DNA of 64,000 nt from Planctomycetota bacterium (GTDB taxonomy: Bacteria > Planctomycetota > UBA8108 > UBA1146). The notes under the pieces are model-generated. The model saw only the letters and a list, made by a program, of their open reading frames with translations, was not told where the DNA came from and ran no database searches. This document shows positions 1 to 64,000 of this stretch, one piece after another (positions within the stretch are counted from its first letter, which is position 1; each line of letters begins with the position of its first letter). The stretch covers positions 2,739-66,738 of the forward strand of contig JAYZBV010000015.1 in assembly GCA_036338595.1 (NCBI GenBank), in the 5' to 3' direction. Position numbers and translations under genes: made by a program.

Positions 1-1299
1 GTGCTGGCCGGTAGTGCGCTCGGGAACAAGGGGATACAGCCGCTACTCGATGCGGTGATCCACTACCTCCCTTCCCCCGAAGACGTGGCGACCATCGAGG
101 CCAGGAAGCCATCTAACGGCGATCCCGTGACGGTGACCTGTACCGAGCAAGAGCCTTTCAGTGCACTTCTGTTCAAGGTCCAGATCGATCCACATGGCGA
201 ACTGATCTATATGAGGGTCTATTCCGGATCTCTGCAGCGTGGCAAGACTGCCATGAATCCGCGCACCGGCAAGCGCGAACGCATCAACTCGATGCACAGG
301 ATGCATGCGAATGCGCGCGAGAACCTCGACCGAACCGTGGCCGGAGACATCGTCGCAGTGACAGGGCCGCGCTTCAGCGGTACCGGAGATACGTTATGCG
401 ATGCCAAGCACCAGGTGATGCTGGAGGAGCCGGTGTTTCCCGAGACCGTCATCTCGATGGCGGTGGAGCCCAGATCCAGCAACGACAGGGACAAGTTGCA
501 GGAGGTTCTCAGCCGCATCGAAAGAGAGGATCCGACCTTCAATCTGGAAGTGAACAGGGAAACAGGACAGTTCGTGATGTCGGGGATGGGTGAACTTCAC
601 CTCGAAGTGATTCGCAATAGACTCGAACGAGACTTCAAGATCGATGCCAACATCGGAAAGCCTCGGGTGGCGTACCGTCAGATGGTCGCCAGGAAGGGAT
701 CCGCAGCGGTACGGGTCGATAGGATCCTGGGCGGCAAGGAGCACTTTGGTGAGGCGACGGTGACACTGGTCCCATTCGAGCTGGAGGAGGAAGACTTCTC
801 CGAGATCGACTGGGTCGGTGGCAAGCCGACGATGGCACCCGAATGGACCCAGGCAGTGGAGGACACGGTTCGATCCTGCCTCAGCGGCGGTGGTGACCTT
901 GGCTTTCCCTTCATCCGGGTGCAGGCGCAGATCCACCTGCCTCCCGTGACCCCGGAAACGACGGAAGCAGGCCTATCCGTGGCCGCCAGGGAGGCCTTTC
1001 AGGGTGCTCACGAGAAAGCGGGAGACCTGCTCCTCGAGCCATTGATGGCGTTCCAGGTCACCACACCCGAGAGCTATTTCGGGGCGATCCACCAGGATCT
1101 GGTGCGGCGTCGAGCTCAAATCGAAAGGGTCGACCTGGGGCAGGATTTGCGCAAGATCGAGGGCACGGTGCCACTGGCGGAGGTCTTCGGCTACACGACC
1201 TCTTTGCGATCCCTCTCACAGGGCCGTGCCAGCGTCTCCCTCGAGCCGGTAGGATTTTCGGCCGCGCCGGACGGAGTTGCGGAGCGCTTCCGCTACTGA
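1..1299 (+). CDS. fusA: Elongation factor G family protein, 5'-truncated by the window edge, with a divergent domain IV
   Basis: EF-G motifs GSALGNKGIQPLLDAVIHYLPSP, RVYSG, EDPTF, SGMGELHLE, GKPRVAYR, LLEPLM and VPLAEVFGYTTSLRSLSQGRA; lies upstream of rpsJ. Confidence 0.93.
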   Translation: MLAGSALGNKGIQPLLDAVIHYLPSPEDVATIEARKPSNGDPVTVTCTEQEPFSALLFKVQIDPHGELIYMRVYSGSLQRGKTAMNPRTGKRERINSMHRMHANARENLDRTVAGDIVAVTGPRFSGTGDTLCDAKHQVMLEEPVFPETVISMAVEPRSSNDRDKLQEVLSRIEREDPTFNLEVNRETGQFVMSGMGELHLEVIRNRLERDFKIDANIGKPRVAYRQMVARKGSAAVRVDRILGGKEHFGEATVTLVPFELEEEDFSEIDWVGGKPTMAPEWTQAVEDTVRSCLSGGGDLGFPFIRVQAQIHLPPVTPETTEAGLSVAAREAFQGAHEKAGDLLLEPLMAFQVTTPESYFGAIHQDLVRRRAQIERVDLGQDLRKIEGTVPLAEVFGYTTSLRSLSQGRASVSLEPVGFSAAPDGVAERFRY

Positions 1300-1364
1300 G
1301 CCAGAGCGGCACCTTCGGCGACCTCGAAAATCACCCTGAATCGGCCATAATTGCCCTGTCAGCG

Positions 1365-1392
1365 TTGACAGTCCTGCTCAGGTTCTTACAAT
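1365..1392 (+). promoter_or_regulatory. Candidate sigma70 promoter for the S10 operon
   Basis: TTGACA (1365-1370), 16-nt spacer, TACAAT (1387-1392), in the fusA-rpsJ gap. Confidence 0.7.
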
Positions 1393-1939
1393 CACACGCT
1401 TCCGACGATGATGCCCAGACAATCAGAGACGGACCCAGGCCGGCCCACTTCCCATCGGGAGAGTGCGGTTGCAGCGGTTCGCTCGAATGTTTGTGGCGAG
1501 CGAAATTCGAGGCGAGAGTCAACAACCATCATCGAGCGCTTCAACTCGATCGGTGAAGGGTTGGTCCGAGAAATTTTCGGACCAGTAATTTTCGGACTCC
1601 GGTCCGAGGTTGCCGACAAGAACTCGAGCCGTGAGAGACACTGGTGCTGTGAGAGACTCAGTCCGATCCGTATTGGATGGCGATCGGTTGTTCTTTGGCA
1701 GATTGGGAATCGCGCAGGTGCCGAGTCCTGTCCGGGCAGTACGCCGCCTCGGACGGAGTTCGGCACGGTAGTTCGTGGAGTGCCACGTCCTGCTCGGTAT
1801 GTCTGTCGCAACAACTGTGCTTGCGGTGAGGTGATGGATAGTGCGCGTCGCAGCACGGGTGTGCTGGAGCGCAGATCGACGGGCAGGGATCGACGGTTGG
1901 TCGATCATAACGTGCAGGAAATCGGGAGAGTCAGTGCCG

Positions 1940-2248
1940 ATGCAGAAGAATAAGATCCGGATTCGCATGGAAGCCTACGATCATGAGGTCCTCGATGGGG
2001 CATCCGCCTCCATCGTGGAAACTGCGAAGCGAACAGGCGCCCGCGTCCATGGGCCGATTCCCTTGCCAACACGCATCGAGCGATACACCGTCCTGCGGTC
2101 ACCCCATGTCAACAAGAAGTCACGTGAGCAGTTCGAGATGCGCACTCACAAGCGCGTCATCGAGATCAGTGAAGCGAGTTCGAAGACGATGGATGCCCTC
2201 ACCAAGATCAACATGCCTGCGGGCGTGAACATCCGGATCAAGATCTAG
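1940..2248 (+). CDS. rpsJ: 30S ribosomal protein S10
   Basis: [32 protein letters not shown]; ATG at 1940 after GGGAGAG. Confidence 0.98.
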
Positions 2249-2256
2249 GAGGACCC

Positions 2257-2892
2257 ATGGCTCTGAGAATTCGAAAGACGATCCTCGGCAAGAAACTGGG
2301 AATGTCCCAGATGTTCGACGATTCGGGCAACTGGGTTCCGGTGACCCTCATCGAGGCCGGACCTTGCACCGTTTTGCAGGTCAAGGGGCTCGAAAAGGAC
2401 GGCTACGAGGCACTTCAGGTTGGATTTGACGCGACACACAAGGATGCCACCAAGCCCAGAGCCGGTGTCTTCGACAAGGCCGGATGTGGCCCAAAAAAGA
2501 TGGTTCACGAGATTCCATTCTTTGATGGTCAGGAACTAGAGCAAGGCCAGGACTTCAACCTTTCCCTCTTTGATGGGGTCGAGCAGGTCGATGTCCAGGG
2601 TGTCAGTAGAGGAAAAGGGTTTGCGGGAACCGTCAAGCGCTGGAACCACCACATCGGTCCGCAGGGACACGGTTCGAAGAGCAAGCGCACCATCGGATCT
2701 ACCGGGCAATCACAGGATCCGGGCCGGGTGATCAAGGGTAAGAAGATGGCGGGCCAGATGGGTAGTGCCAAGGTCAAGGTCAGAAACCTCAAGGTAGTGC
2801 AGTGCGACAGCGAGCAAAACCTGCTCATCGTTCGCGGAGCGGTGCCCGGTTCTCCGGGAACCTACCTGGTCGTGGAAGAAAGTCTGAAATAA
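2257..2892 (+). CDS. rplC: 50S ribosomal protein L3
   Basis: ILGKKLGMSQMFD, PVTLIEAGP, GKGFAGTVKRW, KGKKMAGQMG; GGAGG ribosome-binding site. Confidence 0.98.
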   Translation: MALRIRKTILGKKLGMSQMFDDSGNWVPVTLIEAGPCTVLQVKGLEKDGYEALQVGFDATHKDATKPRAGVFDKAGCGPKKMVHEIPFFDGQELEQGQDFNLSLFDGVEQVDVQGVSRGKGFAGTVKRWNHHIGPQGHGSKSKRTIGSTGQSQDPGRVIKGKKMAGQMGSAKVKVRNLKVVQCDSEQNLLIVRGAVPGSPGTYLVVEESLK

Positions 2893-2935
2893 GTAACGCA
2901 ACGAGCTTTTCAAGGGGTGACCTGGGAAAGCCAGA

Positions 2936-3664
2936 GTGATTGGAACGATAGTCGTGAGTACCGGACTTGAGAAACCGAAAGAGGTTCAGATACTGGACCC
3001 GGTCGAGGTGCCGTTTTTCGGCACCGATGGCGAGCAGGAGGGGTCGAAGCACTTCAACCCCGGAGCGGTTTCCAATTACCCCAACTACAAGCTTCTCAAG
3101 GAAGCGGTAAGGCGTTACCAGGGACGACTGCGACGAGGTACTGCCAGTACCAGGACCCGCGCAGAGATTCATGGGTCGCCACGCAAGCCGTGGCGCCAGA
3201 AGGGCACCGGTCGAGCTCGTGCTGGAAGCAAGAAGTCGCCGATCTGGCGAGGCGGCGGAGTGGCTTTCGGACCTCGTCCCCGTTCCTACGATTACGGCCT
3301 CTCCCGCAAGCAACGCAGAATCGCCACCCGCCACGCACTTCTCTCGAAGTTGATCGATGGAGAAACCATCGTGATCGAGGGGGTTCCCATCGGAAGCCCT
3401 TCGACAGCTCCATTCCGCAAGCTCGCCACCGCACTGGGACTCAATCGTTCCTATCTGATCGGACTCTCCAGTGATACTTCGATCGAGGAGCGACGAAGCG
3501 TCTGGCTTTCTGTGAGAAATCTTGAGGGTGTCGAGGTGCTGCCAGTGTGCGATTTCAATACGCATGTACTGCTGCGCTGTCAGAACCTGTTGCTGACTGC
3601 CTCTGCTTTTGAAGAGATCCAGGGCAATGAGAAACACTTCACCGGAGAAGGGGGCGCGAGATGA
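2936..3664 (+). CDS. rplD: 50S ribosomal protein L4 (exact start uncertain)
   Basis: [40 protein letters not shown]. Confidence 0.96.
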
Positions 3665-3942
3665 AGGATCCACATCTGATCATCGTCAAGCCCGTGATCA
3701 CCGAGAAGAGCACGTTGCAGACGGAGATGCACAATGCATATGTCTTCAAGGTGGCAAAATCAGCCAACCGCATCGAAGTCAAGGAAGCGGTCGAGAAGGT
3801 CTTTGATGTCAAGGTGCGAAAGGTGAATACCGTCAATCAGTCCGGAAAACGCCGCAGGGTGGGACGATCGATCGGATTTACCAGTGGATACAAGAAAGCG
3901 GTCGTGACCCTGGAACCGGGGTACGAAATCGACCTGCTCTGA
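3661..3942 (+). CDS. rplW: 50S ribosomal protein L23
   Basis: IIVKPVITEKS, YVFKV, VKVRKVNT, KKAVVTL; ATGA overlap with rplD. Confidence 0.97.
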   Translation: MKDPHLIIVKPVITEKSTLQTEMHNAYVFKVAKSANRIEVKEAVEKVFDVKVRKVNTVNQSGKRRRVGRSIGFTSGYKKAVVTLEPGYEIDLL

Positions 3943-4061
3943 TCCATCCCGGCTTCGTTGGCCGGGTTGGATGATAATGGTGGGAATCCTCGCTCAATCG
4001 GGGGTTCTGGCCGAGAAACTTGAGAGCCGATCCGAAGATCGGCGAAGGAGATGCAGACGGC

Positions 4062-4892
4062 ATGGGCGTCCGCAAGTACAAACCGACGACACCTGGTCGC
4101 AGAAATGCCTCCGTCTCCGATTTTGCGGAGATCACGGCAACGCGTCCGGAGAAGTCACTCTGCGAACCACTTCACAAGACGGGTGGGCGCAACAATCAGG
4201 GGCACATCACTTCGAAGCATCGTGGTGGTGGTCACAAGCGCCTCTACCGGCGCATCGATTTCCATCGTACCAAGGATGGAATCCCCGCCCGTGTTGCCTC
4301 GATAGAGTACGACCCGAATCGCAGTGCTCGCATCGCCTTGCTGCATTATGCAGACGGGGAGAAGCGATACATCCTCGCCCCACGCGGGCTCGAGGTGGGC
4401 TCGGTTCTGGGCTCTGGCCCTGGTGTGGATCCGAGGCCAGGCAATGCCATGATTCTCAGTGAAATTCCGGTAGGGCTCTCGGTTCACAACATCGAGATGG
4501 TGCCGGGGCAGGGAGCCAAGCTGGTCCGCTCCGCAGGAGGCAGTGCTCAGTTGCTCGCTCGCGAGGGCAATACAGCGGTGCTGTCACTGCCATCGGGAGA
4601 GATCAGGCAGGTTCATACCGCCTGCCGTGCCACCGTTGGCATTGTGGGTAACGAGGATCACAGTCTCGTGAAACTGGGCAAGGCGGGTCGTTCTCGCTGG
4701 CTCGGTCGCCGTCCACGGGTCAGGGGCACGGCGAAGAATCCGGTCGCTCACCCGATGGGTGGTGGAGAAGGTCGGACTGCAGGGGGACGTCATCCCTGCT
4801 CGGCGACGGGACGCCTCTCCAAGGGAGGCAAGACTCGTCGCCGCTCCAAGGCGAGTAACAAGAGTATCGTTCGACATCGGAAGAAGAAGTAG
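4062..4892 (+). CDS. rplB: 50S ribosomal protein L2
   Basis: [50 protein letters not shown]; ATG at 4062 after AAGGAG. Confidence 0.98.
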
Positions 4893-4894
4893 TC

Positions 4895-5155
4895 ATGGGT
4901 AGATCACTGAAAAAAGGACCGTACATCGATCTGAAGCTGCTGAAAAAGGTGCAGAAGAACATCGATGATGGATCGACTGAACCGATCAAGACATGGTCTC
5001 GGGCCTGTACCATCAGTCCTGAGTTTGTCGGCCAGACCTTTCTTGTCCACAACGGCAAGGTCTTCAATTCGGTCATGGTCACCGAAAATATGGTCGGTCA
5101 TAAACTGGGAGAATTTAGCCAGACACGCAAACTGGGTAGTCACGGCAAGAAGTAA
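4895..5155 (+). CDS. rpsS: 30S ribosomal protein S19
   Basis: [32 protein letters not shown]. Confidence 0.98.
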
Positions 5156-5208
5156 TAACGATCGGGATCCTGCGCAGTTGCGTGGGTGAGCCCGGAGGTG
5201 AGGGACAG

Positions 5209-5580
5209 ATGGTGACGGAATACAAGGCGAGTCACAGATACGCGCGAATCACTGCGCGGAAGGCTCGTTATGTCGTGGACCAGGTGCGCAACATGCCTGT
5301 CGAGGGCGCCCTGGACATGCTGAGATTCAGCGACCGTCGGGCTGCACCGATGATCGCCAAGGTGATCAAGTCAGCACTCCACAACGCCATTCAGGAGGGC
5401 GGGGCGAACCCCGAGAACCTCGTGATCTGGCGTGCCACGATCAATGAAGGCCCGACGATGAAGCGTTGGCGCCCTCGTGCTCGTGGGATGGCATTTCCGA
5501 TCCTCAAGCGGACCTCCCACATCAACATCATCCTCGCTGACCGCGAGGAAGCCGGCGTTGCCGCAAAGAAGGGGAGCTAG
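5209..5580 (+). CDS. rplV: 50S ribosomal protein L22
   Basis: RYARITARKARYVVD, KSALHNA, EGPTMKRWRPRARG, KRTSHI. Confidence 0.97.
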   Translation: MVTEYKASHRYARITARKARYVVDQVRNMPVEGALDMLRFSDRRAAPMIAKVIKSALHNAIQEGGANPENLVIWRATINEGPTMKRWRPRARGMAFPILKRTSHINIILADREEAGVAAKKGS

Positions 5581-5584
5581 CTCC

Positions 5585-6271
5585 ATGGGCCACAAGGTCA
5601 GACCGACGAGCCTGCGCCTCGGGATCACACGAAACTGGTCCTCGCGCTGGTATGCCAGCAAGAAGGACTTCGGTCCATTACTGGTCCAGGACTATCGGAT
5701 CCGGAACTTCATCAAGCATGAGTTCTTCTCGGCCGGAATCCCGGAGATCGAGATCGAGCGAAGCGGTCACCAGGTGACGATTCACCTTCATGCCGCCCGT
5801 CCAGGTGTCGTCATCGGGAAACGTGGCGCGAAAGTGGAGCAGTTGCGTGAGGATCTGCAACTCATCATCGGCAAGGAAGCCGATGTTCGACTCAACATTG
5901 TTGAGGTCCAGCATCCTGATCTCAACGCTCAGTTGTTGGCGGAGAATGTTTCAGATCAGTTGCGCCGCAGGATGCCTTTCAGGAGGGTCCTCAAGCAGAT
6001 GGTGCGTGTCACGATGGAGTCCGGCGCAAAGGGCGTGAAACTGATGCTTTCGGGACGTCTCGGCGGTGCCGAGATTGCTCGCTCCGAGAAGAGTTCGGAG
6101 GGCAGCATCCCATTGTCGACGATTCGTGCGGATGTGGACTATGGCTTCGCCGAGGCGAAGACAACCTACGGAATCATCGGGGTCAAGGCCTGGGTGTACC
6201 GAGGTGAAGTGGTGAACCAGAAGAAGGGAAGCGGACGCCATGGCGATGATGCCCAAGCGCGTCAAGCGTAG
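5585..6271 (+). CDS. rpsC: 30S ribosomal protein S3
   Basis: MGHKVRPTSLRLG, ARPGVVIGKRG, SGRLGGAEIARSE, TTYGIIGVKAW. Confidence 0.98.
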   Translation: MGHKVRPTSLRLGITRNWSSRWYASKKDFGPLLVQDYRIRNFIKHEFFSAGIPEIEIERSGHQVTIHLHAARPGVVIGKRGAKVEQLREDLQLIIGKEADVRLNIVEVQHPDLNAQLLAENVSDQLRRRMPFRRVLKQMVRVTMESGAKGVKLMLSGRLGGAEIARSEKSSEGSIPLSTIRADVDYGFAEAKTTYGIIGVKAWVYRGEVVNQKKGSGRHGDDAQARQA

Positions 6272-6659
6272 AAAAGTCCACCGCGGACGAGTGCGCGGCA
6301 ACGCTACCCGTGGGAACTTTGTTCACATCGGCGAGCATGGCCTGATGGCCATCGAGCCAGGCTGGGTCACGGCCCGGCAAATTGAAGCGGGCAGGATCGC
6401 GGGTAATCGAGCTCTTGCTGGTTCAGGAAAGATCATCATCCGGGTTTTTCCGGACAAGCCGGTGACTTCGACCCCGGCCGAGACACGAATGGGAAAGGGC
6501 AAGGGGGAACCCGAGTTCTGGGCATCCGTGGTGAGGCCTGGCCAGGTGCTGTACGAGATCCAGGGTGCTCCGGAGGAGACCGCGCGTCTCGCCTGCAACC
6601 GGATCTCTCACAAACTCGGACTGGCAACGAGGATGGTGGGCAGGAGACCAACGGTATGA
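6240..6659 (+). CDS. rplP: 50S ribosomal protein L16
   Basis: MPKRVKRRK, TARQIEAGR, IRVFPDKP, ETRMGKGKG; overlaps the rpsC 3' end by 32 nt. Confidence 0.98.
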   Translation: MAMMPKRVKRRKVHRGRVRGNATRGNFVHIGEHGLMAIEPGWVTARQIEAGRIAGNRALAGSGKIIIRVFPDKPVTSTPAETRMGKGKGEPEFWASVVRPGQVLYEIQGAPEETARLACNRISHKLGLATRMVGRRPTV

Positions 6660-6877
6660 GGATCAGCGAACTGCGCCAGTTACCGGATGAGGATCTCACT
6701 GTCGAGATTCGAAAGAGGCGGGAGAGCCTCTTCAAGATCCGCTTCAAGGCCGCCAATGAAGAAACACAGCGTGCCGGAGAGATCCGGGAGATGCGCAAGG
6801 ACATTGCTCGCATGAACACGATTCTGCGCGAGCGAACCACGGAGCGTAGTGGCTCCCCAGATCAGGAGGCCCGATGA
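6656..6877 (+). CDS. rpmC: 50S ribosomal protein L29
   Basis: ELRQL, LFKIRF, IREMRKDIARMNTILRE; position in operon. Confidence 0.95.
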   Translation: MRISELRQLPDEDLTVEIRKRRESLFKIRFKAANEETQRAGEIREMRKDIARMNTILRERTTERSGSPDQEAR

Positions 6878-7311
6878 TGAGCGTAGAACCCATCGCTGGG
6901 GACGGCGCATCGGAAGACGTCGCATCGGAAGGCGTCGCATCGGAAGACGTCGCATCGGAAGGCGTTGCATCGGAAATCGGTGCATCGGAAGGCGGTGCTG
7001 CGCAAAAACCGCGCAGAAGCGTCCAGGGCATCGTCGTGAGTTCGTCGATGACGAAGACTCTCGTCATCAAGACCGAGCGCTTAGTTCAACATAAAAAGTA
7101 CAGGAAATATGTTCGCAAGCACACCAAGTACTACGCCCATGATGAGATGGGCGAGGCTGCTGTTGGAGATCTTGTCGAGATCGAGACATGTCGACCGATG
7201 TCGAAATTGAAGCGCTGGAAACTGAAGAGCATCCTGAGGATGGCACCCAGAGACAACGCCCCGACGCCGCAGGAAATGGCGAGGGAAGTGGTCGAGGACG
7301 GTGAATCATGA
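6874..7311 (+). CDS. rpsQ: 30S ribosomal protein S17 with acidic N-terminal repeat extension
   Basis: [43 protein letters not shown]. Confidence 0.96.
6907..6996 (+). repeat. Six 15-bp tandem units (GCATCGGAA+6 nt) encoding ASExx in rpsQ
   Basis: gcatcggaagacgtc / gcatcggaaggcgtc / gcatcggaagacgtc / gcatcggaaggcgtt / gcatcggaaatcggt / gcatcggaaggcggt. Confidence 0.95.
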
Positions 7312-7676
7312 TTCAGATGCAGACCAGGCTCGATGTAGCAGACAACAGCGGTGCAAAAAAGGTGATGTGCATCAAGGTTCTCGGTGGGAGTAAGCGTCAG
7401 TTCGCCGATGTTGGAGATGTCATCATCTGTTCGGTGAAAAAGGCACTGCCATCGAGTGAGATCAAGCCCGGGTCAGTGATCCGGGGAGTGATCGTTCGAA
7501 CCAAGCAGCGGATCCGCCGCAAGGATGGGTCCTATGTGCGCTTCGACAGGAACGCAGTGGTGGTTGTCGATGCCGATGGCAACCCCAGGGGTACGAGGAT
7601 CTTCGGTGCTGTGGCACGGGAGCTCCGTCAGAAGAACTACATGAAAATCATCAGCCTCGCACCCGAAGTGGTATGA
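7308..7676 (+). CDS. rplN: 50S ribosomal protein L14
   Basis: [45 protein letters not shown]. Confidence 0.99.
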
Positions 7677-7697
7677 GGCGAGAGAGAGGCGACGACG

Positions 7698-8009
7698 ATG
7701 TCCCGGCTCAAAAGTGATGACCTTGTCGAGGTTGTCAGCGGTACAGAAAAAGGCAAACGTGGCAAGGTGCTGCGTGTAGATCGAGGCAATGATCGGGTCA
7801 CCGTTCAGGGCGTCAAGATGGTCTACAAGCACCTGCGCAAGAGCCAGAAACACCCGCAGGGAGGTCGCATCCAGCTCGAAGCTGCCATTCATATCTCCAA
7901 CGTGATGTTGGTCGACCCGAAGTCCGGTAAACCGACGAGAGTGAGATCAAAAGTGACTGGCGACGGCAAGAAGACGCGGGTTTCGGTCCGCAGCGGCAAC
8001 TCGGTTTGA
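7698..8009 (+). CDS. rplX: 50S ribosomal protein L24
   Basis: KOW-like VEVVSGTEKGKRGKV, EAAIHISNVML. Confidence 0.97.
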   Translation: MSRLKSDDLVEVVSGTEKGKRGKVLRVDRGNDRVTVQGVKMVYKHLRKSQKHPQGGRIQLEAAIHISNVMLVDPKSGKPTRVRSKVTGDGKKTRVSVRSGNSV

Positions 8010-8025
8010 CCGGGTAGGAAAACTA

Positions 8026-8568
8026 ATGTCAAGATTGAAGACAAAATACGAGGATGAGATCCTTCCGCAGTTGCGCGAGAAGTTTGGCATCGATAATGCC
8101 ATGCGACTTCCCAGGCTGCGTAAGATCGTTGTCAATCGCGGAATCGGTAAGGCGCTTGAGAACAAGAAGCGCATCCAGTCTGCCACTGAGGAACTTGCAT
8201 TGATCACCGGTCAGAAACCGGTTCCGACTCGTGCCAAGAAGTCGGTAGCGAATTTCCACCTGAGGGAAGGGAATGCGATCGGGTGCAAGGTGACCTTGCG
8301 CGGTATCCGGATGTACGAGTTTCTCGACCGATTGATCTCGGTAGTGCTTCCAAGAGTTCGCGACTTTCGTGGTGTTTCCTCGACTGCCTTTGATGGCCGA
8401 GGAAACTACTCGATGGGGCTGACCGATCAACTGGTCTTTCCCGAGCTCAGGATTGACGATGTCGAATTCCTGCAGGGGATGAACATCTGTATCACCACAA
8501 GCAATTCAGATGACGAGAAGTCGCTCTTTCTGCTGTCGCAGTTCGGCTTCCCGTTCAGAAAGAAATAA
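8026..8568 (+). CDS. rplE: 50S ribosomal protein L5
   Basis: [36 protein letters not shown]. Confidence 0.99.
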
Positions 8569-8579
8569 GAGGCGAGGCT

Positions 8580-8765
8580 TTGGCGAGAAAAGCCCTGATC
8601 AATAAGCAGAAGTTGGCGCCCAAGTTCTCGACGAGGGCGTACCATCGCTGCCATCTTTGCGGTCGACCGAGGGCCTACTATCGGAAGTTCGGCATCTGCC
8701 GAATCTGTTTCCGCACGATGGCCTCCAAGGGGGAGATCCCCGGCGTTCGTAAGGCGAGTTGGTAA
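8580..8765 (+). CDS. rpsZ: 30S ribosomal protein S14, short zinc-binding (type Z) form, TTG start
   Basis: 61 aa, [29 protein letters not shown]. Confidence 0.96.
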
Positions 8766-8833
8766 ACAATTTTTCGTGATACCCATGGCTCACCAGTGCG
8801 CTGGTCGCACCAGGAGCGAAGGAGACGACAAGA

Positions 8834-9232
8834 ATGAGCATGACTGACCCGATTGCGGATCTTCTGACGAGAATCCGTAATGTGAATGCGCTCGGGCGCC
8901 CCTCGGTTCGCGCACCCTACTCACGTATCAAGGAACAGATCCTGATGACTCTTCAGCGCGAAGGGTTCATCGGTGAGTTCGAGATAAAGGGTGAGATCCC
9001 CAGGAAGGAACTCGCCATTCAGTTGAAGTACGGGCCCGAGGGAGAGCACGTGATCCGCAGGATCGACCGTGTTTCCAAGCCAGGATGCCGTGTTTACAGT
9101 TCCGTTGCTGATCTTGCAGTGGTCCGCGATGGCCAGGGGATCATGGTGGTTTCCACCTCGCAGGGAATTCTCAGTGATAACGAGGCTCGCCAGCATAATG
9201 TCGGTGGCGAAGTCATCTGCTGCGTGTACTAG
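8834..9232 (+). CDS. rpsH: 30S ribosomal protein S8
   Basis: TDPIADLLTRIRN, RVSKPGCRVY, VSTSQG, GGEVIC. Confidence 0.98.
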   Translation: MSMTDPIADLLTRIRNVNALGRPSVRAPYSRIKEQILMTLQREGFIGEFEIKGEIPRKELAIQLKYGPEGEHVIRRIDRVSKPGCRVYSSVADLAVVRDGQGIMVVSTSQGILSDNEARQHNVGGEVICCVY

Positions 9233-9245
9233 GGAGGAGGGCAAG

Positions 9246-9785
9246 ATGTCCAGATTAGGAAAGCAACCGGTCAAGATCCCCTCTGGTGTCGCAGTCGAGG
9301 TCGCCGGAGATACGGTCAGTGTGAAGGGTCCCAAGGGAGAAGACACCTGGGATTGTCATCCTGCAGTGCAGGTCTCAGTGGAAGCCGATATGGTCGTATT
9401 TTCTCGTCGTACTGAGGAGAAAATCGCTCGTTCGATGCATGGCACTGCACGGCAACTGGTTCAAAACATGATCGTCGGAGTCACCGAGGGATTCACGAAG
9501 AGTCTCGAAATCATCGGTGTCGGATACAACGCCAAGATGCAGGGCAAGAAATTGGTGCTCTCCATCGGCTTCTGCCATCCGGTGCCGATTGATGTACCCG
9601 ATGGAGTCGAGTGCGTTTGCCCCGAGCCTACGAAGGTCGTGGCTCGCGGAGTCAATAAGCAGGTGGTCGGTCAGTTCGTCGCCGAGGTGCGCGCGGTCCG
9701 CCCGCCTGAGCCCTACAAGGGCAAAGGAATCAGATATAGCGACGAAGTGGTCCGTCGCAAGCAGGCGAAGAGCTTCGGCTCGTAG
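9246..9785 (+). CDS. rplF: 50S ribosomal protein L6
   Basis: MSRLGKQP, VKGPKG, GVGYNA, RPPEPYKGKGIRY; GGAGG ribosome-binding site. Confidence 0.98.
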   Translation: MSRLGKQPVKIPSGVAVEVAGDTVSVKGPKGEDTWDCHPAVQVSVEADMVVFSRRTEEKIARSMHGTARQLVQNMIVGVTEGFTKSLEIIGVGYNAKMQGKKLVLSIGFCHPVPIDVPDGVECVCPEPTKVVARGVNKQVVGQFVAEVRAVRPPEPYKGKGIRYSDEVVRRKQAKSFGS

Positions 9786-9803
9786 GCCACAGGAGACATA
9801 ACA

Positions 9804-10175
9804 ATGCAGATCATCAAGAAAAAATTGGCCAGGCGTAAACGCAGGCGTCAGCACATTCGAAAGAAGCTGAAGGGTTCTGCGACCCGGCCCAGGCTGACCG
9901 TTTATCGCAGTGCCAAGCACATCTACTGCCAGGCAGTGGATGACTTCACTGGAGCGACCCTGGCCAGCGCTTCCACGATGTCCAAGGATGTCAGGGAAGA
10001 GATGGCAGCCAGCTCCGGCAATGTTCAAGGAGCAACGACGATCGGCGAGCTGATTGCGGCGCGTTTGAAGGAGCAGGGTATCACCCAGCTCAGTTTCGAT
10101 CGCAACGGATACAAATATCATGGGCGGGTCCAGGCGATTGCCGAGGCTCTCCGCAAGGAAGGCATCGAGGTCTAG
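9804..10175 (+). CDS. rplR: 50S ribosomal protein L18
   Basis: RPRLTVYRSAKHIYCQ, TLASAST, FDRNGYKYHGRV. Confidence 0.98.
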   Translation: MQIIKKKLARRKRRRQHIRKKLKGSATRPRLTVYRSAKHIYCQAVDDFTGATLASASTMSKDVREEMAASSGNVQGATTIGELIAARLKEQGITQLSFDRNGYKYHGRVQAIAEALRKEGIEV

Positions 10176-10177
10176 GA

Positions 10178-10966
10178 ATGTCCGAAGAAGAGAAGAAAAC
10201 CGAAGATCCGGCGACCCCGGCCAAAGACGATGCGGTAACGCCCGAACCGGCTGCGCAGGTCGCTGCTGAACCGACTGCGGAAGCAGCTGCAGAGCCGGTT
10301 GCTACGGCACCCACGGCTGCGGCTTCGCCAAGGACAGCATCGGACGGCCGTGGCCGTGGCGGTGGCGGCGGTGGCGGCGGTGACCGAGGTGGTCGCGGTG
10401 GTGGCGGTGGTCGCGGTGGTCGTGGCGGCGGAGGTGGTGGCCGTGGCGGTCGAGGCCGTGGCCGTGGTGGCCGAGGCCGTGGACGCGATGATGATGACGG
10501 ACCGCGTTACGAGGAGAAGGTCGTCAAGATCAACCGCGTTGCTGCAACCGTCAAGGGCGGTAGACGCATGTCATTCAGTGCGCTTGTCGTTCTTGGCGAC
10601 AAGAAGGGAACCGTCGGAGTCGGGTTTGGCAAGGCCAAGGAAGTTCAGGGAGCGCTGGAAAAAGCCTTCAAGGATGCCCGCAGCAAGATGCACAAGATTC
10701 CGCTGAAAGGGACGACGATCTGTCACGAGGTGCTGGGTGCCGCTGGCACGGCACGGATGAAGATGGTCCCCGCATCCCCTGGAACTGGCGTGATCGCCGG
10801 AGCTTCCGCGCGAGCTGTCCTCGAGTGCGTCGGCGTTCAGGATGTATTGACCAAGCAGTATGGAAGCAACAACCCCCTGAATGTCGTCAAGGCGACTCTC
10901 GAGGGCTTGCTGCGCATGCGCACCAAGGAACAGGTCGAGAAACTGAGGGGAGTGACACTGGCATGA
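10178..10966 (+). CDS. rpsE: 30S ribosomal protein S5 with long acidic plus RGG-rich N-terminal extension
   Basis: [49 protein letters not shown]. Confidence 0.97.
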
Positions 10967-11409
10967 ACCTCAACGACTTGAATCAGAGGGCCGGTAAATA
11001 CAAGGACCGGAAAAGGATCGGGCGAGGCCATGCTGCCGGAGGCGGAAAAACCGCCGGTAGAGGCATGAATGGTGCAAAGTCCCGATCAGGATGGAAACGC
11101 AAGCGAGGCTTCGAGGGCGGGCAAACGCCGCTCTTCCAGCGCCTTCCCAAACGGGGTTTCAGCAATGTGCGTTTTCGGGTTTCCTATGACATCGTCAATG
11201 TTGGAGAACTCAATCAGTTGCCAGCAGATGTGGCCAGCGTGAATCTTGAATTCCTCGCCGAACACGGCCTGGTCAAGAAGCGCCACTCGCGCCTGAAAGT
11301 GCTCGGTGGCGGAGAACTCGGCAGGAAGATAGTGGTGGAAGCGACTCGATTCAGCAAGACTGCCCGCGAGCAAATCGAGAAACTTGGCGGCGAAGCGAAG
11401 ACCGTCTAG
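10963..11409 (+). CDS. rplO: 50S ribosomal protein L15
   Basis: RKRIGRG, GKTAGRG, GFEGGQTPLFQRLPKRGF; ATGA overlap with rpsE and no rpmD between them. Confidence 0.98.
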   Translation: MNLNDLNQRAGKYKDRKRIGRGHAAGGGKTAGRGMNGAKSRSGWKRKRGFEGGQTPLFQRLPKRGFSNVRFRVSYDIVNVGELNQLPADVASVNLEFLAEHGLVKKRHSRLKVLGGGELGRKIVVEATRFSKTAREQIEKLGGEAKTV

Positions 11410-11417
11410 GGGAGTTC

Positions 11418-12782
11418 ATGTTCAAGGCAATTGCGAACATCATTGCGATTCCAGACCTGAGGCGCAGGGTCGGATTCACTCTCATGGCGTTGGCGATCTA
11501 CAGGATCGGCTTCTTCATCTACCTTCCAGGAGTCCGGCTGGATGTTCTGGAGGATGCTCTTGATAATGTGCCCGATGGTGGCGGTGGCTTGCTCAGCTTT
11601 CTCGGAATGACGAGTTTGCTGACGGGGGGAAACCTCAGAAACGCGACGATCTTCTCGCTCGGAATCATGCCGTATATCAGTGCGTCCATCATCTTCTCCT
11701 TGATGACCAAGGTATTCCCACGACTCGAGGAGTTACAGAAAGAAGGGGAATCAGGGCGCAAGGTCATCGCGAGGTGGACGCGCTATTCGACGGTTCTCTT
11801 CTGTCTGCTCCAGTCGATCATCGTCGTGCAGGCGATCACCAGCCCCAACTTCCTGGGCAACGGAGTCGCTGTGTCGGATAGCGGCTACGCCCTCGGCTTG
11901 CTTCAGGTGATGGTTCTGACCTGTGGAACCCTGTTTCTGATGTGGCTCGGAGAGAAGATCACCGAGAATGGAATCGGCAATGGCATCTCCTTGATGATCA
12001 TGGCCGGAATCGTCGCCAGCATTCCGACGATGTTCCTGAGCTTTTCAACTGAATGGGCTTCGATGGCCCAGACTCCCGACGATCGTCCATTTTTTGTCGT
12101 GAAGATTCTCGTCCTGTTGCTGTTGTTCTTTGCCATCGTTGCTGGCGTGGTGTTCATCACCAAGGGCCAGCGGCGGATCCCCATCCAGAATGCTCGTACC
12201 GTCAGAGGGCAAGGGGGCCAGAGACACTACATGCCGATCCGGGTCAACAGTGCCGGAGTGCTGCCCATCATCTTCGCACAGTCGCTCCTGATGGTGCCTG
12301 GAGTTGTCCTGACCTTCATACCCGGCGCTCAGGGAATCGGAGCACTGCTGGCACCAGGAGCATTCTGGTACCTGGCGCTGTATGTCGGGATGATCGGGTT
12401 CTTCACATATTTCTGGACCTCTCTCTACTACAACCCGGTAGAGATCGCCGACAACATGAAGGAGCACGGTTCCTTCATTCCCGGAATCCGCCCGGGGCGA
12501 AGGACTGCAGAGTACCTTCAACAGGTATTTGCACGCATCACGCTGGCGGGAGCGGTCTTCCTCGCAGTGATTGCGTTGATTCCCCAGCTGATCTCCAAGG
12601 TGCAGCCCGGTTTTGGAGGTGGCTCCCTGGCGCAGATGATGGGTGGAACAGCGATCCTCATCGTGGTCGGTGTCGCGCTCGACCTTGTCGATAAGATCGA
12701 GGCTCAACTCCTGGCACGTCAGTACGAGGGCTTTGTTGCACCTCGACGAGGGCGATCGGGAGCGACCTCGAGGGACCGCTAA
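11418..12782 (+). CDS. secY: Preprotein translocase subunit SecY
   Basis: IFSLGIMPYISASII, WLGEKITENGIGNGISL, AGVLPIIFA, FIPGIRPG; about 10 hydrophobic segments. Confidence 0.99.
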   Translation: MFKAIANIIAIPDLRRRVGFTLMALAIYRIGFFIYLPGVRLDVLEDALDNVPDGGGGLLSFLGMTSLLTGGNLRNATIFSLGIMPYISASIIFSLMTKVFPRLEELQKEGESGRKVIARWTRYSTVLFCLLQSIIVVQAITSPNFLGNGVAVSDSGYALGLLQVMVLTCGTLFLMWLGEKITENGIGNGISLMIMAGIVASIPTMFLSFSTEWASMAQTPDDRPFFVVKILVLLLLFFAIVAGVVFITKGQRRIPIQNARTVRGQGGQRHYMPIRVNSAGVLPIIFAQSLLMVPGVVLTFIPGAQGIGALLAPGAFWYLALYVGMIGFFTYFWTSLYYNPVEIADNMKEHGSFIPGIRPGRRTAEYLQQVFARITLAGAVFLAVIALIPQLISKVQPGFGGGSLAQMMGGTAILIVVGVALDLVDKIEAQLLARQYEGFVAPRRGRSGATSRDR

Positions 12783-12785
12783 CCG

Positions 12786-13439
12786 GTGCGGCTCGTATTC
12801 CTTGGCCCTCCAGGGGTTGGCAAGGGCACCCAGGCTGCGGGCCTCGCCGCAGAACTGGCGATACCACACATCTCTACCGGAGCGATCCTTCGCGAGGCGC
12901 TGGAGCGCCAGACAGCGACAGGGCTCGAGGCCAAGAAATACATGGACGCGGGGGACCTGGTACCGGATGCAGTGGTGCTGCAACTGGTTCGAGATCGATT
13001 CTCCGAGCCGGATGCTGCCGCGGGTTGGTTACTCGATGGCTATCCACGCAATCTTGATCAAGCCTCAGCACTGGACCAACTCATCCAGGAACTGCAGTTG
13101 ACCCTCGATCACGTGGTCTTCTTTGATTGCGCAGAAGCCGAACTGGTGCGTCGCCTCGGTGGCCGCAGAGTTTGCCGCAACTGCGGAGAGACCTTTCACA
13201 TCGAATTTGCACCTCCTCCCGCATCGGGGCACTGCAGTGGTTCGGGAGACTGTGAAATCTACCAGCGAAGTGACGATGCCGAGGATGCGATCCTCAAACG
13301 GCTCGAGGTTTACCAGCGAGAGACCGGTCCTCTGGTAGAACACTATCGTGGACTGGATCAACTCATCGTTGTCGATGGCGCCAGTGCCATCGAAGATGTG
13401 GCGCTCTCGTTGCGCGGAGCTCTGGGTCTGACATCGTGA
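12786..13439 (+). CDS. adk: Adenylate kinase
   Basis: GPPGVGKGTQA, HISTGAILR, LLDGYPRN, Cys-containing LID (CRNC), QRSDD. Confidence 0.98.
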   Translation: MRLVFLGPPGVGKGTQAAGLAAELAIPHISTGAILREALERQTATGLEAKKYMDAGDLVPDAVVLQLVRDRFSEPDAAAGWLLDGYPRNLDQASALDQLIQELQLTLDHVVFFDCAEAELVRRLGGRRVCRNCGETFHIEFAPPPASGHCSGSGDCEIYQRSDDAEDAILKRLEVYQRETGPLVEHYRGLDQLIVVDGASAIEDVALSLRGALGLTS

Positions 13440-14233
13440 TACAGATCAAATCACCACGAGAGATCGACAGGATGGCAATCCCCGGCGAGATGGTGGCTCG
13501 TACCTTCCAGGCCATCGCAGCGCTGATCAGACCCGGAGTCCGTACCCTCGAGATCGATGAGGCGGTGCGGGATTCCGTCAAGGATCTCGGCGGCAAGCCG
13601 CTCTTTCTCGGATACCACGGATTTCCGGCCCATTCCTGCATCTCCGTCAATGAGGAGGTGGTCCATGGGATCCCCGGTGCCCGCGAACTGGCCGATGGGG
13701 ACCTGGTCTCGATCGACATCGGCATCGAGGCGGAGGGCTTCTGCGGCGACTCGGCACGATCCTTCATCATCGGGGAGGGGAGTGAGGAGACGCGCTCGAC
13801 GCTGCGAGTCTGTCGCGAGGCACTCGCTGCAGGGATCGCCCAGGCGCAGCCCGGAAACTCCCTGGTCGGGCTGGTAGAGGCCATCGAAGCTCGAATTCGA
13901 GCCGCGGATCTCGGTCTCGTCGAGAAGTTCGTCGGCCACGGCATCGGCAGAAACATGCACGAGGAGCCTCAGGTACCGAATTTCGTCTCCAGGAGCCTCA
14001 AGCATAACGATATCGAACTTCGCCCCGGCCTGGTTCTGGCCCTGGAGCCGATGGTCAATGCCGGCACCGGAGATGTCGTCACCCTCGAGGACGGTTGGAC
14101 GGTCGTGACCGCAGACGCGAGAGTATCGGCCCATTGTGAACATACGGTCGCCGTCACCGAGGAGGGTCCCAGGGTCCTCACGCTCGGTCCGGGAGAGTGC
14201 TGGCCGCCGATTCCAGGAACGCCAGGCCAGTAG
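13436..14233 (+). CDS. map: Type I methionine aminopeptidase
   Basis: CISVNEEVVHGIP, IDIG..DSAR, GHGIGRNMHEEP, LALEPM, SAHCEHTV. Confidence 0.98.
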   Translation: MIQIKSPREIDRMAIPGEMVARTFQAIAALIRPGVRTLEIDEAVRDSVKDLGGKPLFLGYHGFPAHSCISVNEEVVHGIPGARELADGDLVSIDIGIEAEGFCGDSARSFIIGEGSEETRSTLRVCREALAAGIAQAQPGNSLVGLVEAIEARIRAADLGLVEKFVGHGIGRNMHEEPQVPNFVSRSLKHNDIELRPGLVLALEPMVNAGTGDVVTLEDGWTVVTADARVSAHCEHTVAVTEEGPRVLTLGPGECWPPIPGTPGQ

Positions 14234-14296
14234 CGCTGCTGGAACTCTGCGGGCCACGAATTTGCCGGAATTATCATGGAATTACAGGGATGCGCC

Positions 14297-14326
14297 TTGA
14301 CGCTCGATGCCCCCTCTAAGTATAGT
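14297..14326 (+). promoter_or_regulatory. Candidate sigma70 promoter for the rpmJ/alpha operon
   Basis: TTGACG (14297-14302), 18-nt spacer, TATAGT (14321-14326), in the map-rpmJ gap. Confidence 0.55.
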
Positions 14327-14548
14327 CTCCGCTTCCCCTTGTCCATGGTGGGCGAGTTGTGTCGTTCCGATTCTGGGCGGAATCGGTTCCGTTGCTCGTT
14401 GCATCGCTGAGTTGGCGAATTGGCAGTGCGGACGAGTTCTGCGGTGCCGGTGGGGAAAGTTGTTTCGAGGAGAAGGGTCTGGCGATAGATCCCCCTCCAG
14501 CGACAGACTGCCGGGCTGTTCTCCCGGGTACGGGAGTGAGGGGACACC

Positions 14549-14665
14549 ATGAAGGTACGAGCTTCCGTGAAGCGGATTTGCGAAAACTGCAAATTGATCC
14601 GTCGCAAGGGAGTACTGCGTGTCTTGTGTACCAATCCTCGTCACAAACAGCGACAAGGCAAGTAA
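14549..14665 (+). CDS. rpmJ: 50S ribosomal protein L36 (not in the supplied ORF track)
   Basis: Hand translation [38 protein letters not shown]. Confidence 0.98.
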
Positions 14666-14732
14666 AGAAATCACAAGGCGGATACGGGAGTGATTCCGTG
14701 GCGCTGGAGTTGAAGTAGGGTCGGAAGATAGT

Positions 14733-15101
14733 ATGCCGAGAATCCAGGGTGTTGACATCCCACCGAACAAGCGCGTCCATGTGGCGTTGACTTATATCTA
14801 TGGGATCGGAAACAAGGTCGCGATGGACATCTGCGAAGCGGCGGGTATTGCGCCGGAGATCAAATCGCGGGATCTGAGCGAAGATGAAGTGAGCAGGATC
14901 TCCACGGAGATCCAGAACTCTCATGTTGTCGAGGGGCAACTTCGCCGACAGGTGCAGCAGAACATCACTCGTCTCAAGGACATCGCTTGTTACCGAGGAA
15001 TTCGACACCGTCGTGGATTGCCAGTACGTGGGCAGAACACCCGGACCAATGCTCGGACCCGTAAGGGTCCAACTCGAACCATGGCGAAGAAGAAAAAGTG
15101 A
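14733..15101 (+). CDS. rpsM: 30S ribosomal protein S13
   Basis: [45 protein letters not shown]. Confidence 0.99.
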
Positions 15102-15124
15102 CCTTTTGAATCGGAGATCTTGAA

Positions 15125-15505
15125 TTGGCGAAGGCAGCAAAAAAGAAGATTCGGCGCAACATTTCGCGTGGAATCGTTCATATCAAATCGACCTTCAACA
15201 ATACCGTCATATCCCTCACCGATTCGGAGGGAAATGCTCTGATGAGTCAGAGCGGCGGTACTGTGGGGTACAAGGGTAGTCGTAAATCGACCCCCTTTGC
15301 TGCCCAGAGGGCGGCTGAGAACTGTGCAGCGGCCGCCAAGAAGATGGGGATCACCCAGGTGGACCTCAGGGTCAAGGGCCCCGGGTCCGGCCGTGAGTCG
15401 GCGATACGGGCCATCCAGTCGAGTGGGCTGGAAATCCTCGCCATCGAGGATGTGACCCCGCTTCCCCACAATGGATGTCGACCGCGCAAGAAGCGTAGAG
15501 TCTGA
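15125..15505 (+). CDS. rpsK: 30S ribosomal protein S11, TTG start
   Basis: [40 protein letters not shown]. Confidence 0.99.
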
Positions 15506-15519
15506 GGAGAAGAAACAGC

Positions 15520-16146
15520 ATGGCAAGAATCCTCGGACCTAAATGCAGACTTTGTCGTCGTGACGGCGATCGCCTCTACCTGAAGGGTGCCCGCTGTCAT
15601 ACTGCGAAATGCGCCATCGCCAAGCGGGGATATCCGCCTGGAATGCATGGCTTCCGTCGTGGCCGACCGTCTGAGTACGGAATCCGTTTGCGTGAGAAAC
15701 AAAAAGCAAAGCGGATCTACGGAGTGCTCGAGAGGCAATTCAGGAAGTACTTTGCTGAAGCCGATCGACTTCGAGGAAATACGGGAGCGAACCTTTTGAT
15801 CTTGCTGGAGAGGAGACTCGATAATGTCGTCTTCCAGCTGGGGTTTGCCGACAGCCGCAGTCAGGCTCGTCAATTTGTTGCGCATGGTCATGTGACCGTG
15901 AATGGAAGAAAACTCGATGTCTCATCCCATCTCGTGAAGGTGGGGGATGTCATCGCTCCAAAAGCGCACAAGAAGAGCGAGTCTCTGGCGAGAGAGAGGG
16001 TAGAGGGGCAGCAAGGCCGATCCGTTCCGGAATGGTTGAACCTCGATGCCAAGGAGTTGAAGGGATCGGTCACCCGATTCCCTGCCCGCGAGGATGTGGC
16101 GATTCCGATCCAGGAGGCGTACATCGTCGAGTTCAGCTCCCGCTAG
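15520..16146 (+). CDS. rpsD: 30S ribosomal protein S4
   Basis: CRLCRR, LREKQK, LERRLDNVV, ARQFVAHGH, IVEFSSR. Confidence 0.99.
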   Translation: MARILGPKCRLCRRDGDRLYLKGARCHTAKCAIAKRGYPPGMHGFRRGRPSEYGIRLREKQKAKRIYGVLERQFRKYFAEADRLRGNTGANLLILLERRLDNVVFQLGFADSRSQARQFVAHGHVTVNGRKLDVSSHLVKVGDVIAPKAHKKSESLARERVEGQQGRSVPEWLNLDAKELKGSVTRFPAREDVAIPIQEAYIVEFSSR

Positions 16147-16222
16147 GGGAGTTGTTTGGTTGATTTTAGATTCCTTGTAGCGACGGGGAAGATTCCAACG
16201 CTGCGAGAAGGGAGCCCAATCC

Positions 16223-17212
16223 ATGTCGATGCGTGTTCGTTGGCGTGAATTCGAACTGCCGAACCGAGTCGAGTGCGAAGCTGATTCCAGCAGTTCAAAC
16301 TTCGGGAAGTTCATCATCGAGCCCTTCGAGAAGGGGTTTGGCCACACCGTGGGAAACAGCCTGCGCAGGGTGCTGCTCTCCTCCATCGAGGGTGCGGCGC
16401 TGGTTCAAGCCCGGATCGACGGCGTTGATCATGAATATGCGACCAAGGAAGGTGTCCTCGAGGACATCGCCCATGTCGTACTCAATCTCAAGCAGGTGCT
16501 GGTTGAACTGCGCGGAGTCAATGAAGCCGAGTTGACGATTCAGAAGTCCGGAGTCGGTGAGATCACCGCAGGTGATATCGATCATGGTGAGGATGTCATC
16601 ATCCATAATCCAGATCTGGTGATCGCCACCCTGACGAAGGATGTTGAATTCAAGGCGGAATTGACGGCGCGAATAGGAAGAGGCTACTACACCGCAGCAG
16701 AGAACTCGGGAGACCAGAAGGACATCGGGCTGATCTGGCTCGACTCCACATTCTCTCCCGTCCACAGGGTCCGGTATCGTGTGGAATCGACCCGTGTTGG
16801 ACAATTGACCAACTACGATAAGTTGATCCTCGAAATCTGGACCAATGGGACTGTCGAGCCAGACAGCGTGCTGGTCGAGTCGGGCAAGATCCTGCGAAAA
16901 CACCTGACGCCGGTGGTCAAGTACTTCGAACTGGGCTCAGAGGTTCTGCAGCCACGCATCCCCGATATCGAGATGCCAGATACCGAGGATGAGGAGACGA
17001 GGCAACTGCTCGATATGCCCCTCTCCCAGCTGGAATTGTCGGTGAGGGCGTCGAATTGTCTCGAATCGATGAATATCTCGACTCTCAGAGAATTGATCCG
17101 CCTTCGGGAGGATGATCTGCTGAGAATCCGGAACTTTGGTCAGACCTCACTGGAGGAACTGAAAGTGAAATTGACTGATCTCAACCTCGAACTGGGACAA
17201 GTCCCGGGCTAG
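16223..17212 (+). CDS. rpoA: RNA polymerase subunit alpha
   Basis: EPFEKGFGHTVGNSLRRVLLSS, FSPV, YDKLILEIWTNG, LELSVRASNCL, RNFGQTSL. Confidence 0.99.
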   Translation: MSMRVRWREFELPNRVECEADSSSSNFGKFIIEPFEKGFGHTVGNSLRRVLLSSIEGAALVQARIDGVDHEYATKEGVLEDIAHVVLNLKQVLVELRGVNEAELTIQKSGVGEITAGDIDHGEDVIIHNPDLVIATLTKDVEFKAELTARIGRGYYTAAENSGDQKDIGLIWLDSTFSPVHRVRYRVESTRVGQLTNYDKLILEIWTNGTVEPDSVLVESGKILRKHLTPVVKYFELGSEVLQPRIPDIEMPDTEDEETRQLLDMPLSQLELSVRASNCLESMNISTLRELIRLREDDLLRIRNFGQTSLEELKVKLTDLNLELGQVPG

Positions 17213-17231
17213 GTCTTCAGGAGTACCTTCG

Positions 17232-17978
17232 ATGCGCCACCGCGTTGCCGGAAAAAAGCTGAACCGTACGAGTAGCCACCGCAAGGCGCTCGCAAAGAAC
17301 CTGATGCGTGCCTTTCTCATCGAATGGCAGGGCAAGGGCCACATCGTCACGACTCGGTCCAAGGCGAAGTTCATCCAGCCGAAGATCGAGAAGTTGATCT
17401 CACTTTCGCGCAACAAGACGGTTCACAATGTTCGACGAGCCATGTCTCTCATCGGTGATAGAGATGCCGTTCGAGTGCTGTTCGATGAAATCGGTCCTTA
17501 CTACAACGAACGGCCAGGGGGCTATACCCGGGTGCTGAGGCTGGTCAAGCCTCGTCTAGGGGATGCTTCGATACGGGCCTATCTTGGCTATGTCCGCGCG
17601 GATGATGATTATCCTGAGGGCGACTGTCGAGCGAAGGATACCGTCGAGAGTGCTGCTACCGGGGAAGCAGTTGTCAGCGAAGAGACCCCCAGCGAGGAAA
17701 TCGTCAGCGAAGAGGTCGTCAGCGAAGAGGTCGCCAGTGAAACTGCCGATCCGGTTGCCAGTGAAGATGGCGATGCCCAGGGGGCCACAGCAGCGGATTC
17801 AGCCGCCGCAGAAGAGCCCGAATCTGGAGAGGTAGTGCCAGAGGCGCAAGACGAATCCGAATCCGCTGACGAGATCGCTGCAGAGAGTGACGATGCGTCG
17901 GAGTCCGCTGAATCGGAGGTCGAGGACTCCAGTTCCTCGGAGGAGGAGAAAGAATCTCCTTCAGATAAAGACCAGTAA
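17232..17978 (+). CDS. rplQ: 50S ribosomal protein L17 with ~120-aa acidic C-terminal tail
   Basis: MRHRVAGKKLNRTSSHRKAL, ERPGGYTRV, RLGDAS, followed by an E/S/A/D-rich tail. Confidence 0.97.
   Translation: MRHRVAGKKLNRTSSHRKALAKNLMRAFLIEWQGKGHIVTTRSKAKFIQPKIEKLISLSRNKTVHNVRRAMSLIGDRDAVRVLFDEIGPYYNERPGGYTRVLRLVKPRLGDASIRAYLGYVRADDDYPEGDCRAKDTVESAATGEAVVSEETPSEEIVSEEVVSEEVASETADPVASEDGDAQGATAADSAAAEEPESGEVVPEAQDESESADEIAAESDDASESAESEVEDSSSSEEEKESPSDKDQ
17673..17747 (+). repeat. Five degenerate 15-bp tandem units encoding xSExx in the rplQ tail
   Basis: gtcagcgaagagacc / cccagcgaggaaatc / gtcagcgaagaggtc / gtcagcgaagaggtc / gccagtgaaactgcc. Confidence 0.8.
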
Positions 17979-18342
17979 CCGCTGCTGAACCGCCTCCAGC
18001 CTTCCCTCGCTGATTTCCTCTTGCGGTCCGTGTGAGCCGATACGCTCATGATGATCGACTCCGGTCGCGGCAGGAGCCCGCCCCAAAGGGTTCCAGCGCT
18101 CTCCACATCCACGAATAGCGCACTGATCCGAGCAAATCCCTGCTCAATACCGTCCGAGGCACCCTCGATGGCACTGGTCAATCGTGCCTTACCGATGCTC
18201 GAGTCACGGCACCCTGGCGTGATATGTAGCGAACTTCCCGAGGGTCCTGGAGGCTTTCAGGGAGGGTAAACCTTGAGGATCATGGAGCAGTTGAAAGATA
18301 CTCAACGGATTCACCGGTTGAATATGATTGAGTAGCCAATCT

Positions 18343-18452
18343 TTGACATTCGAACAGTTGTGACTATTTTGAATTCGGCCTGATAACCATTACTTTGAGC
18401 GAACAAACACGACATTACATAGTTGACACGGCAACGCGCGTGTAGTCATATT
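18343..18452 (+). promoter_or_regulatory. Two tandem candidate sigma70 promoters upstream of the cohesin-dockerin array
   Basis: TTGACA (18343)-16-TATTTT and TTGACA (18423)-18-CATATT in an AT-rich intergenic stretch. Confidence 0.5.
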
Positions 18453-18631
18453 GTGTTGTGCTCAATGGGAGGTGTTCTGAGTCAGATCCCCAATAAGCAC
18501 CGGAATAGTATTTTCGAGAACCCGTCAGGTTTCTCGCGCTCTCGGAAAGGGGAGCCATGAGAAACGAATCCGAATGTTGAATTATTTTGGTTGGGCTTTG
18601 TTACACATTTTATTGACCAAGGGAGGAGATC

Positions 18632-20530
18632 ATGGATCTCTCAAATGCAGCGCCCAGGGCGCTCAAAATGCAGTGGATTACCGTTGCGCTCTTGTTCGTT
18701 TCCTCTTCGGTATTCGCAGGAGGTGGACAGTCGCTGAGCATCAGTAGTACCAGTACTCAGGGACTCGCACCGGCGAGCATGACCATCAGCCTGGATTCGA
18801 CAGATGCAACCGAGGGATATGTTCTCGCGGTTGCCTACGACGATTCGCAGGCGAGCGTTTCTGATCTCTCCACGGCAGGCACTGCCACCGAGAGTTCCAA
18901 CTCCGAGTTGGTCGTTCCGGAGATCCTCTCCGGCGGATTTACTCTTGGAGTGGTCGTGGACGCAGAACCTCCATTCGACGGGCATTCGATACCTGCTGGA
19001 TCGGGTCAGACTCTGGCTACGGTCACGGTGACCCCGATGGCGGTTGTGTCTGTTGAGACCGATATCGATTTCTCCTTCTCTGACAACACGCTCAACAATC
19101 CACCTCTGGCCAATATCATCGTCCAGGGTGGAATGTCGGTCGGTGCTGCAGATGGCCTGGGACTCAATGGGGGCACATTGACTCTCAATGTTCCTCCTCC
19201 GGCCACGATGAGCATCGAAGACGGTTCTGCAACTGCAGACGGAGAGGGCAGCACAGGCGATGCTCGAGTCATGCTCGATAACAGCCTCGGTGGCGTCCAG
19301 GGCTTCGTCACCGCCATTTCGCATGATCCTGCCGTGATCACCCTCGAGTCGATCTCCACCGGTGCGGATACAGATGCAGCTGGCGCCGAGTTCCAGATCT
19401 CGAACACCTATGCCAATGGTGGAACCTTTGGAGTCGTGCTCGATTTCTCGAGTCCCTTCGAAGGTCAGACGATTCCCGAGGGTAATGGCGTTCACCTGGC
19501 GAGTTACACCTACTCCTGCAACAACGAAAATATCTATGTTGAGGGAGAGCCTACACCCACCAGTGAGACCAGTGCCTTGACCCTCACAGATGGGACTCTC
19601 GGATCTCCGACGCTCGACAATGTGATCGTCGTGGGTGGTCTGTCGATTTCTCCGCTGCAGGAGAATGGCACCTTCACCTGTGATCCGATCGCCTTCCCTG
19701 CGGAGGACACGATTCTCTGGATGGAGACCGAGTTCGACGAGGGCTCCGGTAACTACGCCTACCACGGTCAGACCGGAGACCTGTGCTTCTTCTATGCCGA
19801 CGAAGACGATTACATCCAGGGCTTCACCTTCACCGTCTGCTACGACTGCAATCTGACAATTCATGAGGACTCCTGGGAGTTCAACGGATCGATCCTGGAT
19901 CAGGTCGGTGTCGAGTACACCGCGGTACAGGTTGATGACGACCCCGATGACGGAGACGGCTGCGAACTGGTTGTCGCGCTGCTTCTCGACGCGCTACCGC
20001 CTTTCGACGGCCAGACACTTCCGCAGACGATGTCCACCAGCGGCAACTCCGCAGATGGTCGTCTGTTGGTCGGCAAGATGCGAATCACCGTCGATATGGA
20101 TGCTGAGTGTAACGAGGATCAGTTGATCGAATGGTGCAACGACATCAACGGCACCGGGGATGTGAATCTCTACAACAACGTGGTCATCGACTTCGAATCG
20201 CTCCAGATCTACGAGCGCAACGACACTCTGGTGCACGTCGTGCCGGAAGAGATCTTCCAGCGTGGCGACTGCAACAGCGACGACAAGGTCGACCTGGCTG
20301 ACACCGCAACAATGCTTGCGAACCAGTTCAATGGACTCGATATCCTGTGTCCTGATGCCTGTGACTCGAATGATGATGGTCATCTGAACATGGCGGACGC
20401 TGTCCACCTGCTCAACTGGCTCTTCAAGTTCGGAGATACACCGCCGGCGCCAGGCCCCCTCGAAGACGGGCCGGATGCTACTCAAGATGACACGCTGCCA
20501 GTATGTGACAGCGACGATACGAACTGTTAG
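18632..20530 (+). CDS. Secreted type A protein A1: three cohesin-like domains plus a C-terminal dockerin-like domain
   Basis: Signal peptide ending SVFA; three repeats of G[FY]xxxxx[YH]D..G[FT]TLGVV.D..PF.GQ.I..N.[IV]V; tail FQRGDCNSDDKVDLAD..DACDSNDDGHLNMAD..LF..PPAPGP; GGGAGGAG ribosome-binding site. Confidence 0.8.
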   Translation: MDLSNAAPRALKMQWITVALLFVSSSVFAGGGQSLSISSTSTQGLAPASMTISLDSTDATEGYVLAVAYDDSQASVSDLSTAGTATESSNSELVVPEILSGGFTLGVVVDAEPPFDGHSIPAGSGQTLATVTVTPMAVVSVETDIDFSFSDNTLNNPPLANIIVQGGMSVGAADGLGLNGGTLTLNVPPPATMSIEDGSATADGEGSTGDARVMLDNSLGGVQGFVTAISHDPAVITLESISTGADTDAAGAEFQISNTYANGGTFGVVLDFSSPFEGQTIPEGNGVHLASYTYSCNNENIYVEGEPTPTSETSALTLTDGTLGSPTLDNVIVVGGLSISPLQENGTFTCDPIAFPAEDTILWMETEFDEGSGNYAYHGQTGDLCFFYADEDDYIQGFTFTVCYDCNLTIHEDSWEFNGSILDQVGVEYTAVQVDDDPDDGDGCELVVALLLDALPPFDGQTLPQTMSTSGNSADGRLLVGKMRITVDMDAECNEDQLIEWCNDINGTGDVNLYNNVVIDFESLQIYERNDTLVHVVPEEIFQRGDCNSDDKVDLADTATMLANQFNGLDILCPDACDSNDDGHLNMADAVHLLNWLFKFGDTPPAPGPLEDGPDATQDDTLPVCDSDDTNC

Positions 20531-20579
20531 TGGAATTATTATCAGGAACTGGATGTTGGAATACCTGGAGGGATTCGGC

Positions 20580-21869
20580 ATGAGACTTATCAATACTGTG
20601 CTGGCGCTGCTATTCGTGGTTTCGACTGCGACTATTGCTGCAGGGCAAGATTATTCGTTGAGCATTTCTAGCGGGTCCATTCCTGACGGTGGTGGCGGAA
20701 GCCTCTCCTTTACGATGGACAACAATGGAGGTGAAATCGCAGGTTGGTCCTTTGGAGCCTGCAACGACACTGCTTTTCTCACCTGTACCGGAGCACAGGA
20801 CGGCTCCACTACCGCTACGGCGAAGAATGGTGGTCCTCCGGACTTCGATCAGATCGGAGTTTTTGACGAGGGCTTCACCGTCGGAGTGGTGATCTGTTTC
20901 ACCGGCTGCGCAACACTGGCGCCGGGAACCGGTTATGAGTTGAATACTGCCGACTACACCTGCAATCAGGAGGGAAGTACCACCGTATCGTATTGCGATA
21001 CCATCGGGTCTCCGCCTGTGGCGACCGTGGTCGTGGTGGATGGCGCTTCGATCGTCCCGGCCCAGAGCTCGGGCGATGTCGCCTGCATCGGAGTCCCCGA
21101 TCCAGAGTACACCTACTCTGCGGGGAGCACCTCTGCTGGTTACAACCCCGCTGACGGAAACGCCAGTGCATCGGTTGACATCAGTATTGCAGAGACAGAC
21201 AACAGCGGCCTGGGAGCTCCATTTCCCAACGATACGCAGGGCTTCTCGATGGGCCTGGGTCATAGTTCCGAAGTGACGGCCACTGCGGTGAACCTGTCCT
21301 TGCCATTCGAAGCTGACTTTGGAGAGGTCTCCATCTACTCAGAAGGTTGGACCATCGGAGTGGTGTACAGCTTCACTGGCGACAATGTGCTGGCATTCGA
21401 TAATGAAACGACCGTGATCACCGCAGATTACGAGACTGGCGGTAGCATGGCCGGGAATGAAACCGGGGCTACAGCTTCGTTGAGCTGGAATGGTGGTCTC
21501 GGATCACCTGCTGTGGCCAATGTGGTCGTGGTGGGTGGAGCTTCCCTAGATGCGGTCCTTTCCGATGGAAGTATCACGCTCAACCCGGTCGTGACGATCG
21601 ATTGGATTCGCGGTGACGCCAACAGCGATGACCGTGTCAATATCGGTGATGGAATCTGGATCATCAGCGAGTTGTTCCTGAATGGACCGGCGAGTACTTG
21701 CCCGATCTCCCGTGATGCGAACGATGACGGGGGTGTGGACGCTGCGGATGCAGTCTACGTCTTCACCTACCGCTTCCTCGATGGGCCGATGCCAGGGGCA
21801 CCGTTCCCCGATTGTGGTCAGACTTCGGGCCAGACGCCTGAGGACTGCTCCGATTCTGGCTGCAGCTAG
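20580..21869 (+). CDS. Secreted type B protein B1: two cohesin-like domains plus a dockerin-like domain
   Basis: Signal peptide; GWSFG.C..GFTVGVVICFTGC; FPNDTQGFSMG..GWTIGVVYSF; tail RGDANSDDRVNIGD..DANDDGGVDAAD..PFPDCG. Confidence 0.8.
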   Translation: MRLINTVLALLFVVSTATIAAGQDYSLSISSGSIPDGGGGSLSFTMDNNGGEIAGWSFGACNDTAFLTCTGAQDGSTTATAKNGGPPDFDQIGVFDEGFTVGVVICFTGCATLAPGTGYELNTADYTCNQEGSTTVSYCDTIGSPPVATVVVVDGASIVPAQSSGDVACIGVPDPEYTYSAGSTSAGYNPADGNASASVDISIAETDNSGLGAPFPNDTQGFSMGLGHSSEVTATAVNLSLPFEADFGEVSIYSEGWTIGVVYSFTGDNVLAFDNETTVITADYETGGSMAGNETGATASLSWNGGLGSPAVANVVVVGGASLDAVLSDGSITLNPVVTIDWIRGDANSDDRVNIGDGIWIISELFLNGPASTCPISRDANDDGGVDAADAVYVFTYRFLDGPMPGAPFPDCGQTSGQTPEDCSDSGCS

Positions 21870-21901
21870 GTCGAAGAAACTACCGTCGATCGGTAAATTC
21901 G

Positions 21902-21941
21902 AAGTCACCTCGCCAATCTGATTGGCGAGGTGACTTTTTTT
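21902..21941 (+). terminator. Intrinsic terminator after B1
   Basis: aagtcacctcgccaatc/gattggcgaggtgactt inverted repeat followed by a T run. Confidence 0.9.
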
Positions 21942-22522
21942 GCTTTCCTCCAGAGGGCATCTCCCAGGATCTGGCCGCATCTACCCTCCCCTCGGATTCT
22001 GGCCAGGAGTCATAAACACCCCTTTTTCAACGTGTTGTGGTTTCGCCAGGGCGATCCGTTCTCTCCACCTGGACTCCGATAACCTCGCCAGCCGTACTCT
22101 GGACGCCTCTGAACTAGTTATTTGAGATCACCCGAACAGGCATTACTGTATGTGAAGAGTTTCATGACTATCAGGACTATCCGGTAGTCGTGACGAGGTC
22201 CGATGAGTTGTCGATGGACCGATAACCCCCAGAGGTGGGTCTACGACTGGGTGTGTAGAGGCTGTGTTGGGATACCGATGCAGTCGACAGTGCAGAGTGC
22301 GAAATATGTTTTCGAGAGTCGAGGAGGGTCTGGAGGAGTTGTGCCGTCGTTGCATTCCGCAACGCGCAGGGCACTGTCACCGTAGATCTCCTGAGTTTAC
22401 CGGTCCTGGGCACTGAGCAGGGACCAGCGTCACTGGGCTGCTAATGAAGAGTAAGAATCTTGTGAGTTGCCACCGCCTGGAACAGCGAGGCGGGATCACA
22501 TTCCTTGAGGAGGGGTATATTG

Positions 22523-24379
22523 ATGCGTAGTTTCATAACGCTGTCGGTCACCGGAGTGCTCATTCTATTCAGCACCATCGTGGCGGGACAGAATTCCATC
22601 ACCATCACCGGCGGAGGTCAATCGGTCCAGGGACTCGGCTCTTCGAGTTTCGGAGTCGACATGACCAATGACGCAGAGGTGGAGGGGTTCGTCGTGGCCG
22701 TGAGCTACGACAACTCAGCGGTGGCGATCACCGATCTATCCACTGCAGGGACCGTGACCGAGGCAGCCGGGGCAGAACTGGTCGTCCCAGAAATCCTTGG
22801 CGCAGGTTTCACGCTCGGTGTTGTGCTGGATGCCACGGCACCCTTCGATGGCCAGACCATCGCGGTGGGTGCCGATCAGAACATCTGCAATTTCACTGCC
22901 CAGTCCGTGATCGTCCTGGAGTCCTCCGATCCGGATGTCGTGACCGGGTTTGATTTTGTCGATGGATCCTTCAATTCACCTGTGCTGGACAACATCCTGG
23001 TACAGGGTGGGCAGGCGATCGGTGTCGCAGCAGGGTTGATCCTCAATGGCGATACCGCGGCGATGTCCATCGGAGCTCCCCCTCCGGCAACCCTGACCAT
23101 CGAGGACACGACTGCAGATTCGAGCGGTATCGGAAGTGTCAGGATCTTGCTCGAAAATTCAGGGGAATCTCAGGGCTTCGTGCTTGCCATCGCACATGAC
23201 GGTTCCGAGTTGACCCTCGAGGCCATCGATCTGGCTGGAACGGAAACCGAGGCAGTCGGTGCCGAGTTTTCATCGATCAACACCTACACTGATGGGGGCA
23301 CGATCGGAGTCGTACTCGATTTTGGCGCTCCATTTGACGGCCAGACCATCGGTGCCGGGGTCGACGTGCATATTGCGAACTACAATTACTCGGACACCGT
23401 CGACATCTATTTCGAGGGGGACCCGATTCCGGCTGACCAGGTCGCAGCACTCGGTTTTTCTGACGGGACCTTCGGAAACCCAGCCCTCAACAATGTCGTG
23501 GTGACTGGCGGTCTCTCCATCGCCCCCGACCTGAATGACGGCACCTTCACGACGCCACCCAACGCGATCCCTGCCGAGGATACGGTGTTGTGGATGGAAG
23601 CTGAGTTCACCGGCGGCGATGCGACGGTCGGTGAGACGGGTGCACTATGCTTCTACTATGCGGATGAAGATGACAACATTCAGGGAATGACGATGACGGG
23701 TTGCTACGATTGCGACCTGACAGTCGGATCCACCTGGGATTGGGGCGGATCGATCGTTGAAGAGGTCGGGGTCGAATACCTCGCCGTTCAGATCGATGAT
23801 GATGGTGCCGATGGGGACGGCTGCGAACTGATGGTCGCCATCCTCCTCGATGCCTTACCTCCCTTCGAGGGTCAGACCTTGCCTCAGACGGGTGATCTCA
23901 GCGAAGGACGCCTGCTGATCGGATGCCTGTCCGTGACGGTTGATGACACCGCCGAATGCGACACCACCCTGGAAATCAACTGGTGTAACGGGATCAACGG
24001 CAATGGAACAGTGAGCCTCTACAACAACGTGGTCATCGATTTCGAGTCGATTCAGATCTACGAGCGCAACGACACATCGGTAAATGTCGTTCCCGAGGAG
24101 GTCTTCCAGCGAGGAGACTGCAACAGTGATAACAAGGTCGACCTTGCGGATGCCGCTGCGATCCTGGCCAATCAGTTCGGAACCTTTGATATCAACTGTT
24201 CCGATGCCTGCGACGTCAATGACGATGGATTGCTCAACATGGCGGACTCTGTCGCGGCGCTCAACTACCTCTTCAAGGATGGTGCGGCACCCCCAGCCCC
24301 TGGACCCGACGAAGTTGGTCCAGACGAAACTGAGGATTCACTGCCAGGCTGCGACAGTGACGATACGAGTTGCGCGTAA
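22523..24379 (+). CDS. Secreted type A protein A2: three cohesin-like domains plus a dockerin-like domain
   Basis: Paralog of A1 (ELVVPEIL.GFTLGVV, LLDALPPF, LYNNVVIDFES, FQRGDCNSD); GAGGAGG ribosome-binding site. Confidence 0.8.
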   Translation: MRSFITLSVTGVLILFSTIVAGQNSITITGGGQSVQGLGSSSFGVDMTNDAEVEGFVVAVSYDNSAVAITDLSTAGTVTEAAGAELVVPEILGAGFTLGVVLDATAPFDGQTIAVGADQNICNFTAQSVIVLESSDPDVVTGFDFVDGSFNSPVLDNILVQGGQAIGVAAGLILNGDTAAMSIGAPPPATLTIEDTTADSSGIGSVRILLENSGESQGFVLAIAHDGSELTLEAIDLAGTETEAVGAEFSSINTYTDGGTIGVVLDFGAPFDGQTIGAGVDVHIANYNYSDTVDIYFEGDPIPADQVAALGFSDGTFGNPALNNVVVTGGLSIAPDLNDGTFTTPPNAIPAEDTVLWMEAEFTGGDATVGETGALCFYYADEDDNIQGMTMTGCYDCDLTVGSTWDWGGSIVEEVGVEYLAVQIDDDGADGDGCELMVAILLDALPPFEGQTLPQTGDLSEGRLLIGCLSVTVDDTAECDTTLEINWCNGINGNGTVSLYNNVVIDFESIQIYERNDTSVNVVPEEVFQRGDCNSDNKVDLADAAAILANQFGTFDINCSDACDVNDDGLLNMADSVAALNYLFKDGAAPPAPGPDEVGPDETEDSLPGCDSDDTSCA

Positions 24380-24496
24380 CAAGGGATCTGGAAATTGCCC
24401 GGGAGCAGCGGTGCCCTGGCAGTGCGAACAGGTGAGTAAGAAATAACGGAGTCGATGGCAGTGCCCATCGCGAACAAAAGGGAAAGTGACTGAATT

Positions 24497-25852
24497 ATGA
24501 GGAAGAACAGTAGTCTCTGGATGGCCATCGCTGTCCTGGGCATCTCCATCGCCTCGACCGCCGATTATGTGGTGGCTGGCGGGGGAGCCACATACAGCAT
24601 GAGTAGTGGCTCCACGGCTGCGGGCGGCACGATCACGCTGTCGGCAACCCTGGATAACGGTGGAGGAGATATCAGTGGTTGGTCCTATGGAGTTTGCCAT
24701 CCTGAGGCGATAGCAACAGCCTCCAATATTGGCGATGGTGATGGAGCTGCCAACAGCACATCGACGGTCAATAACGGTGCTCCAGCGAGTTTCGACGAAA
24801 CCTCCATCTATGCCGGCGGCTGGACTCAAGGTGTGGTCATCGACTTTGTCGGTTGCTGCGTGGTCGCCTCGGGAACGACTGGATTCCTGATGGCCACTGC
24901 CGATTACACGGTGGACACCGCAGCCGCACCGGGAGATTTTTCGGTCGATTATTGTGGCGGAACACTGGGATCTCCCGTGGTGGCGAATGTCGTCGTCGTG
25001 AATGGAGCTTCCATAGCGCCGATGGTGGAGAACTCTGGCACCATCACCGTGATCGAGGTCCCTGATCCCGAGTGGAACTACATCGGTGGGACCTCTGCCG
25101 GTAACAACTATCCGGCATCGGCTGGCATCGGCGGAATGTCGGTTGCTGCAGGCTTTTCAATCCAGGAAAAAGACAACAGTTCCCAGGGCGCAAATTTCCC
25201 CAACGAAACACAGGGGTTCTCGATGGATTGCGGGAACGATGGAGCCCTCGTGACTCCCACTGGCGTCACGATGAGCCTCGGTTTCGATGCGGATTTTGCG
25301 GAATCCAACCTGTACGCAGACGCATGGACCCTCGGAGTCGTCTACGACTTTGCCGGTGGAGTCACCGTTACCTACGAAACTGCTTCAGAGGTGGTGAGTG
25401 TTGCCTATGAGGGCGTTTCTGGCGCACTCGCTGGAGTAGAAGGGGCGACCACGACACCCCTGGCCTGGAATAACGACACCGGATCGCCACCTGTGGTCAA
25501 TGTGGTGGTGTTCGGAGGAGGAAGTTACCCGGCGAATTTCAACAATGGATCGATCGAGTTTGTTGGAACCGTGACCAATGACTTCCAGCGTGCGGACTCG
25601 AACGATGATGGAACAGTCAACATTTCAGACATCATCTGGTTGCTCGCGGAACTCTTCAATGGCGGACCCGTGACCGATTGCGCCAAGGCAGATGATTCAA
25701 ACAACGACGGCTCGGTGGATGCGGCTGATGCCGTCTTTATCGCAACCTACATCTTTCTCGGCGGTGCTACACCGGCAGCTCCGTTCGGGACCTGTGGATC
25801 GGACCCGGGACAAACTCCCGCAGATTGTGTGAGTTACAACAGTTGCCCTTAG
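24497..25852 (+). CDS. Secreted type B protein B2 (most divergent B)
   Basis: Signal peptide; GWSYGVCH, FPNETQGFSM, tail FQRADSNDDGTVNISD..DSNNDGSVDAAD. Confidence 0.78.
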   Translation: MRKNSSLWMAIAVLGISIASTADYVVAGGGATYSMSSGSTAAGGTITLSATLDNGGGDISGWSYGVCHPEAIATASNIGDGDGAANSTSTVNNGAPASFDETSIYAGGWTQGVVIDFVGCCVVASGTTGFLMATADYTVDTAAAPGDFSVDYCGGTLGSPVVANVVVVNGASIAPMVENSGTITVIEVPDPEWNYIGGTSAGNNYPASAGIGGMSVAAGFSIQEKDNSSQGANFPNETQGFSMDCGNDGALVTPTGVTMSLGFDADFAESNLYADAWTLGVVYDFAGGVTVTYETASEVVSVAYEGVSGALAGVEGATTTPLAWNNDTGSPPVVNVVVFGGGSYPANFNNGSIEFVGTVTNDFQRADSNDDGTVNISDIIWLLAELFNGGPVTDCAKADDSNNDGSVDAADAVFIATYIFLGGATPAAPFGTCGSDPGQTPADCVSYNSCP

Positions 25853-25868
25853 ACGTGCTGTGAGTCCT

Positions 25869-25890
25869 CGAGCCGACAGGGGTCGGCTCG
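25869..25890 (+). other. GC-rich stem-loop after B2, no T tract
   Basis: cgagccgac-aggg-gtcggctcg. Confidence 0.6.
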
Positions 25891-26048
25891 GAAGACGGAT
25901 CAGTGCACTGTGTGAATCGAAACTGTGTGAAGCGAAGTAGTGGACCAGGTATTTTTGAAATTGGAGAAACGGCCAGTTGGAAATAGGTAGCACAGGAATG
26001 GATTCCTTGCTCTTGTTTCCGGGCTCGAATGAAAACAGTTGAGGAGAG

Positions 26049-27470
26049 GTGGGTGTGATGTTGAGTATTGTATCTAGGGGAGGAACCGTTATTTCGGCAT
26101 GGTGCATCGTTATTCTGTGCATGACGGTGATCAGTGGTTCCCTCGTATTTGGAAATGGTGATCCCAGTACCTTCACTGCAGAGAGCACCTCTGTGGCTTC
26201 TACGGGTGGTGGAACCGTAAGAATCATGATGGATAGCGGTTTGGATGTTCAGGGGTTCGTGGTCTCGATGTCGCATGATCCGGCGATGGTCACTCTCACT
26301 GGCATCGACATCTCAGGTTCAGATACCGAGGCTGCCAATGCAGAGTTCGTGGTCCCCACTGTTTACTCAGATGGCGGCACCCTGGGTGTGGTCCTCGATT
26401 TCAATGCTCCATACGATGGTCAGGTGATCCCGCAAGGTGCTGGAATCCATGGTGCGAACTACAACTACAGTTGTAATAATGCGGTGTTGTACTTCGAAGG
26501 TGATCCGGTTCCACCGTCTGAAACTTCCGCTCTCACATTTGTAGATAACGTCTACGGAAGTCCAACCCTGGAAAATGTCTCGGTCAGTGCAGGCATGTCG
26601 GTATGGCCGTCCCTCATCGATGGAACCTTCACCTGTGAGCCGGTGGCGATTCCTTCCGAAGATACAGTGCTCTCGATGGAGACAGAATTCGACGGTTCTC
26701 AGGGCAACTACGCCTATCATGGACAGACCGGGTCGCTCTGCTTCTACTACGCAGATTCAGATGACAACATTCAAGGAATGACGATGACCGTCTGTACCGA
26801 CTGCGATCTGACCATCGGGTCCGAGTGGGACTGGGCCGGGTCGATCGTCGAGGAGATTGGCGTCGAGTACCTGGCAGTCCAGGTCGATGGTTCTGATACC
26901 GATGGAGATGGGTGTGAGCTGGTCGTTGCGATCCTGCTCGACGCCTTGCCGCCTTTCGAGGGCCAGACCCTCCCGCAAACAGCTGACCTCAATGAGGGAA
27001 GACTGCTGATCGGTTGCTTGTCTGTGACCGTGGATGACACGGCAGAGTGTGACACGGCTCAGGAGATCAACTGGTGCAACAACATCAACGGCACTGGTAG
27101 CGTGAATCTCTATAACAACGTGGTCATTGATTTCCAGTCGATTCAGATTTACGAGCGAATCGACACGTCCGTGTTTGTCGTTCCGGAAGAGGTCTTCCAG
27201 CGCGGTGACTGCAACAGTGATGACACTGTCGATCTTGCTGACGCAGCGTCGATTCTTGCCAATCAGTTCGGATCCTACGATATCGAATGTGCAGACGCTT
27301 GCGATGCCAATGATGATGGGCTACTGAACATGGCAGATTCGGTGTACCTTCTGAATTACCTGTTCAAATTTGGCGATGTACCGCCAGCTCCGGGCCCGAC
27401 CCACGATGGTGCGGACCCGACAGGCGATACACTTCCAGTCTGTGACAGTGACGATACGAATTGTGGATAG
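26049..27470 (+). CDS. Secreted type A protein A3, short form: two cohesin-like domains plus a dockerin-like domain (start uncertain)
   Basis: Aligns by eye to domains 2-3 and the tail of A1/A2; hydrophobic N-terminus; first domain absent. Confidence 0.78.
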   Translation: MGVMLSIVSRGGTVISAWCIVILCMTVISGSLVFGNGDPSTFTAESTSVASTGGGTVRIMMDSGLDVQGFVVSMSHDPAMVTLTGIDISGSDTEAANAEFVVPTVYSDGGTLGVVLDFNAPYDGQVIPQGAGIHGANYNYSCNNAVLYFEGDPVPPSETSALTFVDNVYGSPTLENVSVSAGMSVWPSLIDGTFTCEPVAIPSEDTVLSMETEFDGSQGNYAYHGQTGSLCFYYADSDDNIQGMTMTVCTDCDLTIGSEWDWAGSIVEEIGVEYLAVQVDGSDTDGDGCELVVAILLDALPPFEGQTLPQTADLNEGRLLIGCLSVTVDDTAECDTAQEINWCNNINGTGSVNLYNNVVIDFQSIQIYERIDTSVFVVPEEVFQRGDCNSDDTVDLADAASILANQFGSYDIECADACDANDDGLLNMADSVYLLNYLFKFGDVPPAPGPTHDGADPTGDTLPVCDSDDTNCG

Positions 27471-27488
27471 AGCATTTTATTGGTAAAG

Positions 27489-27533
27489 GAAACCGGGTCG
27501 TTTTCAGCAATTAGCTGGAACGACCCGGCTTTC
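27489..27533 (+). other. Long stem-loop between A3 and B3 (attenuator or stability element)
   Basis: ccgggtcgttttcagc-aatta-gctggaacgacccgg followed by cttt. Confidence 0.6.
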
Positions 27534-27601
27534 AAGTAACGGTCTTGCGCTTTTCTGTTTCGAAAAACAGGCGGCGAGTCCAGGAAGAGGGTGACGTGAC
27601 C

Positions 27602-28882
27602 ATGAGAGTTTTATTTGTACCGGTATTCTTGCTGATGACCGTATGTGTCACAGGGCAAGATTACTCACTCTCTGTTTCCAGTGGGTCCATCCCTGACGGT
27701 GGCAGTGGTAGCCTCTCTATAACCCTGGACAACAATGGCAGTGATGTCGCAGGTTGGTCTTTCGGGGTCTGCAATGACACGGGGTTTCTCACCTGCACGG
27801 GAGCTGTGGATGGCTCCACGACGGCTGTTGTGAAAAATGGTGGTCCGCCCGACTTCAACCAGATCGGTGTCTTCGATGAGGGCTTTACTGTTGGTGTCGT
27901 GATCTGTTTCACAGGTTGCGCAGTCCTCGCTCCAGGGACCGGCTATGAAATCAACGTAGCTGACTACACCTGCAATCAGGAGGGAAGTACAACAGTTGCG
28001 TTCTGCGACACGTTGGGTGCACCTCCGGTGGCCACGGTAGTTGTCGTCGATGGTGCTTCGATTGTTCCAGCCCAGAACTCGGGGGATGTCGAATGTATCG
28101 GAGTTCCCGATCCAGAGTACACCTACTCCGCAGGTAGTGCCTCGGCCGGGTACAATCCCGAAGATGGGAATGCCAGCGCCTCTGTCGATATCAGTATCGC
28201 AGAGACAGACAACAGCGGACTGGGAGCTCCATTTCCCAACGACACACAGGGCTTCTCGATGGGCCTGGGTAATGGTTCAGAGGTGACGGCAACTGCGGTG
28301 AATCTGACGTTGCCATTCGAAGCTGATTTTGGAGAGAGCAACATCTACCCCGAAGGTTGGACCATCGGAGTGGTGTACAGTTTCACCGGTGGAAATGTGC
28401 TGGCATTCCCTTCTGACACAACCGTGATCACCGCAGATTACGAGACCGGCGGAAGCATGGCCGGGAATGATACGGGGGCTACAGTTTCATTGGCCTGGGA
28501 TGGTGGTCTCGGATCACCGGCAGTGGCCAATGTTGTGGTGGTGGGAGGAGCTTCGATCGATGGACTCCTTTCCGATGGCAGCATCACCTTCAATCCGGTG
28601 GTGACGATCGACTGGACCCGCGGTGACGCCAATAACGACGGCATTGTCAATCTGGCTGACGGGATCTGGATCATCAGTGAGTTGTTCGTCAATGGCGCTG
28701 CGAGCACATGCTCCATCTCGAGGGATGCGAACTCGGATGGCATGTTTGATATCGCAGATCCGACCTACATCATCATGTACCGCTTTGCAGGGGGACCAGC
28801 GCCAGCCGCTCCCTTCACCGATTGCGGTCAGGTCGATGGCCAGACTCCAGCGGATTGCGACGCTTCTGCCTGCGCTGGTTGA
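27602..28882 (+). CDS. Secreted type B protein B3 (close duplicate of B1)
   Basis: Shares long identical peptides with B1, e.g. ASASVDISIAETDNSGLGAPFPNDTQGFSMGLG and TTVITADYETGGSMAGN. Confidence 0.8.
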   Translation: MRVLFVPVFLLMTVCVTGQDYSLSVSSGSIPDGGSGSLSITLDNNGSDVAGWSFGVCNDTGFLTCTGAVDGSTTAVVKNGGPPDFNQIGVFDEGFTVGVVICFTGCAVLAPGTGYEINVADYTCNQEGSTTVAFCDTLGAPPVATVVVVDGASIVPAQNSGDVECIGVPDPEYTYSAGSASAGYNPEDGNASASVDISIAETDNSGLGAPFPNDTQGFSMGLGNGSEVTATAVNLTLPFEADFGESNIYPEGWTIGVVYSFTGGNVLAFPSDTTVITADYETGGSMAGNDTGATVSLAWDGGLGSPAVANVVVVGGASIDGLLSDGSITFNPVVTIDWTRGDANNDGIVNLADGIWIISELFVNGAASTCSISRDANSDGMFDIADPTYIIMYRFAGGPAPAAPFTDCGQVDGQTPADCDASACAG

Positions 28883-28924
28883 TCAGCAATAGTGGATTCC
28901 GGCGACCCGATGGAGGTCGTCAGA

Positions 28925-28971
28925 GACGAGATCACTCGGCACCTTCGGTGCCGATGTGATCTCGTTTTTTT
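28925..28971 (+). terminator. Intrinsic terminator after B3
   Basis: acgagatcactcggcac-cttcg-gtgccgatgtgatctcgt with a TTCG loop and a T run. Confidence 0.9.
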
Positions 28972-29381
28972 GAATTGTGCGCCAACCGGTGGCAGCGAGC
29001 CAGCTGGCGTCACTGGTCGCCCTCTTCTCGCCCCGGTGGGCAGGGTGGGAACAGGCGGTGTCGGATCGGGGTTTTGAGGCGATCCAGGCGGGGGTTGTCG
29101 CCCATCGCTGGTGATCAATACAAACAAGATGTATATGCAGGTCCGGCGACGCAATAACCGGCCAAATTCGGGCTGCATACAGGCTCTCTGGGCCTTAGGA
29201 TGCCGCATTGGGACCACGGAGGCCTCAATACTGGCTGACGAGACCGGTCTTCCTTAGACGGGGACTGTGATCGGGAGCTGATAGACATATTCATCCTATC
29301 GGCCGTCACTACTTGGCGGTGGAGATGACCAATCGATGTGGGTCAGCCAGATCTGACCATTGAGAGAGAAGGAACCCGCTC

Positions 29382-30677
29382 ATGAACAAGTTGAACGCCC
29401 TGTTGGTGCTGCTGCTCTTTTCCAGCACACCCGTGCTTGCCCAGGAATACGTGCTATCGATCAGTGGTCCTGCGACCGCAGCGTTGGGTGGCGACCTGGA
29501 CCAGTCCGCGAACTTTGATAACAATGGAAGCGCGGTTGCGGGTTGGTCCTATGGTGTCTGCCACGATTCTGCGTTGATGACCATCAACAGCGCCGTGGAT
29601 GGAGCGACGACCCTGATCGTCAAGAATGGCAGTCCGCCAGACTTCAACCAGATCCAGGTTTCGACCCAGGGTTATGCAGTCGGCGTTGTCATCTGCTTCA
29701 CAGGTTGTGCGGTGCTGGATCCTGGCACCGGATACGAACTCAATGTCGCCAACTACACCGCGGATGTCGAGGGTATCGCCGCTTCAGGCTACTGCGACAC
29801 GATCGGATCACCTCCGGTGGAGACGATTATCGTGGTCGGTGGAGCATCCGTGGTTCCAGATCAGTCGGGTACTACGGTCGAGATTCTCGGGGTTCCACCG
29901 GTTCCAGACCCGGAGTTCGTTTACTCCGTTCCGGATGTGGCGGTCAACTATGACGGCAACACAGAAGAAGCCTCCTTCAGTGCCGGCATCGAGATCTCGG
30001 AGGTGGATCACAGCGCCAGTGGAGCGGTCTTCCCCAACGAGACGCAGGGCTTCTCGATGGGACTCGGCCACGACAACTCCCTACTCGAATCTACAAATGT
30101 CGAGGTCACATTGCCCTTTGACGCCGATTTCGCCGAGAGTCAGATCTATTCAGGAGGCTGGACGCTCGGATGTGTCTACAGCTTCACGGGAGGGCAAACG
30201 CTGGCATTTGATAGCGCTGTCGAGGTCGTGGTCGCGGATTATTCGTCAGTGGCTGGTGCACTCTCGGGTGCTACAGGGCCGACCGCTACAGACCTGACCT
30301 GGGATAACACGCTCGGGTCTCCTCCGGTCGAGGGTGTTGTCGTGGTCAATGGAGCGTCCCTGACTCCGACCTTTGACGATGGAACCATCACGATGCAGCC
30401 AGTCTTCGACACGCCTTTCATGCGGGGCAACTGTAACGGTAACAGTGGCGTCGATATCTCCGACGGCATCTGGATGCTTCAGGAACTGTACCTTGCGGGA
30501 CCCAGTGGCACCTGTGCAGAAGCCTGTGATGCCAATGCAGACGGCTCCTACGATATGGCAGATCCGATGCATGTGATCTACTGGCGCCTGCTGGATGGAC
30601 CTCCTCCGGCAGCTCCTTTCCCCGATTGTGGTGCGGTCGCCGGTGCCGATTGTGATGCGGCCCGTTACTGCCCCTAG
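29382..30677 (+). CDS. Secreted type B protein B4 (no upstream type A partner)
   Basis: Signal peptide ending VLA-Q; GWSYGVCHD, VVICFTGC, FPNETQGFSMGLGHD, FMRGNCNGNSGVDISD..EACDANADG. Confidence 0.8.
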   Translation: MNKLNALLVLLLFSSTPVLAQEYVLSISGPATAALGGDLDQSANFDNNGSAVAGWSYGVCHDSALMTINSAVDGATTLIVKNGSPPDFNQIQVSTQGYAVGVVICFTGCAVLDPGTGYELNVANYTADVEGIAASGYCDTIGSPPVETIIVVGGASVVPDQSGTTVEILGVPPVPDPEFVYSVPDVAVNYDGNTEEASFSAGIEISEVDHSASGAVFPNETQGFSMGLGHDNSLLESTNVEVTLPFDADFAESQIYSGGWTLGCVYSFTGGQTLAFDSAVEVVVADYSSVAGALSGATGPTATDLTWDNTLGSPPVEGVVVVNGASLTPTFDDGTITMQPVFDTPFMRGNCNGNSGVDISDGIWMLQELYLAGPSGTCAEACDANADGSYDMADPMHVIYWRLLDGPPPAAPFPDCGAVAGADCDAARYCP

Positions 30678-30728
30678 CAGCAGAGGAAGGTCCTGAAGTC
30701 CACGGACTTCCCGGGCTTCGCTCGATGC

Positions 30729-30770
30729 AAGCGAGCCCGAAGCCAGCCGGCTTCGAGCTCGCTTTTTTTT
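30729..30770 (+). terminator. Intrinsic terminator after B4
   Basis: aagcgagcccgaagcc-agcc-ggcttcgagctcgctt followed by a T run. Confidence 0.88.
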
Positions 30771-31289
30771 GATCTGCATCGCCTTGCCCTGCTACTTCCT
30801 CTGATCTGTCCCTGCTGACCCGCATCGAGGCAGAGACTCCCATCTGGACCTCATCATCGGTAACAAATACCGAGGTCCGGCAGCAATTGCCGCAAATCCT
30901 CGATCGATACGACGGAATCCTTCGGCATGAGGGGCGAGCTAGCCACGCGGGTAAGTTTGTAAACGCTGTTGTCTATAGACAGGATTGACAATGAGTGATA
31001 CGGTCGAGGTTCGAGGACAGGAGTCCCGACACGACTCCCCAGCACCACCGGATTCAAACCCGGCATGTCCTACCTCTTCCTGCGCCACATAACCGGCAAT
31101 TGTTGTCGGGCTGATCGGTGGATCTGCTCTCCCCTGGAGCGATTCCTGTGCCGCCTGACTTGTTTACATACATTTTGTTAATTCCCCCCCTTTATCGGAG
31201 TTGTTCCGTGAGGACAGGACCAGGGAAGAAAGGCCCCCCTGACCGACTGGCAACTTCGAAGTGTCCCCAGGAGACGAGGAGAGATAGTG

Positions 31290-33122
31290 ATGAACCGCAG
31301 TCTCAAGCGCCTTCGCAGCGCACTGCTCGCGGTACTTTTCACCGTGATCGGTACCCATGCCTTCGCACAGAATTCACTGACCATCACAGATGGACAGTCG
31401 GCAGGACTCGCTTCCGAGACATTGAGCGTCCTCATGGATGCCGATGATTCGGTCGAGGGTTTCGTTCTAGCCATCACCTTTGACAGTGCCTTGCTGTCGG
31501 TGAGCGACATTGTCGCAGGATCTGCTACTCTTGCAGCTTCTGCAGAGTTGATCGTTCCGGAAACTCTTCCGGGCGGTTTCACGCTTGGAGTCGTTGTGGA
31601 TGCGACTGCACCATTTGACGGCCAGGAAATATCTGCCGGTACGGATCTGCAGATTGCGGCCTTCACGCTCACACCCCAGACCATCGTGACAACGGATACT
31701 CAGAGCGCCGTTGAGTTTTCAGACGGTGTTTTGAACAATCCGCCGCTGTCCAATCTGCTGGTGCAGAATGGTCAGAGTATCGATGCCTCCAGTGGCCTCG
31801 GACTCAACAACGGAACGATGACTCTGCTTCCTCCTCCTCCTGACAGCATGCGCATCGAGTCGATTTCGTTCGATTCCGATTCCTCGGGTGCGGCTCGCGT
31901 TCTGCTCTCCAACTCCAGTGGAGCAGTTCAGGGATTCGTTCTCGCTGTTGCACATGATTCGGCAGTGGTGACACTCCAGGGGATCACCCTTGGTGCAGAG
32001 ACCCTCGCTGCCGGCGCTGAACTGGTCGTTCCTGAGTTGTACTCCAACGGTGGAACTCTTGGAGTGGTGCTCGATTTCGAGAGCCCGTTCGATGGCCAGA
32101 GCATTCCGACAGGAGATGACAACCACATCGCCAGTTTCAGCTACTCGTCCAACTCGGTCATCGAGAATCCGGACCCATCGGTATTCACTTCTGTCGACCT
32201 CGTCGACAACCAGCTCGGAAGCCCCTTGCTGGACAATGTGATCGTGGTTTCGGGCCTTTCCATCAGCCCCTCTCTTGAGGGCGGAACCCTGGAGTTGCTG
32301 GGAATCACGATCCCGGTCAACGACACGGCGTTCTACATCGGTCAGCGGGACTTCCCGGAGACCGGTACCAATGGTGGACTGGGTTTCCCCGGCCAGGAGA
32401 TCGAGTTCTGTTTCTTCTACAGCGATCCGAACGACAACATTCAGGGTGTCCAGATGGCCGTCTGCTACGACGACCTGATTCTGATCGACGGTACCTTCAC
32501 CATTGAAGGTTCCATCGCTGACGAACTGGGTGCTGAATTTGTCAACTACCAGATCGATAACGATGACAACGACGGTGACGGCCGCGAGCTGGTCGCCGGT
32601 ATTCTCATGGACGCTCTTCCACCCTTCGAGAACCAGCAGCTCCCTTCCACGGTCGAGCCGCTGATGATCGCCTGCGTGCAGGCTGAAGTTGACAGTGGAG
32701 CGGCTTGTGGTGATACGTTCAGCATCGATTTCTGCGACGGAATCAATGGAAACGGCATGGTCCCGATCAACAACCTCGTTGTTATCGAGTACCAGTCGGT
32801 TCAGTCCTTCGAGCGCTACGGTGCCACCTACGAGATCATTCCAGTTCCCGCTTTCCAGCGTGGCGACTGCAACACCGATACGAAGGTCGACCTCGCCGAC
32901 GCAGCCACTGTGATCGCCAGCCAGTTCCAGGGATACGAGGTCGGATGCCTCGACGCCTGTGACGCCAATGACGATTCAGTAATAAACCTTGCAGATTCTG
33001 TTTACCTGCTCAACTTCCTGTTCAAGTTCGGTCCCACGCCTCCGGCGCCGGGTCCTTACACGCCGGGTGCTGACCCGACAGAGGATGACCTCGATTGCAC
33101 TCTTCCGGCGTCTTGTAACTAA
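31290..33122 (+). CDS. Secreted type A protein A4: three cohesin-like domains plus a dockerin-like domain
   Basis: Signal peptide ending AFA-Q; GFTLGVVVD, GGTLGVVLDF, MDALPPF, FQRGDCNTDTKVDLAD..DACDANDD; start is GTG 31287 or ATG 31290. Confidence 0.8.
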   Translation: MNRSLKRLRSALLAVLFTVIGTHAFAQNSLTITDGQSAGLASETLSVLMDADDSVEGFVLAITFDSALLSVSDIVAGSATLAASAELIVPETLPGGFTLGVVVDATAPFDGQEISAGTDLQIAAFTLTPQTIVTTDTQSAVEFSDGVLNNPPLSNLLVQNGQSIDASSGLGLNNGTMTLLPPPPDSMRIESISFDSDSSGAARVLLSNSSGAVQGFVLAVAHDSAVVTLQGITLGAETLAAGAELVVPELYSNGGTLGVVLDFESPFDGQSIPTGDDNHIASFSYSSNSVIENPDPSVFTSVDLVDNQLGSPLLDNVIVVSGLSISPSLEGGTLELLGITIPVNDTAFYIGQRDFPETGTNGGLGFPGQEIEFCFFYSDPNDNIQGVQMAVCYDDLILIDGTFTIEGSIADELGAEFVNYQIDNDDNDGDGRELVAGILMDALPPFENQQLPSTVEPLMIACVQAEVDSGAACGDTFSIDFCDGINGNGMVPINNLVVIEYQSVQSFERYGATYEIIPVPAFQRGDCNTDTKVDLADAATVIASQFQGYEVGCLDACDANDDSVINLADSVYLLNFLFKFGPTPPAPGPYTPGADPTEDDLDCTLPASCN

Positions 33123-33177
33123 CAACCGAACTAGGAACCCATAGAAAAGGACTTCCACACGGAAGTGGAGTAAGACA

Positions 33178-34482
33178 ATGAAAACAACCAAAGTTGCTCT
33201 CACCCTTGCCTTCGCGCTCCTGTTCGGAGCCCCGGCAATCGCACAGTACGACCTGACGCTCTCGAGCGCCTCCGGTGCCCCCGGATCCAGCGCAGACATT
33301 CAGGTCCTGCTGGACAACAACGGCGACGACATTCAGGGCTGGTCCTTCGGGGTCTGCCATGATGGCCTCGCTCTCAGCCTGACGGCTGTTGTCGACGGAG
33401 CCACCACCTCGACCGTGAAGAACGGTGGACCGCCTGACTTCAACCAGGTCAATGTGTTGGCTGCTGAGGGATTCACAGTCGGAGTTGTGATCTGTTTCAC
33501 AGGCTGCGCTGTACTGCCTACTGCCACCACCGGCAACGAGTTGAATGTCGCCACCTACGATTTGATCGGCGCCGCCGGAACCACCACGGATGTGGAATAC
33601 TGTTCCACCATCGGTAGTCCTGCGGTCGAGATCCTGGTCGTGGTCGGTGGACAATCGATTCTTCCCTCGACATCCTCCGGCACCATCGAGTTGGTCTCCG
33701 GACCGCCACCCTTCGACTTCAGTACTGGGGATTACTCGCAAGATTATGACGGACTCACTGGTGAAGCTACTGTTTCGATCAGCCCGATGATTACCGAGAA
33801 TCCGGATAACCCCGGTTTCCCCAACGATACCCAGGGATTTTCCATGGGTCTGTCGCACGATAGTGCAGTGCTGTCCCTTGACTCGGTGGTATGGAACAGC
33901 GCACTCGGATTTGACCCGGACTTCGCGAATGGGGACATGGGACTGGCCGGCGGCTGGACCATCGGAGTGGTGTACAGTTTCACAGGTCAGAATACTCTCG
34001 CCTTCGAGACTGCCACCGCGGTACTACTCGTTGACTACAGCACCGTTGCTTCTGGCCTCATTGACCTCGAGACTCCGACGACCACGCCACTGGCCTGGTC
34101 CAACGACCTCGGATCCCCCCCGGTTGTGAACATCGTCGTGGTAGGCGGCAACAGTCTTGATCCGTCTCTCACGGATGGAACTGTGACCCTGAACCCGACT
34201 TACGCTCCGCCTGACACTCCGTTCGTCCGTGGCAACTGCAACGGCGACGATCGTGTAGACATCGCCGACGGTATCTGGATCCTCAACGAGATGTTCCAGA
34301 GCGGACCCGCTGGCACCTGCGCAGAGGCGTGCGATGCCAACTCTGACGACATGACCGATACCGCGGATGCAATCTTCGTGATCAGCTACCGGCTGCTCAG
34401 CGGCCCGATGCCCACTGCTCCGTTCCCGGAGTGTGGAATCGAAGAGGGAGCAGACTGCGAATCTGCTTCCAACTGCCCCTAA
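33178..34482 (+). CDS. Secreted type B protein B5
   Basis: Signal peptide ending AIA-Q; GWSFGVCHD, VVICFTGC, FPNDTQGFSMGLSHD, FVRGNCNGDDRVDIAD. Confidence 0.8.
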   Translation: MKTTKVALTLAFALLFGAPAIAQYDLTLSSASGAPGSSADIQVLLDNNGDDIQGWSFGVCHDGLALSLTAVVDGATTSTVKNGGPPDFNQVNVLAAEGFTVGVVICFTGCAVLPTATTGNELNVATYDLIGAAGTTTDVEYCSTIGSPAVEILVVVGGQSILPSTSSGTIELVSGPPPFDFSTGDYSQDYDGLTGEATVSISPMITENPDNPGFPNDTQGFSMGLSHDSAVLSLDSVVWNSALGFDPDFANGDMGLAGGWTIGVVYSFTGQNTLAFETATAVLLVDYSTVASGLIDLETPTTTPLAWSNDLGSPPVVNIVVVGGNSLDPSLTDGTVTLNPTYAPPDTPFVRGNCNGDDRVDIADGIWILNEMFQSGPAGTCAEACDANSDDMTDTADAIFVISYRLLSGPMPTAPFPECGIEEGADCESASNCP

Positions 34483-34517
34483 GCGAGAGAATCCAGGCTC
34501 TCCTGGACACACGGGAA

Positions 34518-34552
34518 GGTCCGATGCGGTTCGCCGCATCGGACCGTTTTTT
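34518..34552 (+). terminator. Intrinsic terminator after B5
   Basis: ggtccgatgcgg-ttcg-ccgcatcggacc followed by gtttttt. Confidence 0.9.
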
Positions 34553-34585
34553 GTGTGCGGGTTGGCCGGATAACCTGGACCTGTA

Positions 34586-34613
34586 TTGACGCTGGAATGG
34601 ATCTGGATACGAT
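34586..34613 (+). promoter_or_regulatory. Candidate sigma70 promoter for the large lipoprotein gene
   Basis: TTGACG-16-TACGAT immediately after the B5 terminator. Confidence 0.5.
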
Positions 34614-34805
34614 GGAGGTAGCCTCGGGGATCACGCAACCGCCGGGTCTTGCCTGACATTCCTTCCGGAAGCTCCATCGTCGACGACCAGTCGAGACGGC
34701 CTGTGGTGCCGTGTCTCCAGGTTGTCAGAACCCGGTTTCATTTCAACCGGGAGAACCACAGGGTTTGGTATATCCGAGCCCGAGAACGACGACGGAGGCC
34801 GATCG

Positions 34806-37800
34806 ATGAAGATCGCCCTGATGAAAACACTCATGCTGCCGATGCTGGCGATGTTGCTGGTCACGATCGGCTGCACCAATGCTCCCTCTGTGCCCTTCAC
34901 CACTCCTTCCGATGGAGCCTTCAATGTGCCGGTAGGCACTGCCATCGAGGTGGCATTTTCCACTGCGATGGACTCTGCTTCGGCAACAGATCCTGCCAAC
35001 TGGAGTATCCAGGCATCTCTTTCAGGAGTTCACTCTGCGGTGGGGGCACTGGATGCCGACCTGAGGGTTCTGACTCTGACTCCTGACGCACCCTTCCTCC
35101 AGGGAGAAACGGTCACCGTCAGCATCTCCGATGGAGTCAAGACTTCGGTGAACATTCCCATCGATCCGATCTCAATCCAGTTCACCATCGAGGGAGCCGG
35201 GGCATCATCCGACGACTTCGAGCCATCGGATGACGAGTTCAGTCTGTTTCAACTGAACCCGACAACCGGATCCGCCTCGATTCCGCTTCGTCCTTCGGTG
35301 ACTGCTACATTTGATCTTCCATATCAGACAACGAGTGCCTCTTCTGCGGTGACCGTTCATGGCACGAGGACCGGATGGAGGGATGTCCAGCTCGCCTTCC
35401 CCGGGCAGGTCGGTGGACTCACTGATTCGCTGCAGGTGCTGATCCCCGGAAATTCTCCGGAGCTCCATCCAGGAGAGTGGATGCAGGTGGTGTTCAATTC
35501 CAAATTGCTTTCCGAGATCCAGCACGATGAAGATGAACCCCGCTTCCTGAACCCTTATGTGGCACGTCTCCGTGCTCGCCTGGGCCATGCGACCGGAGGC
35601 CTCGGGCCTCGTGAAGCGGTGTCTGCAGTGGGTACCGATCCGGTACTACTCGCGGAACTGGGTGAGTTCCTGCCCTACAGCGGGCTCGAGATGGTGGTCC
35701 TGCACAATTCTGGCTCGATTAAACTGCTGCGCAGTGGCGCGAGCGGCGAGGCATCTGCATGGACACTCCAGTCCGAGATGCAACTCGATTCCGCTCCGAT
35801 TGCTGGAATGATCGTCGATATCGATGCCGATTCCCGTACAGAAGCTTTGATTTCCTGCGCCGACGGAACGATTCGGATTGTAGGAGTACAAGGACAGGAT
35901 CTGATCGAGGAGCAGGATCCGATCGACCTTCAGGGTGCGCTGATCGAGGTTCTTGCCTGGGCGGAACTCAACGGCGATGGTGTACCCGATCTCCTCGCTG
36001 GAGCGGCCGACGGATTGCGAATCATCCGCATGATCAGGAGCATCGACCCCGATACTTTTGAACTCATCGAGGAATTCACCGTGACCGGTTTATTGCCGCT
36101 CGGGGGACCTGTCGAATCGATCGCGGTCGCAGACTTCGATCGTGACGGTCGTATCGATGCTCTTGTCTCTGCAGGTGATGGATACTTGCTGCGCGGAGCG
36201 GGCACCGGGGCATTTCTCGAGGCGGCTCTCCTTTCGCCTGCACCTCAGGGAGAAGTTTGCATCGGTGATGTAGATGGCGATGGATGGATCGATGCAGTGG
36301 CCATTGCGGCCAGTGGCCTGACGATTCACCTGCATCCAGGGACTCTTCCAGAGCAATCCTGGGAGGGCATCCCGTATCTCACCGGTGGGCTGGTTCAGGA
36401 CCTCGCTGTCGGTGAGGTCGACGGAGATCCTGTAGCCATCGATGACATCGTGGTGCTCCAGAGCGGCACGCTCGATCCTCTGACACTGATTCGACGACTC
36501 TCTGCCGACCTGGGCGATTCGGAACTGGTTTCGCTCGATTACAGCCAGGACCCCGGTGCAGGATCGATCCTGCTGGCAGACAGCGATGGCGATCATGGCA
36601 CCGATATTCTGCTTCAACTGTCTCAATCCGAGCCCTCTGGCGCACTTGCGTTGTGGAGGTCCGCAGCGGTGGTCAGTGCCGATGATTCGCAGTTGATCTT
36701 CAGTCTTCCTGCGCAGGTGACGGTGGGCCCTGGAGTGCCAGAGGTTGAAATCCCGCTCACCGCAGATTTCGAGCAGGATGTGACCCAGTTCATCGTTGCC
36801 ATCGAGTTTGATCAGGAACTGCTGCAGATCGTCAGAATCGAGGCGGATCCAGCGACCTTCCCCTACGGGGCGGTAAATATTGTCGAACACTTCGACCAGG
36901 AAAATGGAATCGCGGCTGCAGAACTCGACATCAACGGATACTTGCCCGCAGGCAATGGCACTCCACTGGCGCGAATCGTTTTCCAACCGCAACCGAGCAT
37001 GCTCGGTGAGGCGGTATACCAGCTGGCGGACGGGCTCGACATCGATGGCACTCCCTGGTCCAATCAGGCAATTCTGAATACAGATGGCGCCCTCATTGCG
37101 GCAGAAATCTCAGGCGCCCAAGGCATCGTTTCCATCGAATCGACGACCCCTTCTCCAGAGGACCTGAGTTGCCTTGCTGTCTCGGTCGGAGGAATCGACG
37201 AGGTGATTCTCGAGTGGGCAAACCCGATCTCATACGATTCTCAGAGCGGCATCGAGATCCACAAGAATGGTTCCTTGCTGGCGACGCTCACCGGAGCGAC
37301 GACCAGTTTCATCGATGAGGGTCCCGGCATCGGCACCATCGATTACTCCGTTGTCGGCGTTTCTGCAGGAATCGATTCCGTACCTGTCAGTTGCGAGGTC
37401 GTGCTGATTCCTGCACCGGTACTCCAGTGCCAGCGGCTCGTGAGTCTCCCGGAGCGAGTGTTTCTTTCCTGGGCATTTGTCGGAGGAACCTTCAGCTGGG
37501 AACTTCGCAGGGACGGAAACCTGATTGCCCAGTTGAACTCATCGATACTCACCTTCAATGACGACATCGATCTGAATGCCCACGATTACGAACTGCGCTC
37601 CATCCAGGCTGGCCAGCAGAGTTCAGTAGGTGCTCCCTGCAGCGTCACCGATGCCGGGGGAGCAGGAACAGTGGCTCCATCGGATGTTACGGCGGTGCTG
37701 ATCGGGGCTGACGATGTGAGGATCACCTGGTTCAACGGAGAATCGTACGACCAGATCGACCTGATGGCCGATGGTATCCTCATCACCAGCCTCCCTGGAA

Positions 37801-39824
37801 GCTCGACCGAATACGAGGCGAGCGATCAGTTCCCCGGTCCTGTGGTCTACTCCGTACAGGCTCTCGGTGATGGTGGTGCCAGTACCGTTGCAAACGCCGC
37901 TGAAGTGAATGTACCCCTGGCCCCTCCAACTTCCGTTCAGTGCGAATCGTCGGGTGCCATCGTGGACCTGTCGTGGCAGAACGGCCCGGAGTCCTTCGAC
38001 TACGACGAGATCGTGGTGGAGCGAACCGGAGGAGGATTCACCGATTTCTTCAATCTTGGCGGCACCGAAACGAGTTTTTCTGATGATGCTGGAGCCGGTG
38101 AGTGGAACTACACGGTCGTCGGTTACTACTTCCATCAAGGCGCCAATCACCCTGCCCCCGGTGCCGCTTGTAGCATCTCCATCAGCGAGCGAGTCTTTTA
38201 CGATCCGACCATCACTGTTGTCGGTAGGCCCTTCAGCATTGATCTCATGGGGCAATTGCTGGAACAGACATCTGGCTGGATGATCGAACTCGATTACGAC
38301 TCGACCCGCTTGGAGGACATTTCCGTGCTTGTACCGGGAGTGGCTCCTACGGGCGTCTCGACCACCGACGAGCCGCTCGGCACCTTTGCGGGATTGCGTA
38401 GACTCACGATCCAGGTCGAGGGTGCGTCTGCTTCTGCGTCGAGTTCTGCGATTCTGGCGACTCTTTCCGGTACCGTGCCCGGTGACTTCACGCTACTCGG
38501 GTCGGCTCTTTGTCACCTCGTCAGTGCAACGCTGGAGCCTTCATCCGGAGCCCCGGCGACATCTCCTGCGCTGTTCGACGGAGGCGTCAACGTCTCGGGA
38601 AATGCTCTGTTTGTCGAACCTGCGATTCTCAACCCCGGTGAAGAGGTTGTGGTGTGGGCGCGCGGTGTCTGGCAGCAAGATCTGACCGGATACAGCGTGG
38701 TTCTGCAGTGGGATCCTTCGATCCTGACCTGTCTCGAGGTCAGTAACATCGGCACGGTGGGTGAGGACCTGAGTGGGCCCTTCTCTGCCTTCTTCTCGGG
38801 GATCGATGCTTCCGCAGGGACAGCATTTGGTTCCGTCATCTCTGCCTTCGACAGTATCCCGTCGTCGCTCTCGGCTGAACTGGGGTACTTCAGGTTCCTC
38901 GTCTCTCCCTCGGCCCCTCAAGGCCTGAGAACCGAGGTATTCTTTGGCGAGCACCAGACAGCCAATTCCACTGTGACCAATCTTTTCGTCGATGATCAGG
39001 CAACCTCGATCACTCCGACAACCATGGGAGCCGAGTTCGAGGTGTTGTCCGATCCCCAGCCTCCAACGCTGCTCTCTATCGATCCAACTTCCGGTTCGAC
39101 CGCAGGTGGAACCGAGGTGCTTTTCAATGGAACCGGATTCACGTCGGATACGACGGTCTTCTTCGGCGATCAGTCCGCGAGCGCTGTGATCTTCATCGAT
39201 GCGGGTACGATACTCGCAACCACTCCCGCCGGGGCAGTCGGCAGCGTGGATGTTTCGGTGTTCACTACCTACGGCTCCGCAACCTTGCCTCAGGGGTTCA
39301 GTTACTTCGAGACCAGCATCGATGGCTTTGATCCGGCCGAGTCTCCGCTGTGTGGAATGATCGAGATGTCGGTCACGGGATCGGGCCTCCCCGCAGGTCT
39401 TGGAGTGCTCTTCGGAACAGAGCCCGCGACTTCCGTGGTGGTCAGTCCAGACGGAACCAGCGCAACGGTGGTGGTTCCCTCGTCCTATGATGCAGGACCA
39501 GTGGACCTGGTCTTCATCGACGGATTTGGTTCAGTGATGGAGACCTTCAGCGGCGGATTTACCTACATCGATGACGGCATCTTCTTGCGCGGGGATGTCA
39601 CCTGTGACGGCTCGGTGAACATCGCTGATGTCTCATCGATTGCCGCATATGTCGCAGGTGCAGGGGTCACTCCGGTGATCCTCGATGCAGCAGACATCGA
39701 CGACAATGGTGTGGTTCATATCGGCGACGCCGTGTTGTTGGCGAGTTTCCTCTTCTCTGGAGGAGCACCACCGGCGGCTCCGTTCCCCGATGCGGGAACC
39801 GATCCGACCCCCGACGGCCTCTAG
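34806..39824 (+). CDS. Large multidomain putative lipoprotein (Ig-like x2, FG-GAP/VCBS repeats, cohesin-like x3, FN3-like x4, IPT/TIG x2, dockerin-like)
   Basis: MLAMLLVTIG-C lipobox-like; TTPSDGAFNVPVGTAIEVAFS; DxDxDG repeats (ELNGDGVPDL, ADFDRDGRID, GDVDGDGWID); LxW.N..YD.I repeats; PTLLSIDPTSGSTAGGT; FLRGDVTCDGSVNIAD..DAADIDDNG. Confidence 0.78.
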   Translation: MKIALMKTLMLPMLAMLLVTIGCTNAPSVPFTTPSDGAFNVPVGTAIEVAFSTAMDSASATDPANWSIQASLSGVHSAVGALDADLRVLTLTPDAPFLQGETVTVSISDGVKTSVNIPIDPISIQFTIEGAGASSDDFEPSDDEFSLFQLNPTTGSASIPLRPSVTATFDLPYQTTSASSAVTVHGTRTGWRDVQLAFPGQVGGLTDSLQVLIPGNSPELHPGEWMQVVFNSKLLSEIQHDEDEPRFLNPYVARLRARLGHATGGLGPREAVSAVGTDPVLLAELGEFLPYSGLEMVVLHNSGSIKLLRSGASGEASAWTLQSEMQLDSAPIAGMIVDIDADSRTEALISCADGTIRIVGVQGQDLIEEQDPIDLQGALIEVLAWAELNGDGVPDLLAGAADGLRIIRMIRSIDPDTFELIEEFTVTGLLPLGGPVESIAVADFDRDGRIDALVSAGDGYLLRGAGTGAFLEAALLSPAPQGEVCIGDVDGDGWIDAVAIAASGLTIHLHPGTLPEQSWEGIPYLTGGLVQDLAVGEVDGDPVAIDDIVVLQSGTLDPLTLIRRLSADLGDSELVSLDYSQDPGAGSILLADSDGDHGTDILLQLSQSEPSGALALWRSAAVVSADDSQLIFSLPAQVTVGPGVPEVEIPLTADFEQDVTQFIVAIEFDQELLQIVRIEADPATFPYGAVNIVEHFDQENGIAAAELDINGYLPAGNGTPLARIVFQPQPSMLGEAVYQLADGLDIDGTPWSNQAILNTDGALIAAEISGAQGIVSIESTTPSPEDLSCLAVSVGGIDEVILEWANPISYDSQSGIEIHKNGSLLATLTGATTSFIDEGPGIGTIDYSVVGVSAGIDSVPVSCEVVLIPAPVLQCQRLVSLPERVFLSWAFVGGTFSWELRRDGNLIAQLNSSILTFNDDIDLNAHDYELRSIQAGQQSSVGAPCSVTDAGGAGTVAPSDVTAVLIGADDVRITWFNGESYDQIDLMADGILITSLPGSSTEYEASDQFPGPVVYSVQALGDGGASTVANAAEVNVPLAPPTSVQCESSGAIVDLSWQNGPESFDYDEIVVERTGGGFTDFFNLGGTETSFSDDAGAGEWNYTVVGYYFHQGANHPAPGAACSISISERVFYDPTITVVGRPFSIDLMGQLLEQTSGWMIELDYDSTRLEDISVLVPGVAPTGVSTTDEPLGTFAGLRRLTIQVEGASASASSSAILATLSGTVPGDFTLLGSALCHLVSATLEPSSGAPATSPALFDGGVNVSGNALFVEPAILNPGEEVVVWARGVWQQDLTGYSVVLQWDPSILTCLEVSNIGTVGEDLSGPFSAFFSGIDASAGTAFGSVISAFDSIPSSLSAELGYFRFLVSPSAPQGLRTEVFFGEHQTANSTVTNLFVDDQATSITPTTMGAEFEVLSDPQPPTLLSIDPTSGSTAGGTEVLFNGTGFTSDTTVFFGDQSASAVIFIDAGTILATTPAGAVGSVDVSVFTTYGSATLPQGFSYFETSIDGFDPAESPLCGMIEMSVTGSGLPAGLGVLFGTEPATSVVVSPDGTSATVVVPSSYDAGPVDLVFIDGFGSVMETFSGGFTYIDDGIFLRGDVTCDGSVNIADVSSIAAYVAGAGVTPVILDAADIDDNGVVHIGDAVLLASFLFSGGAPPAAPFPDAGTDPTPDGL

Positions 39825-39954
39825 CTTCGATCCCGGTCCAGATCCGGTCCTTGCAGGGCCCGGCCACCCTTTACCGGGTTGTCGGGCTCTTCATCATCGA
39901 GGATCTCTGTGATGCAGGTCAGTGGCAGTCAGTTCGAACCAGCAAGGCGTTTTC

Positions 39955-40716
39955 ATGCGCGAAAAAAAACACAAATCCGTGGTTTGTGACCTCGAAGATG
40001 GAGAGTTGCTGCAACTACTCGGTATTCATGGGTCGAGTGGATGTGGATCGAGTGGATCGAGTGGAGCCAGTGGCACCAGTGGCTTCATCGATTCCAGGGA
40101 AAGAACGGGAAGGTCCGAGCGACCCATCGATTCAATTCAACTCTGCCTCGATCGTCTTGGAAATGCAGATCCCTGCGATTTCCTTTCGATTCAAGGAGTG
40201 GGTCTCACACGGGCGAAGCAACTGGCTGCTGCCGTCGAGGTGGGGCGAAGAGCGGCTCTTCCTCGCTGGCGAAATGGCACACGTTTCGAGGATCCAAAGC
40301 AGGTCTATCAGCATTGTGCCAGGAGGTTGGCCACTCAGAAGCGGGAGTGCTTCCTGGTGCTGATGCTCGATGCGAGGAATCGGCTCTGTGGTGAATGGAC
40401 CGTCTCCATCGGATCACTCCAGAGCAGTATCGTGCATCCGAGGGAGGTTTTCAGCGAGGCGATCCGAGATTCGGCATCCTCGATCATCGCCGTCCATAAT
40501 CATCCGTCTGGTGATCCGGGACACAGCGAAGAAGATCTCGCAGTGACGCGGAGGTTACACCGCTGTGGTCGACTGCTGGGGATCGAACTGATCGACCATG
40601 TGATCGTCGGTCGTGGCGAATGGCGTTCGCTCAGAGACGAGGGGCTGGGTCCCTGGTCCAGCGGATCGGGAGCGGGTCGAGCCGCTACGATCGGGGCCTC
40701 ACGAAGGGTGAATTGA
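39955..40716 (+). CDS. radC: RadC / JAB-domain protein
   Basis: ECFLVLMLD, VHPREVF, IIAVHNHPSGDP..SEED, GIELIDHVIVG; N-terminal HhH-like IQGVG. Confidence 0.93.
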   Translation: MREKKHKSVVCDLEDGELLQLLGIHGSSGCGSSGSSGASGTSGFIDSRERTGRSERPIDSIQLCLDRLGNADPCDFLSIQGVGLTRAKQLAAAVEVGRRAALPRWRNGTRFEDPKQVYQHCARRLATQKRECFLVLMLDARNRLCGEWTVSIGSLQSSIVHPREVFSEAIRDSASSIIAVHNHPSGDPGHSEEDLAVTRRLHRCGRLLGIELIDHVIVGRGEWRSLRDEGLGPWSSGSGAGRAATIGASRRVN

Positions 40717-40913
40717 GCCGATGCCTTGAACTCCGGGGAAAATGCGGGCCTCTCTCGCTTCTGATCCGTGGCCGGGCTTCGCTGGAAACATCCTGTACAG
40801 CGGGTACCATCCGGTCTGCCCTCCGGGGCGCGTTCGCAGGGTCACGGTTCTTGCCAGGATTTGCCGTCCTGTCAGAGCCTCGGTGGAGAAGAGTTGGAGA
40901 GAGCAAGGGGACG

Positions 40914-41666
40914 ATGCGTATTGCCATCATCAGCGATATTCATGCCAACCTTCCCGCCCTCGAGGCGGTTCTCGCAGATATCGATCAGGTAGGAATCGAC
41001 CGGATCTACTGCCTCGGAGATGTCATCGGTTACGGACCAGAACCGAGGGAATGTCTTGAGGCCAGTATCAAATTCGACGTGAATCTTCTCGGAAATCACG
41101 AGGAAGCAGTGCTGTATGACCCCATCGGATTCAATCCCAGGGCAAAGGCAGCGGTCGAATGGACCAAGCAGCAATTGATGAGTACCAGTCTCCCTCGCGA
41201 GGAAAACGCGGCTCTGTGGAAGCATCTCTCTTCGATGAAGCAGACACATGAAGAAGGGGACATCTTTCTTGCTCATGGCACGCCGCGGGATCCGACCAGG
41301 GAGTACCTATTTGTTCAGGACTGTTCCGATGACCCGGCGAAGGTCGAGGAATTGTTCGAGAGTTTTGGTCCATCGACGGCATTCGTAGGTCACACGCATG
41401 TTGCTGGACTCTTTTCCCCGGGTCCTTGTTTCCGGACTCCTGAGGAGCTGGGTGGCAAGGTCACCCTGGGGCTAGAAAATTTGATCGTCAATGTCGGATC
41501 CGTCGGTCAGCCTCGCGATGGCGATCCGCGGAGCAGCTATGTGATCGTGGATCGGAATGAACTCGAGTTCAGACGGGTCGCCTATCCCGTTGAGGAAACG
41601 CAGAGACGCTTCAAGAGAACCCCATTGCCTGAAAATCTGGCGCTTCGGTTGATCGAAGGACGCTGA
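40914..41666 (+). CDS. Calcineurin-like metallophosphoesterase
   Basis: ISDIHAN, CLGDVIGYGP, GNHE, HGTP, GHTH, NVGSVGQPRDGDPR. Confidence 0.93.
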   Translation: MRIAIISDIHANLPALEAVLADIDQVGIDRIYCLGDVIGYGPEPRECLEASIKFDVNLLGNHEEAVLYDPIGFNPRAKAAVEWTKQQLMSTSLPREENAALWKHLSSMKQTHEEGDIFLAHGTPRDPTREYLFVQDCSDDPAKVEELFESFGPSTAFVGHTHVAGLFSPGPCFRTPEELGGKVTLGLENLIVNVGSVGQPRDGDPRSSYVIVDRNELEFRRVAYPVEETQRRFKRTPLPENLALRLIEGR

Positions 41667-41680
41667 GGAGAGTTGACCTG

Positions 41681-43549
41681 ATGGATAAGAGATTTCTTCA
41701 GACGATGGTGATCTGCTTTGCGATCTCCATCATCTACATGGACTGGATTACTCCCGAGAGAACGGTGACGAATGTTCCGCCGTCGGGTGTCCAGCAGCCA
41801 GCTCCCGTGCCGACTCCGGGGGATGCCGTATCTGATCTCGTAGTGGACGCTGATCCTGGTGACCAGGGAGTCGTCCCCGAGGTGGTGATCGAGGAACAGA
41901 TGGTCCTGCTGGCAAACCCTCTGCTCGAGGTGCAGATCACCAACCGAGGAGCCGCGCTCCTCAGTGCCGTGCTGCCAGGGTACGGCGAAGATATTGCCGA
42001 TGACGCTCCTCTTGAGCTGATCTCCCCCGATGTGCATTCGGGGCGAGCGTTGGAAGTCCAGGTCCAGACTACCGATGAAGATCTGGCGCAAAAGTTGTGG
42101 GAAGTGATCGATTCTTCCCCGGCTGGAGTCACCTTTCGTACGCAACTGACGGATGGCAGAGCCGTGGTGCGCAGCTACCAGTTGCCAACAGATGGCTACG
42201 AACTGTTCACCTCCATCTCATTCGAAGGGCAATGGCCAGTCGCGACTGATGTGAGATACGAGATCCTTGGAGCAGAACGGATCCGTTACGATGTTTCGGG
42301 CCGTATGGCCGCATATCCAAATCAGTGGGTGACAGCCAGCCGAAATCGAGATGGAAGCATAGGAGATGTAGATCACCGCGCTGTCGAGGCGGTCGAAACG
42401 GGTGAAGTTCGAAGAGACGGAATCGCGTGGGTTGGACTCGAGAGTAACTACTTCGCCCAGGTGATCCGTCCCCTGTCGACAGAAGCCACTCCGGCGCCTT
42501 CGCTCGCAATGCTCGCCTATGGAGCACGTCCCGGGGAAAATACAGAGCATTTTCAGCGACTTGCAGACGGGGATGGGATTCAAGCACCTCTTCAGGGGTG
42601 GCCGATGCGAGTCGGTTTTCGACGCAAGGTGGAGACGGGAACTCCACACCAATATGCCGTCTTCCTCGGACCAAAATCTCCCATGGTTCTCGAGGGCCAT
42701 GCCTCCTGGGATGCGATGAGATTGATCGACTACGGCTTTTTTGGCTGGTTGGTACGTCCCTTTCTGTGGCTACTGAGAACCTTTGATGGATTTGTAGGAT
42801 CCTGGGGGCTGTCGATCATTCTTCTGACCTTTTGTATCCGTGGAGTGCTACACCCGGTCAACAAGAGAAACCAAAGGCAGATGCAAATCCAGCAGCAAGG
42901 GATGGCGCGTCTGAAGCCGCAGATGGAGGAGATCAAGGAGCGTTACAAGAATGATGCCCCGCAGCAACAACGCAAGATCCAGGAACTCTTCAAGAGCGAG
43001 GGAGTGAATCCCGCTGCGATGTTTGGCGGCTGCCTTTTCATCTTCCTGCAGTTGCCGATCTGGCTCGCACTGATCAATACTTTTACCATTGCCATCGAAT
43101 TGAGACAGGCCAGTTTCCTCTGGGTGGATGACCTGACCAGCCCCGACATGCTGGCACAGATGCCTTTCAGCCTGCCGATCCTCGGGGACTGGTTCAACTT
43201 GCTTCCGATCTTGTATGTGATCGTCACCCTTGTGAACCAGAAGATGATGCCCCAATCCGATGACCCTCAGGTCCAGATGCAGCAGAAGATGATGGCGTTC
43301 ATGATGGTTGCATTTGGATTCATCTTTTACTCCTTTGCAGCGGGCCTGATGGTGTATTTCATCACGTCAGCACTGGTAGGAATCATCGAGCAGAAGATGA
43401 TCCGGCGGGATCTTCGCGCCGCTGGCATCCTCCCAACTCCTGGAGTCTCGACCGACTCAGGACCCGCTCCAGGGCCCGGAACTGGCAAGAGCGCTGCTCC
43501 TCCTCGAGGCCCCGCTCGCCCCGGTTCGGGCAAGGTCAAGAACCGCTGA
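41681..43549 (+). CDS. yidC: Membrane protein insertase YidC
   Basis: N-terminal TM segment and large periplasmic domain; IDYGFFG, WGLSIILLT, GCLFIFLQLPIW, ELRQASFLWVDDLTSPD. Confidence 0.96.
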   Translation: MDKRFLQTMVICFAISIIYMDWITPERTVTNVPPSGVQQPAPVPTPGDAVSDLVVDADPGDQGVVPEVVIEEQMVLLANPLLEVQITNRGAALLSAVLPGYGEDIADDAPLELISPDVHSGRALEVQVQTTDEDLAQKLWEVIDSSPAGVTFRTQLTDGRAVVRSYQLPTDGYELFTSISFEGQWPVATDVRYEILGAERIRYDVSGRMAAYPNQWVTASRNRDGSIGDVDHRAVEAVETGEVRRDGIAWVGLESNYFAQVIRPLSTEATPAPSLAMLAYGARPGENTEHFQRLADGDGIQAPLQGWPMRVGFRRKVETGTPHQYAVFLGPKSPMVLEGHASWDAMRLIDYGFFGWLVRPFLWLLRTFDGFVGSWGLSIILLTFCIRGVLHPVNKRNQRQMQIQQQGMARLKPQMEEIKERYKNDAPQQQRKIQELFKSEGVNPAAMFGGCLFIFLQLPIWLALINTFTIAIELRQASFLWVDDLTSPDMLAQMPFSLPILGDWFNLLPILYVIVTLVNQKMMPQSDDPQVQMQQKMMAFMMVAFGFIFYSFAAGLMVYFITSALVGIIEQKMIRRDLRAAGILPTPGVSTDSGPAPGPGTGKSAAPPRGPARPGSGKVKNR

Positions 43550-43560
43550 GAGGTGCGGTC

Positions 43561-44919
43561 ATGGAAGAAGTGATTTTTGCACTCTCCAGCCCCCCTCCAC
43601 CCTCATCACTGGCGATGATCAGACTCGATGGGGAGGCAACTGCTGCGCATCTCCAGTGCCTTGTCGAGGATTCGGACAGTGGTCCGTCACCAATTCTCGA
43701 GGCCAGGATTCCTCGCATACTACAACTGAGGTGGCACGAAGATGCACCTTCGACTCCGGCGCTGGCGGTGCTGTGGAGGCGAGGAGCATCCTGGACCGGC
43801 AACGAGGGTGTCGAACTGGTTCTTCCTGGAGCGTCTCCCATCATCGACGGTGTATTGGCTCGACTGGAGAGAGCGGGAGCACGTCCTGCAACTCCAGGAG
43901 AGTTCACTCGCAGGGCGTTTGTCAACGGTCGCATCGACTTGAGCCGTGCCGAATCAGTGGCGGCGCTGATCGAGGCAGAAGATCGAGCAGCGATGGCTGC
44001 CGCTCGACGGGTGCTGGACGGGGAACTGGCACGGGGTATCCGGTCGGTGGCCACTTCACTGCTCGATGTGCTCGCCATCACCGAGGCTGGACTCGATTTT
44101 TCTGAACAGGAGGTGGAGTCGCCCGGGAGCGAAGGAGCCAGGAGGCTACTTCAGCCGATTCTGGCAGAGTTCGATCAACTGCTGGAACGAAGACAATCTC
44201 CCGAGGTGGCTTCCGGATTGCCGAGGATTCTGTTGTGGGGCCAGCCCAATGCGGGCAAATCGTCGCTCTTGAATGCGCTCGTCCGGCAGCCACTTGCCAT
44301 CGTGGATTCTGCTCCTGGAACCACGACCGATGCGGTGAGAGGAGTCCTGGAGGGCTCGGGCAGAAGCCTCGAGATTCTCGATCTGCCCGGAGAGAGAGCG
44401 GCCAGCGGCCAGATCGAGAGGCTGGCTCTGGAGAGAGCGAGGGCGCTCATCGGTGGAGATGACCCGGTGCTGTGGGTCATCGATGCCTCGAGAGACGTGA
44501 TCGATATCGAGAGGGAGCGGGGTCAGTTGCCACCCGAACTGGAACACCGGATTCGGCCGGTACTGTGCCAGTGCGACCGCACGCCGCTGGTCCCCGACGA
44601 TTATCTCAAGGAGGCGTACCGGGTCAGTTCTTTGACCGGAGAAGGCATCGAGATGTTGCGTCAAGAACTGATGACCTGGGGTATCCGTACGCCTGGCCAG
44701 CAGCGCTCCGATGCGCTCCGATTCACAGCACGACAGTGGCAGCTGGTGACCGGATGCCGTGGTCTGCTGGCCTCGGCCATCGCCACGGCCGATGCGGGCC
44801 CGGAGTTACTGGTCGAGGACCTCAAGGGAGCACTGCGACAGCTCGAAGAGGTGACGGGGGAATCGACACCGGAGGATGTGCTCGATCTGATCTTTTCTCG
44901 CTTCTGCCTGGGAAAGTGA
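43561..44919 (+). CDS. mnmE: tRNA modification GTPase MnmE (divergent)
   Basis: PGEFTRRAFVNGRIDL, GQPNAGKSSL, GTTTD, C-terminal IFSRFCLGK; adjacent to yidC. Confidence 0.92.
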   Translation: MEEVIFALSSPPPPSSLAMIRLDGEATAAHLQCLVEDSDSGPSPILEARIPRILQLRWHEDAPSTPALAVLWRRGASWTGNEGVELVLPGASPIIDGVLARLERAGARPATPGEFTRRAFVNGRIDLSRAESVAALIEAEDRAAMAAARRVLDGELARGIRSVATSLLDVLAITEAGLDFSEQEVESPGSEGARRLLQPILAEFDQLLERRQSPEVASGLPRILLWGQPNAGKSSLLNALVRQPLAIVDSAPGTTTDAVRGVLEGSGRSLEILDLPGERAASGQIERLALERARALIGGDDPVLWVIDASRDVIDIERERGQLPPELEHRIRPVLCQCDRTPLVPDDYLKEAYRVSSLTGEGIEMLRQELMTWGIRTPGQQRSDALRFTARQWQLVTGCRGLLASAIATADAGPELLVEDLKGALRQLEEVTGESTPEDVLDLIFSRFCLGK

Positions 44920-45112
44920 CCCCGTGAAGCCGATCTCTGGCCTCTGCGCTCGTTGAGTGCCTCCCTCCTGTGGGATATCATGGCATCGATGCCGATCGAG
45001 GGGATGCGATCGGCTGCGAGGCCTCCCAGAGGAGCCTTGCGAGGGGCCCCGGCCAGTGGCCCCACTTCAGGTAGCCCAGAACAGTCCTTTCGAGGCGGGA
45101 GGAGACCACCCG

Positions 45113-45586
45113 GTGCGGTGTCCATTTTGCGGTGCAGACGATGACAGGGTTGTGGATTCCAGGACCATCTCCGAGGGGAGAGCGGTCAGGAGACGCAGGG
45201 AGTGTCTCGGTTGCAACAAGCGTCTCACCACCTATGAACGGATCGAGGAAGTCCCCCGACTGGTCGTCAAGAAGAGCCAGAGCCGGCAAGCATTCAGCCG
45301 CACAAAGGTCCTCGATGGGCTGATTGCGGCGTGTCAGAAGCGGCCCGTCTCGGTCGAGCAGATGGAAACGATCGTGGATCAGGTCGAGAAGCAGATCCGC
45401 GAGAAGTTTGACCACGAGGTGCCATCGGTGTTCATCGGGGAAGTCGTGAGCGCTCAATTGAAAGAGCTGGACCCCGTTGCGTATGTCCGCTTTGCCTCGG
45501 TGTACCAGGAGTTTGCCGACATCTCAGAGTTTTTTCAGGAGCTGACAGCCCTGATGGAGAAGAGAGAAATAGAAGATGTGCGCTGA
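45113..45586 (+). CDS. nrdR: Transcriptional repressor NrdR
   Basis: MRCPFC, VVDSR, RRRREC..C, TTYE, DPVAYVRFASVY; GTG start after GGAGG. Confidence 0.97.
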   Translation: MRCPFCGADDDRVVDSRTISEGRAVRRRRECLGCNKRLTTYERIEEVPRLVVKKSQSRQAFSRTKVLDGLIAACQKRPVSVEQMETIVDQVEKQIREKFDHEVPSVFIGEVVSAQLKELDPVAYVRFASVYQEFADISEFFQELTALMEKREIEDVR

Positions 45587-46862
45587 ATCCCATCGAGGAA
45601 CGCTAGCTCTCGAGCTGCGTATCCGTTCGATGCTGGACACGATTTTCAACGGATCTACAGGGACGGGTGTCGCTGAGGAATCAGGTCTCGTGCTTCATGA
45701 TACCGAATCGATCCTTCATGATGTGATGGAGGGACTGGGGAGTTCAGAGGTTCACTGGCAGAGCCATGAGCTGATCGAGCGGATTCACACTGCTTGCGAG
45801 AATCGAGGTGAAGCTGGCTTGATGGATGCCATCGATCAGTTGGTCTCCTGGCCTGAAGTTGAACGAGTCAGTGATAGCGCAATGAAACTGGTCACGGATC
45901 GAATCGCACACTTCAGTGGCACACAGGTGTTCGAGTCTGCGATTGCAAACTCTTTCCTGAGTGATCTATGGCCGGTGCATGGCGGACTCGCGCCGATGCA
46001 GCCGTTCAGATTTCTTGAGCGTAGAATAGAAGTGGAGAGTCTCGCCGAGAGCCAGGATTCACTTCATCATATTGGTGACCAGGTGATCAGCGAGATCGAG
46101 TGGGTGGCTGGCTCGTTGGTGGTGTCGGGAGCGCTTGAGGACCTGTGTCGCCTTCCCGAACCATCTGTCCGTCAGCGCTGGGAACTGCTACAGGCGCGCA
46201 TTCGTGGCTACCTCGAAGCTCAGCAGCAGTCGCCGCAGGTGATCTGGGAGGTGTCCGCGCTGGCACGGACCCCGAGAGGGCAACTCTTCGCCGATCCTAT
46301 CGACCAGGAGCGGCACGAGAATGGAATTCGGTACCTCTGCGAGAGTGCCCAGTTACTGGTCAGGGTTCCGCTGCCGATACCTGCCTCGTCACGGCTGATG
46401 CTCGCAGATTGCCTCAGGGGATCGATTCCGGTTCGAATTTGCAGTGACCAACATCCTCGTCCGACGCTGATTGCTGGTCGCCTCGAAGGAGATCCACTGG
46501 GGGTGAATGCCATCTGCCAGCGTGTGATGGCGTTTGACCATGTTGCAGATCATGGGGTGTCGATTCCCTGGCGAGATGACTGGAATCAGGCGAAGTGTCT
46601 CTCGACGCCACTCTGGATCGCCTCGGAGAACTCAAACCCACTCGATTACATCCACTATTTGCTTCGAAATTCTCTCAACGCCGAGCAGATTCCGGCGATC
46701 GGAATAGAGTCGAGAGAGGTGGCGCTCGCCTTCCGGGCTGCACGGAAACTGATCAGCAAGATCACACGTCGCAGAGGAGGGGGCTGGAACCGATTCGAGG
46801 AGCTGCTGGCAGCAGTAGCGATCTCTCCAAGACTGCTGGCTTCCACAGCCGAACGCACCTAG
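45576..46862 (+). CDS. Hypothetical protein overlapping nrdR (possible degenerate ATP-cone/NrdD-like)
   Basis: 428-aa ORF filling the nrdR-smc gap on the same strand; start uncertain. Confidence 0.6.
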   Translation: MCAESHRGTLALELRIRSMLDTIFNGSTGTGVAEESGLVLHDTESILHDVMEGLGSSEVHWQSHELIERIHTACENRGEAGLMDAIDQLVSWPEVERVSDSAMKLVTDRIAHFSGTQVFESAIANSFLSDLWPVHGGLAPMQPFRFLERRIEVESLAESQDSLHHIGDQVISEIEWVAGSLVVSGALEDLCRLPEPSVRQRWELLQARIRGYLEAQQQSPQVIWEVSALARTPRGQLFADPIDQERHENGIRYLCESAQLLVRVPLPIPASSRLMLADCLRGSIPVRICSDQHPRPTLIAGRLEGDPLGVNAICQRVMAFDHVADHGVSIPWRDDWNQAKCLSTPLWIASENSNPLDYIHYLLRNSLNAEQIPAIGIESREVALAFRAARKLISKITRRRGGGWNRFEELLAAVAISPRLLASTAERT

Positions 46863-46904
46863 GGTCTGAGAATCGAAAGAAAATTACAGGGTCGAAAGGA
46901 AACC

Positions 46905-49900
46905 TTGCACCTCAAAAGAATCTACCTCTCAGGATTCAAGTCCTTCGCGGACCCCGTCGAATTCGAATTCGACCCGGGGATCAGTGCCGTCGTGGGGCCA
47001 AACGGGTGCGGTAAGTCCAACATCGTGGATGCATTTCGATGGGTTCTCGGAGAGAGATCCGCGAAGGGGCTACGCGGTACAGAGATGCTCGATGTCATCT
47101 TCACGGGCACCAGGACCCGGGCAGCACTCTCGAGGGCAGAGGTTCGGCTGCTGTTCGATAACCAGCACCGAACCCTTCCGGTCGATGCAACTGAGGTAGA
47201 GATCGGCCGAATTCTCCTTCGAGATGGCACCAGCGAGTACCAGATCAATGGCAAGCGATGCCGCCTGAAAGATGTTCTGGCGGTCTTCGCAGACACCGGC
47301 ATCGGAGCGGACGGATATTCCGTCCTGGGCCAGGGCAAGGTGGATTCGTTCCTCAACTCCAATTCTCTCGAACGACGCAAGATCTTCGAGGAAGCAGCGG
47401 GGATCTCCAGTTTTCGCAAGAAACGCTCCGAGGCAGAGAAGAGGCTCGAAAGGGGCGAACTGGAACTGACTCGTGTCACTGACCAGTTGTCAGAGATCGA
47501 GCGCAGGATCCGCAGCCTCAAGATGCAGGCTGGAAGGGCGCGGCGATACATCGAGGATCGAGACCGGTTCAAGATGGTCAGTTCTGTGATGTCGGCCCTG
47601 CAGATCGAGGAGTACCGTGAAGAAAGTGAGCGAGTTGCATTCCGGATGCAGTGGAGGAACACGCTGAGGGAAATGCTCTCCGATCTGTCGGGATCACTTG
47701 AGACTGCTCTGGATGAAATCAAAGGCCGTCTCGATGGTTCGCATCGCGCTCTCGATGACACCAGGCAAAAGGAAACCAAGAAGAAAGTTGCGCTGGAAGG
47801 GATCGATGCACGTAGGGGACAGCTGGAAGAACAGGCTCGACACGCTTCCCAGCGCAACGATGAACGTGCTCGACAACAACAGGAGTTGATCAGGCTCGAA
47901 GAGGAGTATCGTGTCAGTCGCGAGAAAGTTCGCAATCGTTTGAAGTCTACAATTTCGAACCTGCGTGAATGTCGACGAGATCTCAAACTGCAAATTGCAA
48001 GGTACTCGACCATCTTCGCAGAGAGAGAGCAGCTCGATTCGAAAGTACTGGCCAGCAAGGATAGTGATCTGCGCCTGGTGTTCGAGGAAACCCGTCTCAA
48101 GAACACGGTTGCAGCCCTGACCGGTGATCTACGTGGACAGGATACGATTCGTGATGGTCGTGCCGCAGAAAACCGAAAATTCCGCATACAGCAGCTCGAA
48201 ATGGAGGAGCAGGCCCGTCTGCGTGACGACTACATCATCGAACTGATCGAACTGGAGCGCCGTTGTCTCCACGATGCAGATCGAGTCCGCGAAGAGGTCA
48301 AGAACCGACTAGGGGTGCTCGATAAAGCGAGAGGGAACCTGTCCAAGCTTCGGTCCGAGAGCGAGTCCAGTGAGGGTCGGCTGCGTTTCCTCATGGAACT
48401 GGAAGAGACTCTGGAAGGCCTGGGCAAGGGCACGCAGAGATTGCTCAACTCCGAGCAGCCGGCGGCGCGGGATATCAGAGGGCTTCTGGCCCGCTTGATC
48501 GAGGCCGATCCAGATTCCGCAGGCATGGTCGATGCGGTACTCGGGCGTGTGCTGGAGACCGTGGTTCTTCAGGGAAGAACACCGATCGAAAGCAGGATAC
48601 GCGCCCTCGAGAAGATACTGGATGGTGAATCGGTCTCGATCGTGTCGCTCGAAAACGAAATTGAAGGACAGACGAGGCAACTTGGCCCGCCCCCTGGAGT
48701 CGAGACTCTCGCATCGCGAATCGAATGCGAATCCATCTGTCGCCCCATCGTCGATGCTTTGCTGGGAAATGTGCTGATCGCCTCGGATCTGAACGATGCC
48801 ATCATGTTGCACAGGAGATCGCCTGGATTCCGCGTGGTTATCCAGGACGGCACGGTCATCGAACCGTGGGGAGCGGTCAGGATTCCAGGCAGTAGCAAGG
48901 CAGGACTCGTCTCGCGTCGTGTGGAGATGATGCACCTGAGGAGTGCAATGGATGAGATCCACTCCCAGGTCGCAAAGGCATCCGAGCAGGAAGAAACGCT
49001 GGAGGATTCCATCTCGGCTCGACGAGGAGAAATCCAGCGCCTCGACCAGGAGGCAGGTAGAGCCCGAAACGAGGCTGACCATGCCCGGCGAGAGAAGGAA
49101 AAGGCAAGGGAGTCTCTTCGCATCATCAAGGAGAGAAGGGTTCTTCTCGACAGGGATATGGAACAGGCTCTGAAGCACTACGAAGAACTCTCTGCATTGA
49201 GAGATGCCGCAAGCAGTGACCTCGAAAAGGTGGCCAGCGACAGGCTAGCCCTCAACAGAACTCTGGAAGCGGATTCCAGACGGATCTCACCTCTTGACCA
49301 GCAACTCGGAGACCTGGATTCCGAGCAGCAACGTATGCGATTGGTCGAGACCAGGGAGCAGGAGCGGATCTCATCCGACTGGCGAGAACAGCGTCTCCTT
49401 GCGGATGAGGCCGAGCAGCGCAAGCAGTTGAGATTGAGAATGACCGGCGATATCGAGCAAGAGGAGCAGCGTCACCAGGGGTACTGCCAGCAAATTGAGG
49501 ATCTGGGGCAGGAGGAGGTGGAACTTCGCCAGCAGCTGGAGCAGATCAGTGCGTTGCGGCACGAGCAGGATCGGCAACTGGATACCTGTCGCCATGAGAT
49601 ATCCGCAGTGGAAAAGCGCCAGAAGGAGTGCCGAGGTCAATCAGAAAAGTTCAGGGAAGGGCGCGAGGCGGATCTGATCAGTGCCAGCGAGTGCAAGCTT
49701 CGCATAGAAGGTATCGAGGATCGGGTTCGGGATGAGCTCGAAGTGTCGCTGAGCGAGGCACCACTGGAGCAGTGGCGAGCGACTCTCCTCGAAGGCATCG
49801 ATGACGATGGAGCCGTACTTGAACATCTGCAAGGGGAGTACCAGCAGATCCAGGCCAGGATGCGGCGAAATGCCAATGTGAATCTGGAAGCAGTGGAAGA

Positions 49901-50636
49901 ACTTGAAACTGAAGAGGCGAGGCATGCAGATATTTCTGCAGAAGTCGCAGACCTGACTCGATCCAGTGAGCTCATTCGCCAGGCGATCGTTACGCTGGAT
50001 GACCAGTGTCGTACCCGCTTCCTCAAGACATTCGAAGAGGTGCGATCGAACTTCCAGGACATCTTTAGCCTGATGTTTGGTGGTGGAGTCGCCGACCTGG
50101 AACTCGACCCCGATGAAGATGCTCTTGAAGCTGGAATCTCGGTCAAGGCGCGCCCACCCGGCAAGCGGATTTCAAGTCTCGAGTTGCTCTCGGGGGGAGA
50201 GAGAGCGCTGGCTGCCATCTCCGTGATATTTGCCCTTTTCAAGGCACGACCCAGCCCCTTCTGCATCCTCGATGAGGTGGATGCTCCACTGGATGAGCAA
50301 AACACTCACCGATTCGTGAAGGTTCTCCAGGAGTTCGCACTGACCTCCCAGTTCCTCATCATCACCCACAGTCGCACCACCATGACGGAAGCCCAGCGTC
50401 TCTATGGAGTCACGATGGAGGAAGAGGGCGTATCTTGCCGTGCAGTGGTCAAGGTCGCCGATGCCGACCGCTGGGTGGACGAGAAGATCCCCCAGCAGGA
50501 TCGCTCGCTACCGATCGATCATCCGCCTGGGGCTCGGGAACTTTATTCCGACCGCGGTTCTGTCAGTAGCAGAATTGCCGTCGAGGGCGAGGAACGCCAC
50601 CCAGAGGCTCAGGACCATGGAATGCAGCAAGCTTGA
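46905..50636 (+). CDS. smc: Chromosome segregation protein SMC, TTG start
   Basis: GFKSF, Walker A GPNGCGKSN, long coiled coils, hinge, LSGGE, Walker B ILDEVDAPLD, QFLIITH. Confidence 0.97.
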   Translation: MHLKRIYLSGFKSFADPVEFEFDPGISAVVGPNGCGKSNIVDAFRWVLGERSAKGLRGTEMLDVIFTGTRTRAALSRAEVRLLFDNQHRTLPVDATEVEIGRILLRDGTSEYQINGKRCRLKDVLAVFADTGIGADGYSVLGQGKVDSFLNSNSLERRKIFEEAAGISSFRKKRSEAEKRLERGELELTRVTDQLSEIERRIRSLKMQAGRARRYIEDRDRFKMVSSVMSALQIEEYREESERVAFRMQWRNTLREMLSDLSGSLETALDEIKGRLDGSHRALDDTRQKETKKKVALEGIDARRGQLEEQARHASQRNDERARQQQELIRLEEEYRVSREKVRNRLKSTISNLRECRRDLKLQIARYSTIFAEREQLDSKVLASKDSDLRLVFEETRLKNTVAALTGDLRGQDTIRDGRAAENRKFRIQQLEMEEQARLRDDYIIELIELERRCLHDADRVREEVKNRLGVLDKARGNLSKLRSESESSEGRLRFLMELEETLEGLGKGTQRLLNSEQPAARDIRGLLARLIEADPDSAGMVDAVLGRVLETVVLQGRTPIESRIRALEKILDGESVSIVSLENEIEGQTRQLGPPPGVETLASRIECESICRPIVDALLGNVLIASDLNDAIMLHRRSPGFRVVIQDGTVIEPWGAVRIPGSSKAGLVSRRVEMMHLRSAMDEIHSQVAKASEQEETLEDSISARRGEIQRLDQEAGRARNEADHARREKEKARESLRIIKERRVLLDRDMEQALKHYEELSALRDAASSDLEKVASDRLALNRTLEADSRRISPLDQQLGDLDSEQQRMRLVETREQERISSDWREQRLLADEAEQRKQLRLRMTGDIEQEEQRHQGYCQQIEDLGQEEVELRQQLEQISALRHEQDRQLDTCRHEISAVEKRQKECRGQSEKFREGREADLISASECKLRIEGIEDRVRDELEVSLSEAPLEQWRATLLEGIDDDGAVLEHLQGEYQQIQARMRRNANVNLEAVEELETEEARHADISAEVADLTRSSELIRQAIVTLDDQCRTRFLKTFEEVRSNFQDIFSLMFGGGVADLELDPDEDALEAGISVKARPPGKRISSLELLSGGERALAAISVIFALFKARPSPFCILDEVDAPLDEQNTHRFVKVLQEFALTSQFLIITHSRTTMTEAQRLYGVTMEEEGVSCRAVVKVADADRWVDEKIPQQDRSLPIDHPPGARELYSDRGSVSSRIAVEGEERHPEAQDHGMQQA

Positions 50637-50803
50637 CCCCTCTCTCATCTTGCCTCGTTTGACGATTTCCGCATCCGCGGGATAGTCTTCGGAGACAACG
50701 ACCTTTTCCCCCTCTTCGGAGGGTTTGACCTCTCTCCAGCACAAACGGCCTCAGGCCGATACGGGAGTTCCGCAGCCATCGGCTGCCGGATTGGGAGAGT
50801 ACG

Positions 50804-51625
50804 ATGCAATCGACCGATCGCTTTGATCCGATCGTGGGAGATAGCGAGGCCATTCGTGAGCTTCGCACCTTCGTGCTCGAGATGAGCGTCGAAACTGGCT
50901 CGATACTCCTTGCAGGATCTTCAGGTGTTGGCAAGAGGCTTGCGGCACGAAAGATACACGCTGCCGGCAGCTTTCCTGGATCTCGACTGAAGTTCGTTCA
51001 TGGTCCAGAGTTTTCCATCGACGATCTTCACGCTTCTTCCGATGAGATCCCCGCCCTTGTGCAACTTGGCACCGTCTACATCGGATCCGCACAACTGATG
51101 AGCGTTGAACTGGCGAGAGAACTGGTCCACTTGATCCAGGCGGATTCAGCTGAAATCCCGAGGATCATTCTTGGGATCGATCTGGTCAGCGATGATGCCG
51201 CAGTTCACTTCTCGGCGTCCAGTCCCCTCGCTGAACTGGAATTATGCGGGAGCTTCTCGATTCCAGACCTGAGAGATCGGACCGAGGACATCTCGGCCAT
51301 CTCCCGCTACCAGATATGGGCAACCTCCCGGCCGGAGGACTTCGAGGATCGGTGGAAGCAATTCACACTCACGATGCTCGGTGAGGTGCTGTCGAAACCG
51401 TGGCATGGAAATGTCCCGGAACTACTTGAGGCTGTCGCGGCGTTCTGTTCGAGAGAATCGAAGAGATCGGGGACAGCGTTGCTGGGAAATCTCACCGAAT
51501 CCGTATCTGCACACTGGTTGCAGGAACAGATCGAGCGGATGCATGAAAACTTGTTGGAGCGATGGGGGTTTGAAGATTCGCTTCAGAGTGGGGATGCATG
51601 GGATGCTTCGAGGTCACTCCGATGA
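50804..51625 (+). CDS. Degenerate sigma54-activator-like AAA+ protein
   Basis: IVGDSEAI, ILLAGSSGVGKRLAARKIH, IPDLRDRTEDI, PWHGNVPEL; no GAFTGA loop, no Walker B DE, no HTH. Confidence 0.72.
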   Translation: MQSTDRFDPIVGDSEAIRELRTFVLEMSVETGSILLAGSSGVGKRLAARKIHAAGSFPGSRLKFVHGPEFSIDDLHASSDEIPALVQLGTVYIGSAQLMSVELARELVHLIQADSAEIPRIILGIDLVSDDAAVHFSASSPLAELELCGSFSIPDLRDRTEDISAISRYQIWATSRPEDFEDRWKQFTLTMLGEVLSKPWHGNVPELLEAVAAFCSRESKRSGTALLGNLTESVSAHWLQEQIERMHENLLERWGFEDSLQSGDAWDASRSLR

Positions 51626-52593
51626 GCAAATCAGATCTCCGCATCCTGGTAGCAGACGACGACGCCGGCGCGAGGGAACTGATTGCAGCCATCCTCGATG
51701 CAGAAGGATGGCCATCTCCGACCACTGTCGAGGACGGTGAGGCGGCTCTCCAGCAGATAGGACAAGAGCACTGGGACATCCTGGTGACAGATCTCGACAT
51801 GCCCCGCATGCGAGGTGACGAACTGGTCGTGCATGCACTCGAGGAAGATCCCGATCTGAGCATCGTCGTGACGACAGGTGACGGGACCGTGGGAAATGCC
51901 GTGGACCTGATCAAGAAGGGTGCCACTGATTTCATTCCCAAACCATACGACGTCGATGACTTTCTGGCTTCGATGGAACGAGCCAAGACTCGTGCGCTCG
52001 GAATTCACGAGGTGAAAGGGATGAGGCAGACGGTGGAAGCCCTGCTGGTCGCCCTGGAAAGCAAGGATCGTTATCTCAATGGGCACTCTGCAAGAGTGAG
52101 AGACATGGCGGTCAAACTCGGAGAGATCTCGGGCCTCGATCGTGGCCAGTTGCGCTCGCTGTCTCACGCTGCACTGCTTCATGACATCGGGAAGATCGGT
52201 GTTCACGAGGATATCCTCAACAAGGCAGGGGTGCTGACAGACAACGAGTATGAGATCATCAAGAAACACCCTCAGATGTCTGCTGACATCATTGCGCCGG
52301 TTCCATTTTTGAACCCGAGCCTCAAGGGTGTTCTTCATCATCATGAAAATTGGGATGGGACTGGCTATCCGGAAGGTCTGTCGGGGGAGCAGATACCTCT
52401 GATGGCACGGATCATCGCAGTGGTCGATGCTTTCGATGCCATGACGAGTGATCGCTCCTATCGAGGCGCTCTCTCGGAAGTGGAAGCTATCGATCGCATC
52501 CGTGCTGGCAGCGGCAGCCAATTTGATCCCCGTATTGCGCAACTTTTTCAACAACACAAGGACAAGATCCTCGAGGGAGAGGAAGTGATCTGA
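51622..52593 (+). CDS. Response regulator with REC and HD-GYP domains (RpfG-like c-di-GMP phosphodiesterase)
   Basis: ILVADDD, TDLDMP, FIPKP; GHSARV, LHDIGK, HHHENWDGTGYP, DAFDAMTSDRSYR. Confidence 0.94.
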   Translation: MSKSDLRILVADDDAGARELIAAILDAEGWPSPTTVEDGEAALQQIGQEHWDILVTDLDMPRMRGDELVVHALEEDPDLSIVVTTGDGTVGNAVDLIKKGATDFIPKPYDVDDFLASMERAKTRALGIHEVKGMRQTVEALLVALESKDRYLNGHSARVRDMAVKLGEISGLDRGQLRSLSHAALLHDIGKIGVHEDILNKAGVLTDNEYEIIKKHPQMSADIIAPVPFLNPSLKGVLHHHENWDGTGYPEGLSGEQIPLMARIIAVVDAFDAMTSDRSYRGALSEVEAIDRIRAGSGSQFDPRIAQLFQQHKDKILEGEEVI

Positions 52594-53651
52594 TGAGTAC
52601 TCCATTGGCAGAATCGGGCATGTCCCACAAGAAGTCAGTTTTGCACCTGCCGGTCTTCAATGAGTCCGGAGGCAAGGATATCTACGTTGCCGGTAACGAT
52701 CCGAGAACACTACGGGTGCTACGGACACTATCGGCGGTAGCTCCCACCGATTCGACGATCCTGGTGGGTGGTGAAAGTGGCACGGGAAAGGATCTCATCG
52801 CGCGTCTGGTACACCAGACCAGTCCTCGCCGAGATGGTCCGTGGGTTGCCGTCGATTGCAGCTCGATTCCTGGATCATTGATCGAGAGCGAACTGTTTGG
52901 AGCGCTGAAGGGGTCCTACACCGGGATCGATCGAGACAAGAAGGGCCTGATCGAGCATGCTTCGGGAGGCACGCTGTTCCTCGATGAGATTGGCGAACTA
53001 CCGATTGAATCGCAGGCGAAGTTGCTGAGAGTCCTCCAGACGGGGCGAATCCGCGCCGTAGGATCGACCGATGACCGGGCGGTAGATGTACGCATCATCG
53101 CTGCCACGAATCGAGATCTGCGTGAAGAAGTATCTGCCGGAAGATTCCGTCTCGATCTCTTTTACCGGGTTCATGTGGTTCATGTCGAACTGGCTCCTCT
53201 CAGAGATCGCCACTCGGAATTGCCTCACATAGTGGAATCGATCCTGGATCGACTCCGCGCACGCGATATCAGCGTTCCATCGCTGACCTCGAGTGCTGTC
53301 GATGTTCTCACTCAGCACAACTGGCCCGGTAACATTCGCGAACTCGAGAATGTGCTGGAGAGGGCGGTCCTTCTCAGTGGTGGTGAAGAGGTAAACGGGG
53401 AGATGATTCGTGAGCAAATTGCCACGACTCCGATGGACCTCCCTGTTGAGACTCGCAGTGGCAGCACGAACTCGGCAGGATATTCCGTGGAGATGTCGCT
53501 GAAGGAAGTGGAAGACGCCCACATCGCCAAGGTGCTCTCTCACCATGGAGGCAACAAGACACGTGCGGCCAGGGATCTAGGTGTGAATGTGAAGACCATC
53601 TACAACCGCACTGTAGCCAACAAGAAGGTCGACGGGTCCAGCGACCAGTGA
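52593..53651 (+). CDS. Sigma54-dependent transcriptional activator (AAA+ plus Fis HTH, no sensory domain)
   Basis: [62 protein letters not shown]. Confidence 0.93.
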
Positions 53652-53674
53652 ACGAGGCAAACCTAACTTGATGA

Positions 53675-54253
53675 TCAAAGTCCAGGGGGGTCGATGGTGA
53701 GTGCAATCGGGGCCCCCCTGCGCTCGATCAGGACCACGACTGGATTTCCCGCCCTCAGTTTTTCCAGGCTGTCGCCGTGTGCGTCGAGGCAGTCTCCGAG
53801 CGAGCCGAAATCAAGCGGGACACCATTCACCGAGCGCAGAACGTCATTTTCTCTCAGGCCCACCTTCGCCAGAAAACTCTCCGGAAGGATGCCGAATATC
53901 TTGAGCGAACCGTCTTCCTGAACCTCACTGGAGGCGTTCATCAGCTCTCTGCGGCATTCGTTCAGGTTTCCCATCCGCTCGAGCAGTGGCTTGTTGATGC
54001 GATAGATTTCTGATTGGGGTCGTCGAGTCGATCCCCCTGTAGAGGCATCGGATCCGCCCGAGACCAGCATCTGATCCAGTTCCGTACGCTGTTCGATGGT
54101 GAGTTGCGACCGCCACTGCTGCTCTGGAATCTTCTCGGATTGCATGGCGCTGGCCGGGTAGGTGCTCGGCAGACCGATCAAGCCCCCCCAGCCCAGTGCT
54201 CCCAGGGTCATCAGGATGAACAAACCCCAGAGTATTTTTTCGATGGGATTCAT
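53675..54253 (-). CDS. Membrane-anchored PDZ-domain protein (resembles the GspC C-terminus)
   Basis: N-terminal TM segment; LKIFGILPESFLAKVGLRENDVLRSVNG, VLIERRG. Confidence 0.7.
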   Translation of the reverse strand: MNPIEKILWGLFILMTLGALGWGGLIGLPSTYPASAMQSEKIPEQQWRSQLTIEQRTELDQMLVSGGSDASTGGSTRRPQSEIYRINKPLLERMGNLNECRRELMNASSEVQEDGSLKIFGILPESFLAKVGLRENDVLRSVNGVPLDFGSLGDCLDAHGDSLEKLRAGNPVVVLIERRGAPIALTIDPPGL

Positions 54254-54397
54254 CCCATCTCCCTCCAGATCGATGGCTCGACCGCAGTTCAACTTTCAGG
54301 CATGACCATCGCCCCTGAGTTTCTGGTCACTGAGTTTCGGGTCCCTGGGGCGCACCTGGTGTTTCTATCATACCGGATCGAATCGATTTCTTCATCG

Positions 54398-55132
54398 TCA
54401 CTGCAGATGTGAGATGGAATTGGACGGCAGTCGTTGCGGCTCTGGTGGAAAGATGGGGGCTCCTTGCGGCAGCAATGTCCTGGGTGCGCCGATGGGGCAG
54501 ATCCACACCTCACCTGCGCGGGCTGGTCCTTCGCCCAGCAGCAACCCCATGTGGGGTATACAGAGGGCGACCGTCGAACTTGCCGTGACTACCGCCCCGG
54601 GAGACTCACCCGAGTCTGCCACCAGCCCGGAAGGCAGGTCCACCGACAGCACCATCGCCTCTTGTTGCTCGATCCAGTCGATGCAGTCCGATAGTGGCTC
54701 GCGAGGCGCGCGGTTGGTTCCGCTGCCGAGTACGGCATCGATGATGAGGTCGATGGAGGCCGCTCCTGTACCCCCGGGTGGATGGTTGTCCATCTGGATA
54801 CCGAGCCGGATACAGATTTCCCGATTCGTTTGACGGTCCGGGTGTGCCGAAGTGGGGGTGAGGTCGATCAGCTGGATCGAGTGACCGAGTGACGCCAGGT
54901 GGCGGGCGGCAGCAAATCCATCGCCTCCATTGCCGCCGGGCCCACAGCAGATGGTGATCCGACCCTTTCCACTGGCGACCTCTGATTCTGCAAGCATTCG
55001 CACGGCTCGGCGTGCGATTCCGATCGATGCGTGTTCCATCAGGATCAGACCTGGAATCCCGAAGCCTTCCGTAGCCCTCTGATCGATCTCCTCGATCGCT
55101 TTCCTGGTGCAGTGTTCTCGATGGAACATCAT
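54398..55132 (-). CDS. nnrE: NAD(P)H-hydrate epimerase (stand-alone YjeF N-terminal domain)
   Basis: GIPGLILMEHA, CGPGGNGGDG, IIDAVLGSG, SVDLPSG. Confidence 0.9.
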   Translation of the reverse strand: MMFHREHCTRKAIEEIDQRATEGFGIPGLILMEHASIGIARRAVRMLAESEVASGKGRITICCGPGGNGGDGFAAARHLASLGHSIQLIDLTPTSAHPDRQTNREICIRLGIQMDNHPPGGTGAASIDLIIDAVLGSGTNRAPREPLSDCIDWIEQQEAMVLSVDLPSGLVADSGESPGAVVTASSTVALCIPHMGLLLGEGPARAGEVWICPIGAPRTLLPQGAPIFPPEPQRLPSNSISHLQ

Positions 55133-55138
55133 ATCCCT

Positions 55139-56899
55139 TCAGCGATCTCGCGGCGTGCGTGAGATGCCTAATCGCATGTGCATCGGGGTGTATCGAAAAT
55201 AGGTTTCAAAGGTGAGCACTCCGAGTGCTGTCTGTGCGACACGGCCACCGGCAGCCCCGATCCAGTTTGGATCTGGATCCCAGGAGCCCGATGCATCCCC
55301 GGAAGTGATTTGCAAGGGCAGGACCTTCTCCTGAAGCTGACGATTCCATCGACTCCAGGGTTCCCCTCCGATGTGAAACAGGGCGAGCGTACCCGTGTAC
55401 CAGTAGTACATCGATTGGGGGTGTTGATCCCAATCTCGACGGTCTTCCGGTCGTGGCCCGTGTTCTGCGATACGGCGTGCGCAGATGAGATTGCGCTCTG
55501 CGACCGGGGAGTGCCCGAGTGCCAGCAGCGTGATCAACCCGACCGCATCGATGCCGAACCCTCCTCGCCCGCGTCCTCTACCTCGGTCGGAGTAGGTGGA
55601 ATGTCCACCATCACCGATGGCCCGGTCCAGGTATCTCCCGATGGCAGTCAAGGTCTGTTGCTGAGGGAAGATTCCTGCCTCGATTCCGGCATGAATCGCG
55701 AGCACCTGCCAGCCGGTGATGGAGAGATCGTTACGGAGCGAAAGGGATGGGGTGTAGTCCCAGCCTCCCCCGGCTTGCTGGCTCGATTCCAGGAACAGGA
55801 TCGCCTTGCGAGCCGCTTCTTCGATCTTCGGATCTGCAGTCAATTGCGCAGTTTCGCACAGTGCAAAGGCGGCGATGCCGTGATCGTACATGTTACGGGA
55901 TCCGGTTTCCAAATCGGTGCGGATGCAGCCCTGCGAATCCTGGTGTTCGAGAAGCCACTGCAGAGATCTTGTCGTCGCCGAGTCGAGTGGGTCGTCTGAA
56001 GAGTCGGGAAGATGTCCGTCGCCGAGCAAGGCCAGCAATGCCAAAGCAGTGATCCCTGCACGATGTTCAGGATAGCCCGGGCCCTGGCAGGTCTGCTCGA
56101 CGCCGAGGCAGCGAGCATCGAAATGATCTGGCGACCAGCTTCCATCCGGATCTTGATGGCGGGCGAGCCAATCGAGTCCTGCCCTGACTGCGCTCTCGGT
56201 TGCGGGATTGCCGCCATGGTTTGCGAGAGCTTCGCTTCGCAGTTGCCCTTTTCTACGGCTTCCCTCTGAACCCTGAGCGGCTCCAATCCCGGTCACCTCG
56301 ACCTCGACTTCCACTCCTGGAGCCAGGGTCGACTCTGCTTCGTCCTGTGAAACTGGCTCCGGGTCCGGTTGCGGTTGAGATTCTGGTTCAGGGTCGACCA
56401 CCTGCGGCGGGTCTGGTTCCTCGACCGCCTTGATCTTCCTGGGTTCGAGCCGAATCACGACGTTCCATGATCGGGGATCCGGTTCAGGTTCGGGAATCAG
56501 CAGCGGAATCAGTATCAATAGCAGGGTGCCGTGCAGGACCATCGAAGCGACCACCGACGAGAAGGGGTCGGATGGGGTGGGAGCGATTTCCCTCGGCAAG
56601 GGTCCAGCCCTGTCGGTGGGGATGGAGGGTCGATTTGGCGTCGGCGGACGAGGGGTACGCGGTTCGAGGGCAGCGCCCCTCTTTCGACGCGCGATCGATC
56701 TGCGCTGGCTGCTGGTTTTCCGTCGACTCGGGCCTTCAGCGGGTGGGTGTTCGGTCGAGGGCAGGTCGCTGCGGGAACCCTTGCGAGGTACAGAACGAGC
56801 GGAAGGTGCGGAAATACGCCGTTTTCCGAAGATGGACCGGAGCCGCAGTCGGAGCCACTGCAGTTCCTTTTGAAAGATCTGGCGCAGGAATCGAGCCAC
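55139..56899 (-). CDS. Membrane protein with prenyltransferase/squalene-oxidase-type alpha/alpha barrel repeats
   Basis: SMVLHG TM segment; GLDWLARHQDPDGSW, TALALLALLG, MYDHGIA, GGWDY, DLSITGWQ, YYWY, GGRVAQT; GTG 56899 has AAGGAG upstream. Confidence 0.82.
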   Translation of the reverse strand: MARFLRQIFQKELQWLRLRLRSIFGKRRISAPSARSVPRKGSRSDLPSTEHPPAEGPSRRKTSSQRRSIARRKRGAALEPRTPRPPTPNRPSIPTDRAGPLPREIAPTPSDPFSSVVASMVLHGTLLLILIPLLIPEPEPDPRSWNVVIRLEPRKIKAVEEPDPPQVVDPEPESQPQPDPEPVSQDEAESTLAPGVEVEVEVTGIGAAQGSEGSRRKGQLRSEALANHGGNPATESAVRAGLDWLARHQDPDGSWSPDHFDARCLGVEQTCQGPGYPEHRAGITALALLALLGDGHLPDSSDDPLDSATTRSLQWLLEHQDSQGCIRTDLETGSRNMYDHGIAAFALCETAQLTADPKIEEAARKAILFLESSQQAGGGWDYTPSLSLRNDLSITGWQVLAIHAGIEAGIFPQQQTLTAIGRYLDRAIGDGGHSTYSDRGRGRGRGGFGIDAVGLITLLALGHSPVAERNLICARRIAEHGPRPEDRRDWDQHPQSMYYWYTGTLALFHIGGEPWSRWNRQLQEKVLPLQITSGDASGSWDPDPNWIGAAGGRVAQTALGVLTFETYFRYTPMHMRLGISRTPRDR

Positions 56900-57265
56900 A
56901 GAGGGCTCCTTTCGCTCTCCTGGGGGCCTGCAGGACGGCGTCTCTGTCCCCATCCTGGAGGCGAGAAGAGTGGGATGCCACCCTCGCGAATATTGACTCT
57001 TCTCGGCGGGGGGAATACGATGTCTCGCTGTCCCCTCACGGGGATCTTCGGCGGGAACGATGGCTCCTCCGGTCGCCAGGTTTCCACGGTGATTTGCACT
57101 CTTTCCGGGTGATCCGGAGGGGATAGATCGCCAGCCGGGGAGTGTCACTTGTGGCACAGTGAGGGGGTGAAGCGTCAACTTCCCTTGACGGTAATTGGTT
57201 CCATGTGATCTCTCAGAGCACAGTGGAAGCCCGTTTCCTCACCTGCAGAGGTGTTGCTATTGTTA

Positions 57266-57281
57266 TGGCCGGTGATTTGCG
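57266..57281 (+). promoter_or_regulatory. Candidate sigma54 -24/-12 promoter
   Basis: TGGCCG-GTGAT-TTGCG with exact GG-N10-GC spacing, upstream of the glycine-rich lipoprotein gene. Confidence 0.45.
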
Positions 57282-57446
57282 TGTCTTTTTTAGGAAATGG
57301 AACGAGTTGAAACCGGCACCCCGCCCGAGGTGGGAATGTCCCGTTTGTCATGGGATCCGAAGAGTTTCGCTCGTCTTGAAATGAAGCAGCCATACCCCGG
57401 CTCCGGAGTGCCCACCCGGAGGTGCATGGGGGAAAGGAGAGCCAGC

Positions 57447-60400
57447 GTGCTCCACTCGGAGATGTCGATGCGTTCGACCAGCCTCTTGCTCCTGTTCACC
57501 CTCGTGTTTGCGGTCGCCGCCGGAGGCTGCAACTCGGGTCACCGTTTTGGTGGCCAGTTCGGGGATCCGCCGGTCACGGAGCCACCTCCGCCACCCCCGG
57601 AACCCGATTGCATTTCGCCTGTGCTGAATAATGTTGCCCCGGTTCCCGTTCAAGGGGCTGCAGGATCGACATTGACTCTCGATGGGGTCAACTTCAGTCC
57701 AGTACTCGAAGAGAACCGGGTGCTGTTCCGGAGCTTCAGCAATCAGACGATCCTCGAGGGCTATATCAGCAACATCAATGTCGACACCACACCACCCACC
57801 GGATCCTGCGGAAACCCCTCGTTTCTGTCCGTGGTGGTACCGAGCGGGGTTCGCAGTGGAACCGTTGAATTGTTCGTATCCGGGGTTTTTGCCGGTGCAG
57901 ATGTGTTCACCGCAGCTCCCGAGATTGTCGGATTTGCCGTGGGCGAAGATGGGGACAGTGTGCTGGTCAGTGACGGAGCAGTTTTCTTGCCAACGGACGT
58001 GATCGTCGTGTATGGCTACAACCTGAGTACCGTGACCAGTGCCAACATCGATGATGGCAGTACGGTTACGCCTTCACCGAGTGTCCAGAGTGGCACAGGA
58101 AATGTGAATTATGACCTGCCCGGTGACATGGAGGCAGTTCGAGTCGAGTTGACTCCGTTTGCTCTCTCGGGAGACACCTCACCGCTCGGGATCACATTGA
58201 CTGCGGCAACAGCGGCACTGCCGCTGGTGAGTTCCGAGATCCAGCTTCCTGCGGCGACCCCTCAGGGCCCCGGAGAGTGGTCTGCGATTCCTCCTTACAC
58301 GGTAGCGGGGCTGATGCCGGGAGGTATTCGTGCGGGAAACATCCCACTCCAGTTCGTGATCGTCGGTGATCCGGTTCGCGGCCGCTTTGATGCGATTCCC
58401 GAGTTTGAGAATCCGATCGGGTCCGACAACTGGGATCCTTGCACCGCTGTCGAGGAGACATTCGATGGGCAAGGGATGGTGCCCACGGGGTTTGGGTTTG
58501 TCGGAGCAGCCCCCTTCGCAGTGGCTCCTGGTCAGAAGATGACCTACCAGTGGGATAGTGCTGCAGATCTTCCCGATGGCATGACCATCACGAAGGTTCG
58601 ACTGCAACTGGGAGATCCGGTGCCTGCGACTGCGGCCACCAGTGCGACGGGAATCTGGACCTCCGGGCCGATGGTCATCAACAATACCCTTGGCGGAAGT
58701 GCAGCGGGTTCCGTTGCCGAGAATTTTGAATCCCTCACCAATTACGATCCTACCGCAGGGGGTGCTGTCTGGGGCGGTGGGCTGCTCGAGTTCAATGCCG
58801 TGGCGCCCGAGGTGAGTGGCGCGCTTTCGGTGGGTTCTTGCTCGGATCCTTTCTTTTGCGATGTGATCCTCCAGGCCGATCGAACCTACGACATGAATTC
58901 CCTCAATGGCTCGATCTACGATGTGACCGATGATCCACCCATCGAGATCCTTTCAGCGGGTCCGGTCCCGGGTGAGTTTCAGATGAGGACCTTTGCCATG
59001 GAGGCCGGGGCGATCGTGCAACTTTCGGGACCTGACGATCTTCCGGTCATCCTGCGCTGCTCCGGAACGGGCAATCCGGATGATATTGTGTGCCTGCTGG
59101 CGGGTACTCTCGATCTATCCGGATCGGATGGATCCGAGGGAGTTTCTGCCATTGGCGGGGATGGCGGTGCCGCCGGACCTGGCGGAGGCGCCGGAGGAAC
59201 CGGCGCCACGATGGAAGTCGATGCTGCCACCCAGACCATCAATTCCGTCACGCCGTCGACAGCGGGTGAGTTCGGTGGCGGTGGCGGTGGTTCACTGGAT
59301 CTGGTCATCCCTGCTGCGATCTACACGACCCGTGCTGGCAATGCCGGTGGCGGTGGCGGTGGCGTCAGAGGTGGCGACGGGATCAACACCTTCTCCTTCA
59401 ACCTCTCGAACCGGGCCGAGAACGGCTCGGGCGGCTTCCCGACCATGGATTCGCTCGGGATCCAGCTCAACGGCGGTGGCGGCGGTGGAGGTGGCGGTGC
59501 CGGTACGCGGCGCCCGACCACGACCGCCTCTCCTGTCGTCAACAACGGTGGTGGTGGCGGTGGTGGCGGTGGTGCCCTCGGCATCGTCGTCGATGGATCG
59601 GTTCGTATCACCGGAACGATCCTGCTCAATGGTGGAAATGGCCAGCGCGGTGTTCAGGGGACCACGGCAGGTGCCGGAGGTGGCGGCGGCGGTGGAAGCA
59701 TCGTTGTCAGAGCCAGCGGCGACCTGGAAGTGGGAGCCACGGCTTCCGTCATTGCGATGGGTGGTTTCGGTGGAATCCAGCTCGAATCTCCCAATGGATC
59801 GCAGATCCAGAAGGGTGGCACCGGTGGCGACGGATTGGTCCGCTTTGAAGCCAATGGCTCGATGGTGTTTCCTGGCACCCTGGATGAATCTGCACTACTG
59901 CCTCCGGTCGGAGTCGGTATGGGAACATCGTACGGCATCTCATCCGGAACCATCGAAGTTGGAACCGGAGTCATTGCGATGCTGCTGACCGCAGCGGACA
60001 GTCCGTATCTTGCGGACACGGACGCTGGAATCATCACAAACGGCAGCGGAAGCCTGATCTACGACAATGGTGTGGATGGTGTGTTCGAGTTCGGATCGAT
60101 CCAGATCGACGAACTGGCGCTGTTGATTGGTGTGGGAAGCAACTCAATGTTTCTTCGCTCCTCGGGTGGTGTCGAGATTTCAGGAGTCATCGATGTCAGT
60201 GGCATCTCGGGTGGAATTCCTGATCTTTCCGATCCAGCCAACCCCGTGCCAGGCGCCGGAGGTGGCGCAGGTGCCGGAGGAGGTGCCGGAGGAGCTGCGG
60301 GTCTGGCTCAGTTGGGCGCTCTCACCGATGGCGAGGACGGCGGTATCCCCGCCGGTGTTCCTCCCGAGTTGATCTACACGGGAGTACCACCCGGTGGTGA

Positions 60401-61442
60401 CCCCGGCGGGACCATTCCTCCTGACATGATTGCTGCAGCAACCGGCGGAGATGCTGCGGAAGGCCCCACCAGTTGTACTGTTGGGGGCGGCGGAGGCGGC
60501 GGCTACGCCGATGAGGGAGTCGATGGAAGCGGAGCAGGAGCCTGCACCGATCCGGAGTTCCCGGCAGCGGGTCAGGGAGGCAGCGCCTACGGTGCGGCTT
60601 CCTTCATCGTTCCGGATCCAACCACCCCCGGAGCCAGCCTTCCATTGCATGTTGGCGGCCTCGGTGGAGGTGGCGGCGGTGCGCTCTTCGACACTGATAT
60701 CGCAACCTCGATTCCGGGTACCGGAGGAGGAGGTGGTGGTGGGTACATCGAAATCACTGCCAATGGACCGATGAACATCAATCCCACAGCAGGCATCTTC
60801 GCAGTGGGAGGCAGTGCTTACCGCGCTCCCATCGGAGCTGCGGCTGGTGGTGCCGGTGCAGGAGGTGCGATCCGGGTGCGAGGGCGAAGTGTCGTCAATG
60901 TTGCTTCCGGGGCGCAACTCGATGCGAGCGGTGGGTTTGCCAATCAGCCGGTTCCAGGGAGCCCTTACCCGACGGATGGATCCAACACAGGAGGCAGTGG
61001 TGCCGAAGGCTGGGTGAGAGTGGAAACTCCACTCGGCTTCTCTGACACGGGAATCGATGTGATCCCTGCTCCTAGCATCGGTACCTTCTCGTTGTTCGGA
61101 AATGCACTGAGTTCGGCAGCTTCCACGCCTTACAATCTGGTCAGTGACGATGGAAGTTCCTACTCCAATCTGGTGTTGCAAACAGCCACCACGACGCTCC
61201 TGTCTGACAGCCCTGCAAACATTCAAATTCTCTATGAGGGCTATGGAGTCAGCGATGTTGCATCGGGGCAGACAGGTCCATTGCTGGGTATCGTGGCGGA
61301 TCCTGACCAGCTCCTGGATCCGCAGTCGATCGTGGTGAGATTCTTCCTCTACCAGGATCCGGTGAACATCGGATTCACGCCACAACTGGATCTGGTATCG
61401 ATAGGGTTCGATGAGGCACCCCCTCCTCCACCTGCTCCTTGA
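57447..61442 (+). CDS. Large glycine-rich putative lipoprotein with two tandem polyglycine modules
   Basis: LLLLFTLVFAVAAGG-C lipobox-like; IPT-like N-terminal region; many GGGGG runs; start GTG 57447 (AAGGAG) or ATG 57462/57468. Confidence 0.75.
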   Translation: MLHSEMSMRSTSLLLLFTLVFAVAAGGCNSGHRFGGQFGDPPVTEPPPPPPEPDCISPVLNNVAPVPVQGAAGSTLTLDGVNFSPVLEENRVLFRSFSNQTILEGYISNINVDTTPPTGSCGNPSFLSVVVPSGVRSGTVELFVSGVFAGADVFTAAPEIVGFAVGEDGDSVLVSDGAVFLPTDVIVVYGYNLSTVTSANIDDGSTVTPSPSVQSGTGNVNYDLPGDMEAVRVELTPFALSGDTSPLGITLTAATAALPLVSSEIQLPAATPQGPGEWSAIPPYTVAGLMPGGIRAGNIPLQFVIVGDPVRGRFDAIPEFENPIGSDNWDPCTAVEETFDGQGMVPTGFGFVGAAPFAVAPGQKMTYQWDSAADLPDGMTITKVRLQLGDPVPATAATSATGIWTSGPMVINNTLGGSAAGSVAENFESLTNYDPTAGGAVWGGGLLEFNAVAPEVSGALSVGSCSDPFFCDVILQADRTYDMNSLNGSIYDVTDDPPIEILSAGPVPGEFQMRTFAMEAGAIVQLSGPDDLPVILRCSGTGNPDDIVCLLAGTLDLSGSDGSEGVSAIGGDGGAAGPGGGAGGTGATMEVDAATQTINSVTPSTAGEFGGGGGGSLDLVIPAAIYTTRAGNAGGGGGGVRGGDGINTFSFNLSNRAENGSGGFPTMDSLGIQLNGGGGGGGGGAGTRRPTTTASPVVNNGGGGGGGGGALGIVVDGSVRITGTILLNGGNGQRGVQGTTAGAGGGGGGGSIVVRASGDLEVGATASVIAMGGFGGIQLESPNGSQIQKGGTGGDGLVRFEANGSMVFPGTLDESALLPPVGVGMGTSYGISSGTIEVGTGVIAMLLTAADSPYLADTDAGIITNGSGSLIYDNGVDGVFEFGSIQIDELALLIGVGSNSMFLRSSGGVEISGVIDVSGISGGIPDLSDPANPVPGAGGGAGAGGGAGGAAGLAQLGALTDGEDGGIPAGVPPELIYTGVPPGGDPGGTIPPDMIAAATGGDAAEGPTSCTVGGGGGGGYADEGVDGSGAGACTDPEFPAAGQGGSAYGAASFIVPDPTTPGASLPLHVGGLGGGGGGALFDTDIATSIPGTGGGGGGGYIEITANGPMNINPTAGIFAVGGSAYRAPIGAAAGGAGAGGAIRVRGRSVVNVASGAQLDASGGFANQPVPGSPYPTDGSNTGGSGAEGWVRVETPLGFSDTGIDVIPAPSIGTFSLFGNALSSAASTPYNLVSDDGSSYSNLVLQTATTTLLSDSPANIQILYEGYGVSDVASGQTGPLLGIVADPDQLLDPQSIVVRFFLYQDPVNIGFTPQLDLVSIGFDEAPPPPPAP

Positions 61443-61473
61443 TGTTGTAGCAGACAATTCTGAGTGAATATTG

Positions 61474-61503
61474 GCCCTCCCGGGACATCGGGAGGGCTTT
61501 TTT
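61474..61503 (+). terminator. Intrinsic terminator
   Basis: gccctcccg-ggacat-cgggagggc followed by tttttt. Confidence 0.88.
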
Positions 61504-61655
61504 GTCGGGACAATTCTCGGCTCAATTGCGACAGGGATCGGTCGCACAGGCGTCGATTTTCCCCTAATCTTGAGGGTGGTAAGCCTGTTTTCTTCCCCGG
61601 TGCCATGTTGGCCCAGCGGTTGAGATGGGAGACCGGATATCGCGGGGGACCCATC

Positions 61656-62726
61656 ATGCCAAGAATTGTTCATGTCATTGGAACCGGGACGATAGGCGAG
61701 CCGCTGATCGGCCTGCTCTGTCACCTCAAGGATCAACTAGGCATCGACGAGGTGACCTTCAACAAGCGCACTCCCCTCTATACCGATCGCTCCAAGGTTC
61801 GGACGCTACTCGAAAGAGGAGCATTACTATCCACTGCTCAGGAAACGATACCTGGTTTCGAGAAACTCGGAATGCGTGCTTCGTTCACGACCAGAGATGC
61901 GATCGAGCGTTCTTCAGTTGTGATCGACTGTACGCCATCCGGTTCAGGTCTTACCAACAAGGAAGAATATTACAGCAGTGCCAACGACGTGAAGGGCTTT
62001 GTTGCACAGGGATCCGAGTTCGGTTTCGGGAAGATGTATGCGCGCGGCATCAATGACGATGCCCTGATTCCCGGGACCGATCGATATCTTCATGTGGTCT
62101 CCTGTAACACACACAATCTGGCGGCCATCATCAAGACGATGGCGCTCGGAAATGGAGAGATGCCCAACAATCTGGTGTCTGCCGACTTCGTTTGCATGAG
62201 ACGGGCAAATGATGTCAGTCAGGATGCTGGATTTGCCCCCTCGCCTCAGGTTGGAAAGCACAAGGACCCGCAATTCGGCACCCATCACGCAAGAGATGCG
62301 TATCACCTGTTCCAGACCCAGAATCTGGAATACCCGCGCTTGTTCTCCAGTGCAGTGAAGATGAATTCTCAGTACATGCACACACTCAGGTTCCGGCTCG
62401 AAGTGGAGGAACCGACATCCACCGAGCAAATCCTTGAACGGGTGCGGGCAAATGACCGCCTGGCTCTGACATTTAAGAAATCGGCGAACCAGGTCTTCAG
62501 CTTCGGAAGAGATCATGGCTTCTTCGGCAGGATCCTCAATCAGACCGTGATTCCGCACGAGACACTGTCCGTGGTTGGCGGTACCCAGATCACGGGATTC
62601 TGTTTCACTCCTCAGGACGGCAACAGTCTTCTGTCATCGGTGGCGAGTTCCTGCTGGCTACTGGATCCAGATGGATACGAAGATAACTTGCAGGCACTCA
62701 AGCCCTGGTTCTTCGAGGAAGTCTAG
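61656..62726 (+). CDS. Archaeal-type (type II) glyceraldehyde-3-phosphate dehydrogenase-like oxidoreductase
   Basis: VIGTGTIG Rossmann motif, VVIDCTP, AQGSE, VVSCNTH (catalytic Cys), RRAND, GTHHARD, MH. Confidence 0.75.
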   Translation: MPRIVHVIGTGTIGEPLIGLLCHLKDQLGIDEVTFNKRTPLYTDRSKVRTLLERGALLSTAQETIPGFEKLGMRASFTTRDAIERSSVVIDCTPSGSGLTNKEEYYSSANDVKGFVAQGSEFGFGKMYARGINDDALIPGTDRYLHVVSCNTHNLAAIIKTMALGNGEMPNNLVSADFVCMRRANDVSQDAGFAPSPQVGKHKDPQFGTHHARDAYHLFQTQNLEYPRLFSSAVKMNSQYMHTLRFRLEVEEPTSTEQILERVRANDRLALTFKKSANQVFSFGRDHGFFGRILNQTVIPHETLSVVGGTQITGFCFTPQDGNSLLSSVASSCWLLDPDGYEDNLQALKPWFFEEV

Positions 62727-62759
62727 GAGCATGACCGCGGCCTTCGGCGATCACGGAGA

Positions 62760-63521
62760 TCAGGAGTCGGAGTCCTCTTCCTGATCCATCCGGATGGCCT
62801 GTTCAAGTTCGACATCTGGAAGAAGGTCATCGCTGAGCCAGCTCAGCACATTTTCAATGGGGTCCGCTGCACATCCGGGTAGCCCCTGAGGGTGGTCCCT
62901 GAGCAGTTCCAGTGCGTCGGTGATGAATGCGTTCCCGTCCGGGAAATCCCGATTCAGTACACGTTCGATGAGTTCTACAGCCTCGTCAACTCCCAGATGA
63001 GCCAGTGCCAGGGCGGTCGCTTCTGTTCTCTGCACCGGCATCCGAGGTCGAACCAGATCAGCCCTCAGGCGATCCACGATGGCCTCTCTGCTCTGTGGTA
63101 GGTCATGCAGTGAGACTCCTACGAGACACTCGATGGCGAGCGCTGCGAGTTCACCGTCGAGTTCGAAATCGCCGAGAAGTTCGATGACAGCATCGAAAGC
63201 GGGAGAGCCGATTCGTTGCATCGCCCGGATGGAGGCTCTCTGCAACACCTCATCATCCGTCTGGAGGCATCGTAAGATCACCGAGGTGGCAGGAGCACTC
63301 CGGACCTCGCCGAGAAGTAGTACCGAGCAGATCACTCCAGAGGAGAATCCCTCACCCTTGTCGAGGGTGGTTTCGAGAAGTGCGATCAACTGCTGCTCCA
63401 GGTCCGGGTCGTCAAAGACTACCTTCACCAGATCGAGGCACGCCTCCACCACGGTGTGGCTGTCGTCATCGAAGAGCGGCTCGAGACGAGGGTCTCGCTG
63501 TGGTCTTGTGGAATCCAACAT
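62760..63521 (-). CDS. HEAT/PBS-repeat-like helical protein
   Basis: LLGEVRS, VLQRASIRAMQRIG, TALALAHLG repeats; ATG 63521 avoids overlap with the divergent symporter. Confidence 0.65.
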   Translation of the reverse strand: MLDSTRPQRDPRLEPLFDDDSHTVVEACLDLVKVVFDDPDLEQQLIALLETTLDKGEGFSSGVICSVLLLGEVRSAPATSVILRCLQTDDEVLQRASIRAMQRIGSPAFDAVIELLGDFELDGELAALAIECLVGVSLHDLPQSREAIVDRLRADLVRPRMPVQRTEATALALAHLGVDEAVELIERVLNRDFPDGNAFITDALELLRDHPQGLPGCAADPIENVLSWLSDDLLPDVELEQAIRMDQEEDSDS

Positions 63522-63602
63522 TCCCTGATTGTCCCGTCTGGGAGTCAGAATTCCAGCCGATCCTGGGCTGTAGAGGAAGGTAGTTGGAGATATCCTCCTG
63601 CC

Positions 63603-64000
63603 ATGTCCTCGCTCGATTGGCTCGTCATCGGCGGCTACCTGGCTCTGGTATTGACCATCGGACTTCGTGTGTCTCGTCGTAACGACAGCGCCGATGATCT
63701 GCTGCTGGCGGGCCGTGGTCTCGGCCCGACTGCGGTGATGCTCTCGCTGATCGCCACCGAACTGTCGGCCGCCACCTTCATCGGTGTTCCCCAGAATTCC
63801 TTCGGTCAACTGAGCTGGTATTACCTGCAGTTCGCCTTCGGCGCACTGATCGCCAAACTGGTACTCTCTCGGACGCTGGTTCCGCTCTACCATCGACTCG
63901 GCGTCAAGACGGTCTACGGGTTGATCGAACACAGCTTTGGCCCGATCGCCTGGAGGGGTACCGCTCTGGCGTTCGTGGTCGGGCGGATTCTCGCCAGTGG
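63603..64000 (+). CDS. Sodium:solute symporter family protein, 3'-truncated by the window edge (not in the ORF track)
   Basis: Hand translation MSSLDWLVIGGYL..DDLLLAGRGL..SLIATELSAATFIGVP..YLQF..LVPLY..TVYGLIEHSFG. Confidence 0.9.
   Translation, partial: MSSLDWLVIGGYLALVLTIGLRVSRRNDSADDLLLAGRGLGPTAVMLSLIATELSAATFIGVPQNSFGQLSWYYLQFAFGALIAKLVLSRTLVPLYHRLGVKTVYGLIEHSFGPIAWRGTALAFVVGRILAS

Follow-up and report, generated by a model that had tools for sequence, protein, structure and literature searches.

Ten cohesin-dockerin-like genes in an uncultured marine class of the Planctomycetota: candidate connecting pieces of a planctosome-like system

The adaptor and primary scaffoldins of cellulosomes include ScaC and ScaA of Ruminococcus flavefaciens, ScaB of Acetivibrio cellulolyticus and CipA of Clostridium thermocellum. 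These are secreted, enzyme-free proteins with one or several cohesins and one C-terminal dockerin, and in type I and type II systems the dockerins of scaffoldins usually avoid the cohesins of their own protein. Anchoring in cellulosomes is by SLH or sortase proteins.

Two non-cellulosomal systems are close to the locus described here. A "planctosome" has been proposed for the freshwater Nemodlikiaceae (Andrei et al. 2019, PMC6461901), the model in the available text of that paper consisting of an anchor and an adaptor, one protein of each, which bear single cohesins. In the amylosome of Ruminococcus bromii, as given in the available text of Ze et al. [quoted passage not shown] In addition, the NCBIfam family NF041540, "GC-type dockerin domain-anchored protein", treats a dockerin-like C-terminal domain as the anchor of many unrelated secreted proteins. 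A literature search returned no paper using this term.

The window analysed here, a stretch of 64,000 nucleotides, contains ten genes whose products we take, with a probability of about 0.5, to be the connectors in a large cohesin-dockerin system, planctosome-like rather than cellulosomal, of an uncultured marine class of the Planctomycetota. Cohesins plus one dockerin without an enzyme is an architecture already known from adaptor and primary scaffoldins. The window proteins would further share with adaptor scaffoldins a position between anchors and dockerin-tagged cargo, and the possession of more than one dockerin subtype. They differ from cellulosomal scaffoldins in that their modules are too divergent for Pfam, in that nine to ten genes lie in tandem in a Gram-negative-type marine planctomycete host, and in that the candidate anchors are lipoproteins. 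As in the amylosome the setting is non-cellulosomal, and Amy4 provides an experimental precedent for the idea of polymerisation; unlike the window proteins, Amy4 is itself an enzyme and has a single cohesin (PMC4611034, available text).

Layout of the gene array

The first-pass annotation had placed ten co-directional genes for secreted, acidic, Lys/Arg-poor proteins at 18632-39824, nine of them holding only two or three copies of a repeat and a dockerin-like end, and had recognized no catalytic domain. This description stands. The ORF list of the window has ten neighbouring ORFs on the + strand exactly there, with products predicted to be secreted; Asp plus Glu account for 10.4-16.0% and Lys plus Arg for 1.1-2.8% of the residues; the 21 repeats of the nine smaller proteins fall into one alignment; and a Pfam catalytic family was found in none of the ten proteins. 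The median Lys plus Arg content is 1.7% for the window proteins compared with 10.7% for the other ORFs of the genome of at least 400 aa. At the DNA level the array copies are 60-93% alike, which points to old duplications rather than to an assembly artefact.

The gene order is mostly one of A-then-B pairs, in which A genes carry three repeats (A3 two) and B genes two; from the first to the ninth of the smaller genes the copy numbers are 3, 2, 3, 2, 2, 2, 2, 3 and 2. All coordinates that follow are on the + strand. A1 (18632..20530, 632 aa) specifies a signal peptide, three cohesin-like repeats (R1 18719-19183, R2 19196-19687, R3 19700-20251), an A-type dockerin-like module (20252-20455; Pfam Dockerin_1 at 16.1 bits, under the cut-off) and a Cys-containing tail. 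Its partner B1 (20577..21869, 430 aa) has a signal peptide, two cohesin-like repeats (R1 20646-21089, R2 21144-21590) and a dockerin-like module of the general type (21597-21812; Dockerin_1 21.1 bits). A2 (22505..24379, 624 aa) again has three cohesin-like repeats (R1 22589-23068, R2 23081-23560, R3 23573-24100) and an A-type dockerin-like module (24101-24304), and B2 (24497..25852, 451 aa) has two (R1 24581-25054, R2 25109-25570) ahead of a dockerin-like module (25577-25792) which, at 25.4 bits, exceeds the Dockerin_1 cut-off. A3 (26049..27470, 473 aa) is an A-type gene without R1: its two repeats (R2 26160-26642, R3 26655-27191) are followed by a dockerin-like module (27192-27395) belonging to the A-type clade. 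B3 (27602..28882, with a start perhaps at 27545; 426 aa) shows 79% identity to B1 and consists of two cohesin-like repeats (R1 27656-28099, R2 28154-28600) and a dockerin-like module (28607-28822). B4 (29382..30677, 431 aa) likewise carries two cohesin-like repeats (R1 29442-29888, R2 29952-30404) and a dockerin-like module (30411-30626), the first loop of which is degenerate (N-C-N-G-N-S). The set of smaller genes is completed by A4 (31287..33122, 611 aa), with three cohesin-like repeats (R1 31368-31823, R2 31836-32303, R3 32316-32849) and an A-type dockerin-like module (32850-33053), and by B5 (33178..34482, 434 aa), with two (R1 33244-33696, R2 33748-34200) and a dockerin-like module (34216-34431).

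The tenth gene (34722..39824) encodes a giant protein of 1700 aa, the start of which is likely M29 (nt 34806). It is made up of a lipobox-like signal (..LLVTIGC), a Big_5 domain (residues 52-154), an FG-GAP propeller (FG-GAP_3), cohesin-like modules, two TIG domains (Pfam TIG at 1448-1528) and a C-terminal dockerin (residues 1624-1676, nt 39591-39749; Dockerin_1 27.8 bits). An iterated profile of the repeats finds a clear cohesin-like module at residues 1298-1441 (nt 38613-39044; 30.5 bits) and a weak one at 666-765 (nt 36717-37016; 14.7 bits). With the 21 repeats these bring the supported cohesin-like modules of the window to 22-23, slightly fewer than the "about 24" counted by eye in the first-pass annotation, while its ten dockerin-like modules were all recovered.

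Two promoter-like sites, each with 10 of 12 consensus matches, are located upstream of A1 (18343..18452); by consensus matches only, seven such sites occur in the region against 8.4 expected from shuffles. Terminator-like hairpins followed by a T run were seen after the first A-B pair (21901..21937, 17-bp stem) and in the gap between B5 and the giant gene (34518..34545, 12-bp stem with 9 G-C pairs). Since the number of terminator-like sites in the region (14) is that of the shuffles (14.0), the hairpin at 21901..21937 stands out by its stem length only.

Dockerin-like and cohesin-like modules

The C-terminal modules of all ten array proteins align over two 12-residue loops of the form D/N-x-N-x-D...D, each followed by a stretch whose sequence pattern suggests a helix, so that a dockerin-like module does stand at the end of every array protein as first annotated. 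The loops resemble those of EF-hands, with D or N at positions 1, 3, 5 and 12 (e.g. D-C-N-S-D-N-K-V-D-L-A-D and D-V-N-D-D-G-L-L-N-M-A-D); position 1 of the first loop is N in B4 and B5, and in B4 position 5 is N as well. The proposed check against Pfam Dockerin_1 (PF00404) gave a divided answer: nine of the ten proteins match at E ≤ 0.1, but just two, B2 and the giant protein, score above the curated 22.9 bits, seven others staying under this cut-off (E 3.7e-4 to 0.039). B4 has no Pfam match, and its loops can be seen when the ten modules are aligned. Profiles match the solved dockerin 2y3n_B (E 7e-7 and 1.1e-5). The loops and these profile matches support the reading of the modules as dockerin homologues. 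In a tree, the dockerins of five three-repeat proteins and of A3 form one clade (support 0.968), with a mean identity of 71.5% within the clade and of about 43-45% to all others; B-type dockerins, which are of the general type, are intermixed with dockerins borne by enzymes. We regard the separate A-type clade as a hint of hierarchy.

The 21 repeats (about 150-180 aa, typically ~155 aa) constitute one alignable family, the consensus of which contains the motifs noted at the outset (QGF/W...D, GxTxGVV and GSP..N.VV). Each repeat position (A-R1, A-R2, A-R3, B-R1 and B-R2) is a conserved class of its own. The suggested search with the Pfam Cohesin model (PF00963, cut-off 24.1 bits) failed for the repeats: none of the ten whole proteins matches at E ≤ 0.1, a single one of the 21 isolated repeats does so (E 0.097, under the cut-off), and the best window match in a genome-wide Pfam scan, within R2 of A1, has an E value of 0.22.

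The earlier proposal that the repeats are cohesins is nevertheless borne out at the profile level. A profile of 95 divergent relatives matches the solved cohesins 5lxv_A ("Scaffoldin C", E 8.1e-5), 2vn5_A (2.8e-4), 1g1k_A (3.5e-4) and 4uyp_A (4.6e-3), and these matches cover all three repeat positions; its remaining matches are to dockerins and, weakly, to a GlcNAc-binding protein (E 0.29). Pfam Cohesin itself picks up 13 of the 95 at E ≤ 0.01, with 2.5e-11 as the best value, and Dockerin_1 is the only other Pfam family found in more than one of them. An HMM built from the 21 window repeats only scores 61.4 bits on a stretch of locus L003 which itself passes Pfam Cohesin (32.3 bits). After one iteration the repeat profile covers the Pfam-matched stretch in five of 21 planctomycete cohesin loci passing Pfam, and four of the six weak Pfam Cohesin matches of the genome itself fall within matches of the repeat profile. 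For R2 of A2, language-model features place Cohesin in 28 of the 30 nearest named Atlas clusters; the Atlas contained no structural model of the array proteins. Speaking against homology, alignment of the 21 repeats with 12 Pfam-passing planctomycete cohesins by hhalign gave a probability of only 24% (P 8e-4) over 58 columns. On balance the window repeats are supported as cohesin homologues at profile level. Since the C-terminal modules are likewise supported as dockerin homologues, each subunit comprises one dockerin-like and two or three cohesin-like modules, and for the nine smaller proteins the architecture predicted from the first inspection holds as far as sequence comparison goes.

Binding of the repeats to carbohydrates or particles, with the array encoding variable adhesins for marine polymers or particles tied to the cell by their dockerin-like ends, would suit beta-rich, acidic, secreted proteins with many diverged paralogues and the weak profile matches to 6qfs_A (a 106-aa exoglucanase/xylanase chain, E 0.056) and to the GlcNAc-binding 8gul_A (E 0.29), but is very improbable, given that the significant matches outside dockerins are cohesins without exception and that Pfam detects no CBM family in the 21 repeats, nor in the 95 relatives.

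Genome-wide inventory, candidate anchors and conservation

With purpose-built, lineage-specific HMMs (Pfam alone gives 55 dockerin matches at E ≤ 0.01), 143 dockerin-like modules were counted in the 2.9-Mb MAG, spread over 141 ORFs; the cohesin-like modules number 73, from 46 ORFs. Both module types are present on 43 ORFs and a dockerin only on 98, which bears out the expectation that dockerin-tagged proteins are encoded outside the array. The spare cohesin sites that had been forecast exist within the window but not genome-wide; at a ratio of dockerin-like to cohesin-like modules of about 2:1, not all dockerins could be docked at once. The dockerin occurs on about 5% of the genes, and in 135 of the 141 ORFs no more than 35 aa separate its end from the C-terminus. 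It is followed by a tail (PPxPxPxCGxDPTxDxLxCxxxxxCP) conserved across otherwise unrelated proteins. Among the 43 proteins with both module types, 32 have their first cohesin-like module no further than about 110 residues into the ORF, leaving no long N-terminal region, and in 35 a cohesin-like module lies within 15 aa of the dockerin.

For 94 of the dockerin-only ORFs, scanned in two sets, the families listed (the first 25 of 30 and the first 25 of 43) include P_proprotein (7), CCP_MauG (5), HYR (3), Metallophos/purple acid phosphatase (2), single cases of Endonuclease_1, GSDH, LTD and penicillin amidase, and several FG-GAP; the dockerin-only set spans lectin, nuclease, di-haem peroxidase and peptidase-associated proteins. 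No glycoside hydrolase, CBM or cellulase is among the families listed for these 94 ORFs, beyond which there may be rare ones, or in the ten window proteins; nor does the list show the hallmarks of a cellulosome, namely dockerin-bearing glycoside hydrolases for plant cell walls and scaffoldin modules that bind cellulose. A further difference from cellulosomal scaffoldins is that 43 of the 46 cohesin-bearing proteins also carry a dockerin.

The planctosome is among the closest known systems. Going by the available text of PMC6461901, both systems have planctomycete cohesins and dockerins without a link to cellulose, along with LTD, P-domains (proprotein-convertase), HYR and peptidases, the last represented here by two M4 peptidases ending in cohesin-like and dockerin modules. 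The M12B and M14 peptidases named there are missing from the families listed for our dockerin-tagged set. The present system is set apart by its 73 cohesin-like modules, its tandem arrays of multi-cohesin scaffoldins, its 141 dockerin-tagged ORFs and its marine lineage, whereas the planctosome, in the same text, is that of freshwater Nemodlikiaceae with one anchor and one adaptor. A description of arrays of enzyme-free cohesin-dockerin genes was not found in the available text of Andrei et al. (2019, PMC6461901).

A lipoprotein encoded elsewhere (G000:C84) has a lipobox, He_PIG repeats and a terminal cohesin-like module, and is without a dockerin; the giant protein has the lipobox pattern too, both calls being made with a simple sequence pattern rather than a trained predictor. 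Full-length matches of similar size to this lipoprotein were present in 16 of 16 same-family and two of two same-order genomes searched, and all four copies examined have the lipobox motif, the cohesin-like end and no dockerin. This conserved protein looks like a candidate anchor.

The repeat family was found in ten of ten same-class genomes, and a sample of 191 other genomes of the Planctomycetota contained it once. Related loci have such arrays as well, with rpoA-L17 upstream in nine and giant-RadC-metallophosphatase-YidC downstream in four, and orthologues of the giant gene come after array genes in 15. Array genes are covered by contigs of metatranscriptome assemblies in four of four runs (four studies), from libraries labelled marine, seawater or hydrothermal vent. 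All named relatives are uncultured MAGs, mostly labelled Planctomycetota or Planctomycetia.

A hierarchical scaffold or a lattice

The best reading of the nine smaller genes is, in our view, that they encode Sec-exported adaptor scaffoldins within a hierarchical, planctosome-like scaffold. The binding steps, the hierarchy and the anchoring we infer as follows. The giant protein and the conserved Ig-repeat lipoprotein, with its one terminal cohesin-like module, would form a lipid-anchored base on the cell surface, into which the A and B proteins would plug through their Ca-binding dockerins. Every protein so plugged in would use up one cohesin and supply two or three, thereby multiplying the docking sites and allowing limited chaining of scaffoldin on scaffoldin. 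The free cohesins would be left to some 98 exoproteins with a dockerin tag, among which are peptidase-associated, lectin and FG-GAP proteins as well as phosphatases, nucleases and di-haem peroxidases.

Alternatively, the A and B proteins could be AB2/AB3 monomers in which each dockerin engages cohesin-like modules of the same subunit or of another, building a branched, enzyme-free lattice or coat analogous to an S-layer, with other docking secondary. We consider this unlikely, though it accounts for several observations: nine proteins consist of one dockerin and two or three cohesin-like modules and nothing else; most two-type proteins are without a long N-terminal region, and the closeness of cohesin-like module and dockerin in 35 of 43 suits head-to-tail chaining; the tandem paralogues are many and diverged and the arrays are conserved; the extreme depletion of Lys and Arg fits an abundant exported structural protein; and the genes are present on RNA-library contigs. 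The binding of the dockerin of Amy4 by its own cohesin is a precedent (PMC4611034, available text). Against such a lattice, the A-type dockerin subtype and the distinct classes of repeat positions suggest defined partners rather than promiscuous networking, 98 dockerin-only proteins would compete for the 73 cohesin-like modules, and the cohesin of the dockerin-less lipoprotein suggests a defined base. In known systems, the dockerin of a scaffoldin as a rule does not pair with cohesins of the same protein. On the strength of the A-type dockerin clade and the conserved dockerin-less lipoprotein, an anchored hierarchy with a defined order seems to us more likely than a lattice that polymerises at random.

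Equally doubtful is the proposal that the dockerin-like module and its Cys-rich tail serve chiefly as a tag of this lineage for sorting or for anchoring in the envelope, recognized like other C-terminal sorting domains by the machinery of export or attachment or by a non-cohesin component of the envelope, the repeats binding other ligands. The near-terminal position of the module on so many ORFs, the conserved tail behind it in otherwise unrelated proteins and the 2:1 excess over cohesin-like modules would all be expected of a tag, and NF041540 documents the idea of a dockerin-like anchor in annotation practice, B2 giving a weak match to it. At 16.6 bits, however, this best score among eight window proteins misses the cut-off of 29 bits, and NF041540 is absent among the 25 of 45 families listed for 49 dockerin-only proteins. 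Both canonical Ca loops are kept and solved dockerins are matched; cohesin homologues have co-expanded in the same genomes, with nearly all cohesin-like proteins bearing a dockerin-like module.

The most far-reaching version of the lattice, which strikes us as quite improbable, would make the outermost layer of the whole class a self-propagating, branched cohesin-dockerin lattice grown from lipoprotein anchors, a universal docking matrix for the roughly one-twentieth of the proteome (about 5%) with a dockerin "address tag", the A-B pairs being interchangeable lattice variants.

Should the binding steps hold, no other non-cellulosomal cohesin-dockerin system known to us would be as large in proportion to its genome, and a widespread clade of ocean planctomycetes would possess a modular protein scaffold to which the greater part of its exoproteome is docked. 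A scaffolded exoproteome of peptidases, phosphatases, nucleases and haem enzymes would, if real, bear on the processing of dissolved and particulate organic matter. Protein engineering may also find new orthogonal pairs of cohesin and dockerin in the cohesin-like family. It comprises at least 2028 clusters at 50% identity, and since these are missed by Pfam, their cohesin and dockerin content is undercounted in metagenome surveys.

Organization of the array

The array (18632-39824) consists of ten plus-strand ORFs of three kinds: four A-type proteins of 632, 624, 473 and 611 aa, five B-type proteins of 426–451 aa, and a single giant of 1700 aa. All-against-all BLASTP and MAFFT alignment showed that A-type proteins start with a signal peptide, continue with three repeats (R1, R2 and R3; R1 is missing from the 473-aa copy) and finish with a dockerin-like module and a short tail that contains Cys; B-type proteins have a signal peptide and two repeats (R1 and R2) ahead of the dockerin-like module and tail. 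A single alignment accommodates all 21 repeats of the nine smaller proteins, and its conserved positions are those of the motif proposed in the first-pass annotation. The same annotation had described the products as strongly acidic and poor in Lys and Arg, and this is borne out by values of 10.4–16.0% D+E and 1.1–2.8% K+R, against a median of 10.7% K+R for the other long ORFs of the genome (995 ORFs of ≥400 aa).

The intergenic spacers, calculated from ORF coordinates, are in order 46, 635, 117, 196, 131, 499, 609, 55 and about 240–320 nt, and the genes are therefore mostly arranged as A-then-B pairs. Long terminator-like hairpins are located 3' of the first pair (21901-21937, with a 17-bp stem) and 3' of gene B5 (34518-34545); counts of promoter- and terminator-like sites in the array region are no higher than in shuffled sequence. 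Since the DNA identity among the gene copies is 60–93%, the duplications are old.

The giant (34722-39824) possesses a lipobox pattern, and its orthologs lie 3' of array genes in 15 related loci. Its three candidate cohesin-like segments gave no Pfam matches at E≤5, and the third (about residues 1175–1300) is unsupported by the repeat profiles as well.

Upstream the array is flanked by the SecY...RpoA-L17 operon and downstream by RadC, metallophosphatase, YidC, MnmE and SMC genes. A 428-aa ORF between MnmE and SMC (45576-46862) matched no Pfam family at E≤0.001, and the whole 64-kb window contains no tRNA genes and no Rfam families at the gathering score. The ribosomal protein L17 ORF (17232-17978) specifies 248 aa, of which the Pfam L17 domain occupies only residues 34–121; the remainder is a very acidic extension (21.8% D+E over the whole protein), and tblastn matches in relatives end at about residue 135–146.

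The repeats and the end modules

The Pfam Cohesin model found nothing in the whole array proteins and, with isolated repeats, a single match among 21 (E 0.097). A profile of the 21 repeats recovered 2028 representative clusters at E≤0.001, and 95 of the more distant relatives among the matches listed were taken for testing. Pfam Cohesin matched 13 of these at E≤0.01, the best at 2.5e-11, and Dockerin_1 matched 38, no other Pfam family being recurrent. At each of the three repeat positions, the profile built from these 95 relatives matches cohesins of solved structure (5lxv_A [8.1e-5], 2vn5_A [2.8e-4], 1g1k_A [3.5e-4] and 4uyp_A [4.6e-3]); its remaining matches are to dockerins and, weakly, to one GlcNAc-binding protein (E 0.29). 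An ORF of a same-family genome (L003) scores 61.4 bits over residues 64–215 with the HMM derived from the window only, and the same residues lie above the Pfam Cohesin cut-off (32.3 bits). Once iterated, the repeat profile overlaps by coordinates the Pfam-matched stretch in five of 21 planctomycete loci with Pfam-passing cohesins (L003, L006, L002, L013 and L005), and four of the six weak Pfam Cohesin matches in the window's own genome fall inside repeat matches. A single repeat compared with the ESM-Atlas returned Cohesin on 28 of 30 named clusters (score 0.94).

The window-only repeat profile has a cohesin as its best PDB match (E 0.011) over 55 residues only, the A-type profile matched no cohesin in the PDB, and the B-type profile matched only dockerins there. 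Alignment of the 21 repeats with 12 Pfam-passing planctomycete cohesins by hhalign gave only 24% probability (P 8e-4, 58 columns), an outcome that weighs against homology. The ESM-Atlas holds no structural model of the array proteins. Although Pfam Cohesin itself misses them, six lines comprising profiles, bridging relatives and Atlas clusters uphold the suggestion that the repeats are cohesin homologs, and we consider it very probable (about nine chances in ten) that they constitute a divergent cohesin subfamily. The alternative that they are carbohydrate-binding modules is given a low rank, since neither the 21 repeats nor the 95 relatives matched any CBM family.

The end modules had been called dockerin-like in the first-pass annotation. 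Dockerin_1 matched nine of the ten array proteins at E≤0.1, of which only two passed the curated cut-off. Alignment of the ten modules revealed the two loops of 12 residues, each having D/N at positions 1, 3, 5 and 12 and each followed by a helix-like stretch; and the solved dockerin 2y3n_B was matched by the B-type profile (E 1.1e-5) and by the family-wide profile (E 7e-7). On these sequence grounds we accept the modules as divergent dockerins. Their consensus includes a Cys pattern specific to the lineage as well as a Pro/Cys tail. A literature search found no paper using the NCBIfam term "GC-type dockerin" (NF041540).

A proposed genome-wide cohesin-dockerin system

The source MAG comprises 2.9 Mb on 114 contigs (88% complete, 7% contamination). 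With Pfam alone, dockerins are matched 55 times at E≤0.01. HMMs specific to the lineage, built from the modules of the window and iterated on stop-to-stop ORFs of the genome, revealed 143 dockerin-like modules on 141 ORFs and 73 cohesin-like modules on 46 ORFs. Both types occur together on 43 ORFs, dockerins only on 98, and cohesin-like modules only on three, two of which reach a contig end. The dockerin lies ≤35 residues from the C-terminus in 135 of the 141 ORFs, and in 35 of the 43 ORFs with both it is immediately preceded by a cohesin-like module. The first-pass annotation had counted about 24 cohesin-like and 10 dockerin-like modules in the window, leaving spare sites for dockerin-tagged proteins encoded elsewhere. 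The dockerin count stands, the cohesin-like count is 21–23, and the 98 dockerin-only ORFs show that dockerin-tagged proteins are indeed encoded elsewhere; the surplus of cohesins holds in the window and is reversed genome-wide (73 against 143).

Putative cargo was sought in the dockerin-only set, which without the giant and three short fragments came to 94 of 98 ORFs. The families listed include proprotein-convertase P-domains (7), di-haem peroxidases (5), HYR (3), purple-acid/metallophosphatases (2), arylsulfotransferases (2), and one each of endonuclease I, glucose/sorbosone dehydrogenase, lamin-tail domain and penicillin amidase, as well as lectins, many FG-GAP proteins, and domains of the cadherin-like and PKD types; none of those listed is a glycoside hydrolase or CBM. 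Two thermolysin-like (M4) metallopeptidases of ~1530 aa (G000:C57:30618-35222 and G000:C73:65431-70020) consist of a propeptide, galactose-binding-like domains, one or more C-terminal cohesin-like modules and a dockerin. As in R. bromii Amy4, the enzyme shares a single chain with cohesin and dockerin. Depletion of Lys and Arg extends through the whole dockerin-tagged set (median K+R 3.2%, n=98, for dockerin-only ORFs) and goes furthest among the scaffoldin-like proteins, with 2.3% for all of them and 1.7% for those of the window; as to its cause, we can only guess at nitrogen saving or protease resistance. Cys is about twice as frequent in the dockerin-tagged exoproteome as in the other long ORFs (2.3% vs 1.2%).

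Contig C40 of the MAG carries two proteins with the order dockerin-cohesin-dockerin (3044-4255, 404 aa; 9116-10372, 419 aa), the first of which contains the only cohesin of the genome above the Pfam cut-off (25.6 bits), and five more dockerin-tagged ORFs.

One of the proteins with a cohesin-like module and no dockerin is a predicted lipoprotein of 484 aa encoded outside the window (G000:C84:4357-5808), with a clear lipobox (..LIIGGC), three He_PIG Ig repeats and the cohesin-like module at its C-terminus. Its orthologs include L194–L196, and it is full-length in similar-sized open frames in all 16 same-family and both same-order genomes searched. The lipobox motif is visible, and the cohesin-like end without dockerin confirmed, in all four copies inspected; a pattern script flagged only two of the lipoboxes because it requires a preceding Met. 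These are the features that an anchoring scaffoldin would have, and the protein is a candidate for that role.

The A and B proteins have the architecture of adaptor or primary scaffoldins, and we think it most likely that the array specifies adaptor scaffoldins belonging to a cohesin-dockerin system that is hierarchical and non-cellulosomal, every binding step being inferred. Lipoprotein anchors would form the base of the scaffold. A and B proteins would dock on them, each taking one cohesin and adding two or three, so multiplying the sites, and the free cohesins would be occupied by the dockerin-tagged exoproteome. Chaining of scaffoldin on scaffoldin is plausible by analogy with R. bromii Amy4, whose cohesin is described as binding Amy4's own dockerin (PMC4611034). 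A complex prediction for the B2 repeats (29–358) and dockerin plus tail (361–451), with the B-type alignment supplied for each partner, gave a score of 0.01 against a mark of 0.32; made without controls, it speaks neither for nor against binding.

Defined partners are suggested by five conserved cohesin classes and two dockerin subtypes. When all 143 dockerin-like modules are placed in one tree, those of the five three-repeat proteins and of protein A3 form one clade (support 0.968) with a mean identity of 71.5% within and about 43–45% to the rest; B-type dockerins are intermixed with enzyme-borne ones. A rival reading, in which the C-terminal module is a general sorting or anchoring tag, keeps some probability because about 5% of all genes have the module at their very C-terminal end. 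An enzyme-display scaffold is more likely than the self-polymerizing, truly enzyme-free coat of the first-pass proposal, given the genome-wide excess of dockerins, their subtypes and the dedicated candidate anchor.

The proposed adaptor scaffoldin system resembles in context the planctosome proposed for freshwater Nemodlikiaceae, which is outlined (PMC6461901) as comprising an anchor and an adaptor protein with one cohesin each, modules of the LTD, P-domain and HYR kinds, and peptidases tagged with dockerins. From that outline it differs in scale; in its tandem arrays of multi-cohesin, enzyme-free genes; in that nearly every cohesin-bearing protein carries a dockerin too; and in its candidate lipoprotein anchors, Pfam-invisible cohesin subfamily and marine clade. 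Judged by titles and abstracts, none of the papers retrieved describes tandem enzyme-free cohesin-dockerin arrays in marine planctomycetes; supplementary figures 13 and 14 of PMC6461901 may show closer architectures.

Distribution, synteny and RNA

All homologs of the array proteins are annotated as "hypothetical" and come from uncultured MAGs, most of which are titled Planctomycetota (e.g. UBA1146, TMED53); where a habitat is given it is marine, and the clade is not known to have a cultured member. Among the genomes sampled, the repeat family occurs in all ten of the same class and in one of 191 other Planctomycetota. Arrays of genes with three, two or one repeats plus dockerin recur among related loci. 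A second conserved locus (G000:C19:45246-53295), to which about 20 loci such as L146–L165 are related, has a dockerin-only gene ahead of scaffoldin-like genes with three, two, two and one repeats, in that order; its dockerin-only protein (~730 aa) has a weak NHL match.

The rpoA-L17 genes lie 5' of the array in nine loci, and giant-RadC-metallophosphatase-YidC lie 3' in four. Judged by this gene order the locus is part of the core chromosome and without island character; an origin as a mobile island is rejected because relatives keep the locus syntenic between rpoA-L17 and RadC-YidC.

RNA-library contigs from four studies span parts of the array at 90–99% likeness. These data are assembled contigs, the depth of which is unable to rank gene expression. 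With that restriction, contigs of one run (X3) have a mean word depth of 340–474 over the first A–B pair (18648-21967) against 107–135 over the rpoA/L17 region (14000-17983), values that cannot rank the genes. Depth, again no measure of rank, drops to about 10 beyond 21967, beside the hairpin with the 17-bp stem. Contig ends near 21877-21897 mark no transcript end, since they are loose there.

Several MAG records with related loci are titled "Bacillota bacterium" or "Proteobacteria bacterium" (L116, L142 and L179, QNYK01...; L168, L169, L172 and L178, JAFMMO01...). Their rpoA/L17 genes are shared with the window (97% identical in L116, 72% in L172), and L179 shares the giant, RadC and YidC genes; the titles look wrong.

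What the first reader, a model, noticed from the sequence alone, without database searches (positions are those of the whole stretch)
18632..34552. Repeated A+B two-gene cassettes closed by terminators
Seen: the order is A1 B1 | A2 B2 | A3 B3 | B4 | A4 B5. A-B gaps are short (49-131 nt). Strong terminators follow B1, B3, B4 and B5, a hairpin follows B2, and gaps of ~200-650 nt precede each new unit. The dockerin tails are type-specific: A has D(T/A)A.(M/I/V)(L/I)A(N/S)QF..PAPGP..D.T.D, and B has DG(I)W..E(L/M)F..APF..CG. Inference: A and B form a heterodimeric building block with orthogonal dockerin specificities, and the separately transcribed cassettes are alternative isoforms that could switch surface composition.
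Basis: partly seen in the sequence, partly recalled or inferred. Interest (0 to 1): 0.75.

Follow-up and report, generated by a model that had tools for sequence, protein, structure and literature searches.

The report
Cohesin-dockerin scaffold gene array, marine planctomycete
Nine neighbouring genes of an uncultured marine planctomycete encode secreted proteins made of two or three cohesin-like modules plus a dockerin-like tail, probably the scaffold of a cellulosome-like surface assembly that holds many other proteins of the cell.

Summary
Window 18632-34482 carries A1 B1 | A2 B2 | A3 B3 | B4 | A4 B5. The A-B gaps are short. Strong terminators follow B1, B3, B4 and B5, and a hairpin without a T-run follows B2.

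The proteins are unannotated scaffoldin-like proteins. A is a signal peptide, three cohesin-fold modules (two in A3) and a dockerin. B is a signal peptide, two cohesins and a dockerin. Fold matches are to solved cohesins at Z 15-17.

In this 2.9-Mb genome, 142 ORFs carry the same kind of dockerin tail and 42 ORFs carry cohesin-like modules. The A-type and B-type tails are two small subtypes among these.

The array lies directly after rpoA-rplQ and before a 1700-residue lipoprotein-like dockerin protein (C). This layout recurs across the order. In 12 arrays, terminators follow 36 of 52 B genes but only 2 of 36 A genes. RNA contigs bridge A-B junctions, and one spans A4-B5 up to its terminator.

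Each paralogue has orthologues across the genus, is under purifying selection, and appears in the same metatranscriptomes. No switching machinery was found.

Best reading: co-expressed scaffold or adaptor subunits of a non-cellulosomal cohesin-dockerin assembly, akin to the proposed 'planctosome'. Binding itself is untested.

The parts
18423..18452 (+). sigma-70-like promoter match (TTGACA, 18 nt, CATATT) upstream of A1
   Evidence: RNA contigs from three studies begin at about 18467-18481, just downstream. This is a weak hint only.
18632..20530 (+). A1: signal peptide, three cohesin-fold modules, A-type dockerin tail
   Evidence: modules at ORF residues 35-194, 193-359, 362-545. Fold inferred from the model of A2.
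20577..21869 (+). B1: signal peptide, two cohesin-fold modules, B-type dockerin tail
   Evidence: Fold inferred from the model of B4.
21901..21944 (+). intrinsic terminator after B1 (17-bp stem plus T-run)
   Evidence: I6; -28.4 kcal/mol.
22505..24379 (+). A2: signal peptide, three cohesins (28-192, 193-352, 358-531), dockerin
   Evidence: AF2 model, pLDDT 82.9. VIA-align Z 16.7 / 15.8 / 14.9 to solved cohesins.
24497..25852 (+). B2: two cohesins plus dockerin (Pfam Dockerin_1 25.4 bits, above the 22.9 cut-off)
25869..25890 (+). GC-rich hairpin after B2 with no T-run
   Evidence: No terminator after B2 in any of the 6 arrays of this genus.
26049..27470 (+). A3: short A with two cohesins (classes c2 and c3) plus A-type dockerin
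27545..28882 (+). B3 (likely start at 27602): two cohesins plus B-type dockerin; 79% identical to B1
28925..28973 (+). intrinsic terminator after B3
   Evidence: -32.2 kcal/mol.
29382..30677 (+). B4: solitary B; two cohesins (20-172, 174-341) plus dockerin
   Evidence: AF2 model, pLDDT 85.7. Z 17.0 and 16.0 to solved cohesins.
30729..30770 (+). intrinsic terminator after B4
31287..33122 (+). A4: the most conserved A (74-90% identical in loci L001, L002, L004, L006, L008-L011); three cohesins plus dockerin
33178..34482 (+). B5: partner of A4; two cohesins plus dockerin
   Evidence: An RNA contig spans 31206-34515, covering A4 and B5.
34518..34552 (+). intrinsic terminator after B5
   Evidence: (I3).
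34722..39824 (+). C: 1700-residue protein that follows the array in relatives. Lipoprotein-like signal (likely start at residue 29), Big_5, FG-GAP, TIG and a dockerin. Two segments are only weakly cohesin-like.

Best explanation
The array encodes secreted, non-catalytic, scaffoldin-like proteins. A consists of a Sec signal peptide, three cohesin modules of three distinct classes, and an A-type dockerin. B consists of a signal peptide, two cohesin modules of two further classes, and a B-type dockerin.

The genes are transcribed as A-B units: A1-B1, possibly A2-B2-A3-B3 as one unit, B4 alone, and A4-B5. Each unit is closed by an intrinsic terminator after B.

Inferred mechanism. The cohesin modules act as sockets for the calcium-binding dockerin tails. 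These tails end about 140 proteins of this genome, including phosphatases, peptidases, a nuclease, haem peroxidases and large adhesin-like proteins. The family-specific dockerins of A and B would plug A and B into each other or into anchoring proteins. Candidate anchors are the lipoprotein-like protein C downstream and a lipoprotein with a single cohesin on contig C84. The result would be a multi-protein assembly on the cell surface: a non-cellulosomal cohesin-dockerin system.

The paralogous units are stable, simultaneously maintained subunits with different module and dockerin variants. They are not switchable alternatives.

Shown: gene structure, folds, tail subtypes, operon-like layout, conservation and RNA cover. 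Inferred: all binding, the surface location and the anchor.
For: Fold. The B4 model has pLDDT 85.7. The top 17 rows of a search of 48,161 chains are all cohesins, at Z 13.2-17.0. Examples are 4uyp_A (Z 17.0, rmsd 2.0, 135 aligned) and, for module 2, 4dh2_C (Z 16.0). The best non-cohesin row scores Z 12.3, pilins 10.5 or less. In A2 all three modules match cohesins, at Z 16.7, 15.8 and 14.9. The top Foldseek hit for B is the cohesin dyad of the adaptor scaffoldin ScaA.

Dockerin. There are two calcium-loop/helix repeats. Pfam Dockerin_1 is found in 8 of the 9 array proteins at E <= 0.1, and B2 and C pass the cut-off. A B-family profile hits only dockerins in the PDB, best E 0.0036.

Sequence link to cohesins. 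A paralogue on C19 reaches Pfam Cohesin at 26.3 bits against a 24.1 cut-off, and it is found by the A/B module HMM. One Atlas neighbour cluster has Cohesin in 17% of its members.

Genome census. 142 ORFs carry the tail, 136 of them at the C-terminus. 42 ORFs hold 68 cohesin-like modules. A-type tails form a cluster of 6 and B-type tails a cluster of about 8, apart from a pool of 78-127. Each of the five module classes forms its own clade.

Operon layout. Terminators follow 36 of 52 B genes but 2 of 36 A genes. RNA contigs bridge A1-B1 (two runs) and A3-B3 (three runs). One contig, 31206-34515, covers A4-B5 and ends at the terminator.

Conservation. The A family was found in 26 of 31 related genomes. 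The array lies between rpoA-rplQ and C in all 3 loci that reach that far upstream. dN/dS is 0.06-0.24. GC content is ordinary.
Against: No binding has been shown by any method.

Pfam's Cohesin model does not hit any of the nine array proteins at E <= 0.1. Seven of their dockerin hits fall below Pfam's cut-off, and B4 has no hit.

39 of the 42 cohesin-module ORFs carry a dockerin themselves. This is unusual for scaffoldins and leaves the anchor unclear.

Distant genomes of the class hold at least 150 such tails each. The tail could therefore serve a general sorting or calcium-binding role that does not depend on these cohesins.

A conserved Pro- and Cys-rich extension follows the dockerin in about 120 of the 142 tails. 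Canonical dockerins have no such extension.

No outer-membrane export route was examined.

Protein C's cohesin-like segments are only weak leads.
Confidence: 0.6

Rival explanations
1. A and B are structural subunits of a surface layer, sheath or fibre. The cohesin-fold modules serve only as rigid beta-sandwich spacers. The dockerin plus Cys-rich tail is a calcium-binding sorting or attachment domain shared by exported proteins of this class, and it does not bind these modules.
For: The tail occurs on 142 ORFs here. At least 150 matches were scored in each of three distant genomes of the class. A conserved Pro/Cys extension follows the dockerin in about 120 of 142 tails. Nearly all cohesin-module ORFs also carry the tail, 39 of 42. 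RNA contigs with mean word depths up to 474 cover A1-B1; depth is a poor measure of expression. The array sits next to the ribosomal protein operon.
Against: Fold matches are specifically to cohesins (Z 13-17), well above pilins and other sandwiches (Z 10.5 or less, apart from one adhesin domain at 12.3). Five module classes are each conserved across paralogues, as expected for specific binding faces. Cohesin and dockerin modules co-occur, as in known binding systems.
Confidence: 0.17
2. A and B form an obligate heterodimer with orthogonal dockerins, and the cassettes are alternative isoforms that let the cell switch its surface composition.
For: There are distinct A-type and B-type dockerin clusters. 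A is followed by B in 35 of 36 cases. Promoter-sized gaps and terminators separate the units. Contig depths differ between units within one run; this is a poor measure.
Against: There are no inverted repeats around the intergenic regions and no near-identical cassette flanks; paralogue DNA is mostly 60-80% alike. Each paralogue has orthologues across the genus. dN/dS is 0.06-0.24. All nine genes have RNA contig cover in run X2. The A:B ratio varies between genomes (A B B B, A A Bx7), and solitary A and B genes exist.
Confidence: 0.08
3. A and B are adhesins or binding proteins for external substrates such as particles, polysaccharides or other cells. The beta-sandwich modules would act as ligand-binding domains.
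For: They are secreted, tandem beta-sandwich proteins. The neighbouring protein C carries Big_5, FG-GAP and TIG domains typical of adhesins. Pilin and adhesin domains appear lower in the fold lists, at Z 9-12.
Against: No carbohydrate-binding or lectin family was found in A or B. The cohesin matches are clearly better than the adhesin matches.
Confidence: 0.05

Closest known systems
Adaptor scaffoldins of cellulosomes (for example ScaA of Acetivibrio cellulolyticus, PDB 3l8q cohesin dyad)
   Same: Secreted, non-catalytic proteins with tandem cohesin modules and a C-terminal dockerin. The 3l8q dyad is the top Foldseek match for B. Single modules match type I, II and III cohesins at Z 13-17. The genes are clustered.
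   Different: The host is a Gram-negative-type marine planctomycete. No CBM, X-module, SLH or sortase anchor was found. No glycoside hydrolase was found among the 62 tailed ORFs sampled. The cohesins fall below Pfam's detection. The dockerin carries an extra Pro/Cys-rich extension. Almost every cohesin protein also has a dockerin.
'Planctosome', a hypothetical cohesin-dockerin complex of freshwater Planctomycetes (Andrei et al. 2019, PMC6461901; passages read)
   Same: It is a non-cellulosomal cohesin/dockerin system proposed in the same phylum. Its domain repertoire recurs among the tailed ORFs here: proprotein-convertase P-domain (4 ORFs), lamin-tail domain (1), HYR (1) and metallopeptidase (1).
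   Different: In the passages I read, that model has one anchoring protein with a single cohesin, one adaptor and two peptidases. Those passages mention no tandem array of multi-cohesin A/B paralogues, no link to the ribosomal operon, no five module classes and no census of about 140 tails. I did not read the supplements.
Non-cellulosomal cohesin- and dockerin-like modules (Peer et al. 2009; seen only as reference 52 of PMC6461901, the paper itself is not held)
   Same: The general idea is the same: cohesin and dockerin modules occur outside cellulose degraders.
   Different: I could not read that paper, so I cannot say whether this family is listed in it.

Membership tests
Cohesin module (Pfam PF00963; type I-III cohesins) | Nine-stranded beta-sandwich fold superposable on solved cohesins | tested here: met
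   B4 modules: Z 17.0 (4uyp_A, rmsd 2.0, 135 aligned) and Z 16.0 (4dh2_C). A2 modules: Z 16.7, 15.8 and 14.9. The models have pLDDT 83-86.
Cohesin module (Pfam PF00963; type I-III cohesins) | Sequence match to the family profile | tested here: inconclusive
   None of the nine array proteins hits it at E <= 0.1. A paralogue on C19 scores 26.3 bits against a 24.1 cut-off, and the A/B module HMM recognises it. One Atlas neighbour cluster has Cohesin in 17% of members.
Cohesin module (Pfam PF00963; type I-III cohesins) | Binds a dockerin | not testable with these tools
   This needs a binding assay.
Dockerin (Pfam PF00404) | Two tandem calcium-binding loop-helix segments (D-x-N/D-x-D ... D loops) | tested here: met
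   Both loops are present in all nine tails. 121 of the 142 genome-wide tails match a two-loop pattern.
Dockerin (Pfam PF00404) | Score at or above Pfam's gathering cut-off (22.9 bits) | tested here: inconclusive
   B2 scores 25.4 and C scores 27.8, so both pass. Seven array proteins score 14.6-21.1, and B4 has no hit. A B-family profile hits only dockerin chains in the PDB, E 0.0036-0.045.
Scaffoldin (adaptor type) | Two or more cohesins in a secreted non-catalytic protein that ends in a dockerin | tested here: met
Cellulosome | Dockerin-bearing glycoside hydrolases and a cellulose-binding scaffoldin | tested here: not met
   None of the 62 tailed ORFs sampled (of 142, taken from regions I picked) has a glycoside hydrolase family at E <= 1e-5. 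No CBM was found in A, B or C.
'Planctosome' as proposed by Andrei et al. 2019 | Planctomycete cohesin/dockerin proteins together with dockerin-tailed peptidases and LTD, P-domain and HYR proteins | tested here: inconclusive
   The same domain families occur among the tailed ORFs here. The lineage and architecture differ, and the published model is itself hypothetical.
Phase- or antigen-variable surface cassette system | Invertible promoters, silent cassettes or near-identical recombination tracts; lineage-specific turnover | tested here: not met
   No intergenic inverted or direct repeats were found. Each paralogue has orthologues across the genus. dN/dS is 0.06-0.24. All units have RNA cover in one run.

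The most novel reading that the evidence does not exclude
A and B are the main building blocks of a self-assembling protein coat of these marine planctomycetes. Five cohesin classes and at least three dockerin classes would form a wiring code. A and B daisy-chain into a lattice anchored by lipoproteins (protein C and the single-cohesin lipoprotein on contig C84). About 5% of the proteome is plugged into it as exchangeable enzymes. This would be a cohesin-dockerin 'exoskeleton' encoded next to the ribosomal protein operon and conserved across the class.
Probability: 0.25. Interest if true: 0.8.

Novelty: new variant of a known kind. Interest (0 to 1): 0.6.

Why it matters
Every member of both families found in the public collections is labelled 'hypothetical' or left unnamed; a single B hit is named a dockerin-domain protein. 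Recognising them as multi-cohesin scaffoldins gives a concrete, testable parts list for a cohesin-dockerin assembly in abundant, uncultured marine Planctomycetota.

The cargo appears to be phosphatases, peptidases, nucleases and peroxidases rather than cellulases. This bears on how such cells process dissolved and particulate organic matter. It also supports the so far hypothetical 'planctosome' idea with a much larger system.

The five module classes and three tail classes could also become new orthogonal protein-protein connectors.

Tried and rejected
Complex prediction. A2 cohesins 1-3 with the B2 dockerin gave no verdict: score 0.00, mark 0.32, controls not run. This says nothing either way. 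Only this one combination could be tried.

Protein C as a cohesin carrier. The A/B module HMM gives only 4.9 bits at residues 1320-1442. hhalign gives probabilities of 14.9% (620-800) and 8.4% (1310-1450), the best of 11 segments. Atlas scores of 0.78 to cohesin-named clusters are a lead only. A PDB sequence search found nothing relevant. This is a lead, not a finding.

Other searches without a result. Rfam found no family in the window. NCBIfam had nothing for A2 or B4. Earlier findings of this scan held nothing.

RNA cover. No contig was laid on 17668-18334, between rplQ and A1, and there is little cover on rplQ.

A-family search threshold. The search at E <= 1e-30 reported no match in G030. 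Yet a locus from G030 holds two A-like genes at 33% identity. The zeros therefore reflect the threshold and do not show absence.

Dropped dN/dS rows. The best hit was a paralogue, not an orthologue, in these rows: L003 A4 and B5; L011 A1 and B1; L001 B1. The rplQ row was also dropped because of a poorly aligned tail.

Literature. Peer et al. 2009 is not held. Three full-text searches found no paper describing this array. Subscription journals are not covered.
Full report
THE OBSERVATION

On the + strand of window 18632-34482 there are nine long ORFs in the order A1 B1, A2 B2, A3 B3, B4, A4 B5. They are followed by a 1700-residue ORF, called C here, at 34722-39824.

By blastp, the A proteins are 46-64% identical to each other and the B proteins 41-79%; B1 and B3 are 79% identical. 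A and B proteins are related only distantly, at 23-30% over their modules.

The A-B gaps are 46, 117, 74 (or 131) and 55 nt. The gaps before new units are 635, 196, 499 and 609 nt.

Hairpins followed by T-runs sit 30-50 nt after B1, B3, B4 and B5, at -28 to -35 kcal/mol. After B2 there is a hairpin without a T-run. None follows an A gene. The only refinement is that A3 is a short A lacking the first module.

WHAT THE PROTEINS ARE

Pfam finds only weak Dockerin_1 matches at the C-termini: 14.6-25.4 bits against a 22.9 cut-off, none in B4, and nothing else. NCBIfam finds nothing. Both families have hundreds of relatives in metagenomes. Where a source names the organism it is nearly always Planctomycetota. 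Where a protein name is given it is 'hypothetical protein', apart from one B hit named 'dockerin type I domain-containing protein'.

I built AlphaFold models from alignments of 40 and 39 sequences.
- A2 (pLDDT 82.9) is a signal helix, three beta-sandwich modules (28-192, 193-352, 358-531) and a helical tail.
- B4 (pLDDT 85.7) is a signal helix, two modules (20-172, 174-341) and a helical tail.

A search of the B4 model against 48,161 representative chains put only cohesins in the top 17 rows, at Z 13.2-17.0. Examples are 4uyp_A (Z 17.0, rmsd 2.0, 135 aligned) and, for module 2, 4dh2_C (Z 16.0). The best non-cohesin row is at Z 12.3, and pilins are at 10.5 or less.

For A2, all three modules match cohesins, at Z 16.7, 15.8 and 14.9. 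The top Foldseek hit for B is the cohesin dyad of the adaptor scaffoldin ScaA.

There is also a link by sequence. A paralogue on contig C19 passes Pfam's Cohesin cut-off (26.3 against 24.1), and the A/B module HMM recognises it.

The tails contain two calcium-loop/helix repeats, as dockerins do. A B-family profile hits only dockerin chains in the PDB, and weakly.

In summary, A is a signal peptide, three cohesins and a dockerin. B is a signal peptide, two cohesins and a dockerin. The 21 modules in the array fall into five classes (A c1, c2, c3; B c1, c2). Each class forms its own clade across the paralogues.

THE GENOME-WIDE SETTING

An HMM built from the ten tails in the window finds 142 six-frame ORFs with such a tail in this 2.9-Mb genome (88% complete). 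In 136 of them the tail is at the C-terminus.

Clustering the tails gives:
- an A-type cluster of 6: A1-A4 and two paralogues elsewhere;
- a B-type cluster of about 8;
- a general pool of 78-127, depending on the cut.

After the second calcium loop, about 120 of the 142 tails continue with a Pro-rich stretch and two or more cysteines. Canonical dockerins lack this extension. I cannot explain it.

I ran Pfam on 62 of the 142 tailed ORFs. These came from 20 regions that I chose because they held several such ORFs, so they are not a random sample. The result was:
- purple-acid or metallophosphatases: 2
- a thermolysin-type peptidase: 1
- proprotein-convertase P-domain proteins: 4
- endonuclease I with a lamin-tail domain: 1
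- di-haem peroxidases: 4
- beta-helix proteins: 2
- PKD, FG-GAP and HYR giants
- no glycoside hydrolase
- no family at all at E <= 1e-5: 35 of 62

The module HMM finds 68 cohesin-like modules in 42 ORFs, and 39 of these ORFs also carry the tail. Of the three that do not, two are cut by contig ends. The third, on contig C84, has a lipoprotein-like signal and a single C-terminal cohesin. It is a candidate anchor.

CONSERVATION AND LAYOUT IN RELATIVES

The A family was found in 26 of 31 related genomes at E <= 1e-30: family f1 18 of 18, and f2 5 of 5. Eleven loci were fetched and annotated.

- The closest genome, G004, has the same order up to the end of its contig (A1 B1 A2 B2 A3 B3 B4; B4 is cut there).
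- Others in the genus vary: there may be two B genes after A3, A3 may be absent, or the B after A1 may have a single cohesin.
- Other genera show (B) A B-long A4 B5 C, where B-long has three cohesins, or A B B B A B B A B C, or A B B A B C.
- In 9 of the 12 arrays (all those that reach their downstream end) the array is followed by C. In the genera of family f1 other than G009's, the last unit is the A4-B5 type.
- In all 3 loci that reach far enough upstream (G004, G009, G021), rpoA-rplQ lies directly before the array, as it does in the window.
- A distant genome of the class (G030) has A A followed by seven B-like genes. Another (G028) has B-like arrays, one of them next to a C-like gene.
- Three distant genomes reached the scoring limit of 150 dockerin-tail matches each.

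Across the 12 arrays, A is followed directly by B in 35 of 36 cases. Terminator-like sites follow 36 of 52 B genes and 2 of 36 A genes. One B was left out because it lies at a contig end. The genomes are kin, so these counts are not independent.

In this genus B2 never has a terminator (0 of 6). A2-B2-A3-B3 may therefore be one unit.

DO A AND B CO-DUPLICATE?

Partly.
- The A tree splits into an A4-type clade and an A1/A2/A3 group. A1, A2 and A3 each form an orthologue clade across the genus.
- The B tree has B5, B4, B2 and B1/3 clades.
- A4-B5 and A2-B2 have matching membership and topology.
- But B1 and B3 of this genome and G004 are sisters (support 96), while A1 and A3 sit in separate, well-supported clades. 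At least one B was therefore duplicated or converted independently of its A.
- Patchy DNA identity between B1 and B3 (93% over 84 nt, against about 77% elsewhere) fits gene conversion.

ARE THE UNITS SWITCHABLE ALTERNATIVES?

I found nothing that points that way.
- There are no inverted repeats around the intergenic regions, no repeats within them, and no near-identical cassettes.
- Gene-wide dN/dS against orthologues in three genomes is 0.06-0.24 (five paralogue rows and the rplQ row were dropped).
- GC content is ordinary.

RNA contigs from four metatranscriptome runs (three studies; seawater, hydrothermal vent and marine labels) were laid at 92% identity or more. They come from related strains. 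Run X2 covers all nine genes.

- Contigs bridge A1-B1 (X1 18481-20999; X3 19714-21523).
- Contigs bridge A3-B3 in X1, X2 and X3 (X2 and X3 are one sample).
- One X2 contig, 31206-34515, covers A4 and B5 and stops 3 nt before the terminator stem.
- Contigs from three studies begin at 18467-18481, just after a promoter-like site at 18423-18452. This is a weak hint only, since no DNA run was laid.

Contigs cannot prove single transcripts. Population data cannot exclude switching in single cells.

MOST LIKELY MECHANISM (confidence 0.6)

A and B are adaptor or scaffold subunits of a non-cellulosomal cohesin-dockerin assembly. Their modules offer five kinds of socket. The roughly 125 general tails of enzymes and adhesin-like proteins plug into these sockets. 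The A-type and B-type tails connect A and B to each other or to anchors.

The folds, tails, operon layout, conservation and RNA cover are shown. All binding, the location and the anchor are inferred. The single complex prediction that I could run gave no verdict.

The main rival reading is that A and B are structural coat or fibre subunits, with the tail acting as a general sorting or calcium domain. It is favoured by the class-wide abundance of the tail, by its extra Pro/Cys extension, and by the fact that nearly every cohesin protein also carries a tail.

COMPARISON WITH WHAT IS KNOWN

The closest molecular relatives by architecture are the adaptor scaffoldins of cellulosomes. The system is not a cellulosome: no glycoside hydrolase was found among the sampled cargo, and no CBM.

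A cohesin/dockerin 'planctosome' has been proposed for freshwater Planctomycetes (PMC6461901; I read the four passages that mention the modules). That model is small, with one single-cohesin anchor, one adaptor and two peptidases. It shares domain families with the cargo found here (P-domain, lamin-tail, HYR, metallopeptidase).

Three full-text searches found no description of this multi-cohesin A/B array, of its place after the ribosomal operon, or of its module and tail classes. Subscription journals and the supplements of that paper were not seen.

VERDICT

This is a real, conserved and transcribed feature. It is a new variant of a known kind. It is of clear interest to people working on Planctomycetes, marine organic-matter turnover and cohesin-dockerin engineering.

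Noticed in passing
window 16223-17978 and loci L003, L005, L007: The array starts directly downstream of rpoA-rplQ, the end of the ribosomal protein operon. This holds in the window and in all 3 related loci that reach that far, including one from another family of the order.
   Followed up: partly
window 34722-39824: Protein C follows the array in the 9 of 12 arrays that reach their downstream end. Its likely start (residue 29) gives a lipoprotein-like signal ending in a cysteine. It has Big_5, FG-GAP, TIG and a dockerin that lacks the Cys-rich extension. Two segments (about 620-800 and 1310-1450) are weakly cohesin-like.
   Followed up: partly
G000 contig C84:4357-5811 (locus L035): This ORF has a lipoprotein-like signal, three internal repeats and a single C-terminal cohesin-like module, with no dockerin. 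It is the only complete cohesin ORF in the genome without a tail, which makes it a candidate membrane anchor.
   Followed up: partly
G000 contig C19:45243-53295 (locus L016): A second cluster lies on the minus strand. It holds a 705-residue tailed ORF, an A paralogue, then three B-like ORFs (437, 468 and 299 residues). The 468-residue ORF passes Pfam's Cohesin cut-off. A solitary A1-like paralogue (74% identical to A1) lies on C71:19350-21455 with no B after it.
   Followed up: partly
loci L001 16236-17090, L002 2217-3071; L004 5896-8076, L006 8213-10057, L008 7933-9747: The number of modules varies between orthologues. The B after A1 has a single cohesin in two genomes of the genus. The B4-type gene has three cohesins in two other genera.
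   Followed up: yes
window 21179-21262 and 28189-28272: B1 and B3 are 93% identical over 84 nt, against about 77% elsewhere. This patchiness suggests gene conversion between the two B genes.
   Followed up: no
C-termini of 142 ORFs of G000: A conserved Pro-rich stretch with two or more cysteines follows the dockerin in about 120 of 142 tails. Canonical dockerins have nothing like it, and its role is unknown. It may be a sorting signal or a disulfide knot.
   Followed up: partly
genomes G026, G028, G030; locus L032: Distant genomes of the class reach the scoring limit of 150 dockerin-tail matches each, with up to 422 first-look candidates. G030 has an array of two A-like and seven B-like genes.
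   Followed up: partly
window 45576-46862, 57297-61442, 61464-62726: Three long ORFs (428, 1381 and 420 residues) have no Pfam family at E <= 0.001.
   Followed up: no
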